Below, piece after piece: positions 1 through 64,000 of a stretch of 64,000 nt of DNA. The notes beneath the pieces were generated by a model. The model saw only the letters and a list, made by a program, of their open reading frames with translations, ran no database searches and was not told the origin of the DNA. How positions within the stretch are numbered: position 1 is the stretch's first letter; every line of letters starts with the position of its first letter. The translations under genes were made by a program, and so were the position numbers. Source of the DNA: Candidatus Nanohalarchaeota archaeon (GTDB taxonomy: Archaea; Nanohalarchaeota; Nanosalinia; Nanosalinales; Nanosalinaceae); assembly GCA_022729235.1 (NCBI GenBank), contig JALDAJ010000001.1, positions 288,001 to 352,000 on the forward strand. The letters run 5' to 3'.

Positions 1-465
1 GTCAATCCGTACAACAAACCTGTGGCACGGTTCACCTTCCTGTTTTGACCATACCGTTACCGGTTCTCCCGTGGTCAGCTGGGCATACATGGCGGACGCA
101 GAAATCCCGATACCCTGCTGTCCCCTTGACTGCTGGAGCTTGTGGAACTTGGAACCGTACAGGAGTTTACCGAATACCTTCGGAATCGTCTCTCTGTCCA
201 GCCCGATCGCGTTGTCCCTGATTTCTACCCGGCACTTATCGTCTCCTATCTCATCTATCAGCACGTGGATCTCCGGGAGTATCTCATCCTCTTCACACGC
301 ATCCAGAGAGTTGTCGACAGCCTCTTTTATTACAGTTATAATCGATTTTTGGGCATTTTCGAACCCTAGAAGGTGCTTGTTTTTCTCGAAGAACTCCGCC
401 ACCGAAATCTCGCGGTGGTCTGAGCCTTCCTCTATCTCTGCTTGTTGTTCTACTCCGTTTGGCAT
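1..465 (-). CDS. top6B: DNA topoisomerase VI subunit B, N-terminal part (runs off window)
   Basis: Not in the ORF track; translated by hand from ATG at 465: MPNGVEQQAEIEEGSDHREISVAEFFEKNKHLLGF...KEAVDNSLDACEE...FGKLLYGSKFHKLQQSRGQQGIGIS. These are the GHKL motifs of Top6B. GGTGAT SD lies upstream. Confidence 0.95.
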   Translation of the reverse strand, partial: MPNGVEQQAEIEEGSDHREISVAEFFEKNKHLLGFENAQKSIITVIKEAVDNSLDACEEDEILPEIHVLIDEIGDDKCRVEIRDNAIGLDRETIPKVFGKLLYGSKFHKLQQSRGQQGIGISASAMYAQLTTGEPVTVWSKQEGEPCHRFVVRID

Positions 466-472
466 TTCAAAA

Positions 473-478
473 ATCACC
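473..478 (-). promoter_or_regulatory. Shine-Dalgarno GGTGAT for top6B
   Basis: ATCACC on + strand, 7 nt before the ATG. The same motif precedes ef1b, alba and the 28988, 42232 and 45013 genes. Confidence 0.7.
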
Positions 479-499
479 TAAGGGATTTTTTGCAAGGCC

Positions 500-568
500 G
501 AAACCCTGCGGATTTCTAGTCTGTAGAAGACCTTTTTGGTCTTCGAGTCCCGAAATTCCTTGAATTTC
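500..568. repeat. Three tandem GAA...TTC hairpins (short palindromic intergenic element)
   Basis: GAAACCC-tgc-GGATTTC (500-516, one mismatch), GAAGACC-ttttt-GGTCTTC (526-544) and GAAATTC-ctt-GAATTTC (552-568). Confidence 0.7.
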
Positions 569-600
569 TGTCATAGTATCAGTTTTCGTAAGTTCAGTTT

Positions 601-1107
601 TCAATGTTTGATTTTGTCCTGGTTTTTCTCTATGTATCCGTAAGCCGTGGAATGCGAACTACCCTGTAGCAGCATCCTTATAGCCTCCATCGCAACTTCG
701 ATGTTCCCTGGATCGCCTATCAGTCCTATCGTGGAGCCGTAAATCGATATATCGATATTAGCCTGTTTTTCGAGGTGTCGCCTTGTTTCCCCATCTCTCC
801 CGATTACTCTACCTTTCAGTCGTTCACGGGAGTTGGAGGTTTCAGCATAGTCATTCACATCTATTATCTTCAGAGCCTTATCTTTCTCAGTCGCTAGCCT
901 GAACGCCTTTTCGGGATTAAACCCTCTTCCGACAGCCCTGACTATATTAGCCGCACTCATCTCTTCTAATGGTTCACCATCGATCCTGGCTGTATTATCA
1001 TCTATCTCAAGTTCACATCCTGTCACGTCCTCAAAATCTCTCCTGGTCTCTCCTCCTTCTCCTATTAGAACGCCGACGCGATCTTCAGGTATTTTTACCT
1101 CTTTCAC
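601..1107 (-). CDS. KH-domain pre-rRNA processing protein (Dim2/Pno1 family)
   Basis: Two KH GxxG loops (LIGEGG, VIGRDG) and AVGRGFNPE; sits in the conserved aIF1A-RIO1-KH cluster. Confidence 0.92.
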   Translation of the reverse strand: MKEVKIPEDRVGVLIGEGGETRRDFEDVTGCELEIDDNTARIDGEPLEEMSAANIVRAVGRGFNPEKAFRLATEKDKALKIIDVNDYAETSNSRERLKGRVIGRDGETRRHLEKQANIDISIYGSTIGLIGDPGNIEVAMEAIRMLLQGSSHSTAYGYIEKNQDKIKH

Positions 1108-1160
1108 CCTAATCCCTGTAAAGGGTAACTTTACAAACCTTTAAATACCTTAAATCCGAG

Positions 1161-1937
1161 TTACAGCGCTTCTTCGCCAGAAAAAATACGTTCAAAGGCT
1201 TTCTGAGGATCGGTTTCAGAACCCTGCTTTTCGAAGAAATCAGCCACCTGCTCGATGTCACGCCGCAGCAGCTCCTGTGCCCGCGGATGAGTCTTGTGAA
1301 TGCCCTGGGAGAAGTCAATCAACACCAGTTCATCCTCTTCAACCAGGATGTTATACTCGGATAGGTCGCCATGGACAAGCTCCTCTTGCCTCCATAACCG
1401 TTCGATACCATCAATAACACGCTCATAACCGAACTCCGGGTTCTCTATCTCGACGTCTTTCAGCTTGGGATACGGTCGGAAATCCTCTCCTATAAACTCC
1501 ATGACCAGTATGTTGTCCTCCGTATCGATAGGTTCAGGGCATCTGACAACGTTTCTCGCTTTCTGCAGGTTCCTGTACTCCTTCCGGCACCATTCAGTTA
1601 TAATCGACCAGCGGTCGTCTTTGACATTTCTGAAACGTTTATCACCCTGCAAGTACTGCTTCATCTCCCGGAAATTCCCTGCCCGGGTCATGTAGATTTT
1701 TACCAGCACACGTTCTCCATCTGGTGTGTCCGCAAGAAAAACAACTGATTCCTTACCCGACTCGATAGTACCGTACAACCTCTCCAGCACCTTCCTGTCC
1801 GCGAGTTTCAGTAATGCGCGCTGTGTCCTGTGGTCGAAAACGTTCTCAAAGGCTTTCTTCGCCTCGGAGGTATCAAACATGCGACGGGATTCTTCACGCC
1901 AGCGCTCCCGGAAATCAAAGTCTTCCTCATCCATCAT
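1161..1937 (-). CDS. rio1: RIO1 serine/threonine kinase
   Basis: SGKESVV, VKIY, LVHGDLSEYNIL and IDFSQ motifs. Confidence 0.95.
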   Translation of the reverse strand: MMDEEDFDFRERWREESRRMFDTSEAKKAFENVFDHRTQRALLKLADRKVLERLYGTIESGKESVVFLADTPDGERVLVKIYMTRAGNFREMKQYLQGDKRFRNVKDDRWSIITEWCRKEYRNLQKARNVVRCPEPIDTEDNILVMEFIGEDFRPYPKLKDVEIENPEFGYERVIDGIERLWRQEELVHGDLSEYNILVEEDELVLIDFSQGIHKTHPRAQELLRRDIEQVADFFEKQGSETDPQKAFERIFSGEEAL

Positions 1938-2218
1938 TCAAGCTTTTCCCGGGCAATCCTCAAAACGTTAACCTGGTATCCTAGAGAGGTAGCGATGGCG
2001 ACTGCTCCAGATACAGCAACATACGGCAGATGCGTCGCAGCTCTTACCCAGTACTCCGTGAATGACAGGCATACCTCTGCGACAGGTCCGTCCTGGAAGT
2101 CTCCAAGCGACCCGCAGAACTCAGTTATCATGAAATCATTGTTGAAAAGTGTTATCAGGGTAACAACAGCTGCATAAGCCACAACTCCGATAAGCGTTGC
2201 CTTCCAGCTACGTTCCAT
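1934..2218 (-). CDS. Small two-TM membrane protein
   Basis: Two hydrophobic segments with a Cys pair in the loop; ATGA overlap with rio1. Confidence 0.7.
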   Translation of the reverse strand: MERSWKATLIGVVAYAAVVTLITLFNNDFMITEFCGSLGDFQDGPVAEVCLSFTEYWVRAATHLPYVAVSGAVAIATSLGYQVNVLRIAREKLE

Positions 2219-2260
2219 ACGTACTATTTCTGCATCCTCCTATAAAAAGTACCCGAAAAG

Positions 2261-2569
2261 TTACAGGAACTCCGAGATTTCGCCGAGGTAGTCATTATCT
2301 TCCAGCCACTCCGTCTCCGCCTGCGAGTAGCTGTAGACGATATCTCCTTTCTCGTCGCCCTGTATATCCCACGGATTTACGAGAACTACGGAGTCTCTCT
2401 TCACCCAGATGCTTCGCTTCTTTGCACCTGGAATCCTGCAGATACGTTTATTCCCGTCAGTGCAGTAGACACGGTACTTTCCACCGCCTTCTTTCCTGAG
2501 CACGATCCCCAGTACTTCATCTCCTGATGGCTCACGTACTCTTCCGATACTTTCCTCTTCTTCACTCAT
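2261..2569 (-). CDS. eif1a: Translation initiation factor aIF-1A
   Basis: CTDGNKRICRIPG, WVKRDSVVLVNPWDIQ and KGDIVY motifs. Confidence 0.95.
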   Translation of the reverse strand: MSEEEESIGRVREPSGDEVLGIVLRKEGGGKYRVYCTDGNKRICRIPGAKKRSIWVKRDSVVLVNPWDIQGDEKGDIVYSYSQAETEWLEDNDYLGEISEFL

Positions 2570-2619
2570 ATTTCCTCTTTGGGCTCCCTATATTTTTAAA
2601 CTCGGTATTCCTGAGCAAA

Positions 2620-3168
2620 CTATTCACCGACCCGGATGATAACCGGCGAACATCTCAGCCGTTCTCTCAGGCTCCGGACAGAGTCCTGAAGCCTTTCTTC
2701 CGGCATCTGCATCTCTTTTCCAGTCCACGAATCGTTGACAGTAAACCCTTCCGAAGCCGTGTAGTCGGAAAGTAAGACCCAGTGAGCGAAATGAGTGTAC
2801 ATATCTAGGTGCCACTTGTCAAGCAAGACTATAGCCACGTCGTTTCTAGCTGCCTCCCGGTAATCCTCCAGGTGAAGAGGTTTATGTACAGGATTCAGTT
2901 GCTCCTCCAGCTCCTCTGATAATTCGTGATACCTACGCTCTAGATAGGGTGATTCCACAAACACCTCTGCAGTGTAGTCTTTCTTGAGTTTGCTGATAAG
3001 GTACGGTTCGTAGCACTCTCTGTCAAACCTGAACGATTCATTCATGAGTCGGAACTCTTTCTCTTTATCCCACTCATAACTTTTTTCGTAGTGTGAGCGC
3101 GCCATCGCGTAACAGTTGATGAAGCAGCTGAAAGGAGCCGACTGCCTGAACGTTAAAACACCAGACAT
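2620..3168 (-). CDS. Peptidase C39-like (papain-fold) protein
   Basis: Q-x5-C near the N-terminus (RQSAPFSC), HWVL and NDSW give a Cys-His-Asp pattern. Confidence 0.6.
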   Translation of the reverse strand: MSGVLTFRQSAPFSCFINCYAMARSHYEKSYEWDKEKEFRLMNESFRFDRECYEPYLISKLKKDYTAEVFVESPYLERRYHELSEELEEQLNPVHKPLHLEDYREAARNDVAIVLLDKWHLDMYTHFAHWVLLSDYTASEGFTVNDSWTGKEMQMPEERLQDSVRSLRERLRCSPVIIRVGE

Positions 3169-3253
3169 AGTTTAAGAGAAGGTCTGAAAGCTTAAAAAGC
3201 TTGCTAAATTAATAATATCTAAAATAAGATAATTTAAACAACTTTCAGAATAT

Positions 3254-3931
3254 TTAATTCATCCTAACAGACACTACGTTCCTGTAGACCTCCTGCCCGT
3301 CTTCCTCACCTATAAGTTCATAGGAGCGCTTGATTTCCGGGTCGTACCGGTCTCTTAGAATGGACAGGATTTTCTTCGCCATCCTCTCCGTTGATATGTA
3401 GAAGTTATAGCCGTGGTCGGTGTCCTCCATGTTGGAGAGGAAGTCTTTCCGGCTCTCGTTTGTCATCTCCGCCGCCCTGTCGACTATCGTATCCCTTACA
3501 TGTTCGAGTTCATCACCTCTTAACTGTATCTTGACCTTGTAGAACCCGCCCGTGAACTTGGAGCAGTCGGGGCACTGATTGTTCTCGAACCTGACTTCGG
3601 TGTCGTAGTAGGCATTCATCTCGTCTTTCGAGGCATGTACCCGGGCGAACATGTCGTCGTCTTCCTCCCAGAACTGTATCTCCATCTCCACATCTGGTTC
3701 TGAGAACTCTTCGAACCTCGCGCCGAGCTGGTCCTGGACAGTGTATTCCTCTATCCATTCACCAGACTTCCTCATACGTCCGCAGACAGGACAGACTACT
3801 ATCTCCACTTTATCCGGTATATCAAGTAGTGCGTGTTTCTCAGGGTAACAGCGGGCGCATAGCTTCTTCTTGTCGCCGTAGAGTTCCTCGACCTCGCGGC
3901 CGCACCGGGGACAGAATTTTGTCAAGTTCAT
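3254..3931 (-). CDS. nmd3: NMD3 family ribosome biogenesis protein
   Basis: CPRCG, CARC, CPVCG and CPDC zinc knuckles; GGFYKVKIQLRG; YRNVVSVR end. Confidence 0.9.
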   Translation of the reverse strand: MNLTKFCPRCGREVEELYGDKKKLCARCYPEKHALLDIPDKVEIVVCPVCGRMRKSGEWIEEYTVQDQLGARFEEFSEPDVEMEIQFWEEDDDMFARVHASKDEMNAYYDTEVRFENNQCPDCSKFTGGFYKVKIQLRGDELEHVRDTIVDRAAEMTNESRKDFLSNMEDTDHGYNFYISTERMAKKILSILRDRYDPEIKRSYELIGEEDGQEVYRNVVSVRMN

Positions 3932-3955
3932 GGTCTGGTTTTGGCTTTCAAAGCT

Positions 3956-4282
3956 TTAAATCTCGAATTCCAGTCGGTCACCTTCCTCTAACTCGAGAGG
4001 TTCTGTCGATTCTAAGAGATATCTCGCTGGTTCTCCCGGTCTATAGAATCTCCAGGGCTTTGCCTCTTGGATATCAACCACTTTTTTCTCGCTGTCAAGG
4101 AACACGAGCTGTAGAGGTACGGGCACGAACATCATGTCGATTACCGGTTTTCTTTCGTAGAAGCTGAAAAGCATCTTTCCCTCACTCCTGAATCTCATCC
4201 CTCGTGCCTTTGAAACAGGGTCATCCGCCAGCTCTGCTTCTATAATACGGTGGCCGAGGTCGATTTCAATGACCTGAGACAT
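3956..4282 (-). CDS. DUF192 family protein
   Basis: ADDPVSKARGMRFR, GKMLF, MMFVPVPLQLVFLD and YLLE motifs. Confidence 0.85.
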   Translation of the reverse strand: MSQVIEIDLGHRIIEAELADDPVSKARGMRFRSEGKMLFSFYERKPVIDMMFVPVPLQLVFLDSEKKVVDIQEAKPWRFYRPGEPARYLLESTEPLELEEGDRLEFEI

Positions 4283-4321
4283 ATGTTGCTACTTGATTTC
4301 ACATGCCTTTATCTTAATCGA

Positions 4322-4663
4322 CTAAAGATCCTCCATATCCTCGAAGTGGAGAAAATGTTTAACCGCGTTAGGATAGTTCTTTTCCAGTCTCTCGACAAGC
4401 TCCGGATAAACTTCCTCAAATAACTCTAACTCTAGATAATCTCCCTCAATCGACATCTCATATCTCCGGGTCCCTCCTACTTCAGACCGTCCCTGAAGAT
4501 ACATATCCAGCCTCCATAAACCGTCTTCCTCTGGCTGGTTCGGAGTCAGCACTATCCGTGTCCTATCCTTATCTAAGCCAAACTCATGGAACCTTTCTAC
4601 ATCACCAACATATTTTTCGATAAACTCTTCATAATCCATACTCAGTTTTAGAGGTTGAGCCAA
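4322..4663 (-). CDS. Hypothetical acidic protein (start may be MDYEE)
   Basis: Fills the gap between genes; acidic composition typical of this genome. Confidence 0.55.
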   Translation of the reverse strand: MAQPLKLSMDYEEFIEKYVGDVERFHEFGLDKDRTRIVLTPNQPEEDGLWRLDMYLQGRSEVGGTRRYEMSIEGDYLELELFEEVYPELVERLEKNYPNAVKHFLHFEDMEDL

Positions 4664-4688
4664 GGATTAAAACCAAAACTATAGAGTA

Positions 4689-5459
4689 TCACAACTTACC
4701 GGTAAAACCGCGTCCAAACCCCGAAACCTTTCTGACCGTGTAAGCACCCTTCCTGGCAGTACCTTTCAGATAATGGTAAGCGCTCTTGTAAACAGGCACC
4801 CTCCGACCCTGTATATCCGTCCGGCCGTCTCTTATAGCCTTGACGACATCCGCAGAATCTATCTCGTCCAGAGAGCCCTTTTCCTCGAAAACTATCTCTG
4901 TATAGGCTCTCCCGACCGTAGCCACAGAGTGAGAATCGCTCGCCGCCACACCAGGAATCTCTCTCTTCCTCGCAAATTTTTTGGCTCTCCTGTTCCTGTA
5001 ACCCGTGAATAGCCAAGAATTATAGATCTCCAGAGCGTCCGGCCAGGGTTTGTTTATCCTCCTCTTCTTCACACCGTGTCTCGTTCTCTGGAACGGATGC
5101 GGTATAACCGCCGCACCTCCAAGCTCTCTTACCCGCTCTATAGTCTCCTTTAACGGCTTCTTTTTCTCCGGCTTCTTCTCTACACCGAGCGCTAGCAGGT
5201 GTCCTGCCTTCGTCGAAACCTCGACACCAGGAACCCCTATAAGACCGTAATCTTCCGCCATATCTGCCGCTTCCAAGGACTTCTCTATCTCATCGTGGTC
5301 AGTAATAGCGACCGCGTCAAGCCCGATATCCGCGGCGTGTTCAAGTATCAGGTCGACAGGCTCCTTTCCATCATAAGATCCTTCAGAATGCACGTGCGGG
5401 TCGATGCTGACTCTTACTTCTTCCGGCATACAAAACCTTTTTGCATACTCCACCTTCAA
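4689..5459 (-). CDS. PHP-domain metal-dependent phosphoesterase (start probably MPEEV)
   Basis: DPHVHS, AITDHD, GVEVS, GHLL, PHPF and SDSH motifs. Confidence 0.9.
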   Translation of the reverse strand: MKVEYAKRFCMPEEVRVSIDPHVHSEGSYDGKEPVDLILEHAADIGLDAVAITDHDEIEKSLEAADMAEDYGLIGVPGVEVSTKAGHLLALGVEKKPEKKKPLKETIERVRELGGAAVIPHPFQRTRHGVKKRRINKPWPDALEIYNSWLFTGYRNRRAKKFARKREIPGVAASDSHSVATVGRAYTEIVFEEKGSLDEIDSADVVKAIRDGRTDIQGRRVPVYKSAYHYLKGTARKGAYTVRKVSGFGRGFTGKL

Positions 5460-5489
5460 AAAAGCGTTTACGGAATACTGGTATACCAG

Positions 5490-5966
5490 ATGCGGAGGCT
5501 GAAGAGTTACAGGGAAAAAGTCAGAGAGGAACTAAACAGGGCGCTCAGAGAGGACCACACTCCCAGAGAGACCGCCCTCAGCGCCGCGCTAGGAGCCTTT
5601 GTAACCACGCTACCCACCCTTGGTCTAGGCGTCCTCTTCTTTCTGGTTCTCGCAAAGATATTCGACAGCATCAACAAGCTGGCGCTATTCGCCTGCGTTG
5701 TGGTTTTCAACCCTGCGATGAAATACCCTATCTACATACTGAGCTACAAGGTCGGCGGGTTCCTCGTACATTCATCACCTCCGGAAGAGACCATCGAAGT
5801 GGCGATGACTACAAAGGCAGCAGAAGCCACCCAGACCATGCTGATCGGAAACCTCTTCCTCGCCTTCGTATTCTCGATATCCGCCTATTTCCTGGTCCTG
5901 AAAGCCGCGAGAACCTACGAAGAGAAAGACCTCCATCTAAGAGAAGAACTAGTAGAGAAGATGTAG
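5490..5966 (+). CDS. DUF2062 family membrane protein
   Basis: TPRETALSAALGAFVTTLPTLG, FNP and YKVG; ATG at 5490 lies inside the longer track ORF. Confidence 0.8.
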   Translation: MRRLKSYREKVREELNRALREDHTPRETALSAALGAFVTTLPTLGLGVLFFLVLAKIFDSINKLALFACVVVFNPAMKYPIYILSYKVGGFLVHSSPPEETIEVAMTTKAAEATQTMLIGNLFLAFVFSISAYFLVLKAARTYEEKDLHLREELVEKM

Positions 5967-5967
5967 A

Positions 5968-6450
5968 CTATTCATCCTCATCCGGATGCCTGTAGAACTT
6001 CACCGCCTCCTCGAACCTTTCCGTTCGAGTCACTTTACTCAAAAATTTCGCGAATCTTTCATGTCTGGGCACAACCACACTGAAAGCCGCAAACAGGCGG
6101 GCAAATCTACCGCCACGTGCGATAAGGTGAAGTATCTCCTGCGCCAGCTCACCGATTCTGATAGCGCCCTCAAGTAGCCGGAAAATCCAGAAGAACGGCA
6201 TAACCGCTATTATCTCAAGCCACTCTCTCCTGAGGAAGCCTCCCCAGCTCGCCGCGCGCCTGAACTTGAAAGACAGGTCACCAACGAAGATAGAAAGCAC
6301 AACCAGGTCGGCATAGAGGAAATAACGCTCGTACTCATACTTGAAACCAGTGAAGAATATATCCGCGATAACGATAACTAGCAACACCAAAAGAGCGGGT
6401 ACAATCATCTTGTCGAAAAACCATTCAAGCCTCGCCCAGAAACGCCTCAT
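5968..6450 (-). CDS. Ion_trans/voltage-sensor-like membrane protein lacking a pore domain
   Basis: S2-like DLVVLSIFVGDL, S3-like FLRREWLEIIAVMP, Arg-periodic S4-like FRLL...RGGRFARLF; no GYG filter. Confidence 0.6.
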   Translation of the reverse strand: MRRFWARLEWFFDKMIVPALLVLLVIVIADIFFTGFKYEYERYFLYADLVVLSIFVGDLSFKFRRAASWGGFLRREWLEIIAVMPFFWIFRLLEGAIRIGELAQEILHLIARGGRFARLFAAFSVVVPRHERFAKFLSKVTRTERFEEAVKFYRHPDEDE

Positions 6451-6561
6451 CTATAACCAGAATTATTGGATAGTCAATTTAAATTAATGCTCTCGGCGTG
6501 ACGGGTTGGCAACAGAGACAGGAGCAGATTTATACCCGTTAACACCACTGATAATGATGAA

Positions 6562-7203
6562 ATGATTGTAGTAGGGGTAGGAGGTGGCTCGGGAAGCGGG
6601 AAGACCTACATGTGCTCCCGGATAGAGGAGAAACTACCCGAGAAAACACTTATCTTCTCCATGGACCGGTACTACCGGCCGTTCAAGGACAAGGACGAGT
6701 TCGAGAGGAAACAGGTCAACTTCGACCTCCCAAAAGCGTTGGACTGGGAGCTGATGAAAGAACACCTCGGGAAACTGCAGGAACAGGAGAAAGTGATGAT
6801 GCCGGAGTACTCGTTCGAGAAGAACACCCGCGTAGGACACACCGAGGTCGAACCTCAGGAGATTGTTCTTGTAGAGGGGATACACGCCCTGCACGATGAA
6901 GAACTCAACCAGTTGATGGACCTGAAAGTCTTCCTCGACCCCGACCCGGACGTGAGAGCCGTGAGGAGGATGAAGCGCGACATCGCTGAAAGGAACCGCA
7001 ACCCGGAGTTCGCCGCCCGGCAGTACCTGGAGAAGACGAAACAGGCGCACCACGAACACGTCGAACCCACCAAACAGCGGGCAGACCTCGTACTCGACAC
7101 AGACCAGGCCAACCGGTTCATAGAAGCCGTCACACAAAAACTCCGGGAAGACGAAGCCTCGGACGCGGAAGACCTACACCGGTTCGCGAAAGAGAAAGTG
7201 TAG
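6562..7203 (+). CDS. udk: Uridine kinase
   Basis: GGSGSGKT P-loop, DRYY, NFDLP, VEGIHAL, RRMKRDI and HVEPTKQRAD motifs. Confidence 0.92.
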   Translation: MIVVGVGGGSGSGKTYMCSRIEEKLPEKTLIFSMDRYYRPFKDKDEFERKQVNFDLPKALDWELMKEHLGKLQEQEKVMMPEYSFEKNTRVGHTEVEPQEIVLVEGIHALHDEELNQLMDLKVFLDPDPDVRAVRRMKRDIAERNRNPEFAARQYLEKTKQAHHEHVEPTKQRADLVLDTDQANRFIEAVTQKLREDEASDAEDLHRFAKEKV

Positions 7204-7253
7204 CACTCAAGTTAAATCCTGTGCAAGCGAATTATTTCCTACAACGTTAACGA

Positions 7254-7724
7254 TTAAGTTCTCCGGTTGTTACGCAGTTGCTGTTGCTGAGACATATTCC
7301 TATCCTTCCCTGAACTATCCCTGTATCCACCGGCCATGAGTACAGCGCCTGCTGACATCAGTACGAATCCCAGTCCGCCGACAAGCAGAGCTCCGCTCAT
7401 ATCACCTTCTATAATACCTATAGGCATCAGAATACCGAAGAACAACCATCCGACCTTGACAGGTACTATACCGGACATCACCTGGAGCGCGTTTAGAGCA
7501 GATCCGGTCTCAGCCTTCACTCTCTGGTAACTCCTGTAGGTCTGCCTGTAGTTCAGGATAGAGCTAAGCACATCCCTGCTCCAGAAAACAAGAGCTGCAA
7601 AAGCACCTAGATAGACCAACCAGTACAGCGACTCCAGCCTGAGAACCGCTATAGGCAACGGCAAGAGAGCCAAAACATTCGGGCCATACCTTTTCAGATC
7701 CCTTCTAAAATCCGTCTTACCCAT
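7254..7724 (-). CDS. Hypothetical membrane protein (about 4 TM)
   Basis: 156-aa ORF with several hydrophobic segments. Confidence 0.65.
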   Translation of the reverse strand: MGKTDFRRDLKRYGPNVLALLPLPIAVLRLESLYWLVYLGAFAALVFWSRDVLSSILNYRQTYRSYQRVKAETGSALNALQVMSGIVPVKVGWLFFGILMPIGIIEGDMSGALLVGGLGFVLMSAGAVLMAGGYRDSSGKDRNMSQQQQLRNNRRT

Positions 7725-7810
7725 ACATACCTCTTAACAAACCCCGAACTTAAATTTACACCTCCCCGGAGAAGAGACAAGAGAATCCAAAGACTATAGA
7801 AAGACTCCTA

Positions 7811-7821
7811 CGCCCCCTCAG
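7811..7821 (-). repeat. att-like copy of the tRNA-Arg 3' end
   Basis: CGCCCCCTCAG is identical to 10038-10048. Confidence 0.65.
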
Positions 7822-7995
7822 AACACATAACCAACCATTCAGTGCCCCGATAAGAAACAGGGTATCTCGAAAGGGCTAGCAACCTAGACGTACTTATATC
7901 CCATCGGAAACACGGTTGAGGGCTCTGAACCAATGGTTCAAAGTCCCAGTTGAGCACTGAACCCCGCCAAACTATCGTATCCTGAGCACACCTGG

Positions 7996-8982
7996 TTAGA
8001 GAACTTGCTTGTTATCTTCAGCAGATCGGTAGAGGCTCCGGATGTAGTGCATAGCTGCTAGAGCGTATTCGACTGCGACTTCCGGCTGAACATCCCACCT
8101 TTCCAGTGTCTTTGGGTTATAACCGTGACCGCCGCTCGGATTTCGCATTCCCCCGAGATAGTTGCCACCGTGAAGATGTCTCTTCATCGTCCAATTTTCT
8201 TTGTGTAGTTCTGTCGCGAGTTGACCTATACCTGAGGCGCTGCTATAGTTTCCGCTTGTACCATAGTCGTTTCCTATATCTCTTTGAAAATCTTCTACAG
8301 CTCTACCCGCTGCGGAAATAGAATTTCTTGGTGAGCTGTTGTGTTCAACTAAAGCAGTTGCTAGTTCATCTACATACTTGTCGTTCATATAAGCTACAAC
8401 ATCTTCACCAATCTGGTCTTCGATGAAAATACGAGCAGTAGCTTCGGATTTAAGAGCATCTTCCAACTCCTGGATGTACTCTTCGGATATTGGGCTATCC
8501 TTGGCAGAAACGGCGATGGTCCCGTTATCATTCTCAAGGAGATTCGAATAGGTTCCAAGCTTAATGAACTGCTTCTTTATCTTCTCTTCACTGATTCCTA
8601 AATCATACAGGACATCAACTTGTACCGCAGCACGATCTGGTTCATATCCCTTGGAAAGAAATGAGAGGAAGGCGATGAATGGTTTGTACCTTTGAAGATA
8701 CTTGTTTAGAATTACAAACCGCTGATCCGGAGACAGTTTCCTGACTTCCTCGGCTATATCAGAGTTTACTTCGAACCCGCTATCAACTTCTTGCATAAGG
8801 TTTAGTTCTTCCCCTAAGTGTATGACTGCCTTAGTATAGCGAGTTCCACAGTCGATGAACCGAGAAATTTCATCTCTTTCGAGTGGTCTTGGAGTCTGCG
8901 ATAGTCCAAATACAGCTTCCATCAATACCTCAGGGTTCACTACATTGGCCCGCAGAGATTGATGTACCTCCGACATGTTCAC
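7996..8982 (-). CDS. Winged-helix plus C-terminal HEPN (Abi_C-like) protein, putative RNase effector
   Basis: C-terminal AGRAVE helix, then RNPSGGHG (R-x5-H), then a helix AVEYALAAMHYIRSLY. The N-terminal part shows two wHTH-like patterns. Confidence 0.7.
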   Translation of the reverse strand: MNMSEVHQSLRANVVNPEVLMEAVFGLSQTPRPLERDEISRFIDCGTRYTKAVIHLGEELNLMQEVDSGFEVNSDIAEEVRKLSPDQRFVILNKYLQRYKPFIAFLSFLSKGYEPDRAAVQVDVLYDLGISEEKIKKQFIKLGTYSNLLENDNGTIAVSAKDSPISEEYIQELEDALKSEATARIFIEDQIGEDVVAYMNDKYVDELATALVEHNSSPRNSISAAGRAVEDFQRDIGNDYGTSGNYSSASGIGQLATELHKENWTMKRHLHGGNYLGGMRNPSGGHGYNPKTLERWDVQPEVAVEYALAAMHYIRSLYRSAEDNKQVL

Positions 8983-9695
8983 TCAGGCAGATGTTCTTCC
9001 AGTATCTCTAGCTTCTCCTTGAGCTCGGTTTTGTCTATGTCAGCGAGATCAACTTTAACGTTGATTTCGACATTTTCTCTCGTTTCGGACGAGGTTCTGC
9101 TAGGAACGTCAGGCGTTTTATCTCCCTCAGAACCTGTCGTCGGCTGTCCTTGTTGATCCAAGCTGTCGTTCTCTTCCTCTTCCGTCTCGTCTAGGGATAG
9201 ACTTAGTTCCAGTTTTCCGCCCTCACCGGCCTCAATCACACCAAGTTCCTCGAATATCCCGACAAAACGCTCGACCTTCTCAATATCCTCTTCGAAGTAT
9301 TCTTGCTTGCCAGCGACCTTTTTGGCTATCTCTGATCGAGTGTAATCCGAGTTCTTGTTAAGTAGATATACCACTTCGTTAAACAAGTCGTTCTCTTCCT
9401 GAAGCTGTTTGACTAGTTTTTTCTTTGCACGCCTCTCCATTTCCTCATTTGATGCGTTTTCGAGCGAAACTAGGAATTTCGGAGGAGAGTAGTACCCTGC
9501 TTTCTCTCTATGGATCAGTCCGATTTTCCAGAGCGCCTTGTAACAGGTGGATGCGTTCTGGGTGTTAATATCGTCGGCCGCGTCTTTGTAGTATACGGCT
9601 TCCTCACCCTCATAGGTAAAGCGCTCAATGAGATTTTCAAGTGCTTTCTTATGGAGTTCTGGAGAGAATCTCCCCGGCAAATCATCTCGTTCCAT
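8979..9695 (-). CDS. Tandem winged-helix protein with acidic linker and short C-terminal beta-alpha tail (DUF5343-like architecture)
   Basis: CYKALWKIGLIHREKAGYY and FVGIFEELGVIEAGEGGKL are wHTH-like; low-complexity linker; VEINVKVDL tail; 4-nt overlap with the HEPN gene. Confidence 0.6.
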   Translation of the reverse strand: MERDDLPGRFSPELHKKALENLIERFTYEGEEAVYYKDAADDINTQNASTCYKALWKIGLIHREKAGYYSPPKFLVSLENASNEEMERRAKKKLVKQLQEENDLFNEVVYLLNKNSDYTRSEIAKKVAGKQEYFEEDIEKVERFVGIFEELGVIEAGEGGKLELSLSLDETEEEENDSLDQQGQPTTGSEGDKTPDVPSRTSSETRENVEINVKVDLADIDKTELKEKLEILEEHLPE

Positions 9696-10037
9696 AAGTC
9701 ACATATTTAATAAAAAACTTTTTAAACTATTCTGTTATTCGCCGATTTTTAGTCAAATTGCAGAGATATTTTGTCACGAGGAGAAAATCCGGCAGGAGTT
9801 TCCGAGGGTATTACACCATAATACACAGCAAGCTTTAGATGAAGGAAATGATGACTAATAACTAACCAATATAAGCACAGTGTTCGCCTATCAAATACGA
9901 ATCAGCAGGCTGAGAAAGATATGATGTTGTATAATAGTACTATTTAAATGCTGAACACTAGATTTCTCTTGAAAATTCAAACGAAGCGAGGAGAACCGAG
10001 AAGAGCTTGAAAGAAAGGCTCTGAATGGACGAGAAGG

Positions 10038-10171
10038 CGCCCCCTCAGGGATTTGAACCCTGGATCTGCACCTATTTGCTTCGAAGATCAGAGATCTTCT
10101 CGGTCCCCGTTCTCCCGTTGGGAGAACTTGAGGCTCCGCAAGGTGCCGTCTTTCCACTAGACCAAGGGGGC
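10038..10171 (-). tRNA. tRNA-Arg(GCG) with a 62-nt intron at 37/38 (intron 10074-10135)
   Basis: Acceptor GCCCCCT/AGGGGGC, anticodon arm GCACC-TTGCGG^A-GGTGC, T arm CAGGG-TTCAAAT-CCCTG. BHB core TTGC/GCAA with 3-nt bulges. CCA not fully encoded. Confidence 0.92.
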
Positions 10172-10195
10172 ACATTTGTGGTAGAGGGAGGCGAG

Positions 10196-10204
10196 TTTTA
10201 AAAA
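10196..10204 (-). promoter_or_regulatory. TATA box of tRNA-Arg
   Basis: TTTTTAAAA 25-33 nt upstream of the mature 5' end. Confidence 0.6.
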
Positions 10205-10255
10205 TCGAGTCAGGTGCGAGAGGGTTTTTTAACTGTTTGTTGCGGGAAAGTTGGT

Positions 10256-10420
10256 ATGGAGAACGAAGAATGCACCAGCTGCGGTCGTAACCTGAGGGCG
10301 GCTGAAACTTTTGTCGAGTTTGACTGCCCGAAGTGCGGTGAGACGATTTCGCGCTGCGGGAAGTGCAAGAAACTCGCCCGTGAATATGAGTGTCCGGAAT
10401 GCGGCTTTACAGGACCGTAA
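10256..10420 (+). CDS. Small double zinc-ribbon protein (DUF1610/HVO_2753-like)
   Basis: CTSCG, FDCPKCG, RCGKC and YECPECGFTGP; typically found upstream of aEF-1beta. Confidence 0.9.
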   Translation: MENEECTSCGRNLRAAETFVEFDCPKCGETISRCGKCKKLAREYECPECGFTGP

Positions 10421-10583
10421 CTTTTTCATTCTTGGAGAAACCGGACTTGAACAGGTGGTTGAAAATGGAGTTCCTAAGAAAGTTAAAGGAAAAACTCAGA
10501 AATCTTTTCTAGAGTGATTTTTCTCACAGCGTTTCTGTTTTTTAACTTTTTCTTTCTCATCCTGTTTTTAGGTGATACTTGAA

Positions 10584-10838
10584 ATGGGAAAGATTGCTGT
10601 TGTCCTGAGAATTATGCCGGAAGACGCTGAAACCGATCTAGATGAGATTGAAGATGGAGTCCGTGACAGGATTAACGTCGACGATGTTGAGAGAGATGAG
10701 GTGGCGTTCGGTCTGCAGGCGCTCATGGTCTCCACGATGACAACCGATGAAGAAGGTGGAACCGACCATATCGAGAACGAGCTGGAGGACCTTGAGGGCG
10801 TGCAGAGCATCGAGGTAGAGAAGTTCAACAAGATTTAA
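10584..10838 (+). CDS. ef1b: Translation elongation factor aEF-1beta
   Basis: RIMPEDAETDL, VAFGLQAL and EGGTD motifs; GGTGAT SD at 10571-10576. Confidence 0.93.
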   Translation: MGKIAVVLRIMPEDAETDLDEIEDGVRDRINVDDVERDEVAFGLQALMVSTMTTDEEGGTDHIENELEDLEGVQSIEVEKFNKI

Positions 10839-10864
10839 ACCTTGAGCTCTATACAGCAGACGTT

Positions 10865-11338
10865 ATGACAGACAAAAAAGCAGTGGCGCTCGCCATATAT
10901 GAAAGCAGTGAGAAAAGTAGCATTCTAAGTGTTTTGAGACCGGAAGATGATGAGGACCATCCAGGAGTTTGGGGGATGCCAGCTACCTCTCTGAACGATG
11001 GAGAGTCTTGGGAAGAAGCGGTGCGCCGCGCAGCAAGAGAAAAGCTCAACGTTGAAATAGAAAGCATAGAGTTGTTGAGCGAAGGAAAACAGTCTAGAGA
11101 CGATTACGACATCACTCTTAGAAACTATCAGGCAGAAATAAAGGGCAATCAAACACCTGATGTTCAGGAGGCTTCAACTACAGGAACCAAATACGAGGAA
11201 TGGGACTGGAAACCAGTGAACCAGATGAAAGAAGCAGCGACAGAAACGGCAAGCCTCTGCACAACATTGATTTTAGATCTGCACGAAAAGGAGTTTGATA
11301 GGCCAGAGAATATAGAAAGAGTCAAGCATTACGCCTAG
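10865..11338 (+). CDS. NUDIX hydrolase
   Basis: WGMPATSLNDGESWEEAVRRAAREKL, a variant Nudix box. Confidence 0.8.
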   Translation: MTDKKAVALAIYESSEKSSILSVLRPEDDEDHPGVWGMPATSLNDGESWEEAVRRAAREKLNVEIESIELLSEGKQSRDDYDITLRNYQAEIKGNQTPDVQEASTTGTKYEEWDWKPVNQMKEAATETASLCTTLILDLHEKEFDRPENIERVKHYA

Positions 11339-11478
11339 AAAGTCGTCTCTCCACCGCCGCAGACCCTGCAGCCATATTCGAGCTTGTCCTCTCTGCATAC
11401 CTGGGAGCCGCAGACCTCACAGGTCGTTACCGCTGGCCTTTCGTTGCAGTAATCGCAGAGAGCGGATGTTTCTTGCAT
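11335..11478 (-). CDS. 47-aa Cys-rich zinc-finger microprotein (not in ORF track)
   Basis: Hand translation MQETSALCDYCNERPAVTTCEVCGSQVCREDKLEYGCRVCGGGETTF; three CxxC pairs plus one more Cys. Confidence 0.8.
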   Translation of the reverse strand: MQETSALCDYCNERPAVTTCEVCGSQVCREDKLEYGCRVCGGGETTF

Positions 11479-11517
11479 CACGTTACTTGTTAAAGTTCTA
11501 GCGGTAAAATCTTTTGC

Positions 11518-12543
11518 ATGGGAGTTGATCTAGGTGACCTCGTGGAGCCGGAAGAAATCGAGTGGGCGGAACTACATGACAAGGAGCTTGCTATCGATGC
11601 GATGAACACGCTTTACCAGTTCCTGTCGATTATCAGGCAGAGAGACGGTACCCCGCTCAAAGACTCGCAGGGGCGTGTCACCTCCCATTTATCCGGGCTT
11701 TTCTACAGGAATATCAACCTGCTGGAGAACGGTATAAGACCGGTATACATCTTCGATGGCGAGACACCCGAGCTCAAGGAGAAAGAGTCTTCTCGAAGAA
11801 GAAAGAAGCGGGAGGAAGCCCGGGAAGAATGGAAACGCCTCAAGGACGAAGGTAAAGTCGAAGAGGCTTACACCAAGGCAACACAATCCTCCAGACTAGA
11901 CGGCGACATGATACTTGAGGCGAAGAAACTGCTGGACGCGATGGGAATACCCTACATAGATGCGGTAAGTGAGGGAGAAGCCCAGGCAGCCCACATGACC
12001 CGGTCGGACGAAGGTGATATATACGCGGTCGGGAGCCAGGACTGGGACTGCCTGCTGTTCGGCGCGGAAAAGATGGTCAGGAATCTTACAACGCGGAAGA
12101 AGCGGAAGACCTCTAGCGGCGGGAAGAAAGAGGTATCCGTCGAAAGAATAGAGCTTGAAGACGTCCTTGACGAACTCGAAGTTTCGCAGGAGAAGCTGGT
12201 CTGGATGGGCATCCTGATGGGAACCGACTTCAACCCGGACGGGGTCAAAGGTATAGGTCCGAAGACCGCGCTCAAGCTGGTGAAAAAATACGACAGTTTT
12301 GAAGAACTTTTAGAAGATGAAAAAGTCGACTTGGATATGGAAAGGGCGGAGAAGATACTAGAGCTTTTCATGGATCCTCCGGTCGAAGAAGTTAGCTACG
12401 AGTTCAGTTCACCGGATAACGGCAGGATAAAGGAGATACTTGTAGAAGAACATGACTTCTCAGAAGAGAGAATTGATTCAGGTCTTGACAAGCTTGAGAA
12501 GGCGCTTGAATCGAGACAGTCAGGGCTGGAAAGCTTTGTCTGA
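11518..12543 (+). CDS. fen: Flap endonuclease 1
   Basis: MGV N-terminus, YQFLSIIRQRDG, SEGEAQAA, GTDFN and GIGPKTA motifs; C-terminal PIP box QSGLESF. Confidence 0.97.
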   Translation: MGVDLGDLVEPEEIEWAELHDKELAIDAMNTLYQFLSIIRQRDGTPLKDSQGRVTSHLSGLFYRNINLLENGIRPVYIFDGETPELKEKESSRRRKKREEAREEWKRLKDEGKVEEAYTKATQSSRLDGDMILEAKKLLDAMGIPYIDAVSEGEAQAAHMTRSDEGDIYAVGSQDWDCLLFGAEKMVRNLTTRKKRKTSSGGKKEVSVERIELEDVLDELEVSQEKLVWMGILMGTDFNPDGVKGIGPKTALKLVKKYDSFEELLEDEKVDLDMERAEKILELFMDPPVEEVSYEFSSPDNGRIKEILVEEHDFSEERIDSGLDKLEKALESRQSGLESFV

Positions 12544-12573
12544 CATCTTATCTCCCGAGAACTCTGATTTTCG

Positions 12574-14106
12574 CTACCGCTGCTCCCGTAGTTCCTTAAG
12601 CACTAACTTGGTGATTTCTCCTATCTCCTGGTACCCTTTACGCAGCTCCTCTATCTCTTCCTGCTGTCTCTCAATCTCCTCTATAAGAGGTTCTATATCT
12701 CTCCCATCACCTGATTCCTCTCTCTGTTCGAGCTGGTCGACCCGGCGCTCAACCCTTTCCAGCCCGGAGTCATTGCCCCCGACCTGTTGCTGGACGAGTT
12801 CGGACAGGTTCCTGTTGATCTCTTCTAGGACTTTTTCAGTATCGTTTTCCTCCTGCGCCAGTTCTTCGTATTCGTCGTGGGAAAGCAGTTTGAGGTGTGC
12901 CAGGTCTTCAAAGTCGTTGAAAATCCATTTGAAATCCGAAACAACTGCTTTCAGGTCATTCATTTCCTTCCTCAAGTCCGAGACCTCGGTTTCATCAAAT
13001 TCCTGCCGTAGTGACTCCAGTCTCTGGTTGAGATTCCTTATATCCGAGCGGAGTTCCTTCAAGTCGTCTTCTACCGATGTATCCGCCACTTCTTCCTCTA
13101 AATCCACCAGTTTCTCATCTGCCTCATCCTGTCTCTGAGAAAGATTGGCTCGGACTTCCCTGATTAAATCAGACTTCTCAGCGAGCGTGTCCTTGACCTT
13201 TTCCAGTTCTTTCTCCAGGCTATCAACTGCTTCTTCACTATCCAGGTCTTCTATCTGGGAATGTACCTGTTCAAATCTTTCTTCATATTCTTCCTCTACC
13301 TGTTCGATTCTTTCCTCTATATCAGATGCAGGGTCTTCAGGCATGGACTCCTGCAGTTCTTCCAGGTCCTGTCGGAGTTCGTCGAGTTCCCCGTCGTCAC
13401 CGTCATCATCTATGCGGTCTCGTAGCTGGTCGAGTTCTTCCCTGATTTCTTCCTCTACTTCGTCAACTCTTCCCTGGAGGTCAGAGCCTGATTCTTCGGG
13501 TATAGATTCTTCGAGACCCTCAAGTTCATCCAGTTTTTCCGAAACATCTTCTACCTGGCCCTGCAGAGACTCTACGGCATCATTATTTTCCAGTTCCTCG
13601 ATTCTGTCCTCGATTTCCTGGGACTCAGTATCTTCAAGCCGGGACTCAAGTTCCTCAATCCTTTCTCTGAGTTCGTCAACTTCTTCAGGAGCTTTCCGGG
13701 ACGTGTCTTCCCCCGAAGACTCTTCTTCCAGGGTTTCATCCCCGTCTCCTTGATCCTCTTCGCTCTCTTGATCTCCGAATATAGCGTCATCGCCATCGTC
13801 TTCATCGTCCAGTAGGACTTGTTCGTCGGAGCCATCCTCAGTTTCATCTTCTTCCGTGAACACTGTTCCGCCGTCTTCAGCCTCGTCATCGCCGAAGAGT
13901 GTGTCGCCTTCACTTTCATCCTCTACCTCTTCCTGTTCTTCATCATCTCCGAACAGTGTTTCATTCTCTTTATCATCCTCCGTAGAACCTGAGTCGTCTT
14001 CAAATATCTCTTCTTCCGCTTCTTCGTCATCTCCAAAGAGTACTTCCTGTTTGGAATCTTCCTCGTCGTCTTCTCCGAATATAACGTCGTCCGTCATCGA
14101 GTTCAC
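12574..14106 (-). CDS. Hyperacidic coiled-coil protein with N-terminal (L/I)FGDD repeats
   Basis: About 9 hydrophobic-F-G-acidic repeats followed by a long heptad-patterned region. Confidence 0.8.
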   Translation of the reverse strand: MNSMTDDVIFGEDDEEDSKQEVLFGDDEEAEEEIFEDDSGSTEDDKENETLFGDDEEQEEVEDESEGDTLFGDDEAEDGGTVFTEEDETEDGSDEQVLLDDEDDGDDAIFGDQESEEDQGDGDETLEEESSGEDTSRKAPEEVDELRERIEELESRLEDTESQEIEDRIEELENNDAVESLQGQVEDVSEKLDELEGLEESIPEESGSDLQGRVDEVEEEIREELDQLRDRIDDDGDDGELDELRQDLEELQESMPEDPASDIEERIEQVEEEYEERFEQVHSQIEDLDSEEAVDSLEKELEKVKDTLAEKSDLIREVRANLSQRQDEADEKLVDLEEEVADTSVEDDLKELRSDIRNLNQRLESLRQEFDETEVSDLRKEMNDLKAVVSDFKWIFNDFEDLAHLKLLSHDEYEELAQEENDTEKVLEEINRNLSELVQQQVGGNDSGLERVERRVDQLEQREESGDGRDIEPLIEEIERQQEEIEELRKGYQEIGEITKLVLKELREQR

Positions 14107-14139
14107 TTAATACTGAGAAGTACTCAAAACGTTAAAACA

Positions 14140-15615
14140 CTACTGGTCCATCGCCGCCTTCACGAGTTCTGTAAGCTCCACCATCGTCGACATCAGTTCG
14201 TCAACATCCACTTCATTCTCATGGACGCGGTCCTCAAGCGATAGTAGTTCTTCGTCCATCGCCTCCCATAGACGCTCCAGTTTCTCGTCCTCCGCGGTCT
14301 CCTCTCTAAACTCCTTGACATAGGACCGGAGTTCTTCCATAGAACGGTCTGCTTCTTTCTGGTCCTTTCCAAGCCTTTCTATCTCAGCTTCAAGCTTCTG
14401 TTTCTCGTACTTAACCGTTTCCTTTATTTCCTCTATTTCTCCGCGCAGTTCTTCATCGACTATATCCCGTATACGCCTGTCCGGATTCATAACCACGTCC
14501 TCCAGTTCAGTTAGCCGGTCATCAATCTGCTGCGGTGTCTTGATGGTCTCGATGCGGTCTTCCAGCCGGGCGATCCTTTCCTCGAGGTCGCTGTCGTCCT
14601 CGAGTTCCATCCTTTCCACTCTCTGCTCCAGTTCGTTTATCTTCCCGAGTTCCTGTGCTTCGCTCGAAACCATCTTTTCCTCAAGTTTCTTGATGCGCTC
14701 ATTTAGCTCTTCGTTTCTCGAACCCTTCTCTCTCCCGGAGATCTTCTCCTCCAGATCGTTCAGGTTCTTTTCCAGGGCATCTCTCTTCTCTGATGTGGAT
14801 TCAGGCGTAGTAGGAGCCGTATCAGTTTCAGCGGTATCTCGGGTTTCAGGCGCTTCCTCGCCTTCGACTTCCGGTTCTATGGCAGACTCTTCTCGATGTT
14901 CTTCATGCGTCGGTTCTTCCACAGGAACCTCTACTTCGACGTCCTCATCGGGCGTGACCTCCATCTCTGCTTCTCCATCATCCGGTTCAACTGTAGAGCT
15001 CCCAGTTTCCTGTTCCGACACGTCTGCCCTCTCCTCGCTCTCTGTCCCATCTCTTTCGTAATCACCTGTATCTATACCCAGTTCCTCTTGCAGGGCTAGC
15101 TCAGCCTCTACGTCTTCATCTTCTACTCCTGGCATCTCCTCGAGATCATCCAGGGATTCTATTTCTCCTATCTCCTCAGGAGAGTTAACGGTCTCATCAT
15201 CCAGAGCCTGTCTCTCGGCATCAAGCTCTTTCTCCAAATCCTCTGTATCAAGAACAGGGCCGCTATCAGTTTCATCATGAACCGGTTTCGCCTCCAGGCG
15301 AGCTGTGGTTTCTGTACTCTTACCTGTGAAAATAGATTTTATACGCGAGATAAGAGACCCAGAATGTTCATGCCTTTTTCGAGACACACTCTTCTCATCA
15401 GGTGCGCGGTTTCCAGAGCCTCCTATATCTGTGATCTGATCCTCGAGGTTTTCACCCTCTTCAGCCTCCACGCACTCCATTTCCTCATCGATAGAGCTTA
15501 CCGCCTTCCTGACTATACTTTTCTCAGGAGTCCTGACTTCTACCCCTTCCGACTCCTTCTTGGAGTGGAGCTCGTCTGTAGCCTCCTGAACTTTTTTCTC
15601 TATGGTAGAAGCCAT
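14140..15615 (-). CDS. Acidic disordered plus coiled-coil protein
   Basis: Low-complexity acidic N-half with an amphipathic SLISRIKSIFTG segment; repeated RIxxLE heptads in the C-half. Confidence 0.8.
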   Translation of the reverse strand: MASTIEKKVQEATDELHSKKESEGVEVRTPEKSIVRKAVSSIDEEMECVEAEEGENLEDQITDIGGSGNRAPDEKSVSRKRHEHSGSLISRIKSIFTGKSTETTARLEAKPVHDETDSGPVLDTEDLEKELDAERQALDDETVNSPEEIGEIESLDDLEEMPGVEDEDVEAELALQEELGIDTGDYERDGTESEERADVSEQETGSSTVEPDDGEAEMEVTPDEDVEVEVPVEEPTHEEHREESAIEPEVEGEEAPETRDTAETDTAPTTPESTSEKRDALEKNLNDLEEKISGREKGSRNEELNERIKKLEEKMVSSEAQELGKINELEQRVERMELEDDSDLEERIARLEDRIETIKTPQQIDDRLTELEDVVMNPDRRIRDIVDEELRGEIEEIKETVKYEKQKLEAEIERLGKDQKEADRSMEELRSYVKEFREETAEDEKLERLWEAMDEELLSLEDRVHENEVDVDELMSTMVELTELVKAAMDQ

Positions 15616-15688
15616 CAGTAAAAATAATAGCCGAGCCGGTTAATAAAATCGCCCTACAGCCAGGATTAAATACGCGCCAGGTCAAGTA

Positions 15689-17161
15689 GTGGACATGCAA
15701 CCCGTAGTTCTCGTGGTTATGGACGGTGTAGGTTTACACGAAGAAGAGAAAGGTAACGCGTTCAGACAGGCGGACACACCTAACATCGATAGACTGATGG
15801 AAGAAAACGGTTACAAAGAGCTACAGGCATGGGGTCCTGCCGTAGGACTCCCCGAAGGATTCCAGGGCAACAGCGAGGTAGGGCATCTACACCTTGGCGC
15901 AGGTAGACGAGTACCCCAGAGACTCAAACGTATCAACGACTCAATAGAGAATGATGAGCTAGAGGAGAAAGAAGCACTGGCAGATGCGCTCGAACGCGCC
16001 GAGGAGAACGGTAATGCAGTACACCTCGCCGGCATCATATCCGACGGCGGCATACACGGACATATCGACCACCTTGAAGCACTGATGAGAACAACACAGG
16101 ACTATGAACTGGAAAAAGTGTGGCTCCACTGCTTTACCGATGGAAGGGACGTGGACCCGAAGAGCGCAGATAGATACCTCGATGAGATACGTGACTGCAT
16201 GGAAAAATATGACAGCGACTTCGGGTTCGCATCGATAATGGGCCGCTACTACTCGATGGACCGCGACCATAACTGGGACAGAACCCGCGATGCTTACAGG
16301 GCGATGACTCTCGGAGAGGGTTTCGGGTTCGAGAGACCAGAGGACGCAGTGGAAAAGACTTACGAGGACGGGGACTACGACTACTTTGTTATTCCCGCAG
16401 TGAATGAGTGTTACAATGGGATGAACAGCGAGGATGAACTTATCTTCTACAATTATCGCGCGGACAGAGAAGTAGAACTCTGTAAGGCGTTTCTATGGGA
16501 AGACTTCAGCGAGTTCGAGAACCCTGTCAGGCCGAACTTCACCTCGATGTTCCGGTACGAGAAAGATTTCGACAACCCTGTGATGTTCGAGAAGATGGTG
16601 GTTGAGGACACACTCGGGGAGAAGCTGGAGGACGCGGGACTGAAGCAGTTACGGATAACCGAGTCACAGAAAATCCCGCATATGACCTACTTCTTCAACG
16701 GCCAGAAAGAAATCGAATTCGAACACGAGGAAACGCACTTCGTGGAATCGGATAAAATCAAGGCGTACGACCAGAAGCCGGATATGCACGCCGATGACAT
16801 CACCGACATACTCGTAGAAGCGGTAGAGGAGGGCGAACACGACTTCATGATACTCAACTTCCCGAACGGTGACCTCGTCGGCCATACCGGCGATCTCGAA
16901 GCCGCTATAACCGCGATGGAGACCGTGGACAGGAACGTCGGCAGGATAGTCAACGCAGTAGAAGGTACCGACTACGCGTTACTGGTCACCGCGGACCACG
17001 GCAACTGCGAAGATATGGGAACAGAAGGCGAGCCAAGCACATCCCACACCTTGAACCCTGTACCATTGATACCTGTTAACTATGAAGGCGAGTTAGACAT
17101 TGAAGAAGGAGAGCTGTGGGAGGTAGAGAATGTTGTCGAGGATATAATGAAGCTAAACTAG
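15689..17161 (+). CDS. gpmI: 2,3-bisphosphoglycerate-independent phosphoglycerate mutase
   Basis: DGVG, GNSEVGH, DGRD, GRYYSMDRD, DLVGHTG, TADHGN and HTLNPVP motifs. Confidence 0.96.
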   Translation: MDMQPVVLVVMDGVGLHEEEKGNAFRQADTPNIDRLMEENGYKELQAWGPAVGLPEGFQGNSEVGHLHLGAGRRVPQRLKRINDSIENDELEEKEALADALERAEENGNAVHLAGIISDGGIHGHIDHLEALMRTTQDYELEKVWLHCFTDGRDVDPKSADRYLDEIRDCMEKYDSDFGFASIMGRYYSMDRDHNWDRTRDAYRAMTLGEGFGFERPEDAVEKTYEDGDYDYFVIPAVNECYNGMNSEDELIFYNYRADREVELCKAFLWEDFSEFENPVRPNFTSMFRYEKDFDNPVMFEKMVVEDTLGEKLEDAGLKQLRITESQKIPHMTYFFNGQKEIEFEHEETHFVESDKIKAYDQKPDMHADDITDILVEAVEEGEHDFMILNFPNGDLVGHTGDLEAAITAMETVDRNVGRIVNAVEGTDYALLVTADHGNCEDMGTEGEPSTSHTLNPVPLIPVNYEGELDIEEGELWEVENVVEDIMKLN

Positions 17162-17403
17162 TCAGGAGGATCACAGTCATCCAGTTCATCCATTTTGTCC
17201 GTCAATTCATCCTGTTTCTCTCCAGCACCTTCTTCATCATCTTCAGGCCACTGCGACTGGTACAGACTGCACTGTGCACTTTCACTCTGCCCACCGACAA
17301 AGTCGGAGAAGTCACCCGCCTCTCCCGTCACCATGAACACCGCTATCCCCGCGACTACGGCTCCAACCGTCGCGACGAGAACCATCTGTATTGTCAGGTT
17401 CAT
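17158..17403 (-). CDS. Small pilin-like protein without a charged leader
   Basis: N-terminal hydrophobic helix, short acidic head with two Cys; tandem with a pilin. Confidence 0.6.
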   Translation of the reverse strand: MNLTIQMVLVATVGAVVAGIAVFMVTGEAGDFSDFVGGQSESAQCSLYQSQWPEDDEEGAGEKQDELTDKMDELDDCDPPD

Positions 17404-17409
17404 ATCTAA

Positions 17410-17715
17410 TTATTCCTCTGTCTGGCTTCTGCAATCATATGTATCTTGACCAATTTGACCTTCAGCGTGTTCTATTCCCAGAACGTCAGCGCTCTGTCCT
17501 ACTATTCCTGCTCTCTCACAGCTTGAAGGCGTGCTATGCGTCCCGGAACTAAATCTACAGGTATTCTCGATAGTCGCGATACATTCCTGTTCGGCGCTGT
17601 CCCCGAAGATTCCTTGCAGGCTTCCCTGTGTCATGAAGATGACGGTCAGCGCGGTCATCATAAGTACTGATGCGGCAACGATCAGCGCCAGTGTCTGGGA
17701 CATTCCTTTACGCAT
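17410..17715 (-). CDS. Type IV pilin-like protein (class III signal peptide)
   Basis: MRKG|MSQTLALIVAASVLMM and four Cys in the head domain. Confidence 0.8.
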   Translation of the reverse strand: MRKGMSQTLALIVAASVLMMTALTVIFMTQGSLQGIFGDSAEQECIATIENTCRFSSGTHSTPSSCERAGIVGQSADVLGIEHAEGQIGQDTYDCRSQTEE

Positions 17716-17824
17716 ACTACCAAGTTTGCTTCCGCCAGTATAAAAGAGATGTGGAACGCCGGAGTTCGGTCGAATGATCTCAGGGGCTCATGAAAGAAAA
17801 ATAGAGAGAAATGTTCCAGGAACT

Positions 17825-18103
17825 CTACTCCTGGGTGATGTCGATCTGGATCGATGATACGTCCAGTTCCTCTCCTTCGTCAGTCTCGATCTGGTCTGTG
17901 TCGATCGAGATGTCATCAACTACTGCGTCCTCGATGAATTTTCTCTTGACCATTTCTGCGACGTCCACTGCCCGGGAGATAGCTTTTCCTCGAGCTTTAA
18001 CGTGGACAGGGTCCTGTCCTTCACTGAATTGGGTTACTACCGCGAGAACGTAGCTCATCGCGGGTTTGGAACCAACGTATACCGTGTTGTCGTCTTCTGC
18101 CAC
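17825..18103 (-). CDS. albA: Chromatin/RNA-binding protein Alba
   Basis: [30 protein letters not shown] and VSSIQI motifs. Confidence 0.95.
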
Positions 18104-18149
18104 TGGTGATCACCTAGCTCTATATTGGCAGATAACTGATAAAAATGGT

Positions 18150-19175
18150 TCAGTCCATGTCGTGGTCGTACTCGAAGATGAAATGTAAAGTATCTTCATT
18201 GGCGCTAGCACCCATAACTTCTTTCTCCGAATCAGAGAGGTCGAACTCCAGGGTAGCGCCGGTTACCTGTGAAGTTGCTTCAACATCGAATTCCTGCCCG
18301 TCAAACTCTTCCTTGCATTCACCATCCTCCTCAAAGATGTCCTCGTCCTGCTCTATCTCTTCATCCTCCGGACATTCTATCTCCTTTGTTCCTGTGCAAT
18401 CATCGATATCTTCATCAGTTATGGAGGTATCAAAATCGAAATCCGTGGAAGTATCCAGTTCTATCCATCCCGGTAAGTCAACTCCTCCCGAGATCCCGCT
18501 GGCAAGTCCATTGTTCTGGACAGCGCTGTTTTCCGCCCTTTCTCTTGCTGTGTCCCGGTAGGAGTCACTATCCAGATCTTCCTCACAGCTATCGGTAGAT
18601 GCGGGGCGAGTTGCCTCAGCCCATGAATCAGGGAGATCGTCCGTATCCATCTCTTCTCTCAGCTCCAGGGCAGCTTCCACGAGAAGCATGTACCGGTTCT
18701 CAGTATTGTTAACGGTTATCTCTTCTTCTAGGTATACCTCTGCCTGGGTCGATGTCGAGTCACAGATGACAGAGGAACGGCTGAAGGATAGCGTGATTTC
18801 TCTATCTTCATATTCGACACCGGCTAGTTCTGGATTCTCACATCCGAAAACCCGGTTTCTATCCTGGATTTTTGAGGCGATATCCTGCTCAAGTTCGCCA
18901 CGTATGCTCTCTATATCCGGGGCATCGTTCCAGCTCCTGGTCTGCTGTCCAAGTTCAAAAGCCACAGTATTGAAGGAGATATTGATGTCATCAGGAAGTT
19001 TCTCAGTGTAAATATCTGCTTTTACCTGCGACTCTGTAATCGTGTGTACGTCACCGCCGTAATATGAAACCGTCTCCCTCACCTCATGAGTCGAGTATAC
19101 CGATGATAGAAATCCTCCGAGCGTTATGGAAACCGCAGTCATAACCATCAGAAGACTTAAAGCCTCTCCCTTCAC
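18150..19175 (-). CDS. Large minor-pilin-like protein
   Basis: MKG| followed by a hydrophobic helix; acidic Cys-containing head; GTGA overlap with the upstream gene. Confidence 0.7.
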   Translation of the reverse strand: MKGEALSLLMVMTAVSITLGGFLSSVYSTHEVRETVSYYGGDVHTITESQVKADIYTEKLPDDINISFNTVAFELGQQTRSWNDAPDIESIRGELEQDIASKIQDRNRVFGCENPELAGVEYEDREITLSFSRSSVICDSTSTQAEVYLEEEITVNNTENRYMLLVEAALELREEMDTDDLPDSWAEATRPASTDSCEEDLDSDSYRDTARERAENSAVQNNGLASGISGGVDLPGWIELDTSTDFDFDTSITDEDIDDCTGTKEIECPEDEEIEQDEDIFEEDGECKEEFDGQEFDVEATSQVTGATLEFDLSDSEKEVMGASANEDTLHFIFEYDHDMD

Positions 19176-19600
19176 GAACTCGGCACCTCCACTGTAACCC
19201 TTACTGGACCTTCAACAGTAGGGACGTATGCTGATGACCTTACAGAAGGATTTCCCTCCTCCACCTCTATATTTTTTTCATCCACAGCGAACCGGTATTC
19301 CTCATGCGCACTTCCCAGCACTTCTTCTGCACGTTCCTCGATATCCTGCCCGGCATCAGTTCTCTCGTTACCGCTCATCGCCGGGTAATAGAAGAGGGTG
19401 TCCATGACATCCGGGTTCTCTGACTTCAGGATATTATTCATGGCGATCGCGGACTGGAATTCCGCGTTCGAGTGGTGTAACTCGGCGTATATAGCTCCTT
19501 CTACCGGGGTAGATGCCATGATAAAAAGCAGGTAAAATATCAGTAACGACAGGACTGCACTCCCGACTATGACCGTTACCAAGTCTATACTGCCTTTCAC
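19172..19600 (-). CDS. Pilin-like protein
   Basis: MKG|SIDLVTVIVGSAVLSLL. Confidence 0.75.
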   Translation of the reverse strand: MKGSIDLVTVIVGSAVLSLLIFYLLFIMASTPVEGAIYAELHHSNAEFQSAIAMNNILKSENPDVMDTLFYYPAMSGNERTDAGQDIEERAEEVLGSAHEEYRFAVDEKNIEVEEGNPSVRSSAYVPTVEGPVRVTVEVPSS

Positions 19601-20001
19601 GGTCCCGGGAACACCTCCAGTTTCTTGACTTCTTCATCCTCTTCCTCCTCATACTGGACCAACACAGAAGTCTCGAGCGGGACAATATCAACCATCCCAC
19701 AGGTATCATCTATATCCAGTAGAAACTCTCCATCGGCGAACAACGGCAGGTCGGTCGTGCATCCGACTCCCTCGTCATCATACAGCAACTCCTGAATATC
19801 ATCTTCGACTGTCACAACTCCAAGACGTTCATCCCGGTTCAGGAAGTAGAAAGTCCCTGCGGCAGCTTCGCCGTGGAACTCCGAGATCTGTATGAGATCC
19901 TCTACCTGTGCCTGTATCCCGGTCAACATCAGGGTTATCATAAAAGTAATAGCCACTATCCCGACAATCCAGGGGAGAACCTTTCTGACGTTCAACTGCA
20001 C
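19597..20001 (-). CDS. Pilin-like or single-TM protein (start uncertain, GTG 20001 or TTG 19995)
   Basis: N-terminal hydrophobic helix; coupled within the pilin operon; no KG site. Confidence 0.65.
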   Translation of the reverse strand: MQLNVRKVLPWIVGIVAITFMITLMLTGIQAQVEDLIQISEFHGEAAAGTFYFLNRDERLGVVTVEDDIQELLYDDEGVGCTTDLPLFADGEFLLDIDDTCGMVDIVPLETSVLVQYEEEEDEEVKKLEVFPGP

Positions 20002-20381
20002 TCACCTGTGCTTAGATGGGGTTGTAAACCGGATTTACTTATGCAGAGCTGGTCGAACTCCTCTCCGAGCTCATCTTCATCGTACCTGAAACGGATACCC
20101 GGGTCGATCATCTCAGAGCTATCTCCGGTGTTCAAGAAGAGATCTCCGTCAGATTCTTCCAGGACGAAATCTGTTCTGAAGTTCAGTGTTATATCCGCTT
20201 CATCCATAGAATCCGCCATATAGACCGCGTGGGACACCCTGTTAGTGATCATCGGCAGAGCCTCCTCTGCGATTGCATCTTCTACACCCATGACCGACTC
20301 TACTCCTATCCCCAGGACCGATACCGACATTATCGATCCCAGTACTATCAGGACTGTCGGTACAGTTGCAAATCCTTTCAT
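19992..20381 (-). CDS. Pilin-like protein
   Basis: MKG|FATVPTVLIVLG. Confidence 0.75.
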   Translation of the reverse strand: MKGFATVPTVLIVLGSIMSVSVLGIGVESVMGVEDAIAEEALPMITNRVSHAVYMADSMDEADITLNFRTDFVLEESDGDLFLNTGDSSEMIDPGIRFRYDEDELGEEFDQLCISKSGLQPHLSTGECS

Positions 20382-20776
20382 CCAAAACTTACCTCGCCCT
20401 CTGACTCATAATTAATCGTGACTTGAGTATTTTCACCGCCCTCGAACCCGTCTGAGCCAGCAACAGAGCAGTGAATATCCTCAGTCCTTTCTTGATTACC
20501 GTCTACCTTAAATATCGCGTTATCTCCGTCAATCTTTATCTCCTCGTCATCATCAAGATCTATGAGAACAGTATCGCTTCCTCCTTCATCACCGCAAACC
20601 TCGTTTATACTAGAGACAAGGTCGTTAAAAGGGCTTTGACCGCCGGAAAGAACATCTGCATCTCCCATCACACCCATCCATATCGACTGGAGTGCTGCCA
20701 GACCCATGGTCGCAGATATAGCGCTAGCTATCAATCCTGTAACTATTATAATCGACGCTGCCTCTCCCTTACGCAA
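20378..20776 (-). CDS. Pilin-like protein
   Basis: TTG at 20776 with a GGAGGTG SD gives MRKG|EAASIIIVTGLI. Confidence 0.75.
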   Translation of the reverse strand: MRKGEAASIIIVTGLIASAISATMGLAALQSIWMGVMGDADVLSGGQSPFNDLVSSINEVCGDEGGSDTVLIDLDDDEEIKIDGDNAIFKVDGNQERTEDIHCSVAGSDGFEGGENTQVTINYESEGEVSFG

Positions 20777-20991
20777 TCCGGACACCTCCCTGAAACCGAC
20801 CTTACATCAGAGTTTTGAACAACTGCTGAAACGTCTTCGGCATCATCTTCTGACTCTCCAACGTATTCATCGTAAAGCTCATCAATCGAGTCCTCACTCA
20901 ACTCAACGGTACCTGCTAAAACCGAGTAAACAGCTACGATAGCCAGGACTGCAAGTATAAAGGCGATTATTATGCCAGATTCCTTGTTCAC
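20746..20991 (-). CDS. Small single-TM pilin-like protein
   Basis: MNKESGIIIAFILAVLAIVAV; overlaps the next gene. Confidence 0.6.
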   Translation of the reverse strand: MNKESGIIIAFILAVLAIVAVYSVLAGTVELSEDSIDELYDEYVGESEDDAEDVSAVVQNSDVRSVSGRCPDCVRERQRRL

Positions 20992-21110
20992 AGGTTACCC
21001 CCCACAAACTCAAGCAGTGCGTCCGTATGGTTTTCCACCATTATAGCCAGGGCTACCAGTATAACAATTCCGATTACAAACGACAGCACAACCCATAGAG
21101 ACCGATCCAC
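20988..21110 (-). CDS. 40-aa single-TM microprotein (not in ORF track)
   Basis: MDRSLWVVLSFVIGIVILVALAIMVENHTDALLEFVGGNL; GTGA stop/start overlap with the 20991 gene. Confidence 0.7.
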   Translation of the reverse strand: MDRSLWVVLSFVIGIVILVALAIMVENHTDALLEFVGGNL

Positions 21111-21149
21111 TAGTAAAGTCTTTAATCCTCAGGAGTTTAAATAAAATCC

Positions 21150-21302
21150 TTACTCCCCGTTCTCGCCGCCGCCCAGAACCTCCATGATCTCCCCTACACC
21201 CTGCTCCATACCCGAGGAAACCATACCATACAGCAGCGCTATGAACATCACTACCAGCACGATACCCGCCACTATATGAACCGGTCTAGTCTCACCCTTC
21301 AT
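21150..21302 (-). CDS. 50-aa minimal pilin
   Basis: MKG|ETRPVHIVAGIVLVVMFIALLYGMV. Confidence 0.7.
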   Translation of the reverse strand: MKGETRPVHIVAGIVLVVMFIALLYGMVSSGMEQGVGEIMEVLGGGENGE

Positions 21303-21325
21303 CCTGGCGCTTCTAAGTAAGGTCT

Positions 21326-23752
21326 CTATGAGCATCCTAACGGCTCACCTTCCACAGTGAAACTTGTTACCTCAGTACTCCCGCTTCTCTCTTCAAGCAT
21401 AACACTCTCTACTCTTTTCTCCGAAACCTCGAGCGTCCTCTCATAGCTCCGGTCACCTCCAGCTAAATCCACAAGTAACTCATCCTCATCATAGTTCTCA
21501 ACAATCAACTCAAACTCCTCCACATCAAAGAAAACCTGACCCCCAGTCCCTCTTATATCAGTCATAGCAAAATGATTCTCACTTATCGCCGCCGCATTAG
21601 TGTCTGCATCTAGAATATCTCGAGGATCCGTTACTGTCAGATCTACTTCAACCTGCAAGAAAGCATCTTCAGGACCTTTATCTAGTCTCTCTGTACCACC
21701 TATGGTAGGGCGTTCGATAGCAAAGTAAGTAGATAGGTCATGCGCTCCTGATGTATCAACGATCAAGTTTCCATTGTCATCTATCCGGTAGTCTATTTCT
21801 ATCCTAAATAAATCCTCTTGATCTTCGTCATCCTCATCTTGATCTTCCTGCTTTATACCTACGATAATCTCGCTGTCAGTACCTAAATCACTGACACTGC
21901 TGGGACTAGCGATATACGGTTCTAAGTCTATATCCACAAGAGGAATAAGCCGTAATGTCACATCATCCAGCGCTCCCAGCGAATCAGAAGGTTCTACAGG
22001 CGTGACTATAATATCCTGTCTACCGGTTGAATCAAACCTCTTCTCAAAGGTGTTATCCTCTCCGAATCTCTCAAGATTGTAAACGTATTCATCACTTGCT
22101 CCGCCCTGATACATTTCTGTTATATCGTATTCATCATGATCCAGGCTCAGACCTAGACAGTCCACCGGGTCGACCGCGAGTTCTGGACGGTAAAACTCTG
22201 TATCGATCCATTCTACGCCGAGAAGTTCCTGTGTATCATGCTGTTCGAGCGCGGTATAGATAGGTATTTCCTGCATCTCTCCATCAGCCTCTCCAAGCTC
22301 GATTATCTCTGGCTCTGGAACCTCAAACTCACCTTCATCATTTATATCAAACCGTGAAATACTTGGCTCCGGGAGTTCCTCTCCATCTGCATCCTTTAGA
22401 GAGGTGCCAATTCCGATATAACTTAAAACATCTTCCAAACAGTTGTCGGCACCCGATTCTACCTCAACCCTTGGATAGACTACGTCCCTGAATATCGGGT
22501 CATCATCGCTGTACTGTTTTCTCTCATGGTTGATATCCGCTCCAGCATTAGCCTGCACAAAGCCCTCAGAGCCTTCACATACTAGATACTCCAGATTATT
22601 AGCCAAGTACCTGTGCTCTTGTATTAAATCGCCCTTATCAAGAAATTCCTCTACGTCAAATTCGTCAGAAGTAATAGTTGGGACATTAACCATCCTTACA
22701 CGGAACGCGTTCATGCTCTCAGGCCATCCGCCTTCACCAAAGTTGTAATCGTATAATCCTGTTCCTCTTCCATCTCTAACATCAAGTTCAAATCTCCCTT
22801 CACCGATACTATATTTCCACGCTCTCTCCCCAAAGGATAGGAGCATCGGTCCTTTAACACGATAAGCTGTGTCAGAGGTAGTTTCCACTTCATCTTCTTC
22901 AGGGTCAACCCAGTGAGGATTATCGGAGTTCTCCCAGTACTCCAATGTCTCTTCCGTGGTTAAAACCCCTTCCGGATAGAAGACAGCTGCTCTCTCCGCA
23001 CGTGTGAAGTCAGGAGCATTTTCATCTGTAATACCGCTATCGACGAGTTTTTCGTTGAGATGCATAGCCATAAGCCCAATATCTTCTATCACAAATGTTT
23101 GTTCATTTTCAAACCCGGTTGCTCCGTAAATTCCTTGAGCTGAGTGTTCCTCCCATTCTGACAATCCTAAGTCATCCAGCGAAACCATTCCTGAAATGAA
23201 ACTCAACGGATCAGTGACTATAGGATCTGCTCCCATGCAGTCCCCCGTGAAGGAGGTTTCTTTAACTAGGGTCTTGAGCGGATCTTCTTTCTCCTCATCG
23301 TCTTTCTCACCCCATCCGAAGTAAGTAAATTGACCCCCATCATCACCATCCAACATGCTATCTAGTTCATCACCGCTTTCCGTATCCAAGTCGTCCACAT
23401 CTACATCGACAAGGTGCATCTGTAAGTCCTCCGGTCCCAATTCGTTCTCTCCTGAAGAGGCAGGCTCCGGATCAAATTCATCATGCTGGTAGACCATCGA
23501 CCCGTAGGCACACTGCTGGGCGGCGAGCATGTTCCAGACCACTAGTCCGCGGAACTGTTTTTCTGCCTCATACGGGTCTTCAACGTCTTCTCCTATCGTC
23601 ACCACGCCGTCCAGTGACTGGAGCTGTTCCATTAGATTATTCGTCCTTGGTTCGAGCGAGTGGTCGGTTATGGTTGTGAGGGCTCCGATAAACGCCGCTC
23701 CTATCATGACCGCGACCGCCATGACACCGACATTGCTGATGATTCCTTTCAT
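21326..23752 (-). CDS. 808-aa pilin-leader protein, putative pilus-associated adhesin
   Basis: MKG|IISNVGVMAVAVMIGAAF followed by a large acidic extracellular region. Confidence 0.7.
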   Translation of the reverse strand: MKGIISNVGVMAVAVMIGAAFIGALTTITDHSLEPRTNNLMEQLQSLDGVVTIGEDVEDPYEAEKQFRGLVVWNMLAAQQCAYGSMVYQHDEFDPEPASSGENELGPEDLQMHLVDVDVDDLDTESGDELDSMLDGDDGGQFTYFGWGEKDDEEKEDPLKTLVKETSFTGDCMGADPIVTDPLSFISGMVSLDDLGLSEWEEHSAQGIYGATGFENEQTFVIEDIGLMAMHLNEKLVDSGITDENAPDFTRAERAAVFYPEGVLTTEETLEYWENSDNPHWVDPEEDEVETTSDTAYRVKGPMLLSFGERAWKYSIGEGRFELDVRDGRGTGLYDYNFGEGGWPESMNAFRVRMVNVPTITSDEFDVEEFLDKGDLIQEHRYLANNLEYLVCEGSEGFVQANAGADINHERKQYSDDDPIFRDVVYPRVEVESGADNCLEDVLSYIGIGTSLKDADGEELPEPSISRFDINDEGEFEVPEPEIIELGEADGEMQEIPIYTALEQHDTQELLGVEWIDTEFYRPELAVDPVDCLGLSLDHDEYDITEMYQGGASDEYVYNLERFGEDNTFEKRFDSTGRQDIIVTPVEPSDSLGALDDVTLRLIPLVDIDLEPYIASPSSVSDLGTDSEIIVGIKQEDQDEDDEDQEDLFRIEIDYRIDDNGNLIVDTSGAHDLSTYFAIERPTIGGTERLDKGPEDAFLQVEVDLTVTDPRDILDADTNAAAISENHFAMTDIRGTGGQVFFDVEEFELIVENYDEDELLVDLAGGDRSYERTLEVSEKRVESVMLEERSGSTEVTSFTVEGEPLGCS

Positions 23753-23753
23753 G

Positions 23754-23936
23754 TTAGCACATCTCTATCCCTGTGGCTTCGGCTATCACGTTGTGGAGGT
23801 TTGTGCATCCAAGATATGATTGTTCGGCACCGGATATAAGACCAGGGATAATAGACAGTATGACCCATAGAAGGAATGCTGCAAGGAGGAATCCTACAAG
23901 TGTCCAGACAGAATAATCAGCTATACCCTTTCTCAT
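23754..23936 (-). CDS. 60-aa pilin
   Basis: MRKG|IADYSVWTLVGFLLAAFLL with a C-terminal Cys pair. Confidence 0.75.
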   Translation of the reverse strand: MRKGIADYSVWTLVGFLLAAFLLWVILSIIPGLISGAEQSYLGCTNLHNVIAEATGIEMC

Positions 23937-24022
23937 ACCGGTAAAGCCCCCGTCCAGAGTTTTAACAGCGCTGCAGCGATAACTACGGCGGCGACTATGC
24001 TAGCTAATATCTTTGGCTCCAC
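23933..24022 (-). CDS. 29-aa single-TM microprotein (not in ORF track)
   Basis: GTG start, MEPKILASIVAAVVIAAALLKLWTGALPV; ATGA overlap with the downstream pilin; fills the gap after the platform gene. Confidence 0.6.
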   Translation of the reverse strand: MEPKILASIVAAVVIAAALLKLWTGALPV

Positions 24023-24029
24023 ACCACCT

Positions 24030-26222
24030 TTACGCATCCGCGATTCCACCTATCATACCTCCGAACAGCAGCGCCACTATCAGCAGGGTTATGGTGTAGA
24101 AGAACATTCCTGAAATAAGTATTTTTCCGATGAACATGTTGCGGTAGGTTACGTTCTCTCCCTCTGCTATCTTCATGTAGAACGTTCCAAGAATGTATAG
24201 GAGCTGTATCAGGTATATGCCGACCACGAACTGCAGGAGTTCGGGTTGGATAGCCGCGTCCAGGTTACCAAGGATTCCTGAGAACTCCGCGCCCTCGGCT
24301 CCACCCCCGGCACCGTCTCCAGGCAGTTCCTGTGAAGCACCTTGGAATTGCTGTGAAAGCCCGAACATCGCTGTGATTATGGTTTGGGACATTCCGACCG
24401 CGACCCCGGAAACTATCGGCGCAAGCAGGTACGCCAGCATCTGGATAGTGGTCATCGTCTCCTCCATCAAATCGTTGAGTTGTTCCTGTGTCCTGTGGAT
24501 GTTATCCAGGTAGCGCGAGATCGTTGTCATCGCCATCGCCGCCACGTGAGTTCCTTTCTCCGAGGACTCAAGTATCGCTTTCATAACAGTCTGTATCATC
24601 TGGCTGGGGAACTCCTGGAGCGCGCCGTATTTCTCGTTGAATACAGCATCTTCAAAGGTCATACCCATCTCCTCGACGTTTCTCGATGCTTTCCCGAAAA
24701 GGTCTGATATCTCGAGGTCGGACGTTGCTTCCGATGCCTGTTTCAAGGCAACCTCAATCGGCGTTCCACCCGAAATCTTGTTCCCCAGCTGGAAGAGGGC
24801 GGTCGGGAACTGGCTCTCGATCTCTCTCAGGTGGTTCTCTGCGTTCCTCCTCTCGATGCTACCAAGTATCAGCACTAATCCTATACCCCATCCTATCCCC
24901 AGGGTTATCGAGACGCTCCTGAGAAGCAGCGGGATTGGGTTGAGGCTGTCTCCTGAGAGAAACATCGTAGGCACCATGCCCGGGTCGACATTCGGGACAG
25001 GATAGAAGAACGGAGCTGTTAGGTAACCGACCATGCCGTACAGCGCGATGATGAAGAAAACCGCGACACCGACCGGCCAGACCGGGACCCGGAACTCGCT
25101 TTCTCCTACAGTGAACGTATACTTGCCGCGTTCAGGCAGGCTATCTGTACTGACAGCCTGTGAAGATACTGTTGGAGGTCTTGAGGATAGTATGCGTTGC
25201 ATGAACCAGTACAGGAATCCTGGGAGAAGGAAGTTGAACAGGACTATCAGGTGGAGCGGTCTTATCACATCACCCATGAATACGGAGATCAGAGGGAGCA
25301 TTATCATGCCGAGAACCGGAAGCATAGCACCCATCGCGTTGAGTATCATTACCGGCGTCTTCAGGGACTGGGCGTAGTGCTTCATCTTCTCCTGTGTACC
25401 ATCCAGGATGCGGTCGATAGCGTCCTGCAGGAGCTGTTCTCTGCGGTCCGAGTCAGGGTCATTCATCGCCGCCTGCAGTAGCTGCAGAGACTCCAGGAAG
25501 TCATCATTGAATCCTTTCCAGTTACGGGTATAATCGTTCAGCGCGTCTTCTATACGGTTGAAATTTCCGATCTCCACCTTCCAGAGAACTCCTTTTAGAT
25601 CCTTAGATATCGGTCCTTCAAGGTTTAAAGCGGCGAACCGTACTGCGCCCTCGAGGTTAGGTGATGAGCGCATGTAGACAACCATGTAGAGTATCGCGAG
25701 AATCATCTCCCCGCTGCTCCTGATAACCTTGTTCTTCGCCGCGTATATCGGCTTGTAGTAGGTGTATACGCCTGCAGTGAGAGGTATCGAAAGCAGGAGA
25801 AGCATCAGGGAGTTCGGCAGAAGGTACCCGAGTAAAACGTTTAAGCCGAAAAGCAGGAACCAAAGTGTGAAAGATACAAAACCTGTGAACACTGCTGCCG
25901 ATAAGACCATTCCAGGCGTTACGTCCCAGTCAAGCAGTCTTAGAGAAGGAGTAAGTTTGTCTCTAGTCGTCTCTCCCGCACTGATACTTAGTATCGATCC
26001 AGATTTTATGCATAGTTTTTCGTAAAACGTTTTCTCCCTCTCCCTTACCTCCTCTTCACGGTACTCCTGGTACTCCTTCGAATAACCCTGTCTCGACGAG
26101 GTGTTGTACGGAGGTTGCTCCACGTCTCTTTCCAGGTTATCAACTATCTCTCGTATCCTGTCCTTTTCCTCATCATCCAGACCGTCGCGTTCATCATCTC
26201 CGATTCTGTTGTCTTCACTCAT
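24030..26222 (-). CDS. Type IV pilus membrane platform protein (PilC/TadBC/FlaJ-like, fused double domain)
   Basis: Two T2SSF-like repeats (YMRSSPNLEGAVRFAA; FPTALFQLGNKISGGTPIEVAL) and multiple TMs; adjacent to the ATPase. Confidence 0.88.
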   Translation of the reverse strand: MSEDNRIGDDERDGLDDEEKDRIREIVDNLERDVEQPPYNTSSRQGYSKEYQEYREEEVREREKTFYEKLCIKSGSILSISAGETTRDKLTPSLRLLDWDVTPGMVLSAAVFTGFVSFTLWFLLFGLNVLLGYLLPNSLMLLLLSIPLTAGVYTYYKPIYAAKNKVIRSSGEMILAILYMVVYMRSSPNLEGAVRFAALNLEGPISKDLKGVLWKVEIGNFNRIEDALNDYTRNWKGFNDDFLESLQLLQAAMNDPDSDRREQLLQDAIDRILDGTQEKMKHYAQSLKTPVMILNAMGAMLPVLGMIMLPLISVFMGDVIRPLHLIVLFNFLLPGFLYWFMQRILSSRPPTVSSQAVSTDSLPERGKYTFTVGESEFRVPVWPVGVAVFFIIALYGMVGYLTAPFFYPVPNVDPGMVPTMFLSGDSLNPIPLLLRSVSITLGIGWGIGLVLILGSIERRNAENHLREIESQFPTALFQLGNKISGGTPIEVALKQASEATSDLEISDLFGKASRNVEEMGMTFEDAVFNEKYGALQEFPSQMIQTVMKAILESSEKGTHVAAMAMTTISRYLDNIHRTQEQLNDLMEETMTTIQMLAYLLAPIVSGVAVGMSQTIITAMFGLSQQFQGASQELPGDGAGGGAEGAEFSGILGNLDAAIQPELLQFVVGIYLIQLLYILGTFYMKIAEGENVTYRNMFIGKILISGMFFYTITLLIVALLFGGMIGGIADA

Positions 26223-26227
26223 CTAAC

Positions 26228-28498
26228 TCACACCTGCCGGTCGAACCACTCCTTCCACCGGGCGTATATCCTCTCCGGGTCCTGCTTACCGTACTCTTCG
26301 CCTACTCTCTCCGCCAGTATGTGGTAGCGCTGGTTCGCTTTTACCGTGAAATCTGCCTCAAGGAGCTCCGGTCTATCATTCTCATTTGCGGCTTCCACCA
26401 TGTCCTGTTTTATCTTTTTACGGAGCTGTATATTGTTCCAGACCGCCTCCCAGTCATTCTTCCACTCCCTGATGTTCTCCGCAATCCTGTTGAGAACCAT
26501 CGACTCACCGTTCTTCAGGGTATCTGTAGGCATCAGTTTGTCCTCGTTGCTATCGTAGCGCATCAGGTCGACAAAGGCGTTCTCCTCCTGTGGGTCGTTG
26601 GTCCATTCTTTCCTGACCTCGGTGATCCCTGTGACACGCCGGTAAGTGTTCAGACCGTCCGGACTCTTGATCTTGTTCACACTTACAACGACATCGGTCG
26701 CCTTGAAAGACGTTTTCGGGACACCGAGGTCGTTCACGACACGGTCATATACTGAATAGGGAGACTCTCCGTGGATGGTTCCGCCGACAAAGTTCGCGAC
26801 GGCTCCGACACGCATCGCCTCGTAAAGGGTTTTCGCCTCGTCACTCCTTACCTCTCCGATAACCAGTGCAGAATCTCCGAGACGTAGCGAGGTCCTGATA
26901 GCTTCGTCCGCTGCAAGCTCATTTTCCACCTGTGTGATGACGCTCCTGGATTTCATCCGTTCAACGTTGTAACCCAGGTCTTTCATCTGGTTGATAGGCA
27001 GCTCCAGCGTATCCTCTACCGATATAATCCTGGTCTTCTTCAGCAACTCCAGCATCGATGCGCCGAGTATCGACGACTTTCCTGCCCCACGTGTCCCCGC
27101 GAAAAGCACTGATCGACCGCCGTCAACTATGAAAGATAGTAGTGCTGCTCCCATCGGATTTATCATACCCTTATCGATGAAAAGCGGTAGAGTCCACGCC
27201 CTTGAGCGGTGTCTTCTGAACGCGAACGCAAGTCCCTCCGGCGACAGGTTCTCCTGGATTATAGCGACACGGGCGCGTCCACCAGGAACCTCTGTGTCGG
27301 TATCCAGGACCGGGTTTGCCTCGTCCAGAGGGCGTCCAGACTGGATACGGAACCTTGTAGCCCATGACTCCGCCTCTTCCTTAGTCGGTATCAGGTTGGT
27401 CTCGCACTCCTCGTATTCCTGGTGGTTGATGAATATAGAAGAGCCTCCAACCGGCGAGTTGATAAACACGTCCTGTATCTTGGGGTCACTAAGGAGAAGT
27501 TCCAGCACACCAAGACCTGAAGTGTAACGGTTGAGTATCGACGTAAGCTCGTCCAACTCCTCTCTCGTCAATCTGATATCCATCTGGTTGGCGATATCCC
27601 GGAGCATGTCCCTCCCTATATTTTCGAACACCTGCCTCATACGTTCCGGGCGGGCGAACTCTCCTGACTCGGGTTCGTGCGACGCCATAAACCTGCGCGC
27701 AGCATCAAGTAAGGTGTATTTCTCCTCGGTCAGGTTGAACTCCGGCGGGTTAACGTGGTAGACCGGCTGCACCTTGTCGGGTATCTTATAGATCGATACT
27801 TCGATATCATTCCGTACCTCATACCTGTCGATTTCTTCACCTCGCTCAGGAGGCAGTGACATAAACTTGGTAAGCATGAAGTTCGGTCTCACAAGAGGGT
27901 GGAAAAACTCCCTGTAAACCTCTCTGTCGCCGATGTGATGACCTGTTACAAAATCCTCATCTCTCGCCCTCTGTATCATCCTTGTCTCTTCCAGCCGGTC
28001 ACTAATCGGGCGGATAACATCGTTAAGAAAGTACTTGATACACCGCTTTCTCTGCGGGTAATCATCGCTCATCTCTGTCTTCAGGCGCCTCTCCTTCCTT
28101 CTCAGCTCTACGTAAGCCCCTACAGGGTCGCGCCTTAACTGATCGATAACTATCTGCTGTACCTCAGGTACATGATCCGCATAAAAAGAGTCACATTTCT
28201 CCCCGCCCTGCTCCGACAGGTAACCCTGGGAGGATATACCCTGGATAGCATCTGCGATTTCCTTAAGCATCGATACCTCTTCCTCCCCGTACTCATAATC
28301 CCTTGACTCTGATAGAACCACTGAGGACGCGTCAGGTACTTCCTGGAGGATGTTGATAACACGGGACATGACCTCGGGGTAGTCCTCTATCGACGCGCCG
28401 TAAATCGAGCCGAGAGTATTGACTTTAACTGTACCGCTCTCATCATCGTACTCGTAGTCGAAAACATCAAGATTTCTTACGTCTGCCATACCCAGCAT
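26228..28498 (-). CDS. Type IV pilus assembly ATPase (PilB/TadA/FlaI family)
   Basis: Walker A GTRGAGKS, Asp box SVEDTLEL, Walker B LVIGEVRSDEA, His box GTIHG. Confidence 0.95.
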   Translation of the reverse strand: MLGMADVRNLDVFDYEYDDESGTVKVNTLGSIYGASIEDYPEVMSRVINILQEVPDASSVVLSESRDYEYGEEEVSMLKEIADAIQGISSQGYLSEQGGEKCDSFYADHVPEVQQIVIDQLRRDPVGAYVELRRKERRLKTEMSDDYPQRKRCIKYFLNDVIRPISDRLEETRMIQRARDEDFVTGHHIGDREVYREFFHPLVRPNFMLTKFMSLPPERGEEIDRYEVRNDIEVSIYKIPDKVQPVYHVNPPEFNLTEEKYTLLDAARRFMASHEPESGEFARPERMRQVFENIGRDMLRDIANQMDIRLTREELDELTSILNRYTSGLGVLELLLSDPKIQDVFINSPVGGSSIFINHQEYEECETNLIPTKEEAESWATRFRIQSGRPLDEANPVLDTDTEVPGGRARVAIIQENLSPEGLAFAFRRHRSRAWTLPLFIDKGMINPMGAALLSFIVDGGRSVLFAGTRGAGKSSILGASMLELLKKTRIISVEDTLELPINQMKDLGYNVERMKSRSVITQVENELAADEAIRTSLRLGDSALVIGEVRSDEAKTLYEAMRVGAVANFVGGTIHGESPYSVYDRVVNDLGVPKTSFKATDVVVSVNKIKSPDGLNTYRRVTGITEVRKEWTNDPQEENAFVDLMRYDSNEDKLMPTDTLKNGESMVLNRIAENIREWKNDWEAVWNNIQLRKKIKQDMVEAANENDRPELLEADFTVKANQRYHILAERVGEEYGKQDPERIYARWKEWFDRQV

Positions 28499-28531
28499 TA
28501 TTATTCAAGTAACTATTGAATAAAAGATGGG

Positions 28532-28975
28532 ATGCCCCAGCAGGATATCGTAAACCGGCTCGCAGACCAGGTCAACGACTTTAACCGCAGGGTAAGAGAC
28601 CTGGAGGAGAAGATAAGAAACCTTACAGCAAGAGTCAATACCCTGGACGACACCGTTCTCAACAAGACCAAGTCCCTATCCCAGGATGTTCAGGGTCTGG
28701 AGGACGAGATAGAAGAGGTCAGGGACAGGATAGCAAACATAGAGGTCGATATCAAGGAGATCAACCGCGAGAAGCGGAAGTTCGTGTCTTCACAGGAGCT
28801 GGAGGAGATAGAGAACTACATGGATCTTATGAACCCTATCCATTCTTCCTTCACTACAAAGAAAGAGGTCAAAGAGATAGCACAGGGGAACTCCAGCGGT
28901 CTTTCAAGAGAGCAAGTGGAGAAAATCGTGGACAGAAAGATAAAAAGCATGGAAAACCAACCAGATAATGAATAA
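28532..28975 (+). CDS. Coiled-coil protein divergent from the pilus ATPase
   Basis: Continuous heptads (RRVRDLEEKIRNL...); only 33 nt from the ATPase ORF start. Confidence 0.85.
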   Translation: MPQQDIVNRLADQVNDFNRRVRDLEEKIRNLTARVNTLDDTVLNKTKSLSQDVQGLEDEIEEVRDRIANIEVDIKEINREKRKFVSSQELEEIENYMDLMNPIHSSFTTKKEVKEIAQGNSSGLSREQVEKIVDRKIKSMENQPDNE

Positions 28976-28987
28976 GAGGGTGACATC

Positions 28988-29839
28988 ATGAAATTCCAGC
29001 TGTTCGGGAGACTGAGGGACGATGAATCAGGCGGAACAGATCAGCAACGTGAAGCGCCACAAGGAGCTCCTGGACAAGAAGAGACGCCACAGGCACTTGG
29101 CGGAGGTAGTCTTGAAAGAACAGTTGATAACCTGTTCTCACAGGGTTACGCTGAAGAGGAGATAAGACAGGAACTCCAGGGACAGTATTCACAGACAGAA
29201 ATCGACCGCGCTATAAACAATGCGGTTGCATCAACAGCCACTCCTGACACCGGTCCTGGACCGAAACCCATGACACCATACCAAAGTGAGGAAGATGCAG
29301 TAAGCCCTGTAGATGAGGGTTTCTCACAAAACGATGATACTATGGATCAGAGAGAACAAGAACCACAGCAACCAAACCCGCAGCCAGCGCCTCCTGCGCC
29401 ACAGGAGCAGACACCGCAGGAACCACAGGAAGAACAGGGCGCCCACGGCTCTAACGTGGAGGAGCTGGTGGAGACTATCGTCGCTGAAAACTTTGACCGC
29501 GTCGAGAGAGAGTTCGAGAACGTTTACCGGGAAATCGATGAGCTGAAAGATACAGCAGAAGATCTAGAGCAGCGGGTCCACGATCTGGAAGTCCGTGACG
29601 ACGAGGACCAGACACAGTTCATACAGAAAATGGATGAGATGGAGGAACACATCGACTCTTACCAGTCACGTATAGGCGGGCTGGAGAAGGCTTTCCAGCA
29701 GGTGCTTCCTTCCCTGGTCGACAACGTCAGGGACCTGACAGATCTTGTGCAGGATATCAAGCAGGAAAGAGGGATTGAAACGGATAAGAACGTTTCAAGC
29801 CAGGATATTGACGATATAGACGTTGAAGACTGGAACTGA
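28988..29839 (+). CDS. Small helical domain plus Q/P linker plus coiled-coil protein
   Basis: GYAEEEIRQEL...EIDRAI domain, Q/P-rich linker, C-terminal heptads; GGGTGA SD. Confidence 0.85.
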   Translation: MKFQLFGRLRDDESGGTDQQREAPQGAPGQEETPQALGGGSLERTVDNLFSQGYAEEEIRQELQGQYSQTEIDRAINNAVASTATPDTGPGPKPMTPYQSEEDAVSPVDEGFSQNDDTMDQREQEPQQPNPQPAPPAPQEQTPQEPQEEQGAHGSNVEELVETIVAENFDRVEREFENVYREIDELKDTAEDLEQRVHDLEVRDDEDQTQFIQKMDEMEEHIDSYQSRIGGLEKAFQQVLPSLVDNVRDLTDLVQDIKQERGIETDKNVSSQDIDDIDVEDWN

Positions 29840-29843
29840 TTTT

Positions 29844-30347
29844 TCAGTCACTGTTTCCGCCAGCGGTTATAGCCACGATGATAAGCAGGAATAGCAGTAT
29901 AAGTACAGGCATAACCACTTCCTGCCACGTATCTTCTATATCACCGAGGAACGCACCCAGATCTGCCTGCGTAACAAACGCACCTATGAAAACTATTGCC
30001 GCAATCGCTACAGCCGACCACAGCCTTATACTCTCCGTCTTCTCGTCCTCAGCAATGTCAATCCCCGCCACCGCCATCAAAATCATTAAACCCAGGAACC
30101 CGAAAACACCAAAAGTAAGGGCTGCAGCCAGATTAGTCATTATACCTGGCGGTAGGAAGAAGTACGCACCTCCGATCGCCAGGAATGCGACAGCCAGAGA
30201 TATAACCCCGTTTACCTGCTCATCCTCACTGATAACCTTATACTTCTCAAGGACGCCATAGGTCACCGCCAGAACCAGCAACCAGGGAAAGAACAGCTGG
30301 AAAACATCCATATCCGCCATCATCAACACTATCTGTTCGAATGCCAT
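29844..30347 (-). CDS. Multi-pass membrane protein (PWLLxxxxxYxxLE family)
   Basis: About 5 TM segments; paralog of the adjacent gene. Confidence 0.8.
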   Translation of the reverse strand: MAFEQIVLMMADMDVFQLFFPWLLVLAVTYGVLEKYKVISEDEQVNGVISLAVAFLAIGGAYFFLPPGIMTNLAAALTFGVFGFLGLMILMAVAGIDIAEDEKTESIRLWSAVAIAAIVFIGAFVTQADLGAFLGDIEDTWQEVVMPVLILLFLLIIVAITAGGNSD

Positions 30348-30350
30348 TCT

Positions 30351-30932
30351 TTATCCCTCCGAATCAGGTCCCGGCCCATGTTCGAAGAGTAAAGGCCTCA
30401 ATGTACTGTCTCCGCTCGGATCACGCATAGTGAACCAGAGAACACCTAATATCACAGCAGCCCATATAAGACCGGTATCAAAGCTGTACTGGACAACCCC
30501 GGCAATCGCATCTATCGCTGTTTCTCCTTCACCAAGCGTCAAGGCATCAAGACCTCCCGATACAGTAAATGCCACGGCCGCGATAATCAGTCCCAGAACA
30601 GCCATGACATTCTTCTTGAAGTAATCCGTGGTACCTGTAAGCCCGAGGAGCATGAAAAGCCCCAGAACACCTATGACTCCAACCGTCAGCGTCCCCAGGT
30701 AGCTGACGAAGAACATCTGGTATGCCGGATTTTGAACTATGAAGAATGATACAAAGAACGCGAATATTAAAGCGATAAGTGGCGGAAAGTTATCTTTCTC
30801 TTCTATAACCGGTACATTCTCTAGAACCGCGTAGAAGACCAGATACGATAGTAAGAACGGCAGTACTCCTATGAAGAAGTCTGCCTGTTCTAGTGTTGTT
30901 AACAACTGCGTGAAACTCCCTACATCAGCCAC
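30351..30932 (-). CDS. Multi-pass membrane protein (PFLLxxxxxYxxLE family)
   Basis: LPFLLSYLVFYAVLE; about 5 TM segments. Confidence 0.8.
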   Translation of the reverse strand: MADVGSFTQLLTTLEQADFFIGVLPFLLSYLVFYAVLENVPVIEEKDNFPPLIALIFAFFVSFFIVQNPAYQMFFVSYLGTLTVGVIGVLGLFMLLGLTGTTDYFKKNVMAVLGLIIAAVAFTVSGGLDALTLGEGETAIDAIAGVVQYSFDTGLIWAAVILGVLWFTMRDPSGDSTLRPLLFEHGPGPDSEG

Positions 30933-30936
30933 CTAA

Positions 30937-31194
30937 CTATTCACCTTCATAACCCTGCTTCCTGTTGTGCAGGTTCATCAGCCATAGCTCGCGGGCTATA
31001 ATCATCAATGCGAGCATCGTGATCCATGGCTCGATTATCCGACCGAAGGAAACGATTCCTACATTCTGCGGCGCCCAGAACATGGTGTACAACGCAACGA
31101 CTATAGCTCCGAGCGAAAGAATGGCTATAACAAACTCGTCGAGGATATTCTCGACCTGGTAGAAGTATTCGTGTAGTTTTCTGTCATTCATCAC
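30937..31194 (-). CDS. Small two-TM membrane protein
   Basis: Two hydrophobic helices; operonic spacing. Confidence 0.75.
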   Translation of the reverse strand: MMNDRKLHEYFYQVENILDEFVIAILSLGAIVVALYTMFWAPQNVGIVSFGRIIEPWITMLALMIIARELWLMNLHNRKQGYEGE

Positions 31195-31301
31195 ATCATC
31201 ATTCCTCCGCGTCTTCTTCGACCCATGCTTTTACCGAGGAAAAAGCCTAATGCGGCACCAATTATCAATATATCAAAGTTGTTCATGAGTTGTTCCATCA
31301 T
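31191..31301 (-). CDS. 36-aa single-TM microprotein (not in ORF track)
   Basis: MMEQLMNNFDILIIGAALGFFLGKSMGRRRRGGMMM; GTGA overlap with the next gene; TTTAAA box upstream. Confidence 0.7.
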   Translation of the reverse strand: MMEQLMNNFDILIIGAALGFFLGKSMGRRRRGGMMM

Positions 31302-31374
31302 GTTTTTAACGCCCTCTGTAGCAGTATTTTGCTCCTTCCTTTAAATATCTAAAAGCGTTGTCAGAGTTCTGCGG

Positions 31375-32568
31375 TTATCCTACCGCAGGAGCATAGTTCC
31401 CGACTCCTGCTTCTACCTGCATCTCCGGCTCATCCTGTATTCCGGTATCCTCTAAAGCATCTTCTATGGTGTCTGCCGTCATCTCGTACAGATCCTGGTC
31501 GCAGACATCGTAATCGTTCAACTTGGTTCCGGGCGTGGAGTTGACCTCGTAAGGAACGATGGTTTTCTTTCCATCCTCATCGACCTTCCTGACACAGTCG
31601 ATAGCGAACACATCCATATCCAGCTCTTCACCGACAAGGTAGGAAACAAGCCTCTCCTCGATTCCTGAATCCATCGGCTCTTCCGAGTACTCTCCACCGT
31701 TGTTGATGTTGGTCGGTTCAGGCTCTCCGGAATCTATCTCCCTGTCGACAGCCTCATGTTCATCCCCAGCAACCCATATCCTGCTGTCAACTATATCCTC
31801 GTATACTTCGCTCTCGCTGTAGTGGTCGACGAACTCTTCGTACAGGAATCCATCCTCGAACTCATCTATTTCACCGAACTCCAGGAACTCTATACCCTCG
31901 CCGTGAGAACCTTCAAACGGTTTCTTCACAACTATATCGTCTTCTTCCATTTCGCCCTCAGCACGCTCGTAATCCCGGTAAGTCTCAGGGATCTCGATAT
32001 CCATGAAATCATTGTCCAGTTTCTCCTCTTCCTCATCCCAGTATTCTTCCAGGAACTCCATCCATTCCTCATCGAGTTCCTCTCCGGGCTCGTATTCTTC
32101 CTGCGCGAACTCGACAAGTTCCTGACGGCCGACATTCTCAAGATTTTTTAGCGCTCTCTTAGTTATCTCTTTATCGGAGCAAAGTGCAGCTCCCTGAGGA
32201 GAGTTAACAAATTCCACACCGTATTCTTCTTCCAGCCTCTGCATCTGCAATACGTTTTCAGGAACTTTGTCCTCAGATAGATCTGACTTGAAGCTGGCCT
32301 GACGGTAGAAAACGACAGTATCTTCAAGTTCCGAGACCGGGACACCGTTGACCTCAAGTTCTCCATTTCTCTCCTCTATATCATCCGGCTGCAAATCGGT
32401 AACGCTCAATCCGCGACCACTCAGTTCGAGAACAGTATTGGCACGAGTCTTATTGTTCCAAGCACCTGCGTACAGAACATCAGCCTCATCTACAGATGTA
32501 TCTCTCATCAAACCATTAGCTCTGCGCCTTCTTCTATCCAACTCCGAACTGAACAACCACCAGACCAT
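31375..32568 (-). CDS. RimK/LysX-like ATP-grasp ligase
   Basis: KKPFEGSHGEGI, YEEFV, DSRIWV, TNINNGG, FAIDCV and EVNSTPG motifs. Confidence 0.85.
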   Translation of the reverse strand: MVWWLFSSELDRRRRRANGLMRDTSVDEADVLYAGAWNNKTRANTVLELSGRGLSVTDLQPDDIEERNGELEVNGVPVSELEDTVVFYRQASFKSDLSEDKVPENVLQMQRLEEEYGVEFVNSPQGAALCSDKEITKRALKNLENVGRQELVEFAQEEYEPGEELDEEWMEFLEEYWDEEEEKLDNDFMDIEIPETYRDYERAEGEMEEDDIVVKKPFEGSHGEGIEFLEFGEIDEFEDGFLYEEFVDHYSESEVYEDIVDSRIWVAGDEHEAVDREIDSGEPEPTNINNGGEYSEEPMDSGIEERLVSYLVGEELDMDVFAIDCVRKVDEDGKKTIVPYEVNSTPGTKLNDYDVCDQDLYEMTADTIEDALEDTGIQDEPEMQVEAGVGNYAPAVG

Positions 32569-32631
32569 AGTTGTTACTTATTAATCAATACGTAAAAATG
32601 TTGAGGTGTTAACTCTAAAACATACAGAATT

Positions 32632-34167
32632 CTAGAAAATATTTCTCGGGTCAGCAATATTCTTCGTTTTATCAATCAGTCTCCGTACCTCCTGCCTAAT
32701 CTGGTAGAACTCGTTAATTATGGATCTCACATCGCCTCTTAAACTTTTCAAGCCATCGCGTAGGACTATTAGTTTTATATTGCCATCGTCATCCTCCATG
32801 ACATCACTTGCTCCGGCCACTCCGCTAAACTCACTTCTTATCTGATTATATGCATTCTCAATAAGATTATTATTCAAAATAGATTCTATTAATCCGAGAG
32901 CATCCTCCAATTCCTTTTTCTCAGCTTCGGTCATCTTTAGCTCTTCATTCAGATATTTTCTGGCAGATTCGATTTCCTTACCCTGATCCAGGAATGCATT
33001 ACGTAGCTTTTGTAACTCCTCCTCAAGCACTTCAAGTTCTTTGCCAATTTCGTATGAAGCACTCTCCAACTCCTCATCACCATACTTCTGTGCTAACTTA
33101 TCAAGAAGTTTATCTTCCTTTACAGCTCGCTCGACTTCGTTCGGGAGAGCTTCCCACATCTGCTCGACTTGACCATACTCTTGGACGAATCTAGTTAATT
33201 CACTGAATTCGTCCTTTTCTTCAACCAGTTCCTTATCCGCTATCTTTTTCAAGCGGATAACATCTTGTTCTAGCTGATAGAACCGATTCATCAGAACATC
33301 CAAAACATCTTCTAGTACATCTAAATCATTAGCAGGATCACTCCAATCACGCCTCAGAATCTGACTCAATCCCGCTCTGATTTCATCCGCAAGTTTTTCA
33401 AAGTTCTTGGCGCCTTCAACCGCTCTATCACTGTCTTCAAGAAAGGCCTTAGCGTCCTGTACCGCGTTATATATATCAGACTGACTTCTCTCGGCAAACT
33501 GCTCCAAATCATCCACTGCAATCTCCATAAGTTCAAGTGCCTTCTCTAGTTCTTGCTCAGCATGTCTAGCCTCGGCGTCACCTTCTTCCCCTCCTCTGCG
33601 CATAGCATCCTGCTCCTCTCGCTTGACCTCATTGAGAAGTTCATCTGCCTCTTTTTCCCTGTTCTTGGCATCGGCGAGGAGCTCTTTGTTGGCGGCTACT
33701 GCCTCTTTAGTTCCACCCCAGATACCGTACCTGAACATCCCGTATAGGACTGCGAAGGTTCCTATGGCGAATAGAAGGATTATCGAGTCGCGCGTAATAG
33801 CCAGTATAGGTGCAAACCAGCCGCTTCCAAGGAATACCAGGAATAATAGGATAGAGAACGCGACCAGTCTCCACTTGGATTCTTCCCTGCCTACCCCTGC
33901 TTTTCCTGTAAAGCGGTCGAGCCAGCCAAGCTTGTCCAGAAATGCCTCAAGACCTATAAAGAAACCATACCAGTAAACAGCTACAGCTGCCAGAGTTACA
34001 AGTGCGTTTTGGTCTGTCAGAGGAGCACCCACATATCTCTCGAATACGCCTCCCAGAACGCTTACAATAGCACTTGCTAGCTGATCTACCGGCGTATGTG
34101 TCGAAGCAGCAGCGAGAGAAACAAATGAAATCACACCTAGTAAATAGACAAGGATTTTTTTGTCCAT
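32632..34167 (-). CDS. Signal peptide plus multi-TM plus long helical/coiled-coil protein
   Basis: Cleavable-looking signal (…SLAAA-S), about 3 TM segments, roughly 350-aa helical C-terminus. Confidence 0.8.
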   Translation of the reverse strand: MDKKILVYLLGVISFVSLAAASTHTPVDQLASAIVSVLGGVFERYVGAPLTDQNALVTLAAVAVYWYGFFIGLEAFLDKLGWLDRFTGKAGVGREESKWRLVAFSILLFLVFLGSGWFAPILAITRDSIILLFAIGTFAVLYGMFRYGIWGGTKEAVAANKELLADAKNREKEADELLNEVKREEQDAMRRGGEEGDAEARHAEQELEKALELMEIAVDDLEQFAERSQSDIYNAVQDAKAFLEDSDRAVEGAKNFEKLADEIRAGLSQILRRDWSDPANDLDVLEDVLDVLMNRFYQLEQDVIRLKKIADKELVEEKDEFSELTRFVQEYGQVEQMWEALPNEVERAVKEDKLLDKLAQKYGDEELESASYEIGKELEVLEEELQKLRNAFLDQGKEIESARKYLNEELKMTEAEKKELEDALGLIESILNNNLIENAYNQIRSEFSGVAGASDVMEDDDGNIKLIVLRDGLKSLRGDVRSIINEFYQIRQEVRRLIDKTKNIADPRNIF

Positions 34168-34199
34168 GGAGTAGTTAATCTCTTTGCCTTTTATAATTA

Positions 34200-34682
34200 T
34201 TAGTCACCCGTAGCTCCAGCAGTCGTTGAGAAACTTTTGAGCAGGAGATACGCAGCTAGAAGTCCGCCGACCGCCAGACCCAGATATATTATACCTCCGA
34301 AGACTATAGCCACGGCATCATTCACCAACTGGAAGAACTGTGTAGGCACCAGCATACCGGTTATGACCAGCGAGAGCATCATTGACTGCCTCTTTATCCG
34401 TTTTTTCTCCCCTTTTTTCTGGTAGGGATGGCGTAGCTTGTCGTCTTCCGCCAGAGTGAACATCATAGCCCTTTCAAGACCAAGCTGGAATACAAGAGCG
34501 ATCAGCAGGAACGGTGCAACCAGTTGCGTCAGTATCTCCTCCTGTGTCTCGTACTGAGGTATCTCAAAGCCAGCGTCGGCGTCTATACCTTCATCATAGT
34601 AGTGTGAGGCAGAAGCCACTCCTGTGAAAAATAAGGTAATCAACAGGAGAGCTCCCAGACGTTCATCCAAAATCGAGATCAC
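34200..34682 (-). CDS. Membrane protein with signal peptide (start uncertain)
   Basis: ASA-S cleavage-like site, APFLLIALVFQLGLE motif, 3 TM segments. Confidence 0.75.
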   Translation of the reverse strand: MISILDERLGALLLITLFFTGVASASHYYDEGIDADAGFEIPQYETQEEILTQLVAPFLLIALVFQLGLERAMMFTLAEDDKLRHPYQKKGEKKRIKRQSMMLSLVITGMLVPTQFFQLVNDAVAIVFGGIIYLGLAVGGLLAAYLLLKSFSTTAGATGD

Positions 34683-34926
34683 CTTCTAAGTCTCCCCCTA
34701 TATCTCCCTGTCCTCTACCTTCCCGTACTTTTTCGAGGTAGACTGGAACAACTTCGTCAACCAGGAACCCTGCTACCAGACCCGCACCGCCGACCACGGC
34801 AAGCTCGGACAGGTATTCAGAGAGTCCTGTGAAATCACCTACCATCGCAGAGATAGCGGTATGTGAAAGCAGGTAACCCGCGACAGCTGCGGAGGGAAAT
34901 GCAACGAATTTCCAGGGGTCTCTCAT
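34663..34926 (-). CDS. Small two-TM membrane protein
   Basis: Two Gly/Ala-rich hydrophobic helices. Confidence 0.7.
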   Translation of the reverse strand: MRDPWKFVAFPSAAVAGYLLSHTAISAMVGDFTGLSEYLSELAVVGGAGLVAGFLVDEVVPVYLEKVREGRGQGDIGGDLEGDLDFG

Positions 34927-34982
34927 GTTAGAATGCTGGATGACCTTGATTTATATGACTTGTTTGGTTTCCTAGAGCGAGG

Positions 34983-37019
34983 TCACGGCGAGCTGACCTT
35001 CTCAAGTTTCTTTTCGGCGTTCTCAAGAATTTTCTCCTCATTTCTCTTCCTTTCCATTATATTTCCTAATAGGCTCTTGACCCTCTGGTTTATCTCAACC
35101 GCCTCATGTATATTATGGAGGACTCTGTTCGCATCTACACCCCGGCTTGATATCTCCTTGTTAAGCTCCGTCACGCTATCTCTCAGAGACATTATTTCTG
35201 TTTCGCCCCAGAGCTGGTCAAGTTTCTCGGAGTTGTCATAATTTTCGTTCAGGAACTCTATATCCTGGAGACCTAAGTCTTCTTCCCTGTTTAAGATGCC
35301 CAAGCATTTCTGCATCTGATCATAGAGGTGGTCGAACAGCATAATCGTCTCCAGTGACTCTCCCAGGTCGTACGGGTCGCCTTCGTATACACCTCTGTTA
35401 ACAGCCTGCTCTGCTACCATGATTAGGAACTCCTCTCGTTCTCCGCTGAAGTCTTCATATGCTGTGTTGAGAGCTACGTGTATCCTATAAGCCTCCCTGT
35501 ATCTCTCCATCCACTCTTCTAGGTGAGCTAGCTCTCTTCTCACATGCTTCTCCTCATCTTTTTCCACATCACTGACCTCTCTCACTTCATCCTCGATTCC
35601 TCTCATATCTTGTATCATCTTAGCCGTTCCTGCCCCCGCACTATCAGCTGTGTCATATCCACTTTCCTTGCCGGCTTTTTCCAGGTAGCTCGTAACACCT
35701 CCACCTATAGACTTTGCGCGGAACTTACCGTCCTTGGTGAACCCATCTTCGAGTTCACTCAGAGCCTCTCTCAGATTTTTAAGGAGGTGTATAACACGGA
35801 TATACCGGTCATATATATGCTTGAGATCTTCTAACTCCTCTTTTTCGTCCCTGAGAACGGTTCTGGCTTCTTTCAGCACTTCTTCCAGCTCCTTCTCCTC
35901 CACCTTAAGAAGATTCTCTACGTCATGCCTGTCCAGGACGGAAAGAACTTTCTGGACGCTCTCGGTCGATCTCCCTCCCTCTCTTATTTCCTGTATGACG
36001 TACCATAGGAACTCGTTGTTCACCTCCCTGTGATGTTTCAGTTCCTGTAGAAGAATAGTCATGTTCTGCTGGTTCTGCACCACCATCTGGACGAGGTTCA
36101 CAAAGGTGTTGAAATTGATGTCGCCGTAGTCGTCACCTATATGGATATCGCCTGTCTTGATATCCTCTAGATGTACCGCGTTTCTTTCCTGCATCACGTT
36201 CATCATCTGCTCAAGCATCACCACGAACTGGTCTCCTGCCGGCGTGTCCACCTCGACACTTATCTCGTTCTCCAGGTCCTGTAGGATGTTGATTTCAGCG
36301 CTCAACTCATTTACATTGACGTTCAGCTGTTCTACCTCGGCTTTTAGCTCGTTTAACACGTTTATAATCATCTCATCTTTCTCGGAGACTCTATTCTCCA
36401 TGAGAAACGCCAAGATAGCTTCAAGATCATTGTCAACGTGAGCAAAGGCAGATGCCTCCGCAGACATTCCCTCACCCCCAGGAGCGCCACCGCCCGATAT
36501 CTCGTTCTTGATCTCTACTTCCATTTCCTGTATAGCCCCAACTATCGCATCCCCTATCTGGTTTATCTGGTTGACTATGACCTCTGTGTCTCCACCATCT
36601 ACACCGCGCCCTATCCGCATGATCTGCTCAAGCTCATTAGCTACCTCCACTATAGTTTCTCCTGAGTCGACGGCGACACCTCGTGATTCGAGGTCCTGGA
36701 CAACGTTTACCAGACCCCGGATAACAGTTGAGATATTTTCTATCTCTGCGCTTATGTTGTTGACCTGTTCTTGTGTCGCATCGATACTGCCTATGAGTTC
36801 GTCCGGTACTTCAAGCTCTATAGAATCAGGTATATCTGGACCTTCAGGCGGTTCCCCCGTTCCCTCGTCCTCTGGTTCAGGTCCCGGTCCTCTATCTCTG
36901 GGAGAGTCATTTCCTCTACGCGCAGGGGACGTTGAGCCCTCGTGCATGAAGATTATCACCATCAGCAATAGGAAAAGCCCGGCTAGAGTCGCCAGAACCG
37001 GGTCGCTGTGAAGACTCAT
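34983..37019 (-). CDS. N-terminally anchored 678-aa helical/coiled-coil protein
   Basis: Single N-terminal TM, Pro/Gly linker, I/V/N/Q-rich heptads, charged helical C-half. Confidence 0.8.
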   Translation of the reverse strand: MSLHSDPVLATLAGLFLLLMVIIFMHEGSTSPARRGNDSPRDRGPGPEPEDEGTGEPPEGPDIPDSIELEVPDELIGSIDATQEQVNNISAEIENISTVIRGLVNVVQDLESRGVAVDSGETIVEVANELEQIMRIGRGVDGGDTEVIVNQINQIGDAIVGAIQEMEVEIKNEISGGGAPGGEGMSAEASAFAHVDNDLEAILAFLMENRVSEKDEMIINVLNELKAEVEQLNVNVNELSAEINILQDLENEISVEVDTPAGDQFVVMLEQMMNVMQERNAVHLEDIKTGDIHIGDDYGDINFNTFVNLVQMVVQNQQNMTILLQELKHHREVNNEFLWYVIQEIREGGRSTESVQKVLSVLDRHDVENLLKVEEKELEEVLKEARTVLRDEKEELEDLKHIYDRYIRVIHLLKNLREALSELEDGFTKDGKFRAKSIGGGVTSYLEKAGKESGYDTADSAGAGTAKMIQDMRGIEDEVREVSDVEKDEEKHVRRELAHLEEWMERYREAYRIHVALNTAYEDFSGEREEFLIMVAEQAVNRGVYEGDPYDLGESLETIMLFDHLYDQMQKCLGILNREEDLGLQDIEFLNENYDNSEKLDQLWGETEIMSLRDSVTELNKEISSRGVDANRVLHNIHEAVEINQRVKSLLGNIMERKRNEEKILENAEKKLEKVSSP

Positions 37020-37051
37020 AGGGTAAAATTTCGTCGCTTGACTTATAATTT

Positions 37052-37282
37052 CTAGCTGAATTTATCCAGGCGTTCCAGAGTCTCCAGTATTCCCCATGCG
37101 TAAATCACGGCTTCGAATGCACGGATGAAGTCTTCTTCTTCAAGGAAGTGATACGTGTCGTCCCTGTATGCCAGGACGTTCTCCATCTGCTCCACCTCAC
37201 TATCTCGTTTTTCCAGCCTTTCTTCAAGCTTCTCCAGCCACTTCTCCGTCTCTTCCTTCAACTTCTCCTGTGTCTTATCCAC
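37052..37282 (-). CDS. DUF357 family protein
   Basis: AYRDDTYHFLEEEDFIRAFEAVIYAWGILE; typical neighbour of dph5. Confidence 0.85.
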   Translation of the reverse strand: MDKTQEKLKEETEKWLEKLEERLEKRDSEVEQMENVLAYRDDTYHFLEEEDFIRAFEAVIYAWGILETLERLDKFS

Positions 37283-37985
37283 GGTGTTCCTCCAGGAACT
37301 CTGCCTCTTTGTGGTCGGCCTCTCCTGTTAATACAATTGAATGTGGCGGTCGCCCGAACTTCTCTTCCGTAATCTTATCAAGTCTTGCGACAGTTATCCA
37401 CTGCGAGCTCTGGTTGGCGCGTTCAAGGACCACCGCCTCCCGTTCTTTATCGATACCGAGGTCGATGAGTTTTTCCGCGGCGTCGGTCGCAGAATAGTCA
37501 ATATCGAGTAATACCAGCGTGTGTAAACCGATGGAGTCGTTCTCTTCAACGTGCGCCATTAAGGACTGGGGCTTTGCATCTTCAGGCAGTGTTACAACAC
37601 GACCGAACTTGTAGACGTTGAGACCTGTCTCCGCCACCGAAGTTAGGATCGAAGGCCCATGGACCACTTCTACCTTCACATCGCGCTCTTCCGCCCGGTG
37701 TTTGATATCGTAATGAGTGGTAGCTGTTAGAGGATCACCAGATACCAGGAAAGCGATATCCATCTCTCCCGCGCCTTCGACTATCAGGTCTTTCTGCTCG
37801 ACCTCTTCGCGCGACAGCTCTTCTATCTCCGTCCCTGTTTTCTCCTCTATTAAATCGAGATCGATGTCCTTGGTGTTCGTATAGAATTCGACGTACGCAT
37901 GATCGACCTCTTCGAGAGCTTCTAATCCTTTTTGAGTGATCTCGTTGTCGTCCAGTCCCAGACCTATCATGTAGAGCATAACCAT
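37275..37985 (-). CDS. dph5: Diphthine synthase
   Basis: LYMIGLGL, EFYT, GDPLTATTH, GLNVYKFG and LHTLVLLD motifs. Confidence 0.95.
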   Translation of the reverse strand: MVMLYMIGLGLDDNEITQKGLEALEEVDHAYVEFYTNTKDIDLDLIEEKTGTEIEELSREEVEQKDLIVEGAGEMDIAFLVSGDPLTATTHYDIKHRAEERDVKVEVVHGPSILTSVAETGLNVYKFGRVVTLPEDAKPQSLMAHVEENDSIGLHTLVLLDIDYSATDAAEKLIDLGIDKEREAVVLERANQSSQWITVARLDKITEEKFGRPPHSIVLTGEADHKEAEFLEEHRG

Positions 37986-38020
37986 TATGCATAAAGCAGT
38001 TCTTATTAGCTGTACGGTCT

Positions 38021-39037
38021 ATGGAACAGGAAAAATTGGAGCGGCGTGTCAGAGAGATTTTTGAGCAACAGGGCTTTGAAGTAGAGCAAGACGGGAACGA
38101 GATCGTCGCGACAAAAGGCGATGACCGGAAGAAAATCCAGGTTTTCTCATCCGATGATTATACCGGAGAAGAACTGGTTGACAGAGTTGATGCCGACCTT
38201 GTCTTCGTGGATGAAGACCTGCCAGAAATCACGGACGAGTTGGAGTCCGAGGTTTCTATCATCAGAGACGAGAGAGATAAAGAAGATTACGACCTGCCCT
38301 CGTACGAGCTGATAGGCGACATCGCAGTCATCAACGACCTCGCGGGGCGCGACCAAGAGGAAGCGGTTGAAGGCATACTTGAGCACCACCCTTACGTTGA
38401 AACAGTATTATTGAAGGATGAGCCGTTGAGCGGAGAGTTCCGGGTCGGCGGATACGAGAAGCTGTATGGAGAGGAGATCGAGACCATTCACAAAGAGTAC
38501 GGCTGCCGTTACAGGGTCGACCCTACAAAGGCTTACTTCTCGGAGCGGCTTGCAACTGAACGGAAACGTGTTGTAGACCAGATAGAGGAGGACGAACGCG
38601 TTCTTGTTATAGGCGCCGGTGTAGGACCTTATCCTGTTCTAGCGGCGAGGAAAGCCGACCCTGAGAAAGTCGTGGCGGTCGAGAAGAACCCTGACGCATA
38701 CAGATATCTTAAGGAGAACATTGAACTGAACAACGTGGAGGACATCGTTAAAGCTGTTAAAGGTGACGCACTGGAAGAAGTTTCTGAAAACGAAAAGTTC
38801 GACAGAGTCATCATCGCGATACCGGAGTTCGCGGACGAGTTCCTGGAGCTAGCTTTTGACAACGCCAGAAAAGAGAGCGTCATCCATTACTACCGGTTCC
38901 TGGAGGATGAGCAGTGGGAAGAAATCATCGAAGAAATAGAAGAGACCGGTGAAAGCTACGAAGTACTGGACAAAGTTGTATGCGGCCAGAGAGGTCCCGG
39001 CGTTGATAGGGTTTGTATAGATATAGAAGCAAAGTGA
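38021..39037 (+). CDS. trm5: Trm5/Tyw2-family tRNA G37 methyltransferase with atypical N-terminal domain
   Basis: YELIGDIAVI, GEFRV, TIHKEYG, YFSERLATER, AGVGPY and EKNPDA motifs. Confidence 0.85.
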   Translation: MEQEKLERRVREIFEQQGFEVEQDGNEIVATKGDDRKKIQVFSSDDYTGEELVDRVDADLVFVDEDLPEITDELESEVSIIRDERDKEDYDLPSYELIGDIAVINDLAGRDQEEAVEGILEHHPYVETVLLKDEPLSGEFRVGGYEKLYGEEIETIHKEYGCRYRVDPTKAYFSERLATERKRVVDQIEEDERVLVIGAGVGPYPVLAARKADPEKVVAVEKNPDAYRYLKENIELNNVEDIVKAVKGDALEEVSENEKFDRVIIAIPEFADEFLELAFDNARKESVIHYYRFLEDEQWEEIIEEIEETGESYEVLDKVVCGQRGPGVDRVCIDIEAK

Positions 39038-39089
39038 CCTTTCCCTAGCAAATTCAAAGTATTTATTACTTTTCTGTGATAACTACTTC

Positions 39090-40205
39090 ATGGTGGAACC
39101 GATAGAGGAAGTAAAGACCCAGATTAGGGACTACGAAGACTGGATGAGGCAAGTGAAAGACCCTGAGAAAGGGGTCGAAGACTACGACTTCATCGACCAG
39201 GCGATTCACAGCAACGACTCGATGCAAAGCGGGTTCGTTGCTAACATCGGAGCTTACCTGGCAGTGTACGGGTCAGATGACTCAGACGTAGACGATGAAC
39301 TCCTCGCAGAACTCGATCACAGACTCACCGACAGGGCACGAGAAGAAGCCGAATCACCGCCCCACGTAAGAGAAAAAACCAAACACCGAGACATAGTCTA
39401 TGGAAACGGACGAAGAGAAGGAAAAGGGCTCCTGGACAGAGGTTTCGGAGAACACGACTCTGGACACGGATTCCTCCAGAACATGATCGACGAGTTCGAG
39501 GACGAAACAGATAATGAAGAAGATACTATACCCCACAAACCCGAACCAACAGCTAACGGAGGTGAAAGAATGACAGACGGAAAAGGAGAAGACGATGGAG
39601 ACAGAGACGTTACTGACCTAGACCTGCTAACAGTAGACTTCAGCCAAGACGCAGAAGATGTCTTCCACGACGCAGAGAGAAGGAAAGAGCAAGCACTCAG
39701 CGAAGTGAAGGACGTAATACCCGACGACCACGATGTAAGACTAGATAGAGTAGAGGGATACCTAGATCAGACAACGAGAGAAGCCAAAAAGGCAATGGAC
39801 GAGCTGGAAGACCAGAGAGATGAAGTAGCACGCGAAGCCGCGTACATGCAGATGATAGTAACCGACGTACTCGTAGAAGTAGCAGAAGGATATGGCGAGC
39901 TCTACGAGACCGTAGACGAAGGAATAGACCAACTACTGCGAGAACACGACGGCGTTAGAGAACCTGAGCTCTGGGACACAGTGATGCCAGAGGGCGTCAA
40001 GAACAGAGCGCTAGGGCACGCCAGAGCCATCCTGGGAGACGACTACGAACCAGAAGTACCTGCAGAACTCATGGACGAGGACCCTTACCCGACAGAGGAA
40101 GAAGTCGAGGAATACCTAGAAGAAGGAGAAACAGAGGCAGCGTACTTCGAGGGACTCATGCGAGCATTCCAGGACAGGTTCACAAGGTACCGACATGAGG
40201 GTTGA
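39090..40205 (+). CDS. Hypothetical acidic helical protein with a possible internal start at 39570
   Basis: Long purine-rich ORF; GGAGGTGA 4 nt before the in-frame ATG at 39570. Confidence 0.75.
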   Translation: MVEPIEEVKTQIRDYEDWMRQVKDPEKGVEDYDFIDQAIHSNDSMQSGFVANIGAYLAVYGSDDSDVDDELLAELDHRLTDRAREEAESPPHVREKTKHRDIVYGNGRREGKGLLDRGFGEHDSGHGFLQNMIDEFEDETDNEEDTIPHKPEPTANGGERMTDGKGEDDGDRDVTDLDLLTVDFSQDAEDVFHDAERRKEQALSEVKDVIPDDHDVRLDRVEGYLDQTTREAKKAMDELEDQRDEVAREAAYMQMIVTDVLVEVAEGYGELYETVDEGIDQLLREHDGVREPELWDTVMPEGVKNRALGHARAILGDDYEPEVPAELMDEDPYPTEEEVEEYLEEGETEAAYFEGLMRAFQDRFTRYRHEG

Positions 40206-40454
40206 ATCCCCACCATTCTTTTATTTATTACTGTTTAATAACAACTTATGCCTTCGGAAGAAGATCCTGAAGAAGTTTTCCATCAGTCAGCGCAAGGTCT
40301 TGAAGACGCCCTGAGATACACCAGAGAACAGACGCCTGATGACGAAGAAATTGAAGAACTTGATGAACGCTGGACAGAATTAAGAAACAGACTAAGCAGA
40401 GACACAGGAGCGGCAGAAGACCAGAGAGATGAAGTAGCACACGAAGCCGCGTAC
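39807..40454 (+). repeat. 39-bp direct repeat (39807-39845 and 40416-40454, one mismatch)
   Basis: GAAGACCAGAGAGATGAAGTAGCAC(G/A)CGAAGCCGCGTAC, encoding EDQRDEVA(R/H)EAAY in two adjacent genes. Confidence 0.9.
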
Positions 40455-40976
40455 CTCATGACAGTAGCCTCTGATGCCATCAGAGGTATCGCGGACAGAG
40501 GCGGTCGTTCATACGACCAGGCAGAAAACATACTTGACGAACTCGAAGACCTAGGAGGTCCGCGAGGACCAACATCGACCAGAAGGCGCGCCATAAGATG
40601 GGGGCTGGGAGCGCTGACTGCAGGTGCGCTAGGAGGTGCTGCCGTGGTTGCAGGTTCAGAAGCCTACGACCACCTGACAGACCCAGAATTTACACCCGAA
40701 ACATATGACCCTATGATAGAGGATCACGGCGACCTAAACGAACTGGGTAACGAGTACTCTGTAAGCAGTCACAAGAGTCTGAGAGAACTAGCCGGAGAGA
40801 TAGACAGCGCGCTGGACGACCACAGGAGAGTCAGCATAGGTCTCGACTCCCAGCTTCTAGGAGGATACGCAGATATAGGAATAAGGAGAAACAATCACGC
40901 AGAATGGACTCTCCAGTCAAGGACAGAACTGGGAGACGGGTACTCTAGGGCGCTCGAACTGGCGAGAGATATCTGA
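40248..40976 (+). CDS. Hypothetical single-TM protein, partial paralog of the upstream gene, with an internal twin-arginine-like motif
   Basis: Shared EDQRDEVAxEAAY helix; STRRRAIRWGLGALTAGALGG. Confidence 0.78.
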   Translation: MPSEEDPEEVFHQSAQGLEDALRYTREQTPDDEEIEELDERWTELRNRLSRDTGAAEDQRDEVAHEAAYLMTVASDAIRGIADRGGRSYDQAENILDELEDLGGPRGPTSTRRRAIRWGLGALTAGALGGAAVVAGSEAYDHLTDPEFTPETYDPMIEDHGDLNELGNEYSVSSHKSLRELAGEIDSALDDHRRVSIGLDSQLLGGYADIGIRRNNHAEWTLQSRTELGDGYSRALELARDI

Positions 40977-41047
40977 AACAATGCTGATGTCACTTGAAAG
41001 TGACAAAACATATTTAAAGGTTGATGTGATAGACTGCACGTGATAAC

Positions 41048-42220
41048 ATGACAAAAGACAACGGAACTACACGCAGAAACCTCATGAGAGGCATGGTAGC
41101 AGTTGGTGCTGCAGCAGGTTCTTCTGGCTGTGTAGGTCCTGCTTCAGGAGTCATACTAGGACGATATGTTGAGGGTATCAACAAAGAACATTTCGAAAAC
41201 GCGGTTGAAGGGCTTAAAACAGAAGGAGAGGGCGTAATAGGCAATCTCGAAGAACTTGAACAGAGTGTCGAAAGCATACTATCCCTGAACGCGCAGGATT
41301 ACGAACCTACTCGCGGCGGATTCCCTGTGATGGACGGTATCCGGCTGGCATCAGAGGGAGAGACCCAGATAAGAGTGGAAGAGGACGGAGACGCAGAAAA
41401 CTTCTACGATGAAGCTCCCTCCGAATCACTCGATCTAACTCCCGAAGATCTAGTTGATGAGGTATCAAACAAGATAGGATTGACAGAAAAACAAACTGCT
41501 AGAGCACCGAACGACGAGCTTATACGGACTTTCTCCGACATGGTTCCATATGTCAGGGTTACTGATCAGTGGCAGCAACCTGAACTCGGTGACGAAGTGG
41601 TCGACGATTTCGTCGAACTCCGGGACGAGATGATCGAACTTGAGGAAAAGTTCGCCGAAAACATCCTAGAACTGGGCGCAGTATACAGACAGTTCAGGAG
41701 CGAAAGAAGGAGCCTCGAAGAAGCAGATACCGCGCCTAGAAGATGGATAAGAGATGATGGCTTTGAGAAGGATAGGCACTTCACGGCATCAGGCGCGGAG
41801 AATTACGCGGATGTCATCAGAGATTTAGAGGACTCCTACGGAGAAATGGCAGTAGAATGGACTCGACAATACGCGGCTGTCCACTCTGGACGGAGAATGA
41901 TGGAACACGTTACAGAGGAAGTTTGGGAGTTACAGGAGATTTTCAGTGAAGGAGAATACGACGAGACCGGACGTCCCAGAGATGAAGAACCAAATCAAGA
42001 AGAATGGAACGACATCAACTGGCAAGAATACTGCGACTGGGAGGACGACGAATGGGATGCAATAGAGAACTTCGCCGACGAGAACGATGTATCAGTCACC
42101 GAACTCAACTATGATGTGACTGCAAGTCAGGGCGGCTTCCTCGCTGAAGTTCAATACGTGGAAGACGATGAAGCGGTTGACACTATAACTATCGACTACG
42201 TGGAAGGTTGTGGAGCTTAA
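41048..42220 (+). CDS. Tat-type lipoprotein, helical
   Basis: TTRRNLMRG twin-arginine motif and SSGC lipobox. Confidence 0.75.
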   Translation: MTKDNGTTRRNLMRGMVAVGAAAGSSGCVGPASGVILGRYVEGINKEHFENAVEGLKTEGEGVIGNLEELEQSVESILSLNAQDYEPTRGGFPVMDGIRLASEGETQIRVEEDGDAENFYDEAPSESLDLTPEDLVDEVSNKIGLTEKQTARAPNDELIRTFSDMVPYVRVTDQWQQPELGDEVVDDFVELRDEMIELEEKFAENILELGAVYRQFRSERRSLEEADTAPRRWIRDDGFEKDRHFTASGAENYADVIRDLEDSYGEMAVEWTRQYAAVHSGRRMMEHVTEEVWELQEIFSEGEYDETGRPRDEEPNQEEWNDINWQEYCDWEDDEWDAIENFADENDVSVTELNYDVTASQGGFLAEVQYVEDDEAVDTITIDYVEGCGA

Positions 42221-42231
42221 GAGGTGATAAA

Positions 42232-44922
42232 TTGAGAAAAACATTGTTACTGATATTCACCCTATTTTTAGTCTCTTTTGCGGCAGGAGAGGTATCTTCT
42301 GTCTCAATAAATGAACTGCCTGCAGATACAAAGGTCGAGAACACGTTCGAAGTAGAAGGTTCAGCTACAGGAGACAATCTCCAGAAACTTTACCTCAGGT
42401 ACCGGCAGAAGGGAGAGACAAGCTGGAGAACAATATCCACACAAGAATGTGAAGGGGAAATAGCCTGCAGTGACTCGGACAAGAGCCCGGTTATAGAAGA
42501 AACGTCTACATATGAGTACAGTGTTGCCGCCACCTCGGACAGTGATTGGACCAGATCAGATATCAAAGAAGTCACGTACTACGAGGAATCAGATGACCGC
42601 GTTGATTCAGTGTCAATGAATAATCTTCCTTCCTCGAAAAGAGCTGGCGACACTGTCGAAATCAAAGGCAGTGCAACAGGAGAAGAACTTGATAGTATCG
42701 AAATAAGGAAAAAAGAAGGATTCTCCTGGTCAACTCTGAAATCCAAAGACTGTGAGCAGGAGATTGCTTGCAGTATATCAGAGTATTACACCTCCAACGT
42801 CGAGAGAGACGTAGAATTCAAAGTCAGAGCTGAAGCAGGAGGAGACTCTGATGGCACCGACAGTCAGATAATAAGTTTTTACGAAACAGACCCTAAATCT
42901 CCCGAAGCCAACCTTGAGATCTCACCTTCTGAAGGCGAGATCGGAGACATATTCACGTTCGATGCTTCCGGAAGTTTCGGAAGAGATGCAGAAATAGTGG
43001 AGTACAAATTCGACTTTACAGGAGATGGTAACTGGGAGGAAGAAGGATCGGAAAATATATGGAATGTGGAGGCTGACAGAGAGATATCCACGACCGCGGT
43101 AGTAAAAGTGGTGGATGTAAACGGACTTACTGATACAGATACCGCATCCTACACCGTCACTGATCCAGAATGCGACCTATCCGTGGAGAACTTTGAGGTC
43201 AGCGATACCAGAACAGTTACAGGCGAGGAAGTGACCGTGAGCCTGGACGTCGTGAACAACATGGATACGGAACAGGATGTAGATCTCAGTTTTGAAGCCG
43301 GCGATGAAAGCCAGGATATCTCCCAGGTGATACCTGCTGAAGGAGAGGAACTGTTCGACTGGAGCTTTGAACCCGAGGAAGACGTAGACCTGGAGACAGA
43401 AGTTGTATGTGAGGGAGATTCAATCTTCTTCGACACGACCCCTATCACGGTTGAGGACAAAGGACTCCTATCTGTCAACGTTGAAGACGAGAATGAAAAC
43501 GCCTTAGAGGGCGCTACTGTAGAGGTCAGACTGTCCGGCGAGGATGACCTGATTGAGGAAAGAGATACTGGCGGGGACGGAAAGGTCTCGTTCAGTCTCG
43601 ATCCAGGGACTTATGACGTGGAAGCTTCGAAGACCGGGTACAGGCCTGAGATTCAGGAAGAAGTTGAAGTCGAACTGGATAGGGAATCGGAGATTGACTT
43701 CACGCTGGAAAGCATCCCTGAAGAGCTCAGGATTGACGATGTCACTTATCGAGATCCTGTATGTAGCGGTGAAGACTTCGAAGTCAGTGTAACAGTAGAG
43801 AATACTATGGACCGCAGTCAGAACGTAAGAATACAGGGAGAAGGACTTGGCGCTATAACGAGAGGAACTAGATTCACTGTTCCAAGTCACGATAGCCGTA
43901 CAAGATCTGTCGTGTTCCCGAACATCCAGAGAGATGTGTCCGGAGCCGAGCAGACGTTCGAGATAACCCTCGAAAACAGTGAAACCGATTCCGTCGAGAG
44001 AGAAGTAGAGGTAGTCGACTGTCCGGGAGTCGTAGATCCACAAGCAGCCAGAGGAATCACCCTGGATATCAGCCCCAGAGAGACCGAGGCAGGTCAACCT
44101 GTTAAAGTAGCCGGATACGTCCAGGGCGTAAGAAGAGGTAAGGAAGTGAAAATAAACCTGAACGGAAACCACGTAGATACTGTAGACACTGCGCCCGACG
44201 GATACTACGAGGCATTTGTAAGATCGGAGTTCGCAGGTCAGAACGAAGTCACTGTCTCTGCAGACTCACAGCGCAGGACGAGAACTTTCACAGCAAGCCC
44301 GACGGTTGAAATAGGGTATATGAAGACTCCGAGAGCTGTTTTCCAGGGCGAACAGTTCGAAGTTTGTGGCATGGATATCGAATCACAGGTAACGCCGAGA
44401 GTATATCTTGAAGAAGACGGCGAAATCATAGACTCGAAGAATGAAAGAGGAGATGTCTGCTTCAACGTTACAACCCACGAGACCAGTAAGCACCGGTACC
44501 AGGTATCAGCAGAGGTAGACAGCGAGACAGCCACCATGTCTAAAGACATAGATGTACACCGGGCGGATCAAGAGGCAGTCAACTTCCCTGACAGAGTCGC
44601 AACTGTAAGATCAGGCTCCGGGATGGTACGGGTAACACTTTACAACAGCAACCCCGAGTCGAGAACATACGACGTAGAACTCCGGCAAGTCCCGAGAGAC
44701 TGGTTCTCACAGACAGAGAAACAGGTCACGCTCCAGCCCGGTGAGGAGCAGGAAGTATTCTTCTACTTCACACCGAAGGATCAAGGAGACTTCCAGGGAG
44801 ACCTTGAAGTCCAGAGCGATGGACAGTCCGTCCATTTCGAGAGGATTGACATAAGCAGCACGAGACCAGTGCATAACCAGAGAACGTTCCTTGACAGGCT
44901 TCTAAGCCTTTTCAGGCTTTAA
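42232..44922 (+). CDS. Large secreted multi-Ig-fold surface protein (PKD, CARDB-like and PEGA/carboxypeptidase-regulatory-like domains)
   Basis: TTG start after GAGGTGA; signal peptide; two tandem N-terminal repeats (GSATG...W...C-x5-CS); PKD-like FTFDASGS...YKFDFTGDGNW. Confidence 0.82.
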   Translation: MRKTLLLIFTLFLVSFAAGEVSSVSINELPADTKVENTFEVEGSATGDNLQKLYLRYRQKGETSWRTISTQECEGEIACSDSDKSPVIEETSTYEYSVAATSDSDWTRSDIKEVTYYEESDDRVDSVSMNNLPSSKRAGDTVEIKGSATGEELDSIEIRKKEGFSWSTLKSKDCEQEIACSISEYYTSNVERDVEFKVRAEAGGDSDGTDSQIISFYETDPKSPEANLEISPSEGEIGDIFTFDASGSFGRDAEIVEYKFDFTGDGNWEEEGSENIWNVEADREISTTAVVKVVDVNGLTDTDTASYTVTDPECDLSVENFEVSDTRTVTGEEVTVSLDVVNNMDTEQDVDLSFEAGDESQDISQVIPAEGEELFDWSFEPEEDVDLETEVVCEGDSIFFDTTPITVEDKGLLSVNVEDENENALEGATVEVRLSGEDDLIEERDTGGDGKVSFSLDPGTYDVEASKTGYRPEIQEEVEVELDRESEIDFTLESIPEELRIDDVTYRDPVCSGEDFEVSVTVENTMDRSQNVRIQGEGLGAITRGTRFTVPSHDSRTRSVVFPNIQRDVSGAEQTFEITLENSETDSVEREVEVVDCPGVVDPQAARGITLDISPRETEAGQPVKVAGYVQGVRRGKEVKINLNGNHVDTVDTAPDGYYEAFVRSEFAGQNEVTVSADSQRRTRTFTASPTVEIGYMKTPRAVFQGEQFEVCGMDIESQVTPRVYLEEDGEIIDSKNERGDVCFNVTTHETSKHRYQVSAEVDSETATMSKDIDVHRADQEAVNFPDRVATVRSGSGMVRVTLYNSNPESRTYDVELRQVPRDWFSQTEKQVTLQPGEEQEVFFYFTPKDQGDFQGDLEVQSDGQSVHFERIDISSTRPVHNQRTFLDRLLSLFRL

Positions 44923-45012
44923 TTTATTCGTCTTTAAAAAGTGGTTAAGAACTGTCGCTATCAACGAATATATAAAAGTTAGATAAAGTGTTATTTCTAG
45001 GTGACAATAAAT

Positions 45013-46740
45013 ATGCGTTTCTGGAAGATCGCGGCTATATCACTAATCTTAACCATGTCTACAGGACTTGCTGCTGCCAGTCCAGCAGAAATGACGATTT
45101 TTCCGCAGGAATCAAGCGCGGAAATCAACTCTTTCACATCTTTCGAGATAACTGTAGAAAACACAGGTAACGTCGAAGACGTGTACACACTGCAACCAGA
45201 CGTGGAACAGGTAACAGTCGCGCCACAGGAAATCAGGCTGGATCCTGGTGAGCAGGAAACAGTACACGCATGGTACAACCCTGATGATACACAGGAAGCA
45301 GATACCTACTCATTTGAAGTCACCGCGACCTCCAGGGCTACAGGCGAAAGATACAGTGTTGGAGGGTTTGTTAACGTTATTACAGACCATGAAGTAAACC
45401 TCAACATTAATGACGCCTCGAGAACAGTCTGCCGGGGAGAAGTAGCACAGTACAATATCCAGGTAACCAACGACGGCATCCAGACCGAGGAATTCTCTCT
45501 TTCAACTCCAGTAGGACAGCTCTCCCAGGACACAGTCGAACTTGAGCCCGGAGAGACCGAGATAGTTGCTCTGACAGTCTCATCTGACGAAGCAACAGAC
45601 AGGAGCTTCAACGTTTTAGCATCCTCAACAACTAGTTACGCCGAGAACGCTATCAGCCTAAACTTTGAGGCAGAAACCTGCTACGCCTCAGATGTCTCGA
45701 TAGAGCCTGAATCACAGGAAGTAGGTGCATTCACCGAGGCAGAATACGAAATCGTTGTGGAAAATACAGGTACGAGGACAGATGAGTTCACCCTGTCAAC
45801 AGACATAGAAGAAATGGAAGAAGATACGGTAACTATAGAAGGCGGTTCCTCAGAAACAGTAACACTGTTCTACGTTCCCGAGGAACTTGGAACCCATGAG
45901 TTAACAGTTACAGCAGAAGGAATGTCCCAGAGTTCGGCTACTGCAACAGCCGAGGCATATAATGCGATGGACCTCGATCTGCAGTTCGACAGTGAGTCAA
46001 GAAGTGTATGTGAGAACGAAGAGGCCAGTTACATAGTCAACATAAGAAATACTGGGGAAGTAACCGAGACGTACACACTTGAGACTGATAGAGGAGAGCT
46101 TTCCGCTACAGAAGGCGAGCTAGCTCCTGGAGAATTAGGACAGGCAGAACTAGTAGTTGACACCACTGAACTCGAAACGGGAGAAACCTACGATGTACAG
46201 GTAGAAGGTACTGCCACAACATTTGGAGAACCATCAGCGACTGCAGATTCAGAACTCTCCGTTGAGAACTGCTGGGATCTTGAAATGGATGTCATACCTG
46301 AGAGAATGAGTGCAGGAGAGAACAGGAGCGTTATCTATGAGATTCAACTAGACAATACAGGAACACGAGAAAACACTTACCAGCTATCATACCAGGGACC
46401 TGACTGGATCTCCATAAGACCTGAAGAAGTAACAGTTGCCCCGGGCAACAGCGAAACCGCTTACATGTATGCAGGAATCCCATTTGAGGAAGAAGGAGAG
46501 GTCGGTATCAACGTCACCGCCGAAGGTGAACAGGTAAGCAGAACTGACTCTGTAACCCTGCTGATAGATGAAGAACTCCAGGAGTACATCGAAGACGGGA
46601 GGGATTTACTCACCGGTAGATTTACAGAAGCAGCCGCCATTATTTCCGATAGAGTCAGGGAAACAACCGACATCCAGCGAGCAATCCTATCCGTGATTGT
46701 AGGACTGGTGATTACACTGGCAGTTCTTTACAGCCAGTGA
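45013..46740 (+). CDS. COG1470-like Ig-repeat surface protein with C-terminal TM
   Basis: Signal peptide; five repeats of (Y/F)xIxVxN(T/D)Gxxx(D/E/N)x(Y/F)xL; C-terminal hydrophobic anchor. Confidence 0.85.
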   Translation: MRFWKIAAISLILTMSTGLAAASPAEMTIFPQESSAEINSFTSFEITVENTGNVEDVYTLQPDVEQVTVAPQEIRLDPGEQETVHAWYNPDDTQEADTYSFEVTATSRATGERYSVGGFVNVITDHEVNLNINDASRTVCRGEVAQYNIQVTNDGIQTEEFSLSTPVGQLSQDTVELEPGETEIVALTVSSDEATDRSFNVLASSTTSYAENAISLNFEAETCYASDVSIEPESQEVGAFTEAEYEIVVENTGTRTDEFTLSTDIEEMEEDTVTIEGGSSETVTLFYVPEELGTHELTVTAEGMSQSSATATAEAYNAMDLDLQFDSESRSVCENEEASYIVNIRNTGEVTETYTLETDRGELSATEGELAPGELGQAELVVDTTELETGETYDVQVEGTATTFGEPSATADSELSVENCWDLEMDVIPERMSAGENRSVIYEIQLDNTGTRENTYQLSYQGPDWISIRPEEVTVAPGNSETAYMYAGIPFEEEGEVGINVTAEGEQVSRTDSVTLLIDEELQEYIEDGRDLLTGRFTEAAAIISDRVRETTDIQRAILSVIVGLVITLAVLYSQ

Positions 46741-46777
46741 TTACAATCAATACGTGTCTTCCGGAAGCTCGATTAAG

Positions 46778-48352
46778 TCATCGTTGCTCTGTGAATACGT
46801 ACCGGATAGCCATCTTTCTCGCTCTATCATCATTCTCACTACCCTCGACCCTGAACCCTATCGTGTCAATCGAACCTATACTTACGATTTCATCTTGTAC
46901 CTCATTACCATTCTCATCGAATACTGTGACCTGGTAACCATAATCAGACCGTTCCAGCTCGTAGGTATAAAATCCTCCCATCCCAATAGTATCAAAACTT
47001 GCCTGTTCTTCTCCAGAGTCTCTAAGTGAAACTGTTGCAGGGTCATCGGCATCCCAGTCAGTCTTTAATTCAAATCTCATACGTTCAACTTGATAACCGT
47101 CATCGGTCAGGCTTGCCCTGACCTCTATAACATCATCGCTATTGCTGTCAATTTTGAACTCCATGCCTTCATCCTCAACCGAAGGTCTCCAGCTTGCTAC
47201 CTGCCAGTCCTCGTATTCAACGTATTCAAGATCGTCAACGTCATCAGCCATGTAGACATCCCAGTCCTGGCTTATAGAGTACCGCTTGTTGTATGCACCA
47301 GGGTATAGCAGATCCTGGGTGAAACCATCTCCTACCCAGATGTGCTCGGTCTTCGTCACCCTTATACCGTCGCCAGGAGTGTTATCCTCTGCGTATGCCG
47401 TAACACCGTATCTTCCCAGCTCATCCATCACTTCCTCAACGCTCTCAGTTCTATTTTCTATATCCTCAAATCCAATACTGCTTTTCGCGTCAAACTCTCC
47501 GCCACCGTCATAGTTCTCAATCCTGAACTCCAGCTCCTCATCGTATTCAGCTGCGAGGCTAGGCTTGACCAAGTCAAAATCTGGAGCCTGGAAGCTGAGA
47601 GTCTTCTCATCGTCCAAATCTTCCTCGTATACCGTGAACGAGTAGACTGCCCCTGGCTCGACATTGAAATAGTACTGATCCCCGCTCTCATCTAAATCGC
47701 CGGCATTTTTCACATCGTACTCATCAACTACCAGCTCGTAATCGTAATCCGATTCATCAGTCCTCTGTACCGTAAACTCATGATCATAGGCACAGGTTCC
47801 CGACTCCTCTCCAAATCCTTCTTCACACGGCTCGCTCTCCCAGACATCCTCACTGCCTTCTTCACAGTAATACCACCTATCATCCTTAACCATACCTTCT
47901 CGGAAGTACGTCTCATCCTCTCCACAATCCCCTCCTATCGTCCCGTAATGACTCCAGTCAAGTGAGGTATCTCGAAGTGTCGAGGGCATATCTCCTGACA
48001 CCAAATCAGCCAGTCGGTTCCGGAGTTCTCCAACGTTTTCGGAGGCTGCATCCTTTAGAACTGAAACAGCATAGTTCCTTGAAAAGTCAATCTCCTCATC
48101 CAAACACTGACCTATCTCACTTGTCACGTACTTTCGACAGCCGTGAAGACCGAGGAGAAAGTCCATGTTTTCATCTGTATAAGGAGGATTCTCATATTTC
48201 TCGTATCCGTAAAGCCCCAGCAAGAGTTCGTTGTCTATCTCTAGATCGTCCAAGTCAGAAGGACTTATGTCCGGAGCTTGAGAGGTAGCGAAAGGTAAGG
48301 ATAACCCGATTATAAGAAACAGAGCAAGGAATCTCCGCGAAATATGTCTCAC
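46778..48352 (-). CDS. Secreted acidic protein
   Basis: Signal peptide, Cys-rich middle, beta-rich C-terminus; GTGA overlap with the upstream lipoprotein gene. Confidence 0.75.
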   Translation of the reverse strand: MRHISRRFLALFLIIGLSLPFATSQAPDISPSDLDDLEIDNELLLGLYGYEKYENPPYTDENMDFLLGLHGCRKYVTSEIGQCLDEEIDFSRNYAVSVLKDAASENVGELRNRLADLVSGDMPSTLRDTSLDWSHYGTIGGDCGEDETYFREGMVKDDRWYYCEEGSEDVWESEPCEEGFGEESGTCAYDHEFTVQRTDESDYDYELVVDEYDVKNAGDLDESGDQYYFNVEPGAVYSFTVYEEDLDDEKTLSFQAPDFDLVKPSLAAEYDEELEFRIENYDGGGEFDAKSSIGFEDIENRTESVEEVMDELGRYGVTAYAEDNTPGDGIRVTKTEHIWVGDGFTQDLLYPGAYNKRYSISQDWDVYMADDVDDLEYVEYEDWQVASWRPSVEDEGMEFKIDSNSDDVIEVRASLTDDGYQVERMRFELKTDWDADDPATVSLRDSGEEQASFDTIGMGGFYTYELERSDYGYQVTVFDENGNEVQDEIVSIGSIDTIGFRVEGSENDDRARKMAIRYVFTEQR

Positions 48353-49461
48353 CTCTCTTCACATTCAGGATTAAATGCTGGAGAGCTCCCTTTTAGTTCT
48401 TGGCAGACTGCATCTTCTGCCTCTTCATCACCGTAATCATCCGAACTATATCCATCTATTAATGCGACTGTCTCATCCCAGTCCCCCTGGGAAGCAACAT
48501 ACCGGTATTCAAGGTCATCTCCCTCACTGCCGCCCTCACTATCATCGTGTGTTGGCTGGGTGCCTGTCCCCCTGACTGTTACAGAGGTGTGTTCTTCCTT
48601 GTAGTAGTTGTAACTTGCTGTTATGGTTAGAGGTACTGTTGTCTGCGTATCGTCCTGTGGGTCGAAGTCTACATCAGAAATCTCGTAGGTCTGGAATCCA
48701 CGGGCTCCCCCGATAAGTTCCACGGTTTCATCACCATCCATTGGCTCAAGGTTTATATCCTCGGTTGCTGATACGCCGAGCTTGACTTTATCATCGTCCT
48801 CGTAGTATTCATCTCCCAGGTAAGGCGTTCCCCCACCTTCATTTCTTACAACGACTCTCAAGTCGTGCGTTACGTCTTCACCCCTGTATTCTATCGGGGT
48901 CCGGGTCTGGACCTCCATATGGATCGGACCATCAGAATTCTGTGTTGTCGGTCGGGAGAAACCTACTCCTGTCTCCCTGAACCTCCTTTCACTCATTATC
49001 TGTATTTCCGTACTGGCGGAGTTCTCGTAACCGAACATTATCCTTGCTGCCACAGGATAAGGAATATTCTCGTTATCACCCAGGTTTGGAGGAGTCATCG
49101 TCTTGACTTCGTGGTACTCCATAGCCTCCATCCCTGCATCAGGGTCAGCAGGATTCAAACTACCAAACTCAAAGTCGCCGTCGTCCTGCACCTCCCACCC
49201 CCTGTTTTCGGGTGCGCCCATCGTAAGGTCGAATATCTCTGCCTCAACTTCCGTGGCTTCAGCTTCTCCGGCGTTTCTAAGTGTCAACTGTAGCGTGGCT
49301 CTCTGGTTGTCATAGACTGTGCCCGGGGAAGCATTGAAACCGACTACTTCAACAGCGGTTGCGGAGGAGTCTATATCGTTTTCCGTATCGGTACATCCTG
49401 CCGCGACAACTGTGAGAGCTACGAATATAAGCACTATCTTTGACTTCTCCAGCTTTATCAC
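48349..49461 (-). CDS. Lipoprotein, double beta-sandwich family paralog
   Basis: AAGC lipobox; MFGYENSA...SDGP...ASYNY. Confidence 0.8.
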   Translation of the reverse strand: MIKLEKSKIVLIFVALTVVAAGCTDTENDIDSSATAVEVVGFNASPGTVYDNQRATLQLTLRNAGEAEATEVEAEIFDLTMGAPENRGWEVQDDGDFEFGSLNPADPDAGMEAMEYHEVKTMTPPNLGDNENIPYPVAARIMFGYENSASTEIQIMSERRFRETGVGFSRPTTQNSDGPIHMEVQTRTPIEYRGEDVTHDLRVVVRNEGGGTPYLGDEYYEDDDKVKLGVSATEDINLEPMDGDETVELIGGARGFQTYEISDVDFDPQDDTQTTVPLTITASYNYYKEEHTSVTVRGTGTQPTHDDSEGGSEGDDLEYRYVASQGDWDETVALIDGYSSDDYGDEEAEDAVCQELKGSSPAFNPECEER

Positions 49462-50255
49462 GGCTTAGCTACCTCTATATCAAGGCTTGGTGATTTGACG
49501 TATTTATAAGATGTGGAGAAGATCAGGCTCCTCGTGACCCGGGGCTCTTCCTCTGAGCTTACCTCGCAGGTGAATTCCGCTATTCCTTCTGCTACGACCG
49601 GTTCTATTTCTGTGTCGCAGTCCTCAAATATTTCGGAAGGCTGGTACTCCATCGAGTAATTAGATACAATATTACCCGGTCCTTCTGGCGTTATCCTGAA
49701 GTCTACAAAACCTCTATCTGCGGGCATAGGCTCCCGGTAGGAAACTGTTACCTCTACCTCCCCGTTTGAATACTCCTCGACGCGCTCCGTCCTTTCGTCT
49801 ATATCCTGTGCAGGTCTGAACTCTATCGGTACAGGAGAATCCTTGTTCGACAGCTCGGAGTCGTAATCAAGGTTGAGCTGGAACGTTAACGGTCGAGAAC
49901 TGAATCCGGAGAGATCTGGTGGTGCCGTTACAATCCAGCTACATTCCATCCGGGGCGTGAAGTCTTCATCCGCAGATTCTATAGTCTCAGGGGTACAGGA
50001 TTTATCCCCGACTTCAAGGAAGGCGGTGTTGTATATAGATATCTCGTTTATCTCCACGTCACCCGTGTTGTGGTTCTCCAGCATCAGGTCTATACGTGCC
50101 TGTTGATTTGTTGTCATATGAGGATCGGAGATATCGAACTCCACTATCTGGAGACTTCCTTTATCTGTACCACCTATATCCGGCCCTGCGCCATTATCGA
50201 TGCAGCCTGAAGCAGCTATAACCAGTGCGATAGCGAGTACCGGTCGGCTATCCAC
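49458..50255 (-). CDS. Lipoprotein, double beta-sandwich family paralog
   Basis: ASGC lipobox; LDYDS...SNGE...TSYKY. Confidence 0.8.
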   Translation of the reverse strand: MDSRPVLAIALVIAASGCIDNGAGPDIGGTDKGSLQIVEFDISDPHMTTNQQARIDLMLENHNTGDVEINEISIYNTAFLEVGDKSCTPETIESADEDFTPRMECSWIVTAPPDLSGFSSRPLTFQLNLDYDSELSNKDSPVPIEFRPAQDIDERTERVEEYSNGEVEVTVSYREPMPADRGFVDFRITPEGPGNIVSNYSMEYQPSEIFEDCDTEIEPVVAEGIAEFTCEVSSEEEPRVTRSLIFSTSYKYVKSPSLDIEVAKP

Positions 50256-51327
50256 GGGGCTCCACCTCGACCCTCCTCGAACCTATGTCCTTAACGTAAG
50301 TATAGTTTACCCTGGCGAACACCTCTGACATATCCGCCGGATCTTCTAAGTCATCACTTGATGGAACGGGTAAACTACAGGTTATAGGGCGTGACTGTCC
50401 CTCGAACATCCTAAGCTCTTCATCGTTACCGATGTCACACCAGGGACCCTCATCACCATAGTCCTGGAAATTATCCCATTCCCTGTTAGATACCAGACGG
50501 AGTTCAGAATCGCCTGTATAGCTCACTGTCATCGCGTCACCACCTGAGAACTGGGGGAGTTTAAAACCTTCTCCGTCCTCATCCTCTTCTATCCTGTCGA
50601 AGCCTTCATCCAGTTTGAGAGGTTCAGTAGCTCTTACAGACAGGCTTTCCTCGTCGATATCAACGATTCCCTTGGCATATCCCTGTTCGCCCTGGTTCTC
50701 CAGTTGCAAAATAATATCCATATAGCTGTCCCTGTCAGCGATAAAGGTCGCAGGTCTTTCAGCTGTACCGCCCCGTGTATCTATCCGGAACAGCAGAGGT
50801 CCAGAGGACGACATCGAGTGAAGCTCGGGCGATCCCTGTACCTGCTGACTTCGTTTTATCTGCACCTGTCTGTACGCACTCACACTGTAGTCGAACTCCA
50901 TCTCGAACTCGAAATCACACCTGTCTCCAATAGTAGGTATATCTCCGTCCTGGTTCAGTCTCCAGCTTAATCTAAGCTCCTGTCTGGGCTGCAGAGTTAC
51001 AGTCTGTGTATCCTCATCATAGTCTCCAGAAGTCATAACATCAAAATCTGTTCTGTCAAATTCAAACAGGTCGCGGCAGTAGTTTTTCAGGACTTCACGC
51101 CCTCTCTCATCGTCACCCAGGCGTACGTCTGCAGGGAGGAGCCCTACATTAGCGACCTCCAGTTCGGCAGTAACTGTTGCATCCTCGTGTATCTCACCGG
51201 GTGTAACGGATAGGCTGTGGACTGCGATAGCCTGTGAGGACTCCTGATGGGTGCCGTTAACTTCTATACACCCTGAAGCGATAACGGCGAGAAACAACAG
51301 ACTTAAAGCTGCTTTCCGGCTCTCCAT
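50248..51327 (-). CDS. Lipoprotein, double beta-sandwich family paralog
   Basis: ATG at 51327 (MESRKAALSLLFLAVIASGC); EFDYSVSA...SSGP...VNYTY. Confidence 0.8.
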   Translation of the reverse strand: MESRKAALSLLFLAVIASGCIEVNGTHQESSQAIAVHSLSVTPGEIHEDATVTAELEVANVGLLPADVRLGDDERGREVLKNYCRDLFEFDRTDFDVMTSGDYDEDTQTVTLQPRQELRLSWRLNQDGDIPTIGDRCDFEFEMEFDYSVSAYRQVQIKRSQQVQGSPELHSMSSSGPLLFRIDTRGGTAERPATFIADRDSYMDIILQLENQGEQGYAKGIVDIDEESLSVRATEPLKLDEGFDRIEEDEDGEGFKLPQFSGGDAMTVSYTGDSELRLVSNREWDNFQDYGDEGPWCDIGNDEELRMFEGQSRPITCSLPVPSSDDLEDPADMSEVFARVNYTYVKDIGSRRVEVEPRG

Positions 51328-51333
51328 ATTATA

Positions 51334-52128
51334 ATGGGTATATTTTCCGCGGTTAAAAGCTTTGTAGTAGAAAACTTCTGGCACCCTGCAACAGGTATAG
51401 CAGGACCATATAACGTATTCAATACTTCTGTCTATGCCGTATTGTTTGCAGTTGCAGCAGCTTATCTCGGCTATCCCTTACTGAATAAGCTCGGCGTCGC
51501 ACTTGACAGGCGTTTCTTCATCGGTATCACACCGTTCGTGTTTCTCGGAGGTGCGACAAGAGTCCTCCATGACCGGGCGGTAATCGATTCCGTACTACTG
51601 GTGACTCCATTTATCTATATCATCATGTTCTTCCTGACTGTTTCACTGCTTTTTGCATCACTCTACTTATTTGGTGACGACTACTACAGACCCCTAGCCG
51701 GTGCAGGATCGGCACTATTACTCGCCGTACTAAGTCTTTACAGCTACAGCAACCTGGGTGCGCTGGCGCTTACACTGGGCATACTCTCCACGGTACTGGT
51801 TACAGGATACTTCCTCCTGAAACACACCCGTCCCGACCTCCTGACCTACAGCTTCGGTATTCCTGTAGTAGCGCATTACTGGGACGCATCCACGACAATT
51901 GTAGCCCTACGTTTTGGAGCGACGGAGAAGCACGTGCTCGCGAACTTCTTCATCGACCTGATGGGCTCCAGCGGGATGATAGTTATGAAGACTCTAGTGA
52001 TTGTGCCCGCGGTCTACTACATAGACAGGGAACTGGAAGGTGACGAGAAACAGTACTATCTCTTCCTCATCGCCCTACTGGGAATCGCGCTGGGAGTGAG
52101 AAACATTCTATCCGTGATGTCGGTCTAA
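51334..52128 (+). CDS. DUF63 family membrane protein
   Basis: YNVFNTSVYA, PFVFLGGATRV, TPFIY, HYWDASTT, EKHVL and LGVRN motifs. Confidence 0.85.
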   Translation: MGIFSAVKSFVVENFWHPATGIAGPYNVFNTSVYAVLFAVAAAYLGYPLLNKLGVALDRRFFIGITPFVFLGGATRVLHDRAVIDSVLLVTPFIYIIMFFLTVSLLFASLYLFGDDYYRPLAGAGSALLLAVLSLYSYSNLGALALTLGILSTVLVTGYFLLKHTRPDLLTYSFGIPVVAHYWDASTTIVALRFGATEKHVLANFFIDLMGSSGMIVMKTLVIVPAVYYIDRELEGDEKQYYLFLIALLGIALGVRNILSVMSV

Positions 52129-54995
52129 GGCATACAGTAAGTTATAGGACCAATACTGTCGCAACCTGTCAAAGCAGCTCCGTCCTCCGAGCCCTCCCCC
52201 GAGCCATCACCACAGTCTGTATCAGCAGTGTACCCGAGCAGTCTGGTTCTAGAATCTTCTTCATACTCCTGTAGAGTCTCCTCACACAGAACTCCTTCCT
52301 CGACTTCGACCTCTCCACCTGTCTCCAGAAGGATGAAGTCCTCACCCGTGCTCATGAACTCCCAGTCATCAGGATCTATACCTGTCGCTACTTCCTGCTT
52401 GTGATCATCCACCGTGATGTCTCCAACATCGTCCTCTCCCAGTATCTCAGCAAGACCAGGTCCGAAGTTGTATCCAACAAAATCCTCCTTTATCCATACC
52501 AGATCGATTGCAACTTCTCTGCTTTCAATCCTTGCCTCCCTCCCATCTACATCTTCTAGAGGCGTTCTATCCCAGCGATGCTCTCCGTCAGAAGGACCGC
52601 TTACCGCGGTACATCCGATACGAGTATCAATAATCCCGCTGCACTCCGTCATCCATGGATAATCCGCGCCTTCCTTATCACTTCCATTGTACTGCTCGGT
52701 GACCAGTAGCGGGCAGTTGTAACGCGAACCGCAATGCCTGTTATATATTTCAAAACTATCCATCCTTTCCTCTACCGCGACAGTGTAATTAGCCAGGGCG
52801 CGCATCCTGAGCGTCTCCCCGGTCTGGCTTATGTCGTCCGGATTCGATAGCATCATCCAACACGGGAACATGTCGGGCTCGTCGTAGGTCTCGAACCATA
52901 TCCTGTTACCTTCATCATCTTTCAACAGGGTATCGGCGACACTAGAATCAAGCTCCATCATGTTCTCTCCCTCAACCTCCTTGTCAAACGCACACTCATA
53001 TGGACCAGGATCATCCTCCTCCTGCTCTCTCAGCATATTTTCGTACGGCTCAGTCGCATTCGATTTCTCAAAAACGATGCCCTGGACCTGGTACCTGATC
53101 CCGAACCTGTCCGAATTGAGCCCGACATCAACAGCGAACGGGTCAGAGGCATCTATAGGATTTTCCGTAGGCACCATGTCTTCAAAGTAGGTAACCGGTG
53201 ATTCAACCTCTAGCGCTGCCTGAACCGGGGTGTCAGCGGTCTCCGCTACTCTCGTCTCCGTGGTTATCTCCTCCGTAAGCACCAGGTGCTCCTCGTCCAT
53301 CGCCCGGAAGTCCAGTACGCTCTCGGACTCATAGTCATACTTGACTTCCATCATAACCGTCCTGTGTACTCCCAGCGATGGCTGTAGCATCTCGCAATCC
53401 CTGAACGTGAGTCCGTCCCCGAGCTCCTCATCCGCAACCAGGTATCTTGTTCCTGCTGTAGCGGTGCCCGGATATAGATCATTCCCTGTAAACTCTTTTC
53501 CTCTATCCTCTACTCCTCTCGCGTCATGCGCGTTGATTCCTCTCCAGCCGGTGTCACAGTACTCCTGATCACTGTCTATCACTCTTATCCGGTAGCTGAC
53601 ATTCTCAGCAGGAATCCCGTACACCCCATATCTCGGATTCGAAATCCTGAAACTGACCGGGATTTGGTGATCCATATTCCCTCTTCTACCTACCTCTATA
53701 CGTTCACCCTGACCTACCTCGAACCCATCTATCTCCAGGCCGAATTTATCCCCTACTGCTTTAGAGGTAGGTCTCTGGGTGTTGTTCGCCGCCCACTGCC
53801 TGTAACACGCGGTTGCTGCTTCAGGGTCCATAGGATTGTTTATATAACAGGATGCACGGTTGCTCACCTGGAAACCTACGCCCTGCAACGGCGCGAACTC
53901 CGTCTCTATTCCTGCGAGGTGTCTATCCTCGAACTGACTGGTATAATGTTCCCCTACACCCAGGATCCCGGCTGCAAACCCTAGTATGTAAGGACCGGTA
54001 AAGTAGAGGAAAGTAAAGTATACAACAGTAATAATTACACCCGTCCAGAAGAACACTACAAATCCAATCGCGACTAAAAAGACGAGCGACCAGAAAATAG
54101 CCCATAAAATCGCAACTATCACGATTAAGATAGTTCCGCCGGAAGCACCTACAGCACCTCCTGCTCCTGCAACAGCACTTCCTTCTCCTACTACACTGGT
54201 CGCGGCAGTCCTGGCACCCTGTTTAGCAGCCTGTCCAGCCGCCTTTTTGACCGTCTGTTTCCCTGCCTGCTTCTCAAACTCTTTCATTGCCTGATTAACT
54301 CCCTTTTTACCTGCCTGTCTTGCTTCTTTCTTTGCCCTGTCGGCTACAAGATCTGAAGCCTCATTCATCTTACTCCTGAGCATACTGCCTCCAAGAGGCA
54401 AATGCTTCTCCGCACTCCTACCTATATTATTGAATGTCTCCAGGATGTCATGCGGTATTATCGAACCCCTGCTCCCTGACGGAGCCTTCGCCACTGCATC
54501 CATATCGCCCTTAAAGAACTTCGCTGCAAACGTGAAACTAACGAAACCGAAAACTGCGGGAAGCAGCCACATCAAAAGACCTGCAACGCTCATTATACCT
54601 CCGCCAATAAAACTCATTCCGATACCGGAACCTATCATATCAAATCCTGCTTCAAAGAACGGTCGTCCTAAAACAAGAAAGAAACCGGCGTAGGAACAAA
54701 GGATAACAGTGCCAGCCAAAACCCTGTGGTCCGTCGCCGCACCATAACCTTTCTGCCAGAATTCGACTGCTTTACGCTCGCTCCTGAGCAGTACATAAAT
54801 CGGGAGCTGGACAAATATCCAGATAGGGATTCTGAAATACACAAGATAGCAGAGTCTTGCAGCCAGACCTGCTGAGAAAATTACCACGCCAAGAACTATT
54901 CTACCTCCTCTATACAAGAACACGTATATGAATAAAGGCGCCATCGCGAATGGCAGGCTGATAAGGACTAACAGTAACCATCCCCACCACTTCAC
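52125..54995 (-). CDS. 956-aa multi-TM protein with a large extracellular domain related to the lipoprotein array
   Basis: Several N-terminal TMs, a Lys/Ala/Gly-rich segment, then VKYDYESES...ADTPV...ANYTV and a Cys-rich tail. Confidence 0.8.
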   Translation of the reverse strand: MKWWGWLLLVLISLPFAMAPLFIYVFLYRGGRIVLGVVIFSAGLAARLCYLVYFRIPIWIFVQLPIYVLLRSERKAVEFWQKGYGAATDHRVLAGTVILCSYAGFFLVLGRPFFEAGFDMIGSGIGMSFIGGGIMSVAGLLMWLLPAVFGFVSFTFAAKFFKGDMDAVAKAPSGSRGSIIPHDILETFNNIGRSAEKHLPLGGSMLRSKMNEASDLVADRAKKEARQAGKKGVNQAMKEFEKQAGKQTVKKAAGQAAKQGARTAATSVVGEGSAVAGAGGAVGASGGTILIVIVAILWAIFWSLVFLVAIGFVVFFWTGVIITVVYFTFLYFTGPYILGFAAGILGVGEHYTSQFEDRHLAGIETEFAPLQGVGFQVSNRASCYINNPMDPEAATACYRQWAANNTQRPTSKAVGDKFGLEIDGFEVGQGERIEVGRRGNMDHQIPVSFRISNPRYGVYGIPAENVSYRIRVIDSDQEYCDTGWRGINAHDARGVEDRGKEFTGNDLYPGTATAGTRYLVADEELGDGLTFRDCEMLQPSLGVHRTVMMEVKYDYESESVLDFRAMDEEHLVLTEEITTETRVAETADTPVQAALEVESPVTYFEDMVPTENPIDASDPFAVDVGLNSDRFGIRYQVQGIVFEKSNATEPYENMLREQEEDDPGPYECAFDKEVEGENMMELDSSVADTLLKDDEGNRIWFETYDEPDMFPCWMMLSNPDDISQTGETLRMRALANYTVAVEERMDSFEIYNRHCGSRYNCPLLVTEQYNGSDKEGADYPWMTECSGIIDTRIGCTAVSGPSDGEHRWDRTPLEDVDGREARIESREVAIDLVWIKEDFVGYNFGPGLAEILGEDDVGDITVDDHKQEVATGIDPDDWEFMSTGEDFILLETGGEVEVEEGVLCEETLQEYEEDSRTRLLGYTADTDCGDGSGEGSEDGAALTGCDSIGPITYCMP

Positions 54996-56150
54996 TTACT
55001 CTTCCACCCTTTCACTCAGTACCTGGAAGTTGTTTAGCTGGTAGGCTGTGTCGCTGCTGATAACTACTACGTTATCGCCTTCGATAAGGTCTTCTGCAGA
55101 CACTTCCACCTCGTTTTCCCCGTTTTCAGGCGTCAATTCATATACTTCCTCCCCGTTAATCTCTATCTCCATAGGTCTCGGTGAAGGCAACATCTGCTGG
55201 TAGTCGAATCTTACCAGTGTCCGTGTATCATCGCTTTGGGCAAAGCTGAGTTCTGCACTATCCATCTCGAACACGTCCCTGAGCGTCTGGGTGTCCGTAG
55301 TACCTATTGAACGCATCGTCACCTGGGCGTTTTCTATCTCATACTCCGCTTCACCATCAGTTTCAAACGTTATGGAGTTGTAACCCGGGACCAGGTCTGC
55401 ATCTCCACGGTCAAGCTTGACTTCTTCTGCAAGAACTCTGACCTGTTCATGGGAGTATACCTGATTACCGTTAACATATATTTCAAGAGGGTCTGTCCTG
55501 ACCGAACTGGCTATTCCGAAGGTCAGTTCCGCGTCAACGAAGTCCTGTAACTCGTAGTCGTAGATACGGAACGAGTCTCTGTAATCATGGAACCTCCTGT
55601 CGTTTACCGTGACCTCTACATCTTCAACAGTATATGTGGTGCTGGAAAGTAGTCCTCCCCTGGTTGTTCCGAGCACTATCTCGTTCATACCGTGATTTAG
55701 TACGCCTTCAGGGATCTCTACATCCTGGCTGCTTCCGGATATCATCTGTTCCTCGAAAACTCTTTCATCATTCGCCTCGACGTATACTGCTCCGTCACCG
55801 TCGCGACCAAGAATATCGAATTCAACGTTACCTTCCCGGGGCTGTGTCGCGTTGTACTCCACAACCACATTATCGCTTCCGAAAAGCCTGTTTTCCAGTC
55901 TTTCCTGCCTTGTCCTGTACGCCTGTACGTCCCCGCGCGTCTCACCGACCGTGAAATCTCCGAGGGTTACAGTGCGTAAATCATGCTCGGCGCTCCCTAC
56001 CTCTCCAAAGCTTTCTGACATGAAAACAACCTGTTCACCGGGCTCTTCTCCTGTAACTTCGAAGTCCTGCGCCACTATAAACGCCAGACCGAACACGGCG
56101 AGCCCTACAACTATTATTACCGGGAACGGCGGTATCCCATCATCTCCCAT
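54996..56150 (-). CDS. Membrane-anchored beta-rich surface protein
   Basis: N-terminal TM and three repeats of (V/I)x(V/I/A)N...L..G.N. Confidence 0.8.
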   Translation of the reverse strand: MGDDGIPPFPVIIVVGLAVFGLAFIVAQDFEVTGEEPGEQVVFMSESFGEVGSAEHDLRTVTLGDFTVGETRGDVQAYRTRQERLENRLFGSDNVVVEYNATQPREGNVEFDILGRDGDGAVYVEANDERVFEEQMISGSSQDVEIPEGVLNHGMNEIVLGTTRGGLLSSTTYTVEDVEVTVNDRRFHDYRDSFRIYDYELQDFVDAELTFGIASSVRTDPLEIYVNGNQVYSHEQVRVLAEEVKLDRGDADLVPGYNSITFETDGEAEYEIENAQVTMRSIGTTDTQTLRDVFEMDSAELSFAQSDDTRTLVRFDYQQMLPSPRPMEIEINGEEVYELTPENGENEVEVSAEDLIEGDNVVVISSDTAYQLNNFQVLSERVEE

Positions 56151-56203
56151 ATAGTAACGGTATAGATTCGAGGTTTTTATTTGTGGTCTGACCGGAGATA
56201 GAT

Positions 56204-57193
56204 ATGGAACTGCTTAAAACGGATAGGAGCGATGGGTATGCGAAGATAAGGGTCGAGAACGAGGATGACCTGTGGTACCTGAAGGACATAATAGGAAAAG
56301 GAGACAGGGTCAAGGCGATGACTCAGAGGACGAAACTGGACGGTAGAGAAAAGAAAACGCTGAAACTTACGCTGGGAGTCGAGAAGATGAATTACGAGAA
56401 AGGTCGCCTCAGGGTCACAGGAGAGATAACACACGCAGCGGACGACGTTGAACTCGGCTACCACACCTTCAATCTGGAACCAGGGAAAGAGTTCGAGCTA
56501 TGGAAGGAGTTCTCAGGTGATGAGTGGTCGCGCCTGCAGGAGGCGGAGACAAAAGAATCGTACAAGGTGCTTTTCTGCCTGGTGGAGAAGGGAAAAGCCG
56601 ACCTGTTCCTCGTGGAAGAATCAGGTATTTCCGATTTGTCCAAGCTACAGGAAAACATTCCCGGCAAGCTTTACGACGACCAGGAGACAGGGGAAGAGTT
56701 CCACAAAGAAGTGGTGAGCGTGATAGAGCGCTCCGCGGAGGGAGTTGACAACGTTGTGCTCGCCGGACCAGGCTTCCAGAAGCAGAAAGTCCATAATCTC
56801 CTGCCAGAAGATGTGACGGATAAGACGCTTATCGAAGATACGTCCTCAACCGGCGAGACCGGTCTCAATGAGGCAATCAAGCGCGGGGCGTTGAAGAAAG
56901 TGGTCGAGGAGTCCCGCGTAGGCGAGGAGACAGGGCTTGTCAAAGATTTCCTTGAGGAGCTGGAGCAGAACGGGAACGTGGATTACGGAGAACCTGTGAA
57001 GGAACTTGCGGGACAGGGAGCTGTCAAGAAGCTTCTTGTAACGCAGGAAAAATCCCGGGAAGAACAGGAATTAATCAGTACTGTTGAGCAACAGGGCGGA
57101 GATGTAGAGATGATTCATACCGATCACGAAGCCGGTAAGAGACTGGAGAACTTTGGAGGTATAGCTGCTTTCCTACGCTATAAACCGAAGTAG
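56204..57193 (+). CDS. pelA: mRNA surveillance protein pelota
   Basis: DDLWYL, RLRVTG, GYHT, LAGPGF and FGGIAAFLRY motifs. Confidence 0.95.
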   Translation: MELLKTDRSDGYAKIRVENEDDLWYLKDIIGKGDRVKAMTQRTKLDGREKKTLKLTLGVEKMNYEKGRLRVTGEITHAADDVELGYHTFNLEPGKEFELWKEFSGDEWSRLQEAETKESYKVLFCLVEKGKADLFLVEESGISDLSKLQENIPGKLYDDQETGEEFHKEVVSVIERSAEGVDNVVLAGPGFQKQKVHNLLPEDVTDKTLIEDTSSTGETGLNEAIKRGALKKVVEESRVGEETGLVKDFLEELEQNGNVDYGEPVKELAGQGAVKKLLVTQEKSREEQELISTVEQQGGDVEMIHTDHEAGKRLENFGGIAAFLRYKPK

Positions 57194-58309
57194 CTATGGT
57201 CGGGACTGGAGGGTTACAGGAACATCAAGTCTTTCGCCGTCGCGTATAACAGTTACATCAACTGTCTCCCCGACTTCTGTCTCCCGCTCAAGATATAGAA
57301 GGATGTCGCTTATATCATTCATATCTTCGCCGTTTATCGCCACTATCACATCCCCTCCGATAACTCTTTCTCGACCATCTATCTCAATGGTCTCGTTTCC
57401 GGCTCTTATGCCTGCTTCATCTGACGGACCGCCATCAACAACTTCGACAATGTGGAAACCTTTCTCTTCTTCAAGATCCATCTCCTCTGCTATATCCGGA
57501 TCAATCGTCGTTCCAGAGACTCCTAGCCATGGGTGCTCATGCCCTCCTTCACCTATGATCTCTGATACTACTCGCTCTACAGTGTTTGAAGGTACCGCAA
57601 GCCCTACCCCGGAAAAGGCTCCGGAACGGGTCTCGATAGCGGTGTTGACACCTATGACCTCTCCTCTATCATTAAGCAGAGGTCCTCCAGAGTTGCCGGG
57701 ATTAATCGCGGCGTCTGTCTGTATAACATTAGGAATCGAGAAATCGCCTTCGGTCCTTATAAGACGGTCTTTCTGTGAGACTATTCCTGCGGTCATTGTC
57801 CCACTGAGACCGAACGGGTTGCCGATAGCGATCGCTGTCTCTCCTACCTGGACCTCTGTCGAGTCAGCTAGTTCAAGAGGTGTCAGTCCTTGCTTATCTA
57901 CTTTAAGAACCGCGAGATCTGAGTAGACATCGTGTCCAACCACCTCTGCGTCCACTGTTTCCTCTTCGGTGAAGGTGACCCGGATATCCTCCGCTCTTTC
58001 TATGACATGATGGTTCGTCACTATGTATCCTTCATCTGAATAAACGAACCCTGAGCCCTGCACCGGTTCAGGACCAGTAGAGCTTATCGAGACGACCGAC
58101 TGGTCCGCCCTCTGGAAAAGCTCTGTCAGAGAGGTCTGGCTAGTATGATCCAGTTTTATCTCGCTCTCCTGTCCCTGTAGCCCCTGGACCTGTTCCTCAA
58201 TACTTTCGATCCTGTCATCCATCTGCTGGTACATGAGCGCTCCGCCAGTAACGGAACCGAAAAGAAAAATCGCCAGCGCTCCCAGGGCTTCTGTTTTCCC
58301 TAAATCCAT
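57194..58309 (-). CDS. htrA: HtrA/DegP-like serine protease with PDZ domain
   Basis: GSGF, TNHHV, SDLAVL and IQTDAAINPGNSGGPL motifs; C-terminal PDZ. Confidence 0.95.
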   Translation of the reverse strand: MDLGKTEALGALAIFLFGSVTGGALMYQQMDDRIESIEEQVQGLQGQESEIKLDHTSQTSLTELFQRADQSVVSISSTGPEPVQGSGFVYSDEGYIVTNHHVIERAEDIRVTFTEEETVDAEVVGHDVYSDLAVLKVDKQGLTPLELADSTEVQVGETAIAIGNPFGLSGTMTAGIVSQKDRLIRTEGDFSIPNVIQTDAAINPGNSGGPLLNDRGEVIGVNTAIETRSGAFSGVGLAVPSNTVERVVSEIIGEGGHEHPWLGVSGTTIDPDIAEEMDLEEEKGFHIVEVVDGGPSDEAGIRAGNETIEIDGRERVIGGDVIVAINGEDMNDISDILLYLERETEVGETVDVTVIRDGERLDVPVTLQSRP

Positions 58310-58346
58310 GACTAAGTTAAAGAGAAGGAGTTTTTTATGACCACGG

Positions 58347-59243
58347 CTATCCGAAGGTTAGTGCGTACATCCTCGTTTTTCTATCCGGACTTAGTGTTAG
58401 CTCCGCCTTCCTGTACTGCGCCTTAATCAATGAATAAAAACGTGGCTTCTTCGCCCGCACATAGCTCCTGCCACCTTCCACTCTCAGGTCTTCACCTGCA
58501 AAAGAATGTGGAACCGGTTCTCCATCAATCCTTACCTCGATATCGCGTATACCGTCGTTAGGCTCCGCGACAATCCCGACCTCAGATGCCCTGAAGTAGA
58601 AGAAAAGTTCGCCGTCATCAGCTTCCAGGTACTCTCTCTCCTGCCGCCATTCCCCATCTAGATACACCCTGTCCAGTTTTCTGTTACCCGGCGCGGAAAA
58701 CTCTTTTTCACCCCTGAAGTTACCTCTACTATTTATGCCCCGGCACCCCTGGAAACCCAGGTATGTCCCCGGAGAGACTTCCCTGTCCGTTCCACGGTCT
58801 TCCTGGACTACCTCCTTCTCTTCTACACCCAGGGTGTCCGCTATGGCTGTCTCGATATCCTTTAATCGGTCTCTACCGCTGTTCTGCCAGACTATCTCAC
58901 CGTCCCGGACCAGAAACTGTCGGGCACCCCGGTTCACCCCGTAAGCCTCCCTGATAGCGCTAGAGGCTTGTGCGACAGGATAACTTATTCCCTGTCTCTT
59001 GACCTCTGCCTCCAAGTTACCAGTTTTACGCTCGAACCCGAACTCCGGGTTATGTACGCCCACAACATCCAGCGGGTATTCACCGTGTATCTTCTGCAGT
59101 TTCTCTGCTCTATCCAGACAGCACGGACAGCTGTAGGACCAGAAATCGAGCAGGTACTCTCCTTTACCAATAGACTCTGGACCATAATTCAGCCAGTCCT
59201 CCACCTGTAGTTCTGGTGCCCGAGAGTTCAGAAGCGGCATCAA
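58347..59243 (-). CDS. Redoxin with DipZ-like C-terminal domain
   Basis: LDFWSYSCPCC, VGVHNPEFGFE, SPGTYLG and YALTFG end. Confidence 0.8.
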   Translation of the reverse strand: MMPLLNSRAPELQVEDWLNYGPESIGKGEYLLDFWSYSCPCCLDRAEKLQKIHGEYPLDVVGVHNPEFGFERKTGNLEAEVKRQGISYPVAQASSAIREAYGVNRGARQFLVRDGEIVWQNSGRDRLKDIETAIADTLGVEEKEVVQEDRGTDREVSPGTYLGFQGCRGINSRGNFRGEKEFSAPGNRKLDRVYLDGEWRQEREYLEADDGELFFYFRASEVGIVAEPNDGIRDIEVRIDGEPVPHSFAGEDLRVEGGRSYVRAKKPRFYSLIKAQYRKAELTLSPDRKTRMYALTFG

Positions 59244-59273
59244 CTAGGATTTAAGTCTGGCTGTAAATAACGC

Positions 59274-59654
59274 TTGTGTATGGACTGGAGAAAATACCTC
59301 TTCGAGCTCACACCTCTCGCGAAAGCGGATAAAGAGGTACGTGGCTTCCTGGAACAGGGACTGGAACCTCACCAGTTCGAGAGGTACGAGAAATCATTGA
59401 ACAGGTACCGGTACGTCAAAGTTACTCAGATCGTCCTGAAAGTGCTTCTCTACGCAAGTATAATAACTTCGGTTGCAGCGACCGTCGGATTCAGAGGCGA
59501 GTTAATAATCCTGGAGAGATTAGCCTCCTACATCGGTACGACAGTTATACTTCTCCTGTACATAGTCACCAGTTATGTGGCCTTGATAAGGCGTGAGGCG
59601 TACCACGTCCAGCGCGAAATCCTTCTAGCGCAGGCAGACTGGAGCGATTACTAA
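59274..59654 (+). CDS. Two-TM membrane protein (start probably MDWRK)
   Basis: Two hydrophobic helices. Confidence 0.7.
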   Translation: MCMDWRKYLFELTPLAKADKEVRGFLEQGLEPHQFERYEKSLNRYRYVKVTQIVLKVLLYASIITSVAATVGFRGELIILERLASYIGTTVILLLYIVTSYVALIRREAYHVQREILLAQADWSDY

Positions 59655-60235
59655 CCCGTCCTTACCTCGTGACAGTCCCTGCACCGTGCTTCGTATTTCT
59701 CGTCAGCTCCCACAACGATAGTAGGGTCATCTCTATGGGCAGGGTCTCCATCGATTATCCTCTGGGTTCTGGTCGCTGGTTCCCCGCATTTCACACATAT
59801 CGCCTGTAGTTTGTCAACATACTCAGATCTCGCTATTAACTCGTGGACAGGTTCGAAAGGTTCGCCCCGGAAATCCGTGTCAAGCCCTGCCAGTATAACT
59901 CTACGTCCGTTATCTGCTAACTTCTCACATATCTCAATAAGCTCTGCAGAGAAGAAGTTCGCCTCGTCAAAAGCCACTACCTCCTCTCCATTAAGCCTCT
60001 CCTCTGCTTCCCCAACATCTTCGGGATCAATAACCTCCGCCTCCCACTGCTTCCCGTTATGCGAGCCGATGCTGTCCTCGCTGTAACGGTCATCTATAGA
60101 CGGCTTGAAAACCACAACATCCTGACCGGCGATCTCCGCCCGATCCAGCCTTCTTATCAGTTCATCAGTTTTACCGGAAAACATGCATCCCGTGATAACT
60201 TCCATCCATCCACCTGAAAGAGAGCGGGGACTCAT
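59651..60235 (-). CDS. tdk: Thymidine kinase
   Basis: GCMFSGKT, DEANF, AGLDTDFRGEPF, CVKCG and YEARCRDCH motifs. Confidence 0.96.
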   Translation of the reverse strand: MSPRSLSGGWMEVITGCMFSGKTDELIRRLDRAEIAGQDVVVFKPSIDDRYSEDSIGSHNGKQWEAEVIDPEDVGEAEERLNGEEVVAFDEANFFSAELIEICEKLADNGRRVILAGLDTDFRGEPFEPVHELIARSEYVDKLQAICVKCGEPATRTQRIIDGDPAHRDDPTIVVGADEKYEARCRDCHEVRTG

Positions 60236-60268
60236 CAGTTCAAAACCGGAAACCTGACGATTAAGTAA

Positions 60269-61057
60269 CTATCCTCGACTGAATATTTCTCTCAGCTCCA
60301 AAATCTCTTCCGCATCGTTTTCGTCCGTAGTGTTATCGTTTCTCAATAGCTCCAGGTTCTCCCGGTGAAACGGCGGTGAGAAGAATCCCAGGTATCTGAA
60401 CTGGGCTTCGATGAGGGGCTGGGTGTGAGGCACCAAGAAGCACCTGCATCCCTTCTCCCGGTAGAGATGTCGCGCCATCTCACCCATCTTGATTCTTTCC
60501 TTCCCTGCCGCGTTAAGAGTCTCGTTATTGTAATCCTCCAGAGTCTCGACTATTAAATCCGTGAAATCATCACCATGAATAGGTTGCATCTCAGTCTTGA
60601 TATCTGGGAACAACCTTGTGAACGCGAACTTACCCATAAGTTCCAGCAGTTTGTTTTCCTCACCGTAGACAGTCGATGGGCGGATAATAGTGTAGTCGTT
60701 TCCAGAGTTTTCCACGAGTTCTTCCGCCGCCTTCTTCGTCCTGAGAAAGCTGTGATCGATCTCGCCCGCGCCGAGCGCGCTTAGATAAATCACTTTACCG
60801 CAGTCGACAGCATCCAGCAGGTTCTTTGTCCCCTCAACATGGACCTTCCAGTACTCTTCCTCTCCATGGAAACCCGGCGAAAGACCTATAGTATGTATAA
60901 GAACATCGAAATAGCCTTCCACATTGAAATCCCTGGTGATATCCTCCTCGTAGTCCGCATCAGAACGGTCCAGGTAATCTACATCATGACCCTGCGACTC
61001 CAGCTTTTCGCCCAGCCTTGAACCGATGAAACCTTTACCTGCGATTAAAACCTTCAT
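60269..61057 (-). CDS. NAD(P)-binding atypical SDR/epimerase (NDUFA9-like)
   Basis: AGKGFIG, VHVEGTKN, LSALGA, TKKAAE and RPSTVYG motifs. Confidence 0.85.
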   Translation of the reverse strand: MKVLIAGKGFIGSRLGEKLESQGHDVDYLDRSDADYEEDITRDFNVEGYFDVLIHTIGLSPGFHGEEEYWKVHVEGTKNLLDAVDCGKVIYLSALGAGEIDHSFLRTKKAAEELVENSGNDYTIIRPSTVYGEENKLLELMGKFAFTRLFPDIKTEMQPIHGDDFTDLIVETLEDYNNETLNAAGKERIKMGEMARHLYREKGCRCFLVPHTQPLIEAQFRYLGFFSPPFHRENLELLRNDNTTDENDAEEILELREIFSRG

Positions 61058-61108
61058 ACCCTGAAATAGTCGATACGTATTTAGAACCGTTGTGGTGTAG
61101 AACCACTA

Positions 61109-62464
61109 TCACCCCAGTGCTTCTAAAGACCATACCATGCTGGAATCGAAGTCATTGTAAACATCAACACTCACGACCTCTGTCATCTCTTCCTCCGTCA
61201 CACTGTAAATCACCAGTTTTCCGTCTTGAACCACTGCCAGCTCATCGTTCCCGTCACCAGTGTAGTCAAACGTTTTCGCAGTGTAAAACGCCTCGAAGCT
61301 GTTCGAGAACCTTTCCGTGTACAGGTCTTCCATCGTTTCAGCTTTTACAACGTGAGCGAGGCTGTCCGATGACAGCGCGGCAACAAGGTTGCCTTCATCC
61401 CGCTCGATGAGGAACGGATAGAAATTCCGGACCGTGTCAGGCGACACCACCTGGTCATCCTCTACGAGCGATTCACCGTCAAACCGGTACTTTATCAGGG
61501 AGGCGTCGTTATTGTAAGGCTCGTCTCTCTGACCGACTCCGCCGATAACCGAGTTGTCTTCAGGATTGATTTTCACCTTCCTGATGTGGCTTTCATCCAG
61601 CTCGCCGGAGCTGTACGTTTTCCACTCTCCATTATCCCGGGTGAATAACTTGACGACACCGCTCTGCTCCTCGTCCCATGTGTTCGGCATCGAGGGCGTC
61701 GCAACTATATCATTCCTGCCGTCACCCGTTACGTCACCGGTCTCGACCTCGTGACTGTATGTGTTGTCGGCGCCGTACTCCTCGCGGTCGATTACCTCTT
61801 TATCCCAGTCACTTGAATCAAAAATCGCGGTTATCCCGTCGAAATGCGTCGTCACCAGCACCTCATTCACGCCGTCTCCGTCAACATCCGCGACATCGAT
61901 ATCACGTATCCTGTCGTCCAGCTGTCCGATTATCTCGTAACTGACCTCTGCATTTTCTCCGACCATTCCTCCTAACAGGTATCCGCTGTCATAGGTTCCA
62001 GCGTAGAAGTCGTACTCCGATTCGTCGCCCGCCTTCTCTATCGTGTGAACGGTCAGTTCGCCCTCTACCTGCGTTGAAATAATCTCTCCCCCGCTGAGCG
62101 CGACGATGTTGCCCTCGGAGACATCCTGGTCAATGACCGCGAGATAAACACGCTCAAGCTGTCTCTCGATCCCTTCCTGGCTGACAAGAGGTAGTCTATC
62201 AGCCATCTCCAGCATCCTGTATACCATTCCCCGGTCTTCACTCTCCTGCTCGCTCTTCGCCTTCAAAAGCTCGGACTCGCCGATGAGAAACGTGAAGTCC
62301 TCGACACTCTCCGCGTCGTACGACTCCTTGACGATAGATTCCTCCTCGCCCGATGACAGGCTCCAAAAAACCAGCAGAACTCCCAGTGAAATGAGCATGA
62401 AGCCCAGAACCAGCTGCAGATTAGAGGAGAACACCGTGTCCATGAATCTCTTTTCCCCGCGCAC
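61109..62464 (-). CDS. Membrane-anchored FG-GAP/VCBS beta-propeller protein (start probably MDTVF)
   Basis: DVDGDGVNEV, DVTGDGRNDI and DYTGDGNDEL calcium-blade repeats. Confidence 0.8.
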   Translation of the reverse strand: MRGEKRFMDTVFSSNLQLVLGFMLISLGVLLVFWSLSSGEEESIVKESYDAESVEDFTFLIGESELLKAKSEQESEDRGMVYRMLEMADRLPLVSQEGIERQLERVYLAVIDQDVSEGNIVALSGGEIISTQVEGELTVHTIEKAGDESEYDFYAGTYDSGYLLGGMVGENAEVSYEIIGQLDDRIRDIDVADVDGDGVNEVLVTTHFDGITAIFDSSDWDKEVIDREEYGADNTYSHEVETGDVTGDGRNDIVATPSMPNTWDEEQSGVVKLFTRDNGEWKTYSSGELDESHIRKVKINPEDNSVIGGVGQRDEPYNNDASLIKYRFDGESLVEDDQVVSPDTVRNFYPFLIERDEGNLVAALSSDSLAHVVKAETMEDLYTERFSNSFEAFYTAKTFDYTGDGNDELAVVQDGKLVIYSVTEEEMTEVVSVDVYNDFDSSMVWSLEALG

Positions 62465-62495
62465 CTGTTTAAATCATGACCTGACAGAAGCAAGA

Positions 62496-62595
62496 AACGC
62501 CGGGGCGGGCACGAAATTCTCTGGAGAATTTCTGGAGCAGAAGTTCTCTGTGGAGAACTTCAAGATTTGAACCCGTCAAATCCCAACGAGGCGCT
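62496..62595 (-). ncRNA. Candidate structured element directly 3' of tRNA-Ser: closing stem plus three hairpins
   Basis: AGCGCC/GGCGTT outer stem; GATTTGA/TCAAATC, GAAGTTCTC/GAGAACTTC and GAAATTCTC/GAGAATTTC hairpins. Confidence 0.4.
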
Positions 62596-62600
62596 AAAAG

Positions 62601-62690
62601 CGTCGGGGGCGGGATTTGAACCCGCGTGGGAGCATTGCACCCCCAGTGGCTTAGCAAGCCACCGCAATGGCCAGGCTATGCGACCCCGAC
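62601..62690 (-). tRNA. tRNA-Ser(GCT)
   Basis: Acceptor GTCGGGG/CCCCGAC, anticodon arm GTGGC-TTGCTAA-GCCAC, long variable arm, T arm GCGGG-TTCAAAT-CCCGC, discriminator G. Confidence 0.95.
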
Positions 62691-62720
62691 ACGCAGTATG
62701 GAAAAGTAGGCGTGCAAATG

Positions 62721-62727
62721 TTTAAAA
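62721..62727 (-). promoter_or_regulatory. TATA box of tRNA-Ser
   Basis: TTTTAAA about 31-37 nt upstream of the mature 5' end. Confidence 0.5.
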
Positions 62728-62823
62728 TCCCTGAGTTAGTGGTTGAATATTTGCTATAAAAAGAGGTAGTCGCTAAGATGGAAACAAGAAGATAAAAAAG
62801 ATTAACTATCTTCTAGTGACACC

Positions 62824-63228
62824 ATGAAACGTCGAAGATTTCTGGAATTAGCTGGCGGAACAGGATCTGTGACCCTTGCAGGATGTATTGAAACTGATCC
62901 TCTCTGTAAAGACTATGAGCTTCACACCGATTCTTTGAATGGTCGCCAAGAACGAAAAATCAATTCTGAAGAAGGCACTGCTATCTTCAAACTACTATCA
63001 GTATCTGAAGATGAAGTCGCAAGGATGTATATAGAGGATGAAAGTACGGGAGAGTATCAAGTACATGAATTTGAGGATGGTCAGTACGATTTAGAAGATA
63101 TAACAGATGGCAGAATAGACTATCTACCGGATTTAGTGGTTAGTGACGTGAGAACCGAGGAGTACGCTCTGACCTTAGAAGATGACGGCATTATGGATTT
63201 CCACTTCGATCACAGTGGCCCTTGCTAA
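62824..63228 (+). CDS. Tat-type lipoprotein
   Basis: MKRRRFLELAGG...LAGC. Confidence 0.8.
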   Translation: MKRRRFLELAGGTGSVTLAGCIETDPLCKDYELHTDSLNGRQERKINSEEGTAIFKLLSVSEDEVARMYIEDESTGEYQVHEFEDGQYDLEDITDGRIDYLPDLVVSDVRTEEYALTLEDDGIMDFHFDHSGPC

Positions 63229-63322
63229 GAGCCTAAAACGAATCAGTTCTATGAAGTGCAAGCTATCTACCAAGTTATTTAAATTTCTGGAGGGTTATTC
63301 TGGGTTAGAGGTCAAGAAAACT

Positions 63323-63613
63323 ATGGCGGAAAATATAACCGACTTTTCAGACATCACCGACAAAGACGTCTTCACGAGAAACGGTTCCTACTGCGGAAAG
63401 CTGAAGGATGTAGAGCTTAACCTTGGTAAGTTCGGCGTCCGTGCGGTTGTTGTAGGCGCGAAAAAAGGTTCTTACCTGGCTCAAAAGGTAGGCGGTGCAA
63501 AGAATGTCGTCATCCCTTACAACATGGTTGAGGCGCTGGATGACGTTATCATAATCAAGGACTTCCAGACATCAGAAATGGGAGAGGAAACAGAGACGGC
63601 GGAAACTGCTTAA
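63323..63613 (+). CDS. PRC-barrel protein (CdpB-like)
   Basis: KDVFTRNGSYCGKLKDVEL...IPYNMVEALDDVIII; ATG at 63323. Confidence 0.85.
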   Translation: MAENITDFSDITDKDVFTRNGSYCGKLKDVELNLGKFGVRAVVVGAKKGSYLAQKVGGAKNVVIPYNMVEALDDVIIIKDFQTSEMGEETETAETA

Positions 63614-63638
63614 AAGAACCGAGCTTTAACCTTCTATC

Positions 63639-63938
63639 ATGGTACTGGAGCTACTGGTAACAGTCTTATACGAGACAGTCCAGCATTCATGGGCGATCGC
63701 CACAGTTGCTCTAAAATACGTACTCCTTGTTTCTGTAGTAGGTCTGGGCTACCGTAGAGAGCTTGATGCGACTACATTTATCGAGATTATCGAAAAGTAT
63801 TCCCGAGAGACCGTTACTGCGATAGTTGTGCTTGGGTTCCTGTTCGCGATGGTAGATACGAAGCCCGAGCCGGTATTCAGAGTTTTGAGCGAGATAGTTG
63901 CGCTGGCATATTTCGCATTCCTTTTCTGGCGCTTCTAG
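63639..63938 (+). CDS. Small three-TM membrane protein
   Basis: Three hydrophobic segments. Confidence 0.7.
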   Translation: MVLELLVTVLYETVQHSWAIATVALKYVLLVSVVGLGYRRELDATTFIEIIEKYSRETVTAIVVLGFLFAMVDTKPEPVFRVLSEIVALAYFAFLFWRF

Positions 63939-64000
63939 TTCAGTTTCTCCTTTATCTGTTCGTGCCAGGCATCAAGCGCATCCTCTGTGATATCCCTGAT
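63935..64000 (-). CDS. C-terminal fragment of a gene entering from beyond the window
   Basis: Open frame IRDITEDALDAWHEQIKEKLN* converging on the 63639 gene. Confidence 0.4.
   Translation of the reverse strand: MRDITEDALDAWHEQIKEKLN

Follow-up and report, generated by a model that had tools for sequence, protein, structure and literature searches.

The window analysed here (64,000 nucleotides from a Candidatus Nanohalarchaeota archaeon) contains about 20 kb of genes gathered around a type IV pilus-type motor, which the original prediction read as a candidate apparatus for host attachment or invasion. Do these genes form one machine, or is a smaller unit conserved within them? Genes were called over the whole window with our own longest-ORF caller, and every component that had been named was found in its place in the sequence (Table 1). 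The minus strand carries a divergent secretion ATPase, a two-domain platform protein and 13 pilin-like or N-terminal-TM genes; from the ATPase through position 18150, neighbouring genes overlap or are separated by 39 bp at most. Upstream, a weak ATP-grasp-like gene accompanies two coiled-coil proteins with membrane anchors and four mutually related membrane proteins. Two further coiled-coil genes, both without a TM helix, diverge from the ATPase as predicted, and TATA-like stretches located ∼27 bp from each start codon in the intergenic region suggest a promoter-type function. An Alba gene (17825–18103), absent from the predicted list, is an embedded housekeeping gene within the pilin row. On balance, we think that the locus probably encodes a type IV filament-type assembly machine of a kind conserved in cluster-2 DPANN archaea.

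Table 1. Features of the locus, with positions in the window and, where recorded, matches or occurrence in 20 related nanohaloarchaeal loci.
Feature	Position	Strand	Match or occurrence
81-aa acidic protein, N-terminal TM	17158..17403	-	3/20 loci
101-aa pilin-like protein, MRKG motif, cysteine-rich, behind Alba after 109-bp gap	17410..17715	-	
341-aa pilin-like protein, KG motif, closes tightly packed row	18150..19175	-	cluster of 12 members
142-aa pilin-like protein, KG motif	19172..19600	-	
134-aa protein, N-terminal TM	19597..20001	-	
129-aa pilin-like protein, MKG motif	19992..20381	-	cluster of 11 members
135-aa pilin-like protein, LRKG motif	20378..20785	-	
81-aa ORF, N-terminal TM	20746..20991	-	
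40-aa single-TM micro-ORF	20988..21110	-	cluster member in relatives
61-aa ORF, internal MKG motif, one TM	21150..21335	-	
808-aa pilin-like protein, MKG motif, N-terminal TM, very acidic	21326..23752	-	BLASTP cluster, 16 members
60-aa mini-pilin, RKG motif, TM helix, short two-cysteine tail, last Cys C-terminal	23754..23936	-	
38-aa micro-ORF, MRKG motif, one TM	23933..24049	-	
Platform, 730 aa, 9 predicted TM, two TadC/T2SSF-like halves	24030..26222	-	PF00482 in 2 stretches
Secretion ATPase, 756 aa, ∼300-residue N-terminal extension	26228..28498	-	PF00437 49.7 bits (cut-off 24.9)
Divergent intergenic region, ATPase/first coiled-coil gene	28499..28531	.	33 bp, A/T-rich
CC147, soluble coiled-coil protein, 147 aa, no TM	28532..28975	+	
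CC283, soluble, 283 aa, no TM, C-terminal FlaC-like coiled coil	28988..29839	+	
5-TM protein, 167 aa, unnamed family	29844..30347	-	18/20 loci
5-TM paralogue, 193 aa	30351..30932	-	BLASTP 1e-6 to 29844–30347; 16/20 loci
Membrane protein, 85 aa	30937..31194	-	13/20 loci
397-aa acidic protein, weak ATP-grasp (RimK-like) match	31375..32568	-	RimK family 28.6 bits (cut-off 143.4)
511-aa protein, signal-like N-terminus, membrane domain, then ∼360 aa coiled coil	32632..34167	-	
160-aa membrane protein, divergent 5-TM-family member	34200..34682	-	13/20 loci
87-aa protein, one weak TM	34663..34926	-	13/20 loci
678-aa protein, N-terminal TM, long coiled coil, variable	34983..37019	-	

The catalytic motifs of the ATPase are intact (Walker A at residue 468, Asp box at 495, Walker B at 545 and His box at 574), and its top PDB match is 2oap (95 bits, residues 317–667). 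The ATPase tree yields one DPANN clade (95 rows, SH-like support of 95) that is distant from the other ATPases of the genome (branch 1.12). The platform, present in all 20 related nanohaloarchaeal loci, contains two TadC-like halves (residues ∼98–349 and 427–615) in one gene; the description of it as a fused double protein is fair, since at the three other pilus loci of the genome the platform is split into two genes.

Of the NCBIfam models, FlaI scores best against the ATPase (132.6 bits, with TadA at 123 bits), and the locus resembles the archaellum motor (ArlI, ArlJ, ArlC/D/E or ArlX) in its ATPase, its platform, its cytoplasmic or membrane-anchored coiled coils and a FlaC_arch match in CC283. 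Together with the archaella-like stalks that La Cono et al. (2020, PMC7443923) saw on a different nanohaloarchaeon, this could point to a reduced archaellum-like rotary organelle used by free cells for swimming. We consider such an organelle highly improbable, as the ATPase lies far below the FlaI cut-off of 550 and on its own remote branch, the KaiC/ArlH-like gene of the genome adjoins a different ATPase, itself patchy among relatives, and profile searches gave no match within the window to the FlaH/ArlH, FlaF/G (ArlF/G) or archaellin families. The absence of these families from the window, and of prepilin peptidases, which gave no match there either, had been correctly predicted.

Thirteen ORFs with an N-terminal TM were counted between 17158 and 24049, in agreement with the predicted number of about 13, and nine of them carry a [KR]G class III-type motif (eight found by script and the ninth, 21150–21335, by eye from an internal Met). 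The whole genome (1028 kb) contains 34 ORFs of this type, eight of which fall within the 7 kb that follow the platform; most of the others are at the other pilus loci of the genome. A candidate prepilin peptidase is encoded elsewhere in the genome, with scores below the cut-offs (24.3 and 22.3 bits against 26.5 for Peptidase_A24, and 16.5 against 330 for FlaK). Where a micro-ORF follows the platform (35 loci), the two-cysteine mini-pilin type is present in 25 of these loci. Very short pilin-like subunits adjoining the platform (38–81 aa precursors) recall the Tad/Flp and Epd pili, whose short pilins are described as lacking a globular head (PLoS Genet 2026, PMC13705601), but the present subunits end in a two-cysteine tail and occur alongside giant pilin-like proteins, and family profile searches found no Flp or Epd match at the locus. 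The best conserved pilin is the 101-aa protein (11/20 loci by tblastn, 32–75% identity), which is a candidate for the major pilin. The 808-aa protein matches neither a Pfam family nor an entry in the ESM Atlas and is a candidate adhesin or large minor pilin. Pilin-like arrays adjoin the motor in only 28 of 48 loci (3/11 of those titled Woesearchaeota), so the conserved unit is the motor with its partners rather than the filament genes.

Among these partners are CC147 and CC283, each found in 19/20 nanohaloarchaeal loci and in 46 of the 58 wider DPANN loci with enough flank; CC283 is also present in 57/70 genomes of the phylum. In the alignment, CC283 consists of a short basic N-terminus, a small helical domain, a P/Q-rich linker and the FlaC-like coiled coil, which exceeds the PF05377 (FlaC_arch) cut-off of 27.8 by 0.8 bits (28.6 bits). 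Its profile also matches sigma-1 (6gao, E = 1.9e-5), a generic coiled-coil likeness. Neither soluble protein has a signal peptide or TM, and the two anchored coiled-coil proteins have arginines immediately C-terminal to the TM but not N-terminal to it, which by the positive-inside rule suggests a cytoplasmic location for them as well. These features favor motor scaffolds over extracellular contact fibres as the more likely role of the coiled-coil proteins.

The four related membrane proteins of the prediction are borne out as a family: two tandem 5-TM paralogues are linked by BLASTP, the 160-aa protein was recruited by an iterated HMM (E = 5e-8, then 4e-13) and the N-terminal membrane part of the 511-aa protein matches the 160-aa protein with an hhalign probability of 94%. 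An AF2 model of the 167-aa member (pLDDT 79.5) gave no fold match. The supposed ATP-grasp ligase is present as a gene, but its assignment to that family is weak, both against RimK and against the PDB (carbamoyl-phosphate synthase, E = 0.18); with an occurrence in 4/20 related loci, it is peripheral and patchy.

How far the conserved unit extends can be judged from other lineages. The platform, the ATPase, both coiled-coil genes and the tandem 5-TM paralogues make up a core that is found again in loci titled Aenigmatarchaeota, Woesearchaeota, Pacearchaeota and Nanoarchaeota; the accessory coiled-coil pair and 5-TM paralogues are thus syntenic with the ATPase in four other DPANN lineages, and the prediction's own test, in which missing synteny would have refuted it, leaves it standing. 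The 5-TM genes are present in 32 of the 46 other-DPANN loci with enough flank and in all five other DPANN genomes that were searched whole, unlinked cases included. None of the accessory genes flanks the Methanolobus-type relative of the ATPase (0/5 loci). The locus is, as predicted, more elaborate than an ATPase, a platform and a pilin: it is of type IV filament type with conserved partners.

The larger claim, that the entire 20 kb is one co-evolved contact or invasion apparatus, to which the ATP-grasp gene and the two long anchored coiled coils also belong and whose long helical proteins reach the host, fares less well, and we judge it distinctly unlikely. Gene order from Dph5 to iPGM is kept in much of the family, the 160-aa and 87-aa genes each recur in 13/20 loci, the membrane domain of the 511-aa protein is kin to the 5-TM proteins, and coiled-coil proteins of such loci have been likened to viral attachment fibres (Hamm et al., 2024, PMC11291902). 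The same collinear block, however, is shared by housekeeping genes, namely Alba and Dph5. The 511-aa protein has a cluster member in 10/20 loci and the 678-aa protein has no homologue detectable by tblastn in any of the 20; its positional analogues are anchored proteins of 312–581 aa in four loci and a TM-less 313-aa protein in locus L008. Outside the phylum, the 87-aa protein is found at 0/80 loci and the 85-aa protein, the conservation of which is confined to its own family, and the ATP-grasp-like gene at 3/80 each. The arginines of the anchored coiled coils also argue against a reach to the host. A conserved unit accounts for only part of the 20 kb; the ATP-grasp gene, like the long coiled-coil proteins, is lineage-specific.

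The prediction had allowed that such loci might already be in the literature, and this is the case: such loci of cluster-2 DPANN have been reported, and proteomics of a different nanohaloarchaeon has detected several of their proteins (Hamm et al., 2024, Nat Commun, PMC11291902). By likeness and elimination, the present locus best fits their 'Locus 2', a type IV pilus-like locus with coiled-coil proteins, so that this kind of locus is already published. As described in the available text, Locus 2 combines a CpaF-type ATPase and a TadC platform with a coiled-coil protein likened to sigma-1 (6GAO, also matched by the CC283 profile) and has an identical lineage range, and the context given for Locus 1 (GatE, chaperonin, Mpg and NTPase) stands elsewhere in our genome, at 162–180 kb. 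That text contains no 5-TM family, FlaC-like domain, mini-pilins or second coiled-coil gene forming a pair, and it likens to viral attachment fibres the coiled-coil proteins that we read as cytoplasmic. In the literature retrieved, we found neither the 5-TM family nor the FlaC-like domain nor the two-cysteine mini-pilins described. In its features the locus also resembles the archaeal T4P subclade or subsystem 4F (Makarova, Koonin and Albers, 2016, PMC4858521; PLoS Genet 2026, PMC13705601): an ATPase with an added N-terminal region, cysteine-rich in relatives, and a cytoplasmic coiled-coil partner. A Methanolobus ATPase is a full-length relative of ours (34% identity); the window's ATPase, however, lacks the cysteines of the relatives' consensus, and the coiled-coil and 5-TM genes are missing from Methanolobus-type loci. 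According to these accounts, 4F also occurs in nanoarchaea and its cognate pilins have not been identified (PMC4858521/PMC13705601), and DPANN systems are rarely ordered loci (PLoS Genet 2026, PMC13705601).

In the type IV filament-type machine that we favor, a hexameric ATPase with its extra N-terminal region would dock on the two-domain platform, and the two would lift class III-signal proteins, already processed by a prepilin peptidase whose gene lies at another place in the genome, from the membrane into a surface filament. The filament core would most likely be a small conserved subunit, either the 60-aa mini-pilin or the 101-aa pilin behind Alba. The larger pilin-like proteins, which evolve fast and include the 808-aa protein, would be minor or tip subunits that confer host-binding specificity. 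CC147 and CC283, which would share the divergent promoter region with the ATPase, probably form a cytoplasmic motor scaffold comparable to ArlC/D/E or ArlX of the archaellum, and the tandem 5-TM proteins may be membrane partners. The 5-TM set would have expanded in the nanohaloarchaeal family, where fusion apparently gave one copy a long coiled coil and one more anchored coiled-coil protein was acquired. A role in host attachment is plausible.

The distribution of the ATPase bears on whether the machine is primarily adhesive. Orthologues are near-universal (61/70, 120/121 and 197/201 sampled genomes of three phyla), single-copy and 45–57% identical across phyla, and inteins lie in the catalytic Asp box. 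Such conservation, the cohesion of the motor with the coiled-coil pair and the 5-TM set, in contrast to pilin arrays that often lie apart, and the lack of lipid, nucleotide and amino-acid synthesis reported for nanohaloarchaea (Hamm et al., 2019, PMC6642349) would suit an essential envelope-crossing machine instead of an adhesive pilus, in which a short pseudopilus of the kind known from type II secretion or competence systems would drive contact proteins out of the cell or bring in host material such as DNA, lipids or cytoplasm where the two cells meet. We regard this as rather unlikely. Family profile searches recognised no substrate, nuclease, DNA-binding or channel gene at the locus, the long row of variable pilin-like proteins suits surface display, and the genome's other conserved pilus locus is just as widespread (41/41 relatives), which means that universality by itself does not set the ATPase locus apart.

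Near-universal single-copy conservation together with inteins in the Asp box exceeds what is expected of a mere adhesin system, and the near-universality leaves room for a more essential role in contact or transport.

The genome that contains the window is a single contig of 1.03 Mb; genes were called with a longest-ORF caller. The encoded proteins of the window are very acidic, and together with the named close homologues they identify its source as a nanohaloarchaeon. A compact row of minus-strand genes, separated by overlaps or by gaps of at most 39 bp, runs from position 28498 to 18150 and is headed by a secretion ATPase and a platform protein. Two soluble coiled-coil proteins of 147 and 283 residues (CC147 and CC283) are encoded divergently from the ATPase, with a second minus-strand set upstream. 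DUF357 and Dph5 border the block at one end and iPGM at the other. The analysis shows a type IV filament-type machine with a conserved core that consists of the motor, the coiled-coil pair and a set of five-transmembrane (5-TM) proteins.

Features of the pilus-type locus and its surroundings (window positions)
Feature	Coordinates	Strand	Remarks
Secretion ATPase, 756 aa	26228-28498	-	Row position 1
Platform, 730 aa	24030-26222	-	Row position 2
Two micro-ORFs, 38 and 60 aa		-	After the platform
Pilin-like protein, 808 aa	21326-23752	-	After the 38- and 60-aa micro-ORFs
Three micro-ORFs, 61, 40 and 81 aa		-	After the 808-aa gene
Five pilin-like proteins, 129-341 aa		-	End of row
Alba	17825-18103	-	After the row; TIGR00285, 117 bits
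Two more N-terminal-TM genes	17410-17715, 17158-17403	-	Beyond Alba
A/T-rich spacer, 33 bp			Between the divergent ATPase and CC147 genes
CC147	28532-28975	+	Soluble coiled coil
CC283	28988-29839	+	Soluble coiled coil
Two 5-TM paralogues	29844-30347, 30351-30932	-	Upstream set
Membrane protein, 85 aa		-	Upstream set
ATP-grasp-like gene	31375-32568	-	Upstream set; weak likeness
Membrane and coiled-coil protein, 511 aa	32632-34167	-	Upstream set
Membrane protein, 160 aa	34200-34682	-	Upstream set
Protein, 87 aa		-	Upstream set
N-anchored coiled-coil protein, 678 aa		-	Upstream set, last
Soluble coiled-coil protein, 510 aa	12574-14106	-	Just past iPGM
Family-less protein, 491 aa	14140-15615	-	Just past iPGM
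Cluster of N-anchored or secreted proteins	41048-51384		Ig-like, CARDB and CarboxypepD_reg domains
8-TM protein, 956 aa, and 384-aa partner	52125-56150		After the Ig-like/CARDB cluster; both family-less

The ATPase matches PF00437 with 49.7 bits (cut-off 24.9). Its NCBIfam scores are only 132.6 bits for FlaI (cut-off 550) and 123 bits for TadA, which mark it as a divergent member, equivalog to neither. The closest solved structure in the PDB is the Archaeoglobus GspE-type ATPase (2oap), which is matched over residues 317–667 and thus leaves ~300 additional residues at the N-terminus; CpaF and FlaI were also matched. All four catalytic motifs are intact (Walker A at 468, Asp box at 495, Walker B at 545 and His box at 574). 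A confident model of residues 1–320 has a pLDDT of 89.5, with no match in Foldseek and only a generic three-helix-bundle likeness (Z up to 8.4 over residues 91–175). The adjoining platform matches PF00482 in two stretches (42 bits) and consists of two TadC-like halves, which are two genes at each of the three other pilus loci of the genome.

Many ATPase orthologues carry an intein (Intein_splicing and LAGLIDADG_3) in the Asp box at about residue 495, among them those on G006:C48, G021:C3, G013:C2, G028:C8 and G039:C11 (genome and contig) and the proteins P0021, P0041 and P0043. Split ATPase matches are interrupted at residues 492–499, inside this box. Among the 120 homologues listed, eight are ~1250 aa long with intein and LAGLIDADG domains, and an ORF of 2013 aa suggests two inteins.

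In its alignment (A4), CC283 begins with a short basic stretch, followed by a small domain of helices in which the motif G-Y-S-x-x-E-I is repeated. A linker rich in P and Q then leads to the C-terminal coiled coil, where the motif GLEKAFKQ-LP-L is conserved. The coiled coil matches FlaC_arch (PF05377), a marginal pass with 28.6 bits against 27.8, and the A4 profile matches the coiled coil of reovirus sigma-1 (6gao) with an E value of 1.9e-5. The FlaC_arch match gives the archaellum coiled coils of the ArlC/D/E type a counterpart in the locus. Other parts of the comparison with the archaellum diverge: the ATPase lies under the FlaI equivalog score, and Pfam and NCBIfam searches of the window matched no ArlH (KaiC-like), ArlF/G or archaellin family. 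They matched no prepilin peptidase either, in agreement with the gap described in the original prediction, and the KaiC-like gene of the genome adjoins another ATPase. We regard an archaellum-like role for the locus as highly unlikely.

Neither CC147 nor CC283 has a transmembrane segment or a signal peptide. The 678-aa protein contains no basic residues before its transmembrane segment and four arginines directly after it, while the 511-aa protein combines a signal-like start with an odd number of further transmembrane segments ahead of its coiled coil. By the positive-inside rule, the coiled coils of both proteins would be located in the cytoplasm. The presence of four related membrane proteins, noticed earlier from the sequence, is borne out by sequence and profile comparisons: the two 5-TM genes pair in BLASTP (1e-6), the 160-aa protein is recruited by an iterated HMM (5e-8 and then 4e-13), and in hhalign it aligns with the 511-aa protein over the membrane part of the latter (94%). 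The confident AF2 model of the 5-TM protein (pLDDT 79.5, pTM 0.47) retrieved nothing in Foldseek at E ≤ 0.001 and a best Z of 6.4 in VIA, which is the noise level for helical proteins, and a search of the ESM Atlas returned unnamed archaeal clusters only. The ATP-grasp-like gene scores 28.6 bits against the RimK-type family TIGR00768 (cut-off 143.4), with no Pfam match; in a PDB search it gave carbamoyl-phosphate synthase with an E value of 0.18.

A scripted search identified 34 ORFs genome-wide in which a hydrophobic helix follows a [KR]G motif. Eight are located at 17410–24049, the 7 kb behind the platform, and most others at further ATPase loci (146–150, 168–177, 279–280 and 659–672 kb of the genome). 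This concentration places the pilin row far from chance, and the pilin-like proteins carry putative class III signal peptides, recognizable at the level of the motif. The platform is followed by one to four same-strand ORFs of ≤95 aa in 35/83 loci that have a platform, and in 25 of these 35 one small ORF bears a two-cysteine tail with the last cysteine at or near the C-terminus. Such mini-pilins, to which the gene at 23754–23936 (-) in the window belongs, are shared by nanohaloarchaeal loci and those titled Aenigmatarchaeota. The 808-aa protein had no usable match in the ESM Atlas.

Of 70 genomes of the phylum, 61 encode an orthologue of the ATPase (E ≤ 1e-45), as do 27 of the 28 high-quality ones; full-length matches display 54–87% identity and paralogues score below 120 bits. 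Synteny was assessed by tblastn in 20 loci of ~20 kb each, chosen from the 61 matching genomes for long contigs and spread. The platform is found in all 20, CC147 and CC283 in 19 each, and the two 5-TM genes in 18 and 16. The 85-aa, 160-aa and 87-aa genes are each present in 13/20, the 101-aa pilin in 11/20 and most remaining pilin-like genes in 0–4 of 20, and BLASTP clustering places a 511-aa-type protein in ten. Pilin-like genes hold their position, not their sequence, across these loci. The original prediction of a pilus-type locus of about 20 kb thus describes a real and strongly conserved assembly with too wide a boundary, since the 678-aa protein occurs in none of the 20 loci and the ATP-grasp-like gene in only four. 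The upstream extension is lineage-specific in the family of the window's genome, and the analysis shows that the pilin row evolves fast and is sometimes relocated. Alba, a chromatin/RNA-binding protein, splits the pilin row from the last two pilin-like genes and keeps this place in 12/20 related loci. At L025 (genome G029) and L054 a second platform gene, divergently oriented, adjoins the ATPase where the coiled-coil pair would be expected; the CC283 gene of G029 is on a different contig.

PF00437 has five matches above the cut-off in the genome and one below; one of the five is a PIN-KH ATPase and was rejected as a pilus motor. At 162001–180000 (L109), the genes for GatE, thermosome and Mpg are followed by those for a coiled-coil protein and four pilins, and then by an ATPase gene, a pair of TadC genes and the gene for an RFC-like AAA protein. 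This is the context of Locus 1 in the accessible text of Hamm et al. 2024 (PMC11291902), which therefore has its match elsewhere in the genome, outside the window. The L109 ATPase is as universal as the one studied here (41/41 relatives), and its coiled-coil protein has only a marginal coiled-coil likeness to CC283 and CC147 (E 0.01–0.02). The second locus (L108, 266001–286000), which stops 2 kb ahead of the window, contains a 645-aa ATPase with a PilB3_C domain, a KaiC/ArlH-like gene and one pair each of TadC genes and of pilin- or archaellin-like genes. At the third, located at 656–675 kb, an ATPase and two TadC genes are accompanied by pilins and by the sole prepilin-peptidase candidate of the genome (669.8 kb), which remains below the cut-offs for Peptidase_A24 (24.3 and 22.3 bits against 26.5) and FlaK (16.5 against 330). 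The ATPases of these last two loci are patchy among relatives. At L110, a 568-aa coiled-coil protein adjoins the peptidase candidate and resembles the 510-aa protein beyond iPGM. The products of the Ig-like/CARDB cluster and of the 956-aa and 384-aa genes after it could be additional surface or contact proteins.

Beyond the phylum, 281 relatives of the ATPase were found at E ≤ 1e-30 among 1.84 billion representatives, with 33–46% identity for full-length matches; the named ones are Micrarchaeota, Altiarchaeota and Methanolobus zinderi. A species-genome scan with an ATPase alignment (A1) yielded 593 relatives, and the best 80 loci of these 593 carry, beside Nanohaloarchaea, the titles Aenigmatarchaeota, Woesearchaeota, Pacearchaeota and Nanoarchaeota (46–55% identity). 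Accessory genes were counted in loci with enough flanking sequence using HMMs built from nanohaloarchaeal families and then widened; L061 was dropped because it has no intact ATPase ORF. CC147 and CC283 were each found in 46/58 loci and 5-TM genes, mostly as two to four tandem copies, in 32/46; when not adjacent, the latter were located elsewhere in the genome in all five whole genomes searched. At least three N-terminal-TM ORFs lie behind the platform in 28/48 loci (Nanohaloarchaea 4/4, Aenigmatarchaeota 8/8, Woesearchaeota 3/11 and Nanoarchaeota 0/2, by title). The ATPase itself (E ≤ 1e-90, 45–57% identity) is present in 120 of 121 sampled genomes from the phylum of a locus titled Aenigmatarchaeota (G075) and in 197 of 201 from that of one titled Woesearchaeota (G076). 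This near-universal conservation leaves room for a more essential role in secretion, uptake or the formation of a bridge, a possibility that we consider rather improbable.

A FastTree phylogeny of 119 ATPases was restricted to ORFs of 620–900 aa, excluding intein-bearing or cut sequences and including 17 representatives hand-picked from 150. It contains a single DPANN clade (95 rows, support 95) that splits into a Woese-, Pace- and Nanoarchaeota group and an Aenigma-plus-Nanohalo group, with Micrarchaeota-, Methanolobus- and Altiarchaeota-type sequences outside. For the free-living comparison, we used five Methanolobus-type loci and 11 organism-named matches among 120 listed for the 5-TM profile. 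The five metagenomic loci have no match to CC147, CC283 or 5-TM proteins, and the neighbors of their ATPase-platform pair are housekeeping genes (for exonuclease VII, cytochrome c assembly and flavin reductase). The 11 named 5-TM matches all come from DPANN and lack Pfam domains. As free-living carriers, loci titled 'uncultured Methanosarcinales archaeon' were rejected: McrA was found in 0/5 genomes (0.9–2.5 Mb, one titled Armatimonadota), and their ATPases fall inside the Woesearchaeota group. The titles or binning of these loci (L060, L074, L091 and L092, and L099 titled 'Armatimonadota bacterium'), all with DPANN-type ATPases, are probably wrong. Three loci from uncultured archaea (L035, L048 and L051) form a small DPANN subclade with the coiled-coil and 5-TM genes absent at the locus, and unrelated genes for 420–500-aa proteins flank both sides instead.

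The available text of Hamm et al. 2024 (PMC11291902) describes, for the same lineages, a pair of conserved loci that resemble type IV pilus loci and encode coiled-coil proteins, and it likewise compares these proteins to sigma-1 (6gao). The window has the same combination of an ATPase and TadC beside a 6gao-like coiled-coil protein, and the published range of cluster-2 DPANN lineages agrees with the record titles and genome counts obtained here; the locus is a further member of this published kind. Makarova et al. 2016 (PMC4858521), in the portion available, report a pilus subclade 4F and nanoarchaeal 4F ATPases without cognate pilins. A variable, cysteine-rich N-terminal domain on the ATPase characterizes 4F. 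The window ATPase has an N-terminal extension; the cysteines occur in the consensus of its relatives and are absent from the protein itself. The full-length Methanolobus relative lies outside the DPANN clade in the tree of 119 ATPases. Related accounts, as far as their accessible text goes, cover pilus islands of DPANN in which the pilins lack annotation (Makarova et al. 2019; PMC6393860), DPANN systems that are seldom ordered (a 2026 PLoS Genetics survey; PMC13705601) and nanohaloarchaeal genes for an archaellum or pili (La Cono et al. 2020, PMC7443923; Hamm et al. 2019, PMC6642349). Published papers also describe several cultured pairs of a nanohaloarchaeon and its host. In the text accessible to it, a full-text literature search returned nothing on the 5-TM family, on a FlaC-like domain in the coiled-coil protein or on mini-pilins with two cysteines, some of which supplements may hold.

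The attachment or invasion function originally proposed is a plausible candidate role. In the mechanism that we consider likeliest, and favor with moderate confidence, the small subunits would assemble into a filament, the large variable pilin-like proteins carried on it would bind the host and the coiled-coil proteins would serve as a cytoplasmic scaffold. A bolder and distinctly speculative proposal, which we think unlikely to hold, centers on the motor module (the ATPase, the platform, the two cytoplasmic coiled-coil proteins and the private 5-TM family) and not on the pilus genes. On this view, the module would have been inherited vertically since the cluster-2 DPANN ancestor and kept in almost every genome, and would be the engine of the host-contact organelle itself. 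That organelle would be a pseudopilus able to retract, which would breach the envelope of the host and open or feed a cytoplasmic bridge that supplies these archaea with lipids, nucleotides and proteins.

A large part of archaeal diversity belongs to the DPANN, whose way of life rests on contact with host cells, and to our knowledge no molecular machine has been demonstrated for this contact. Very few gene sets besides this locus are common to nearly all cluster-2 DPANN. The identity of its motor is ~50% across phyla, and the results name concrete targets: the two-cysteine mini-pilin, the conserved 101-aa pilin, the 808-aa pilin-like protein, the FlaC-like CC283 together with CC147, and the 5-TM family. 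If the motor module is indeed the engine of a contact organelle, it would be essential to these organisms and not accessory.
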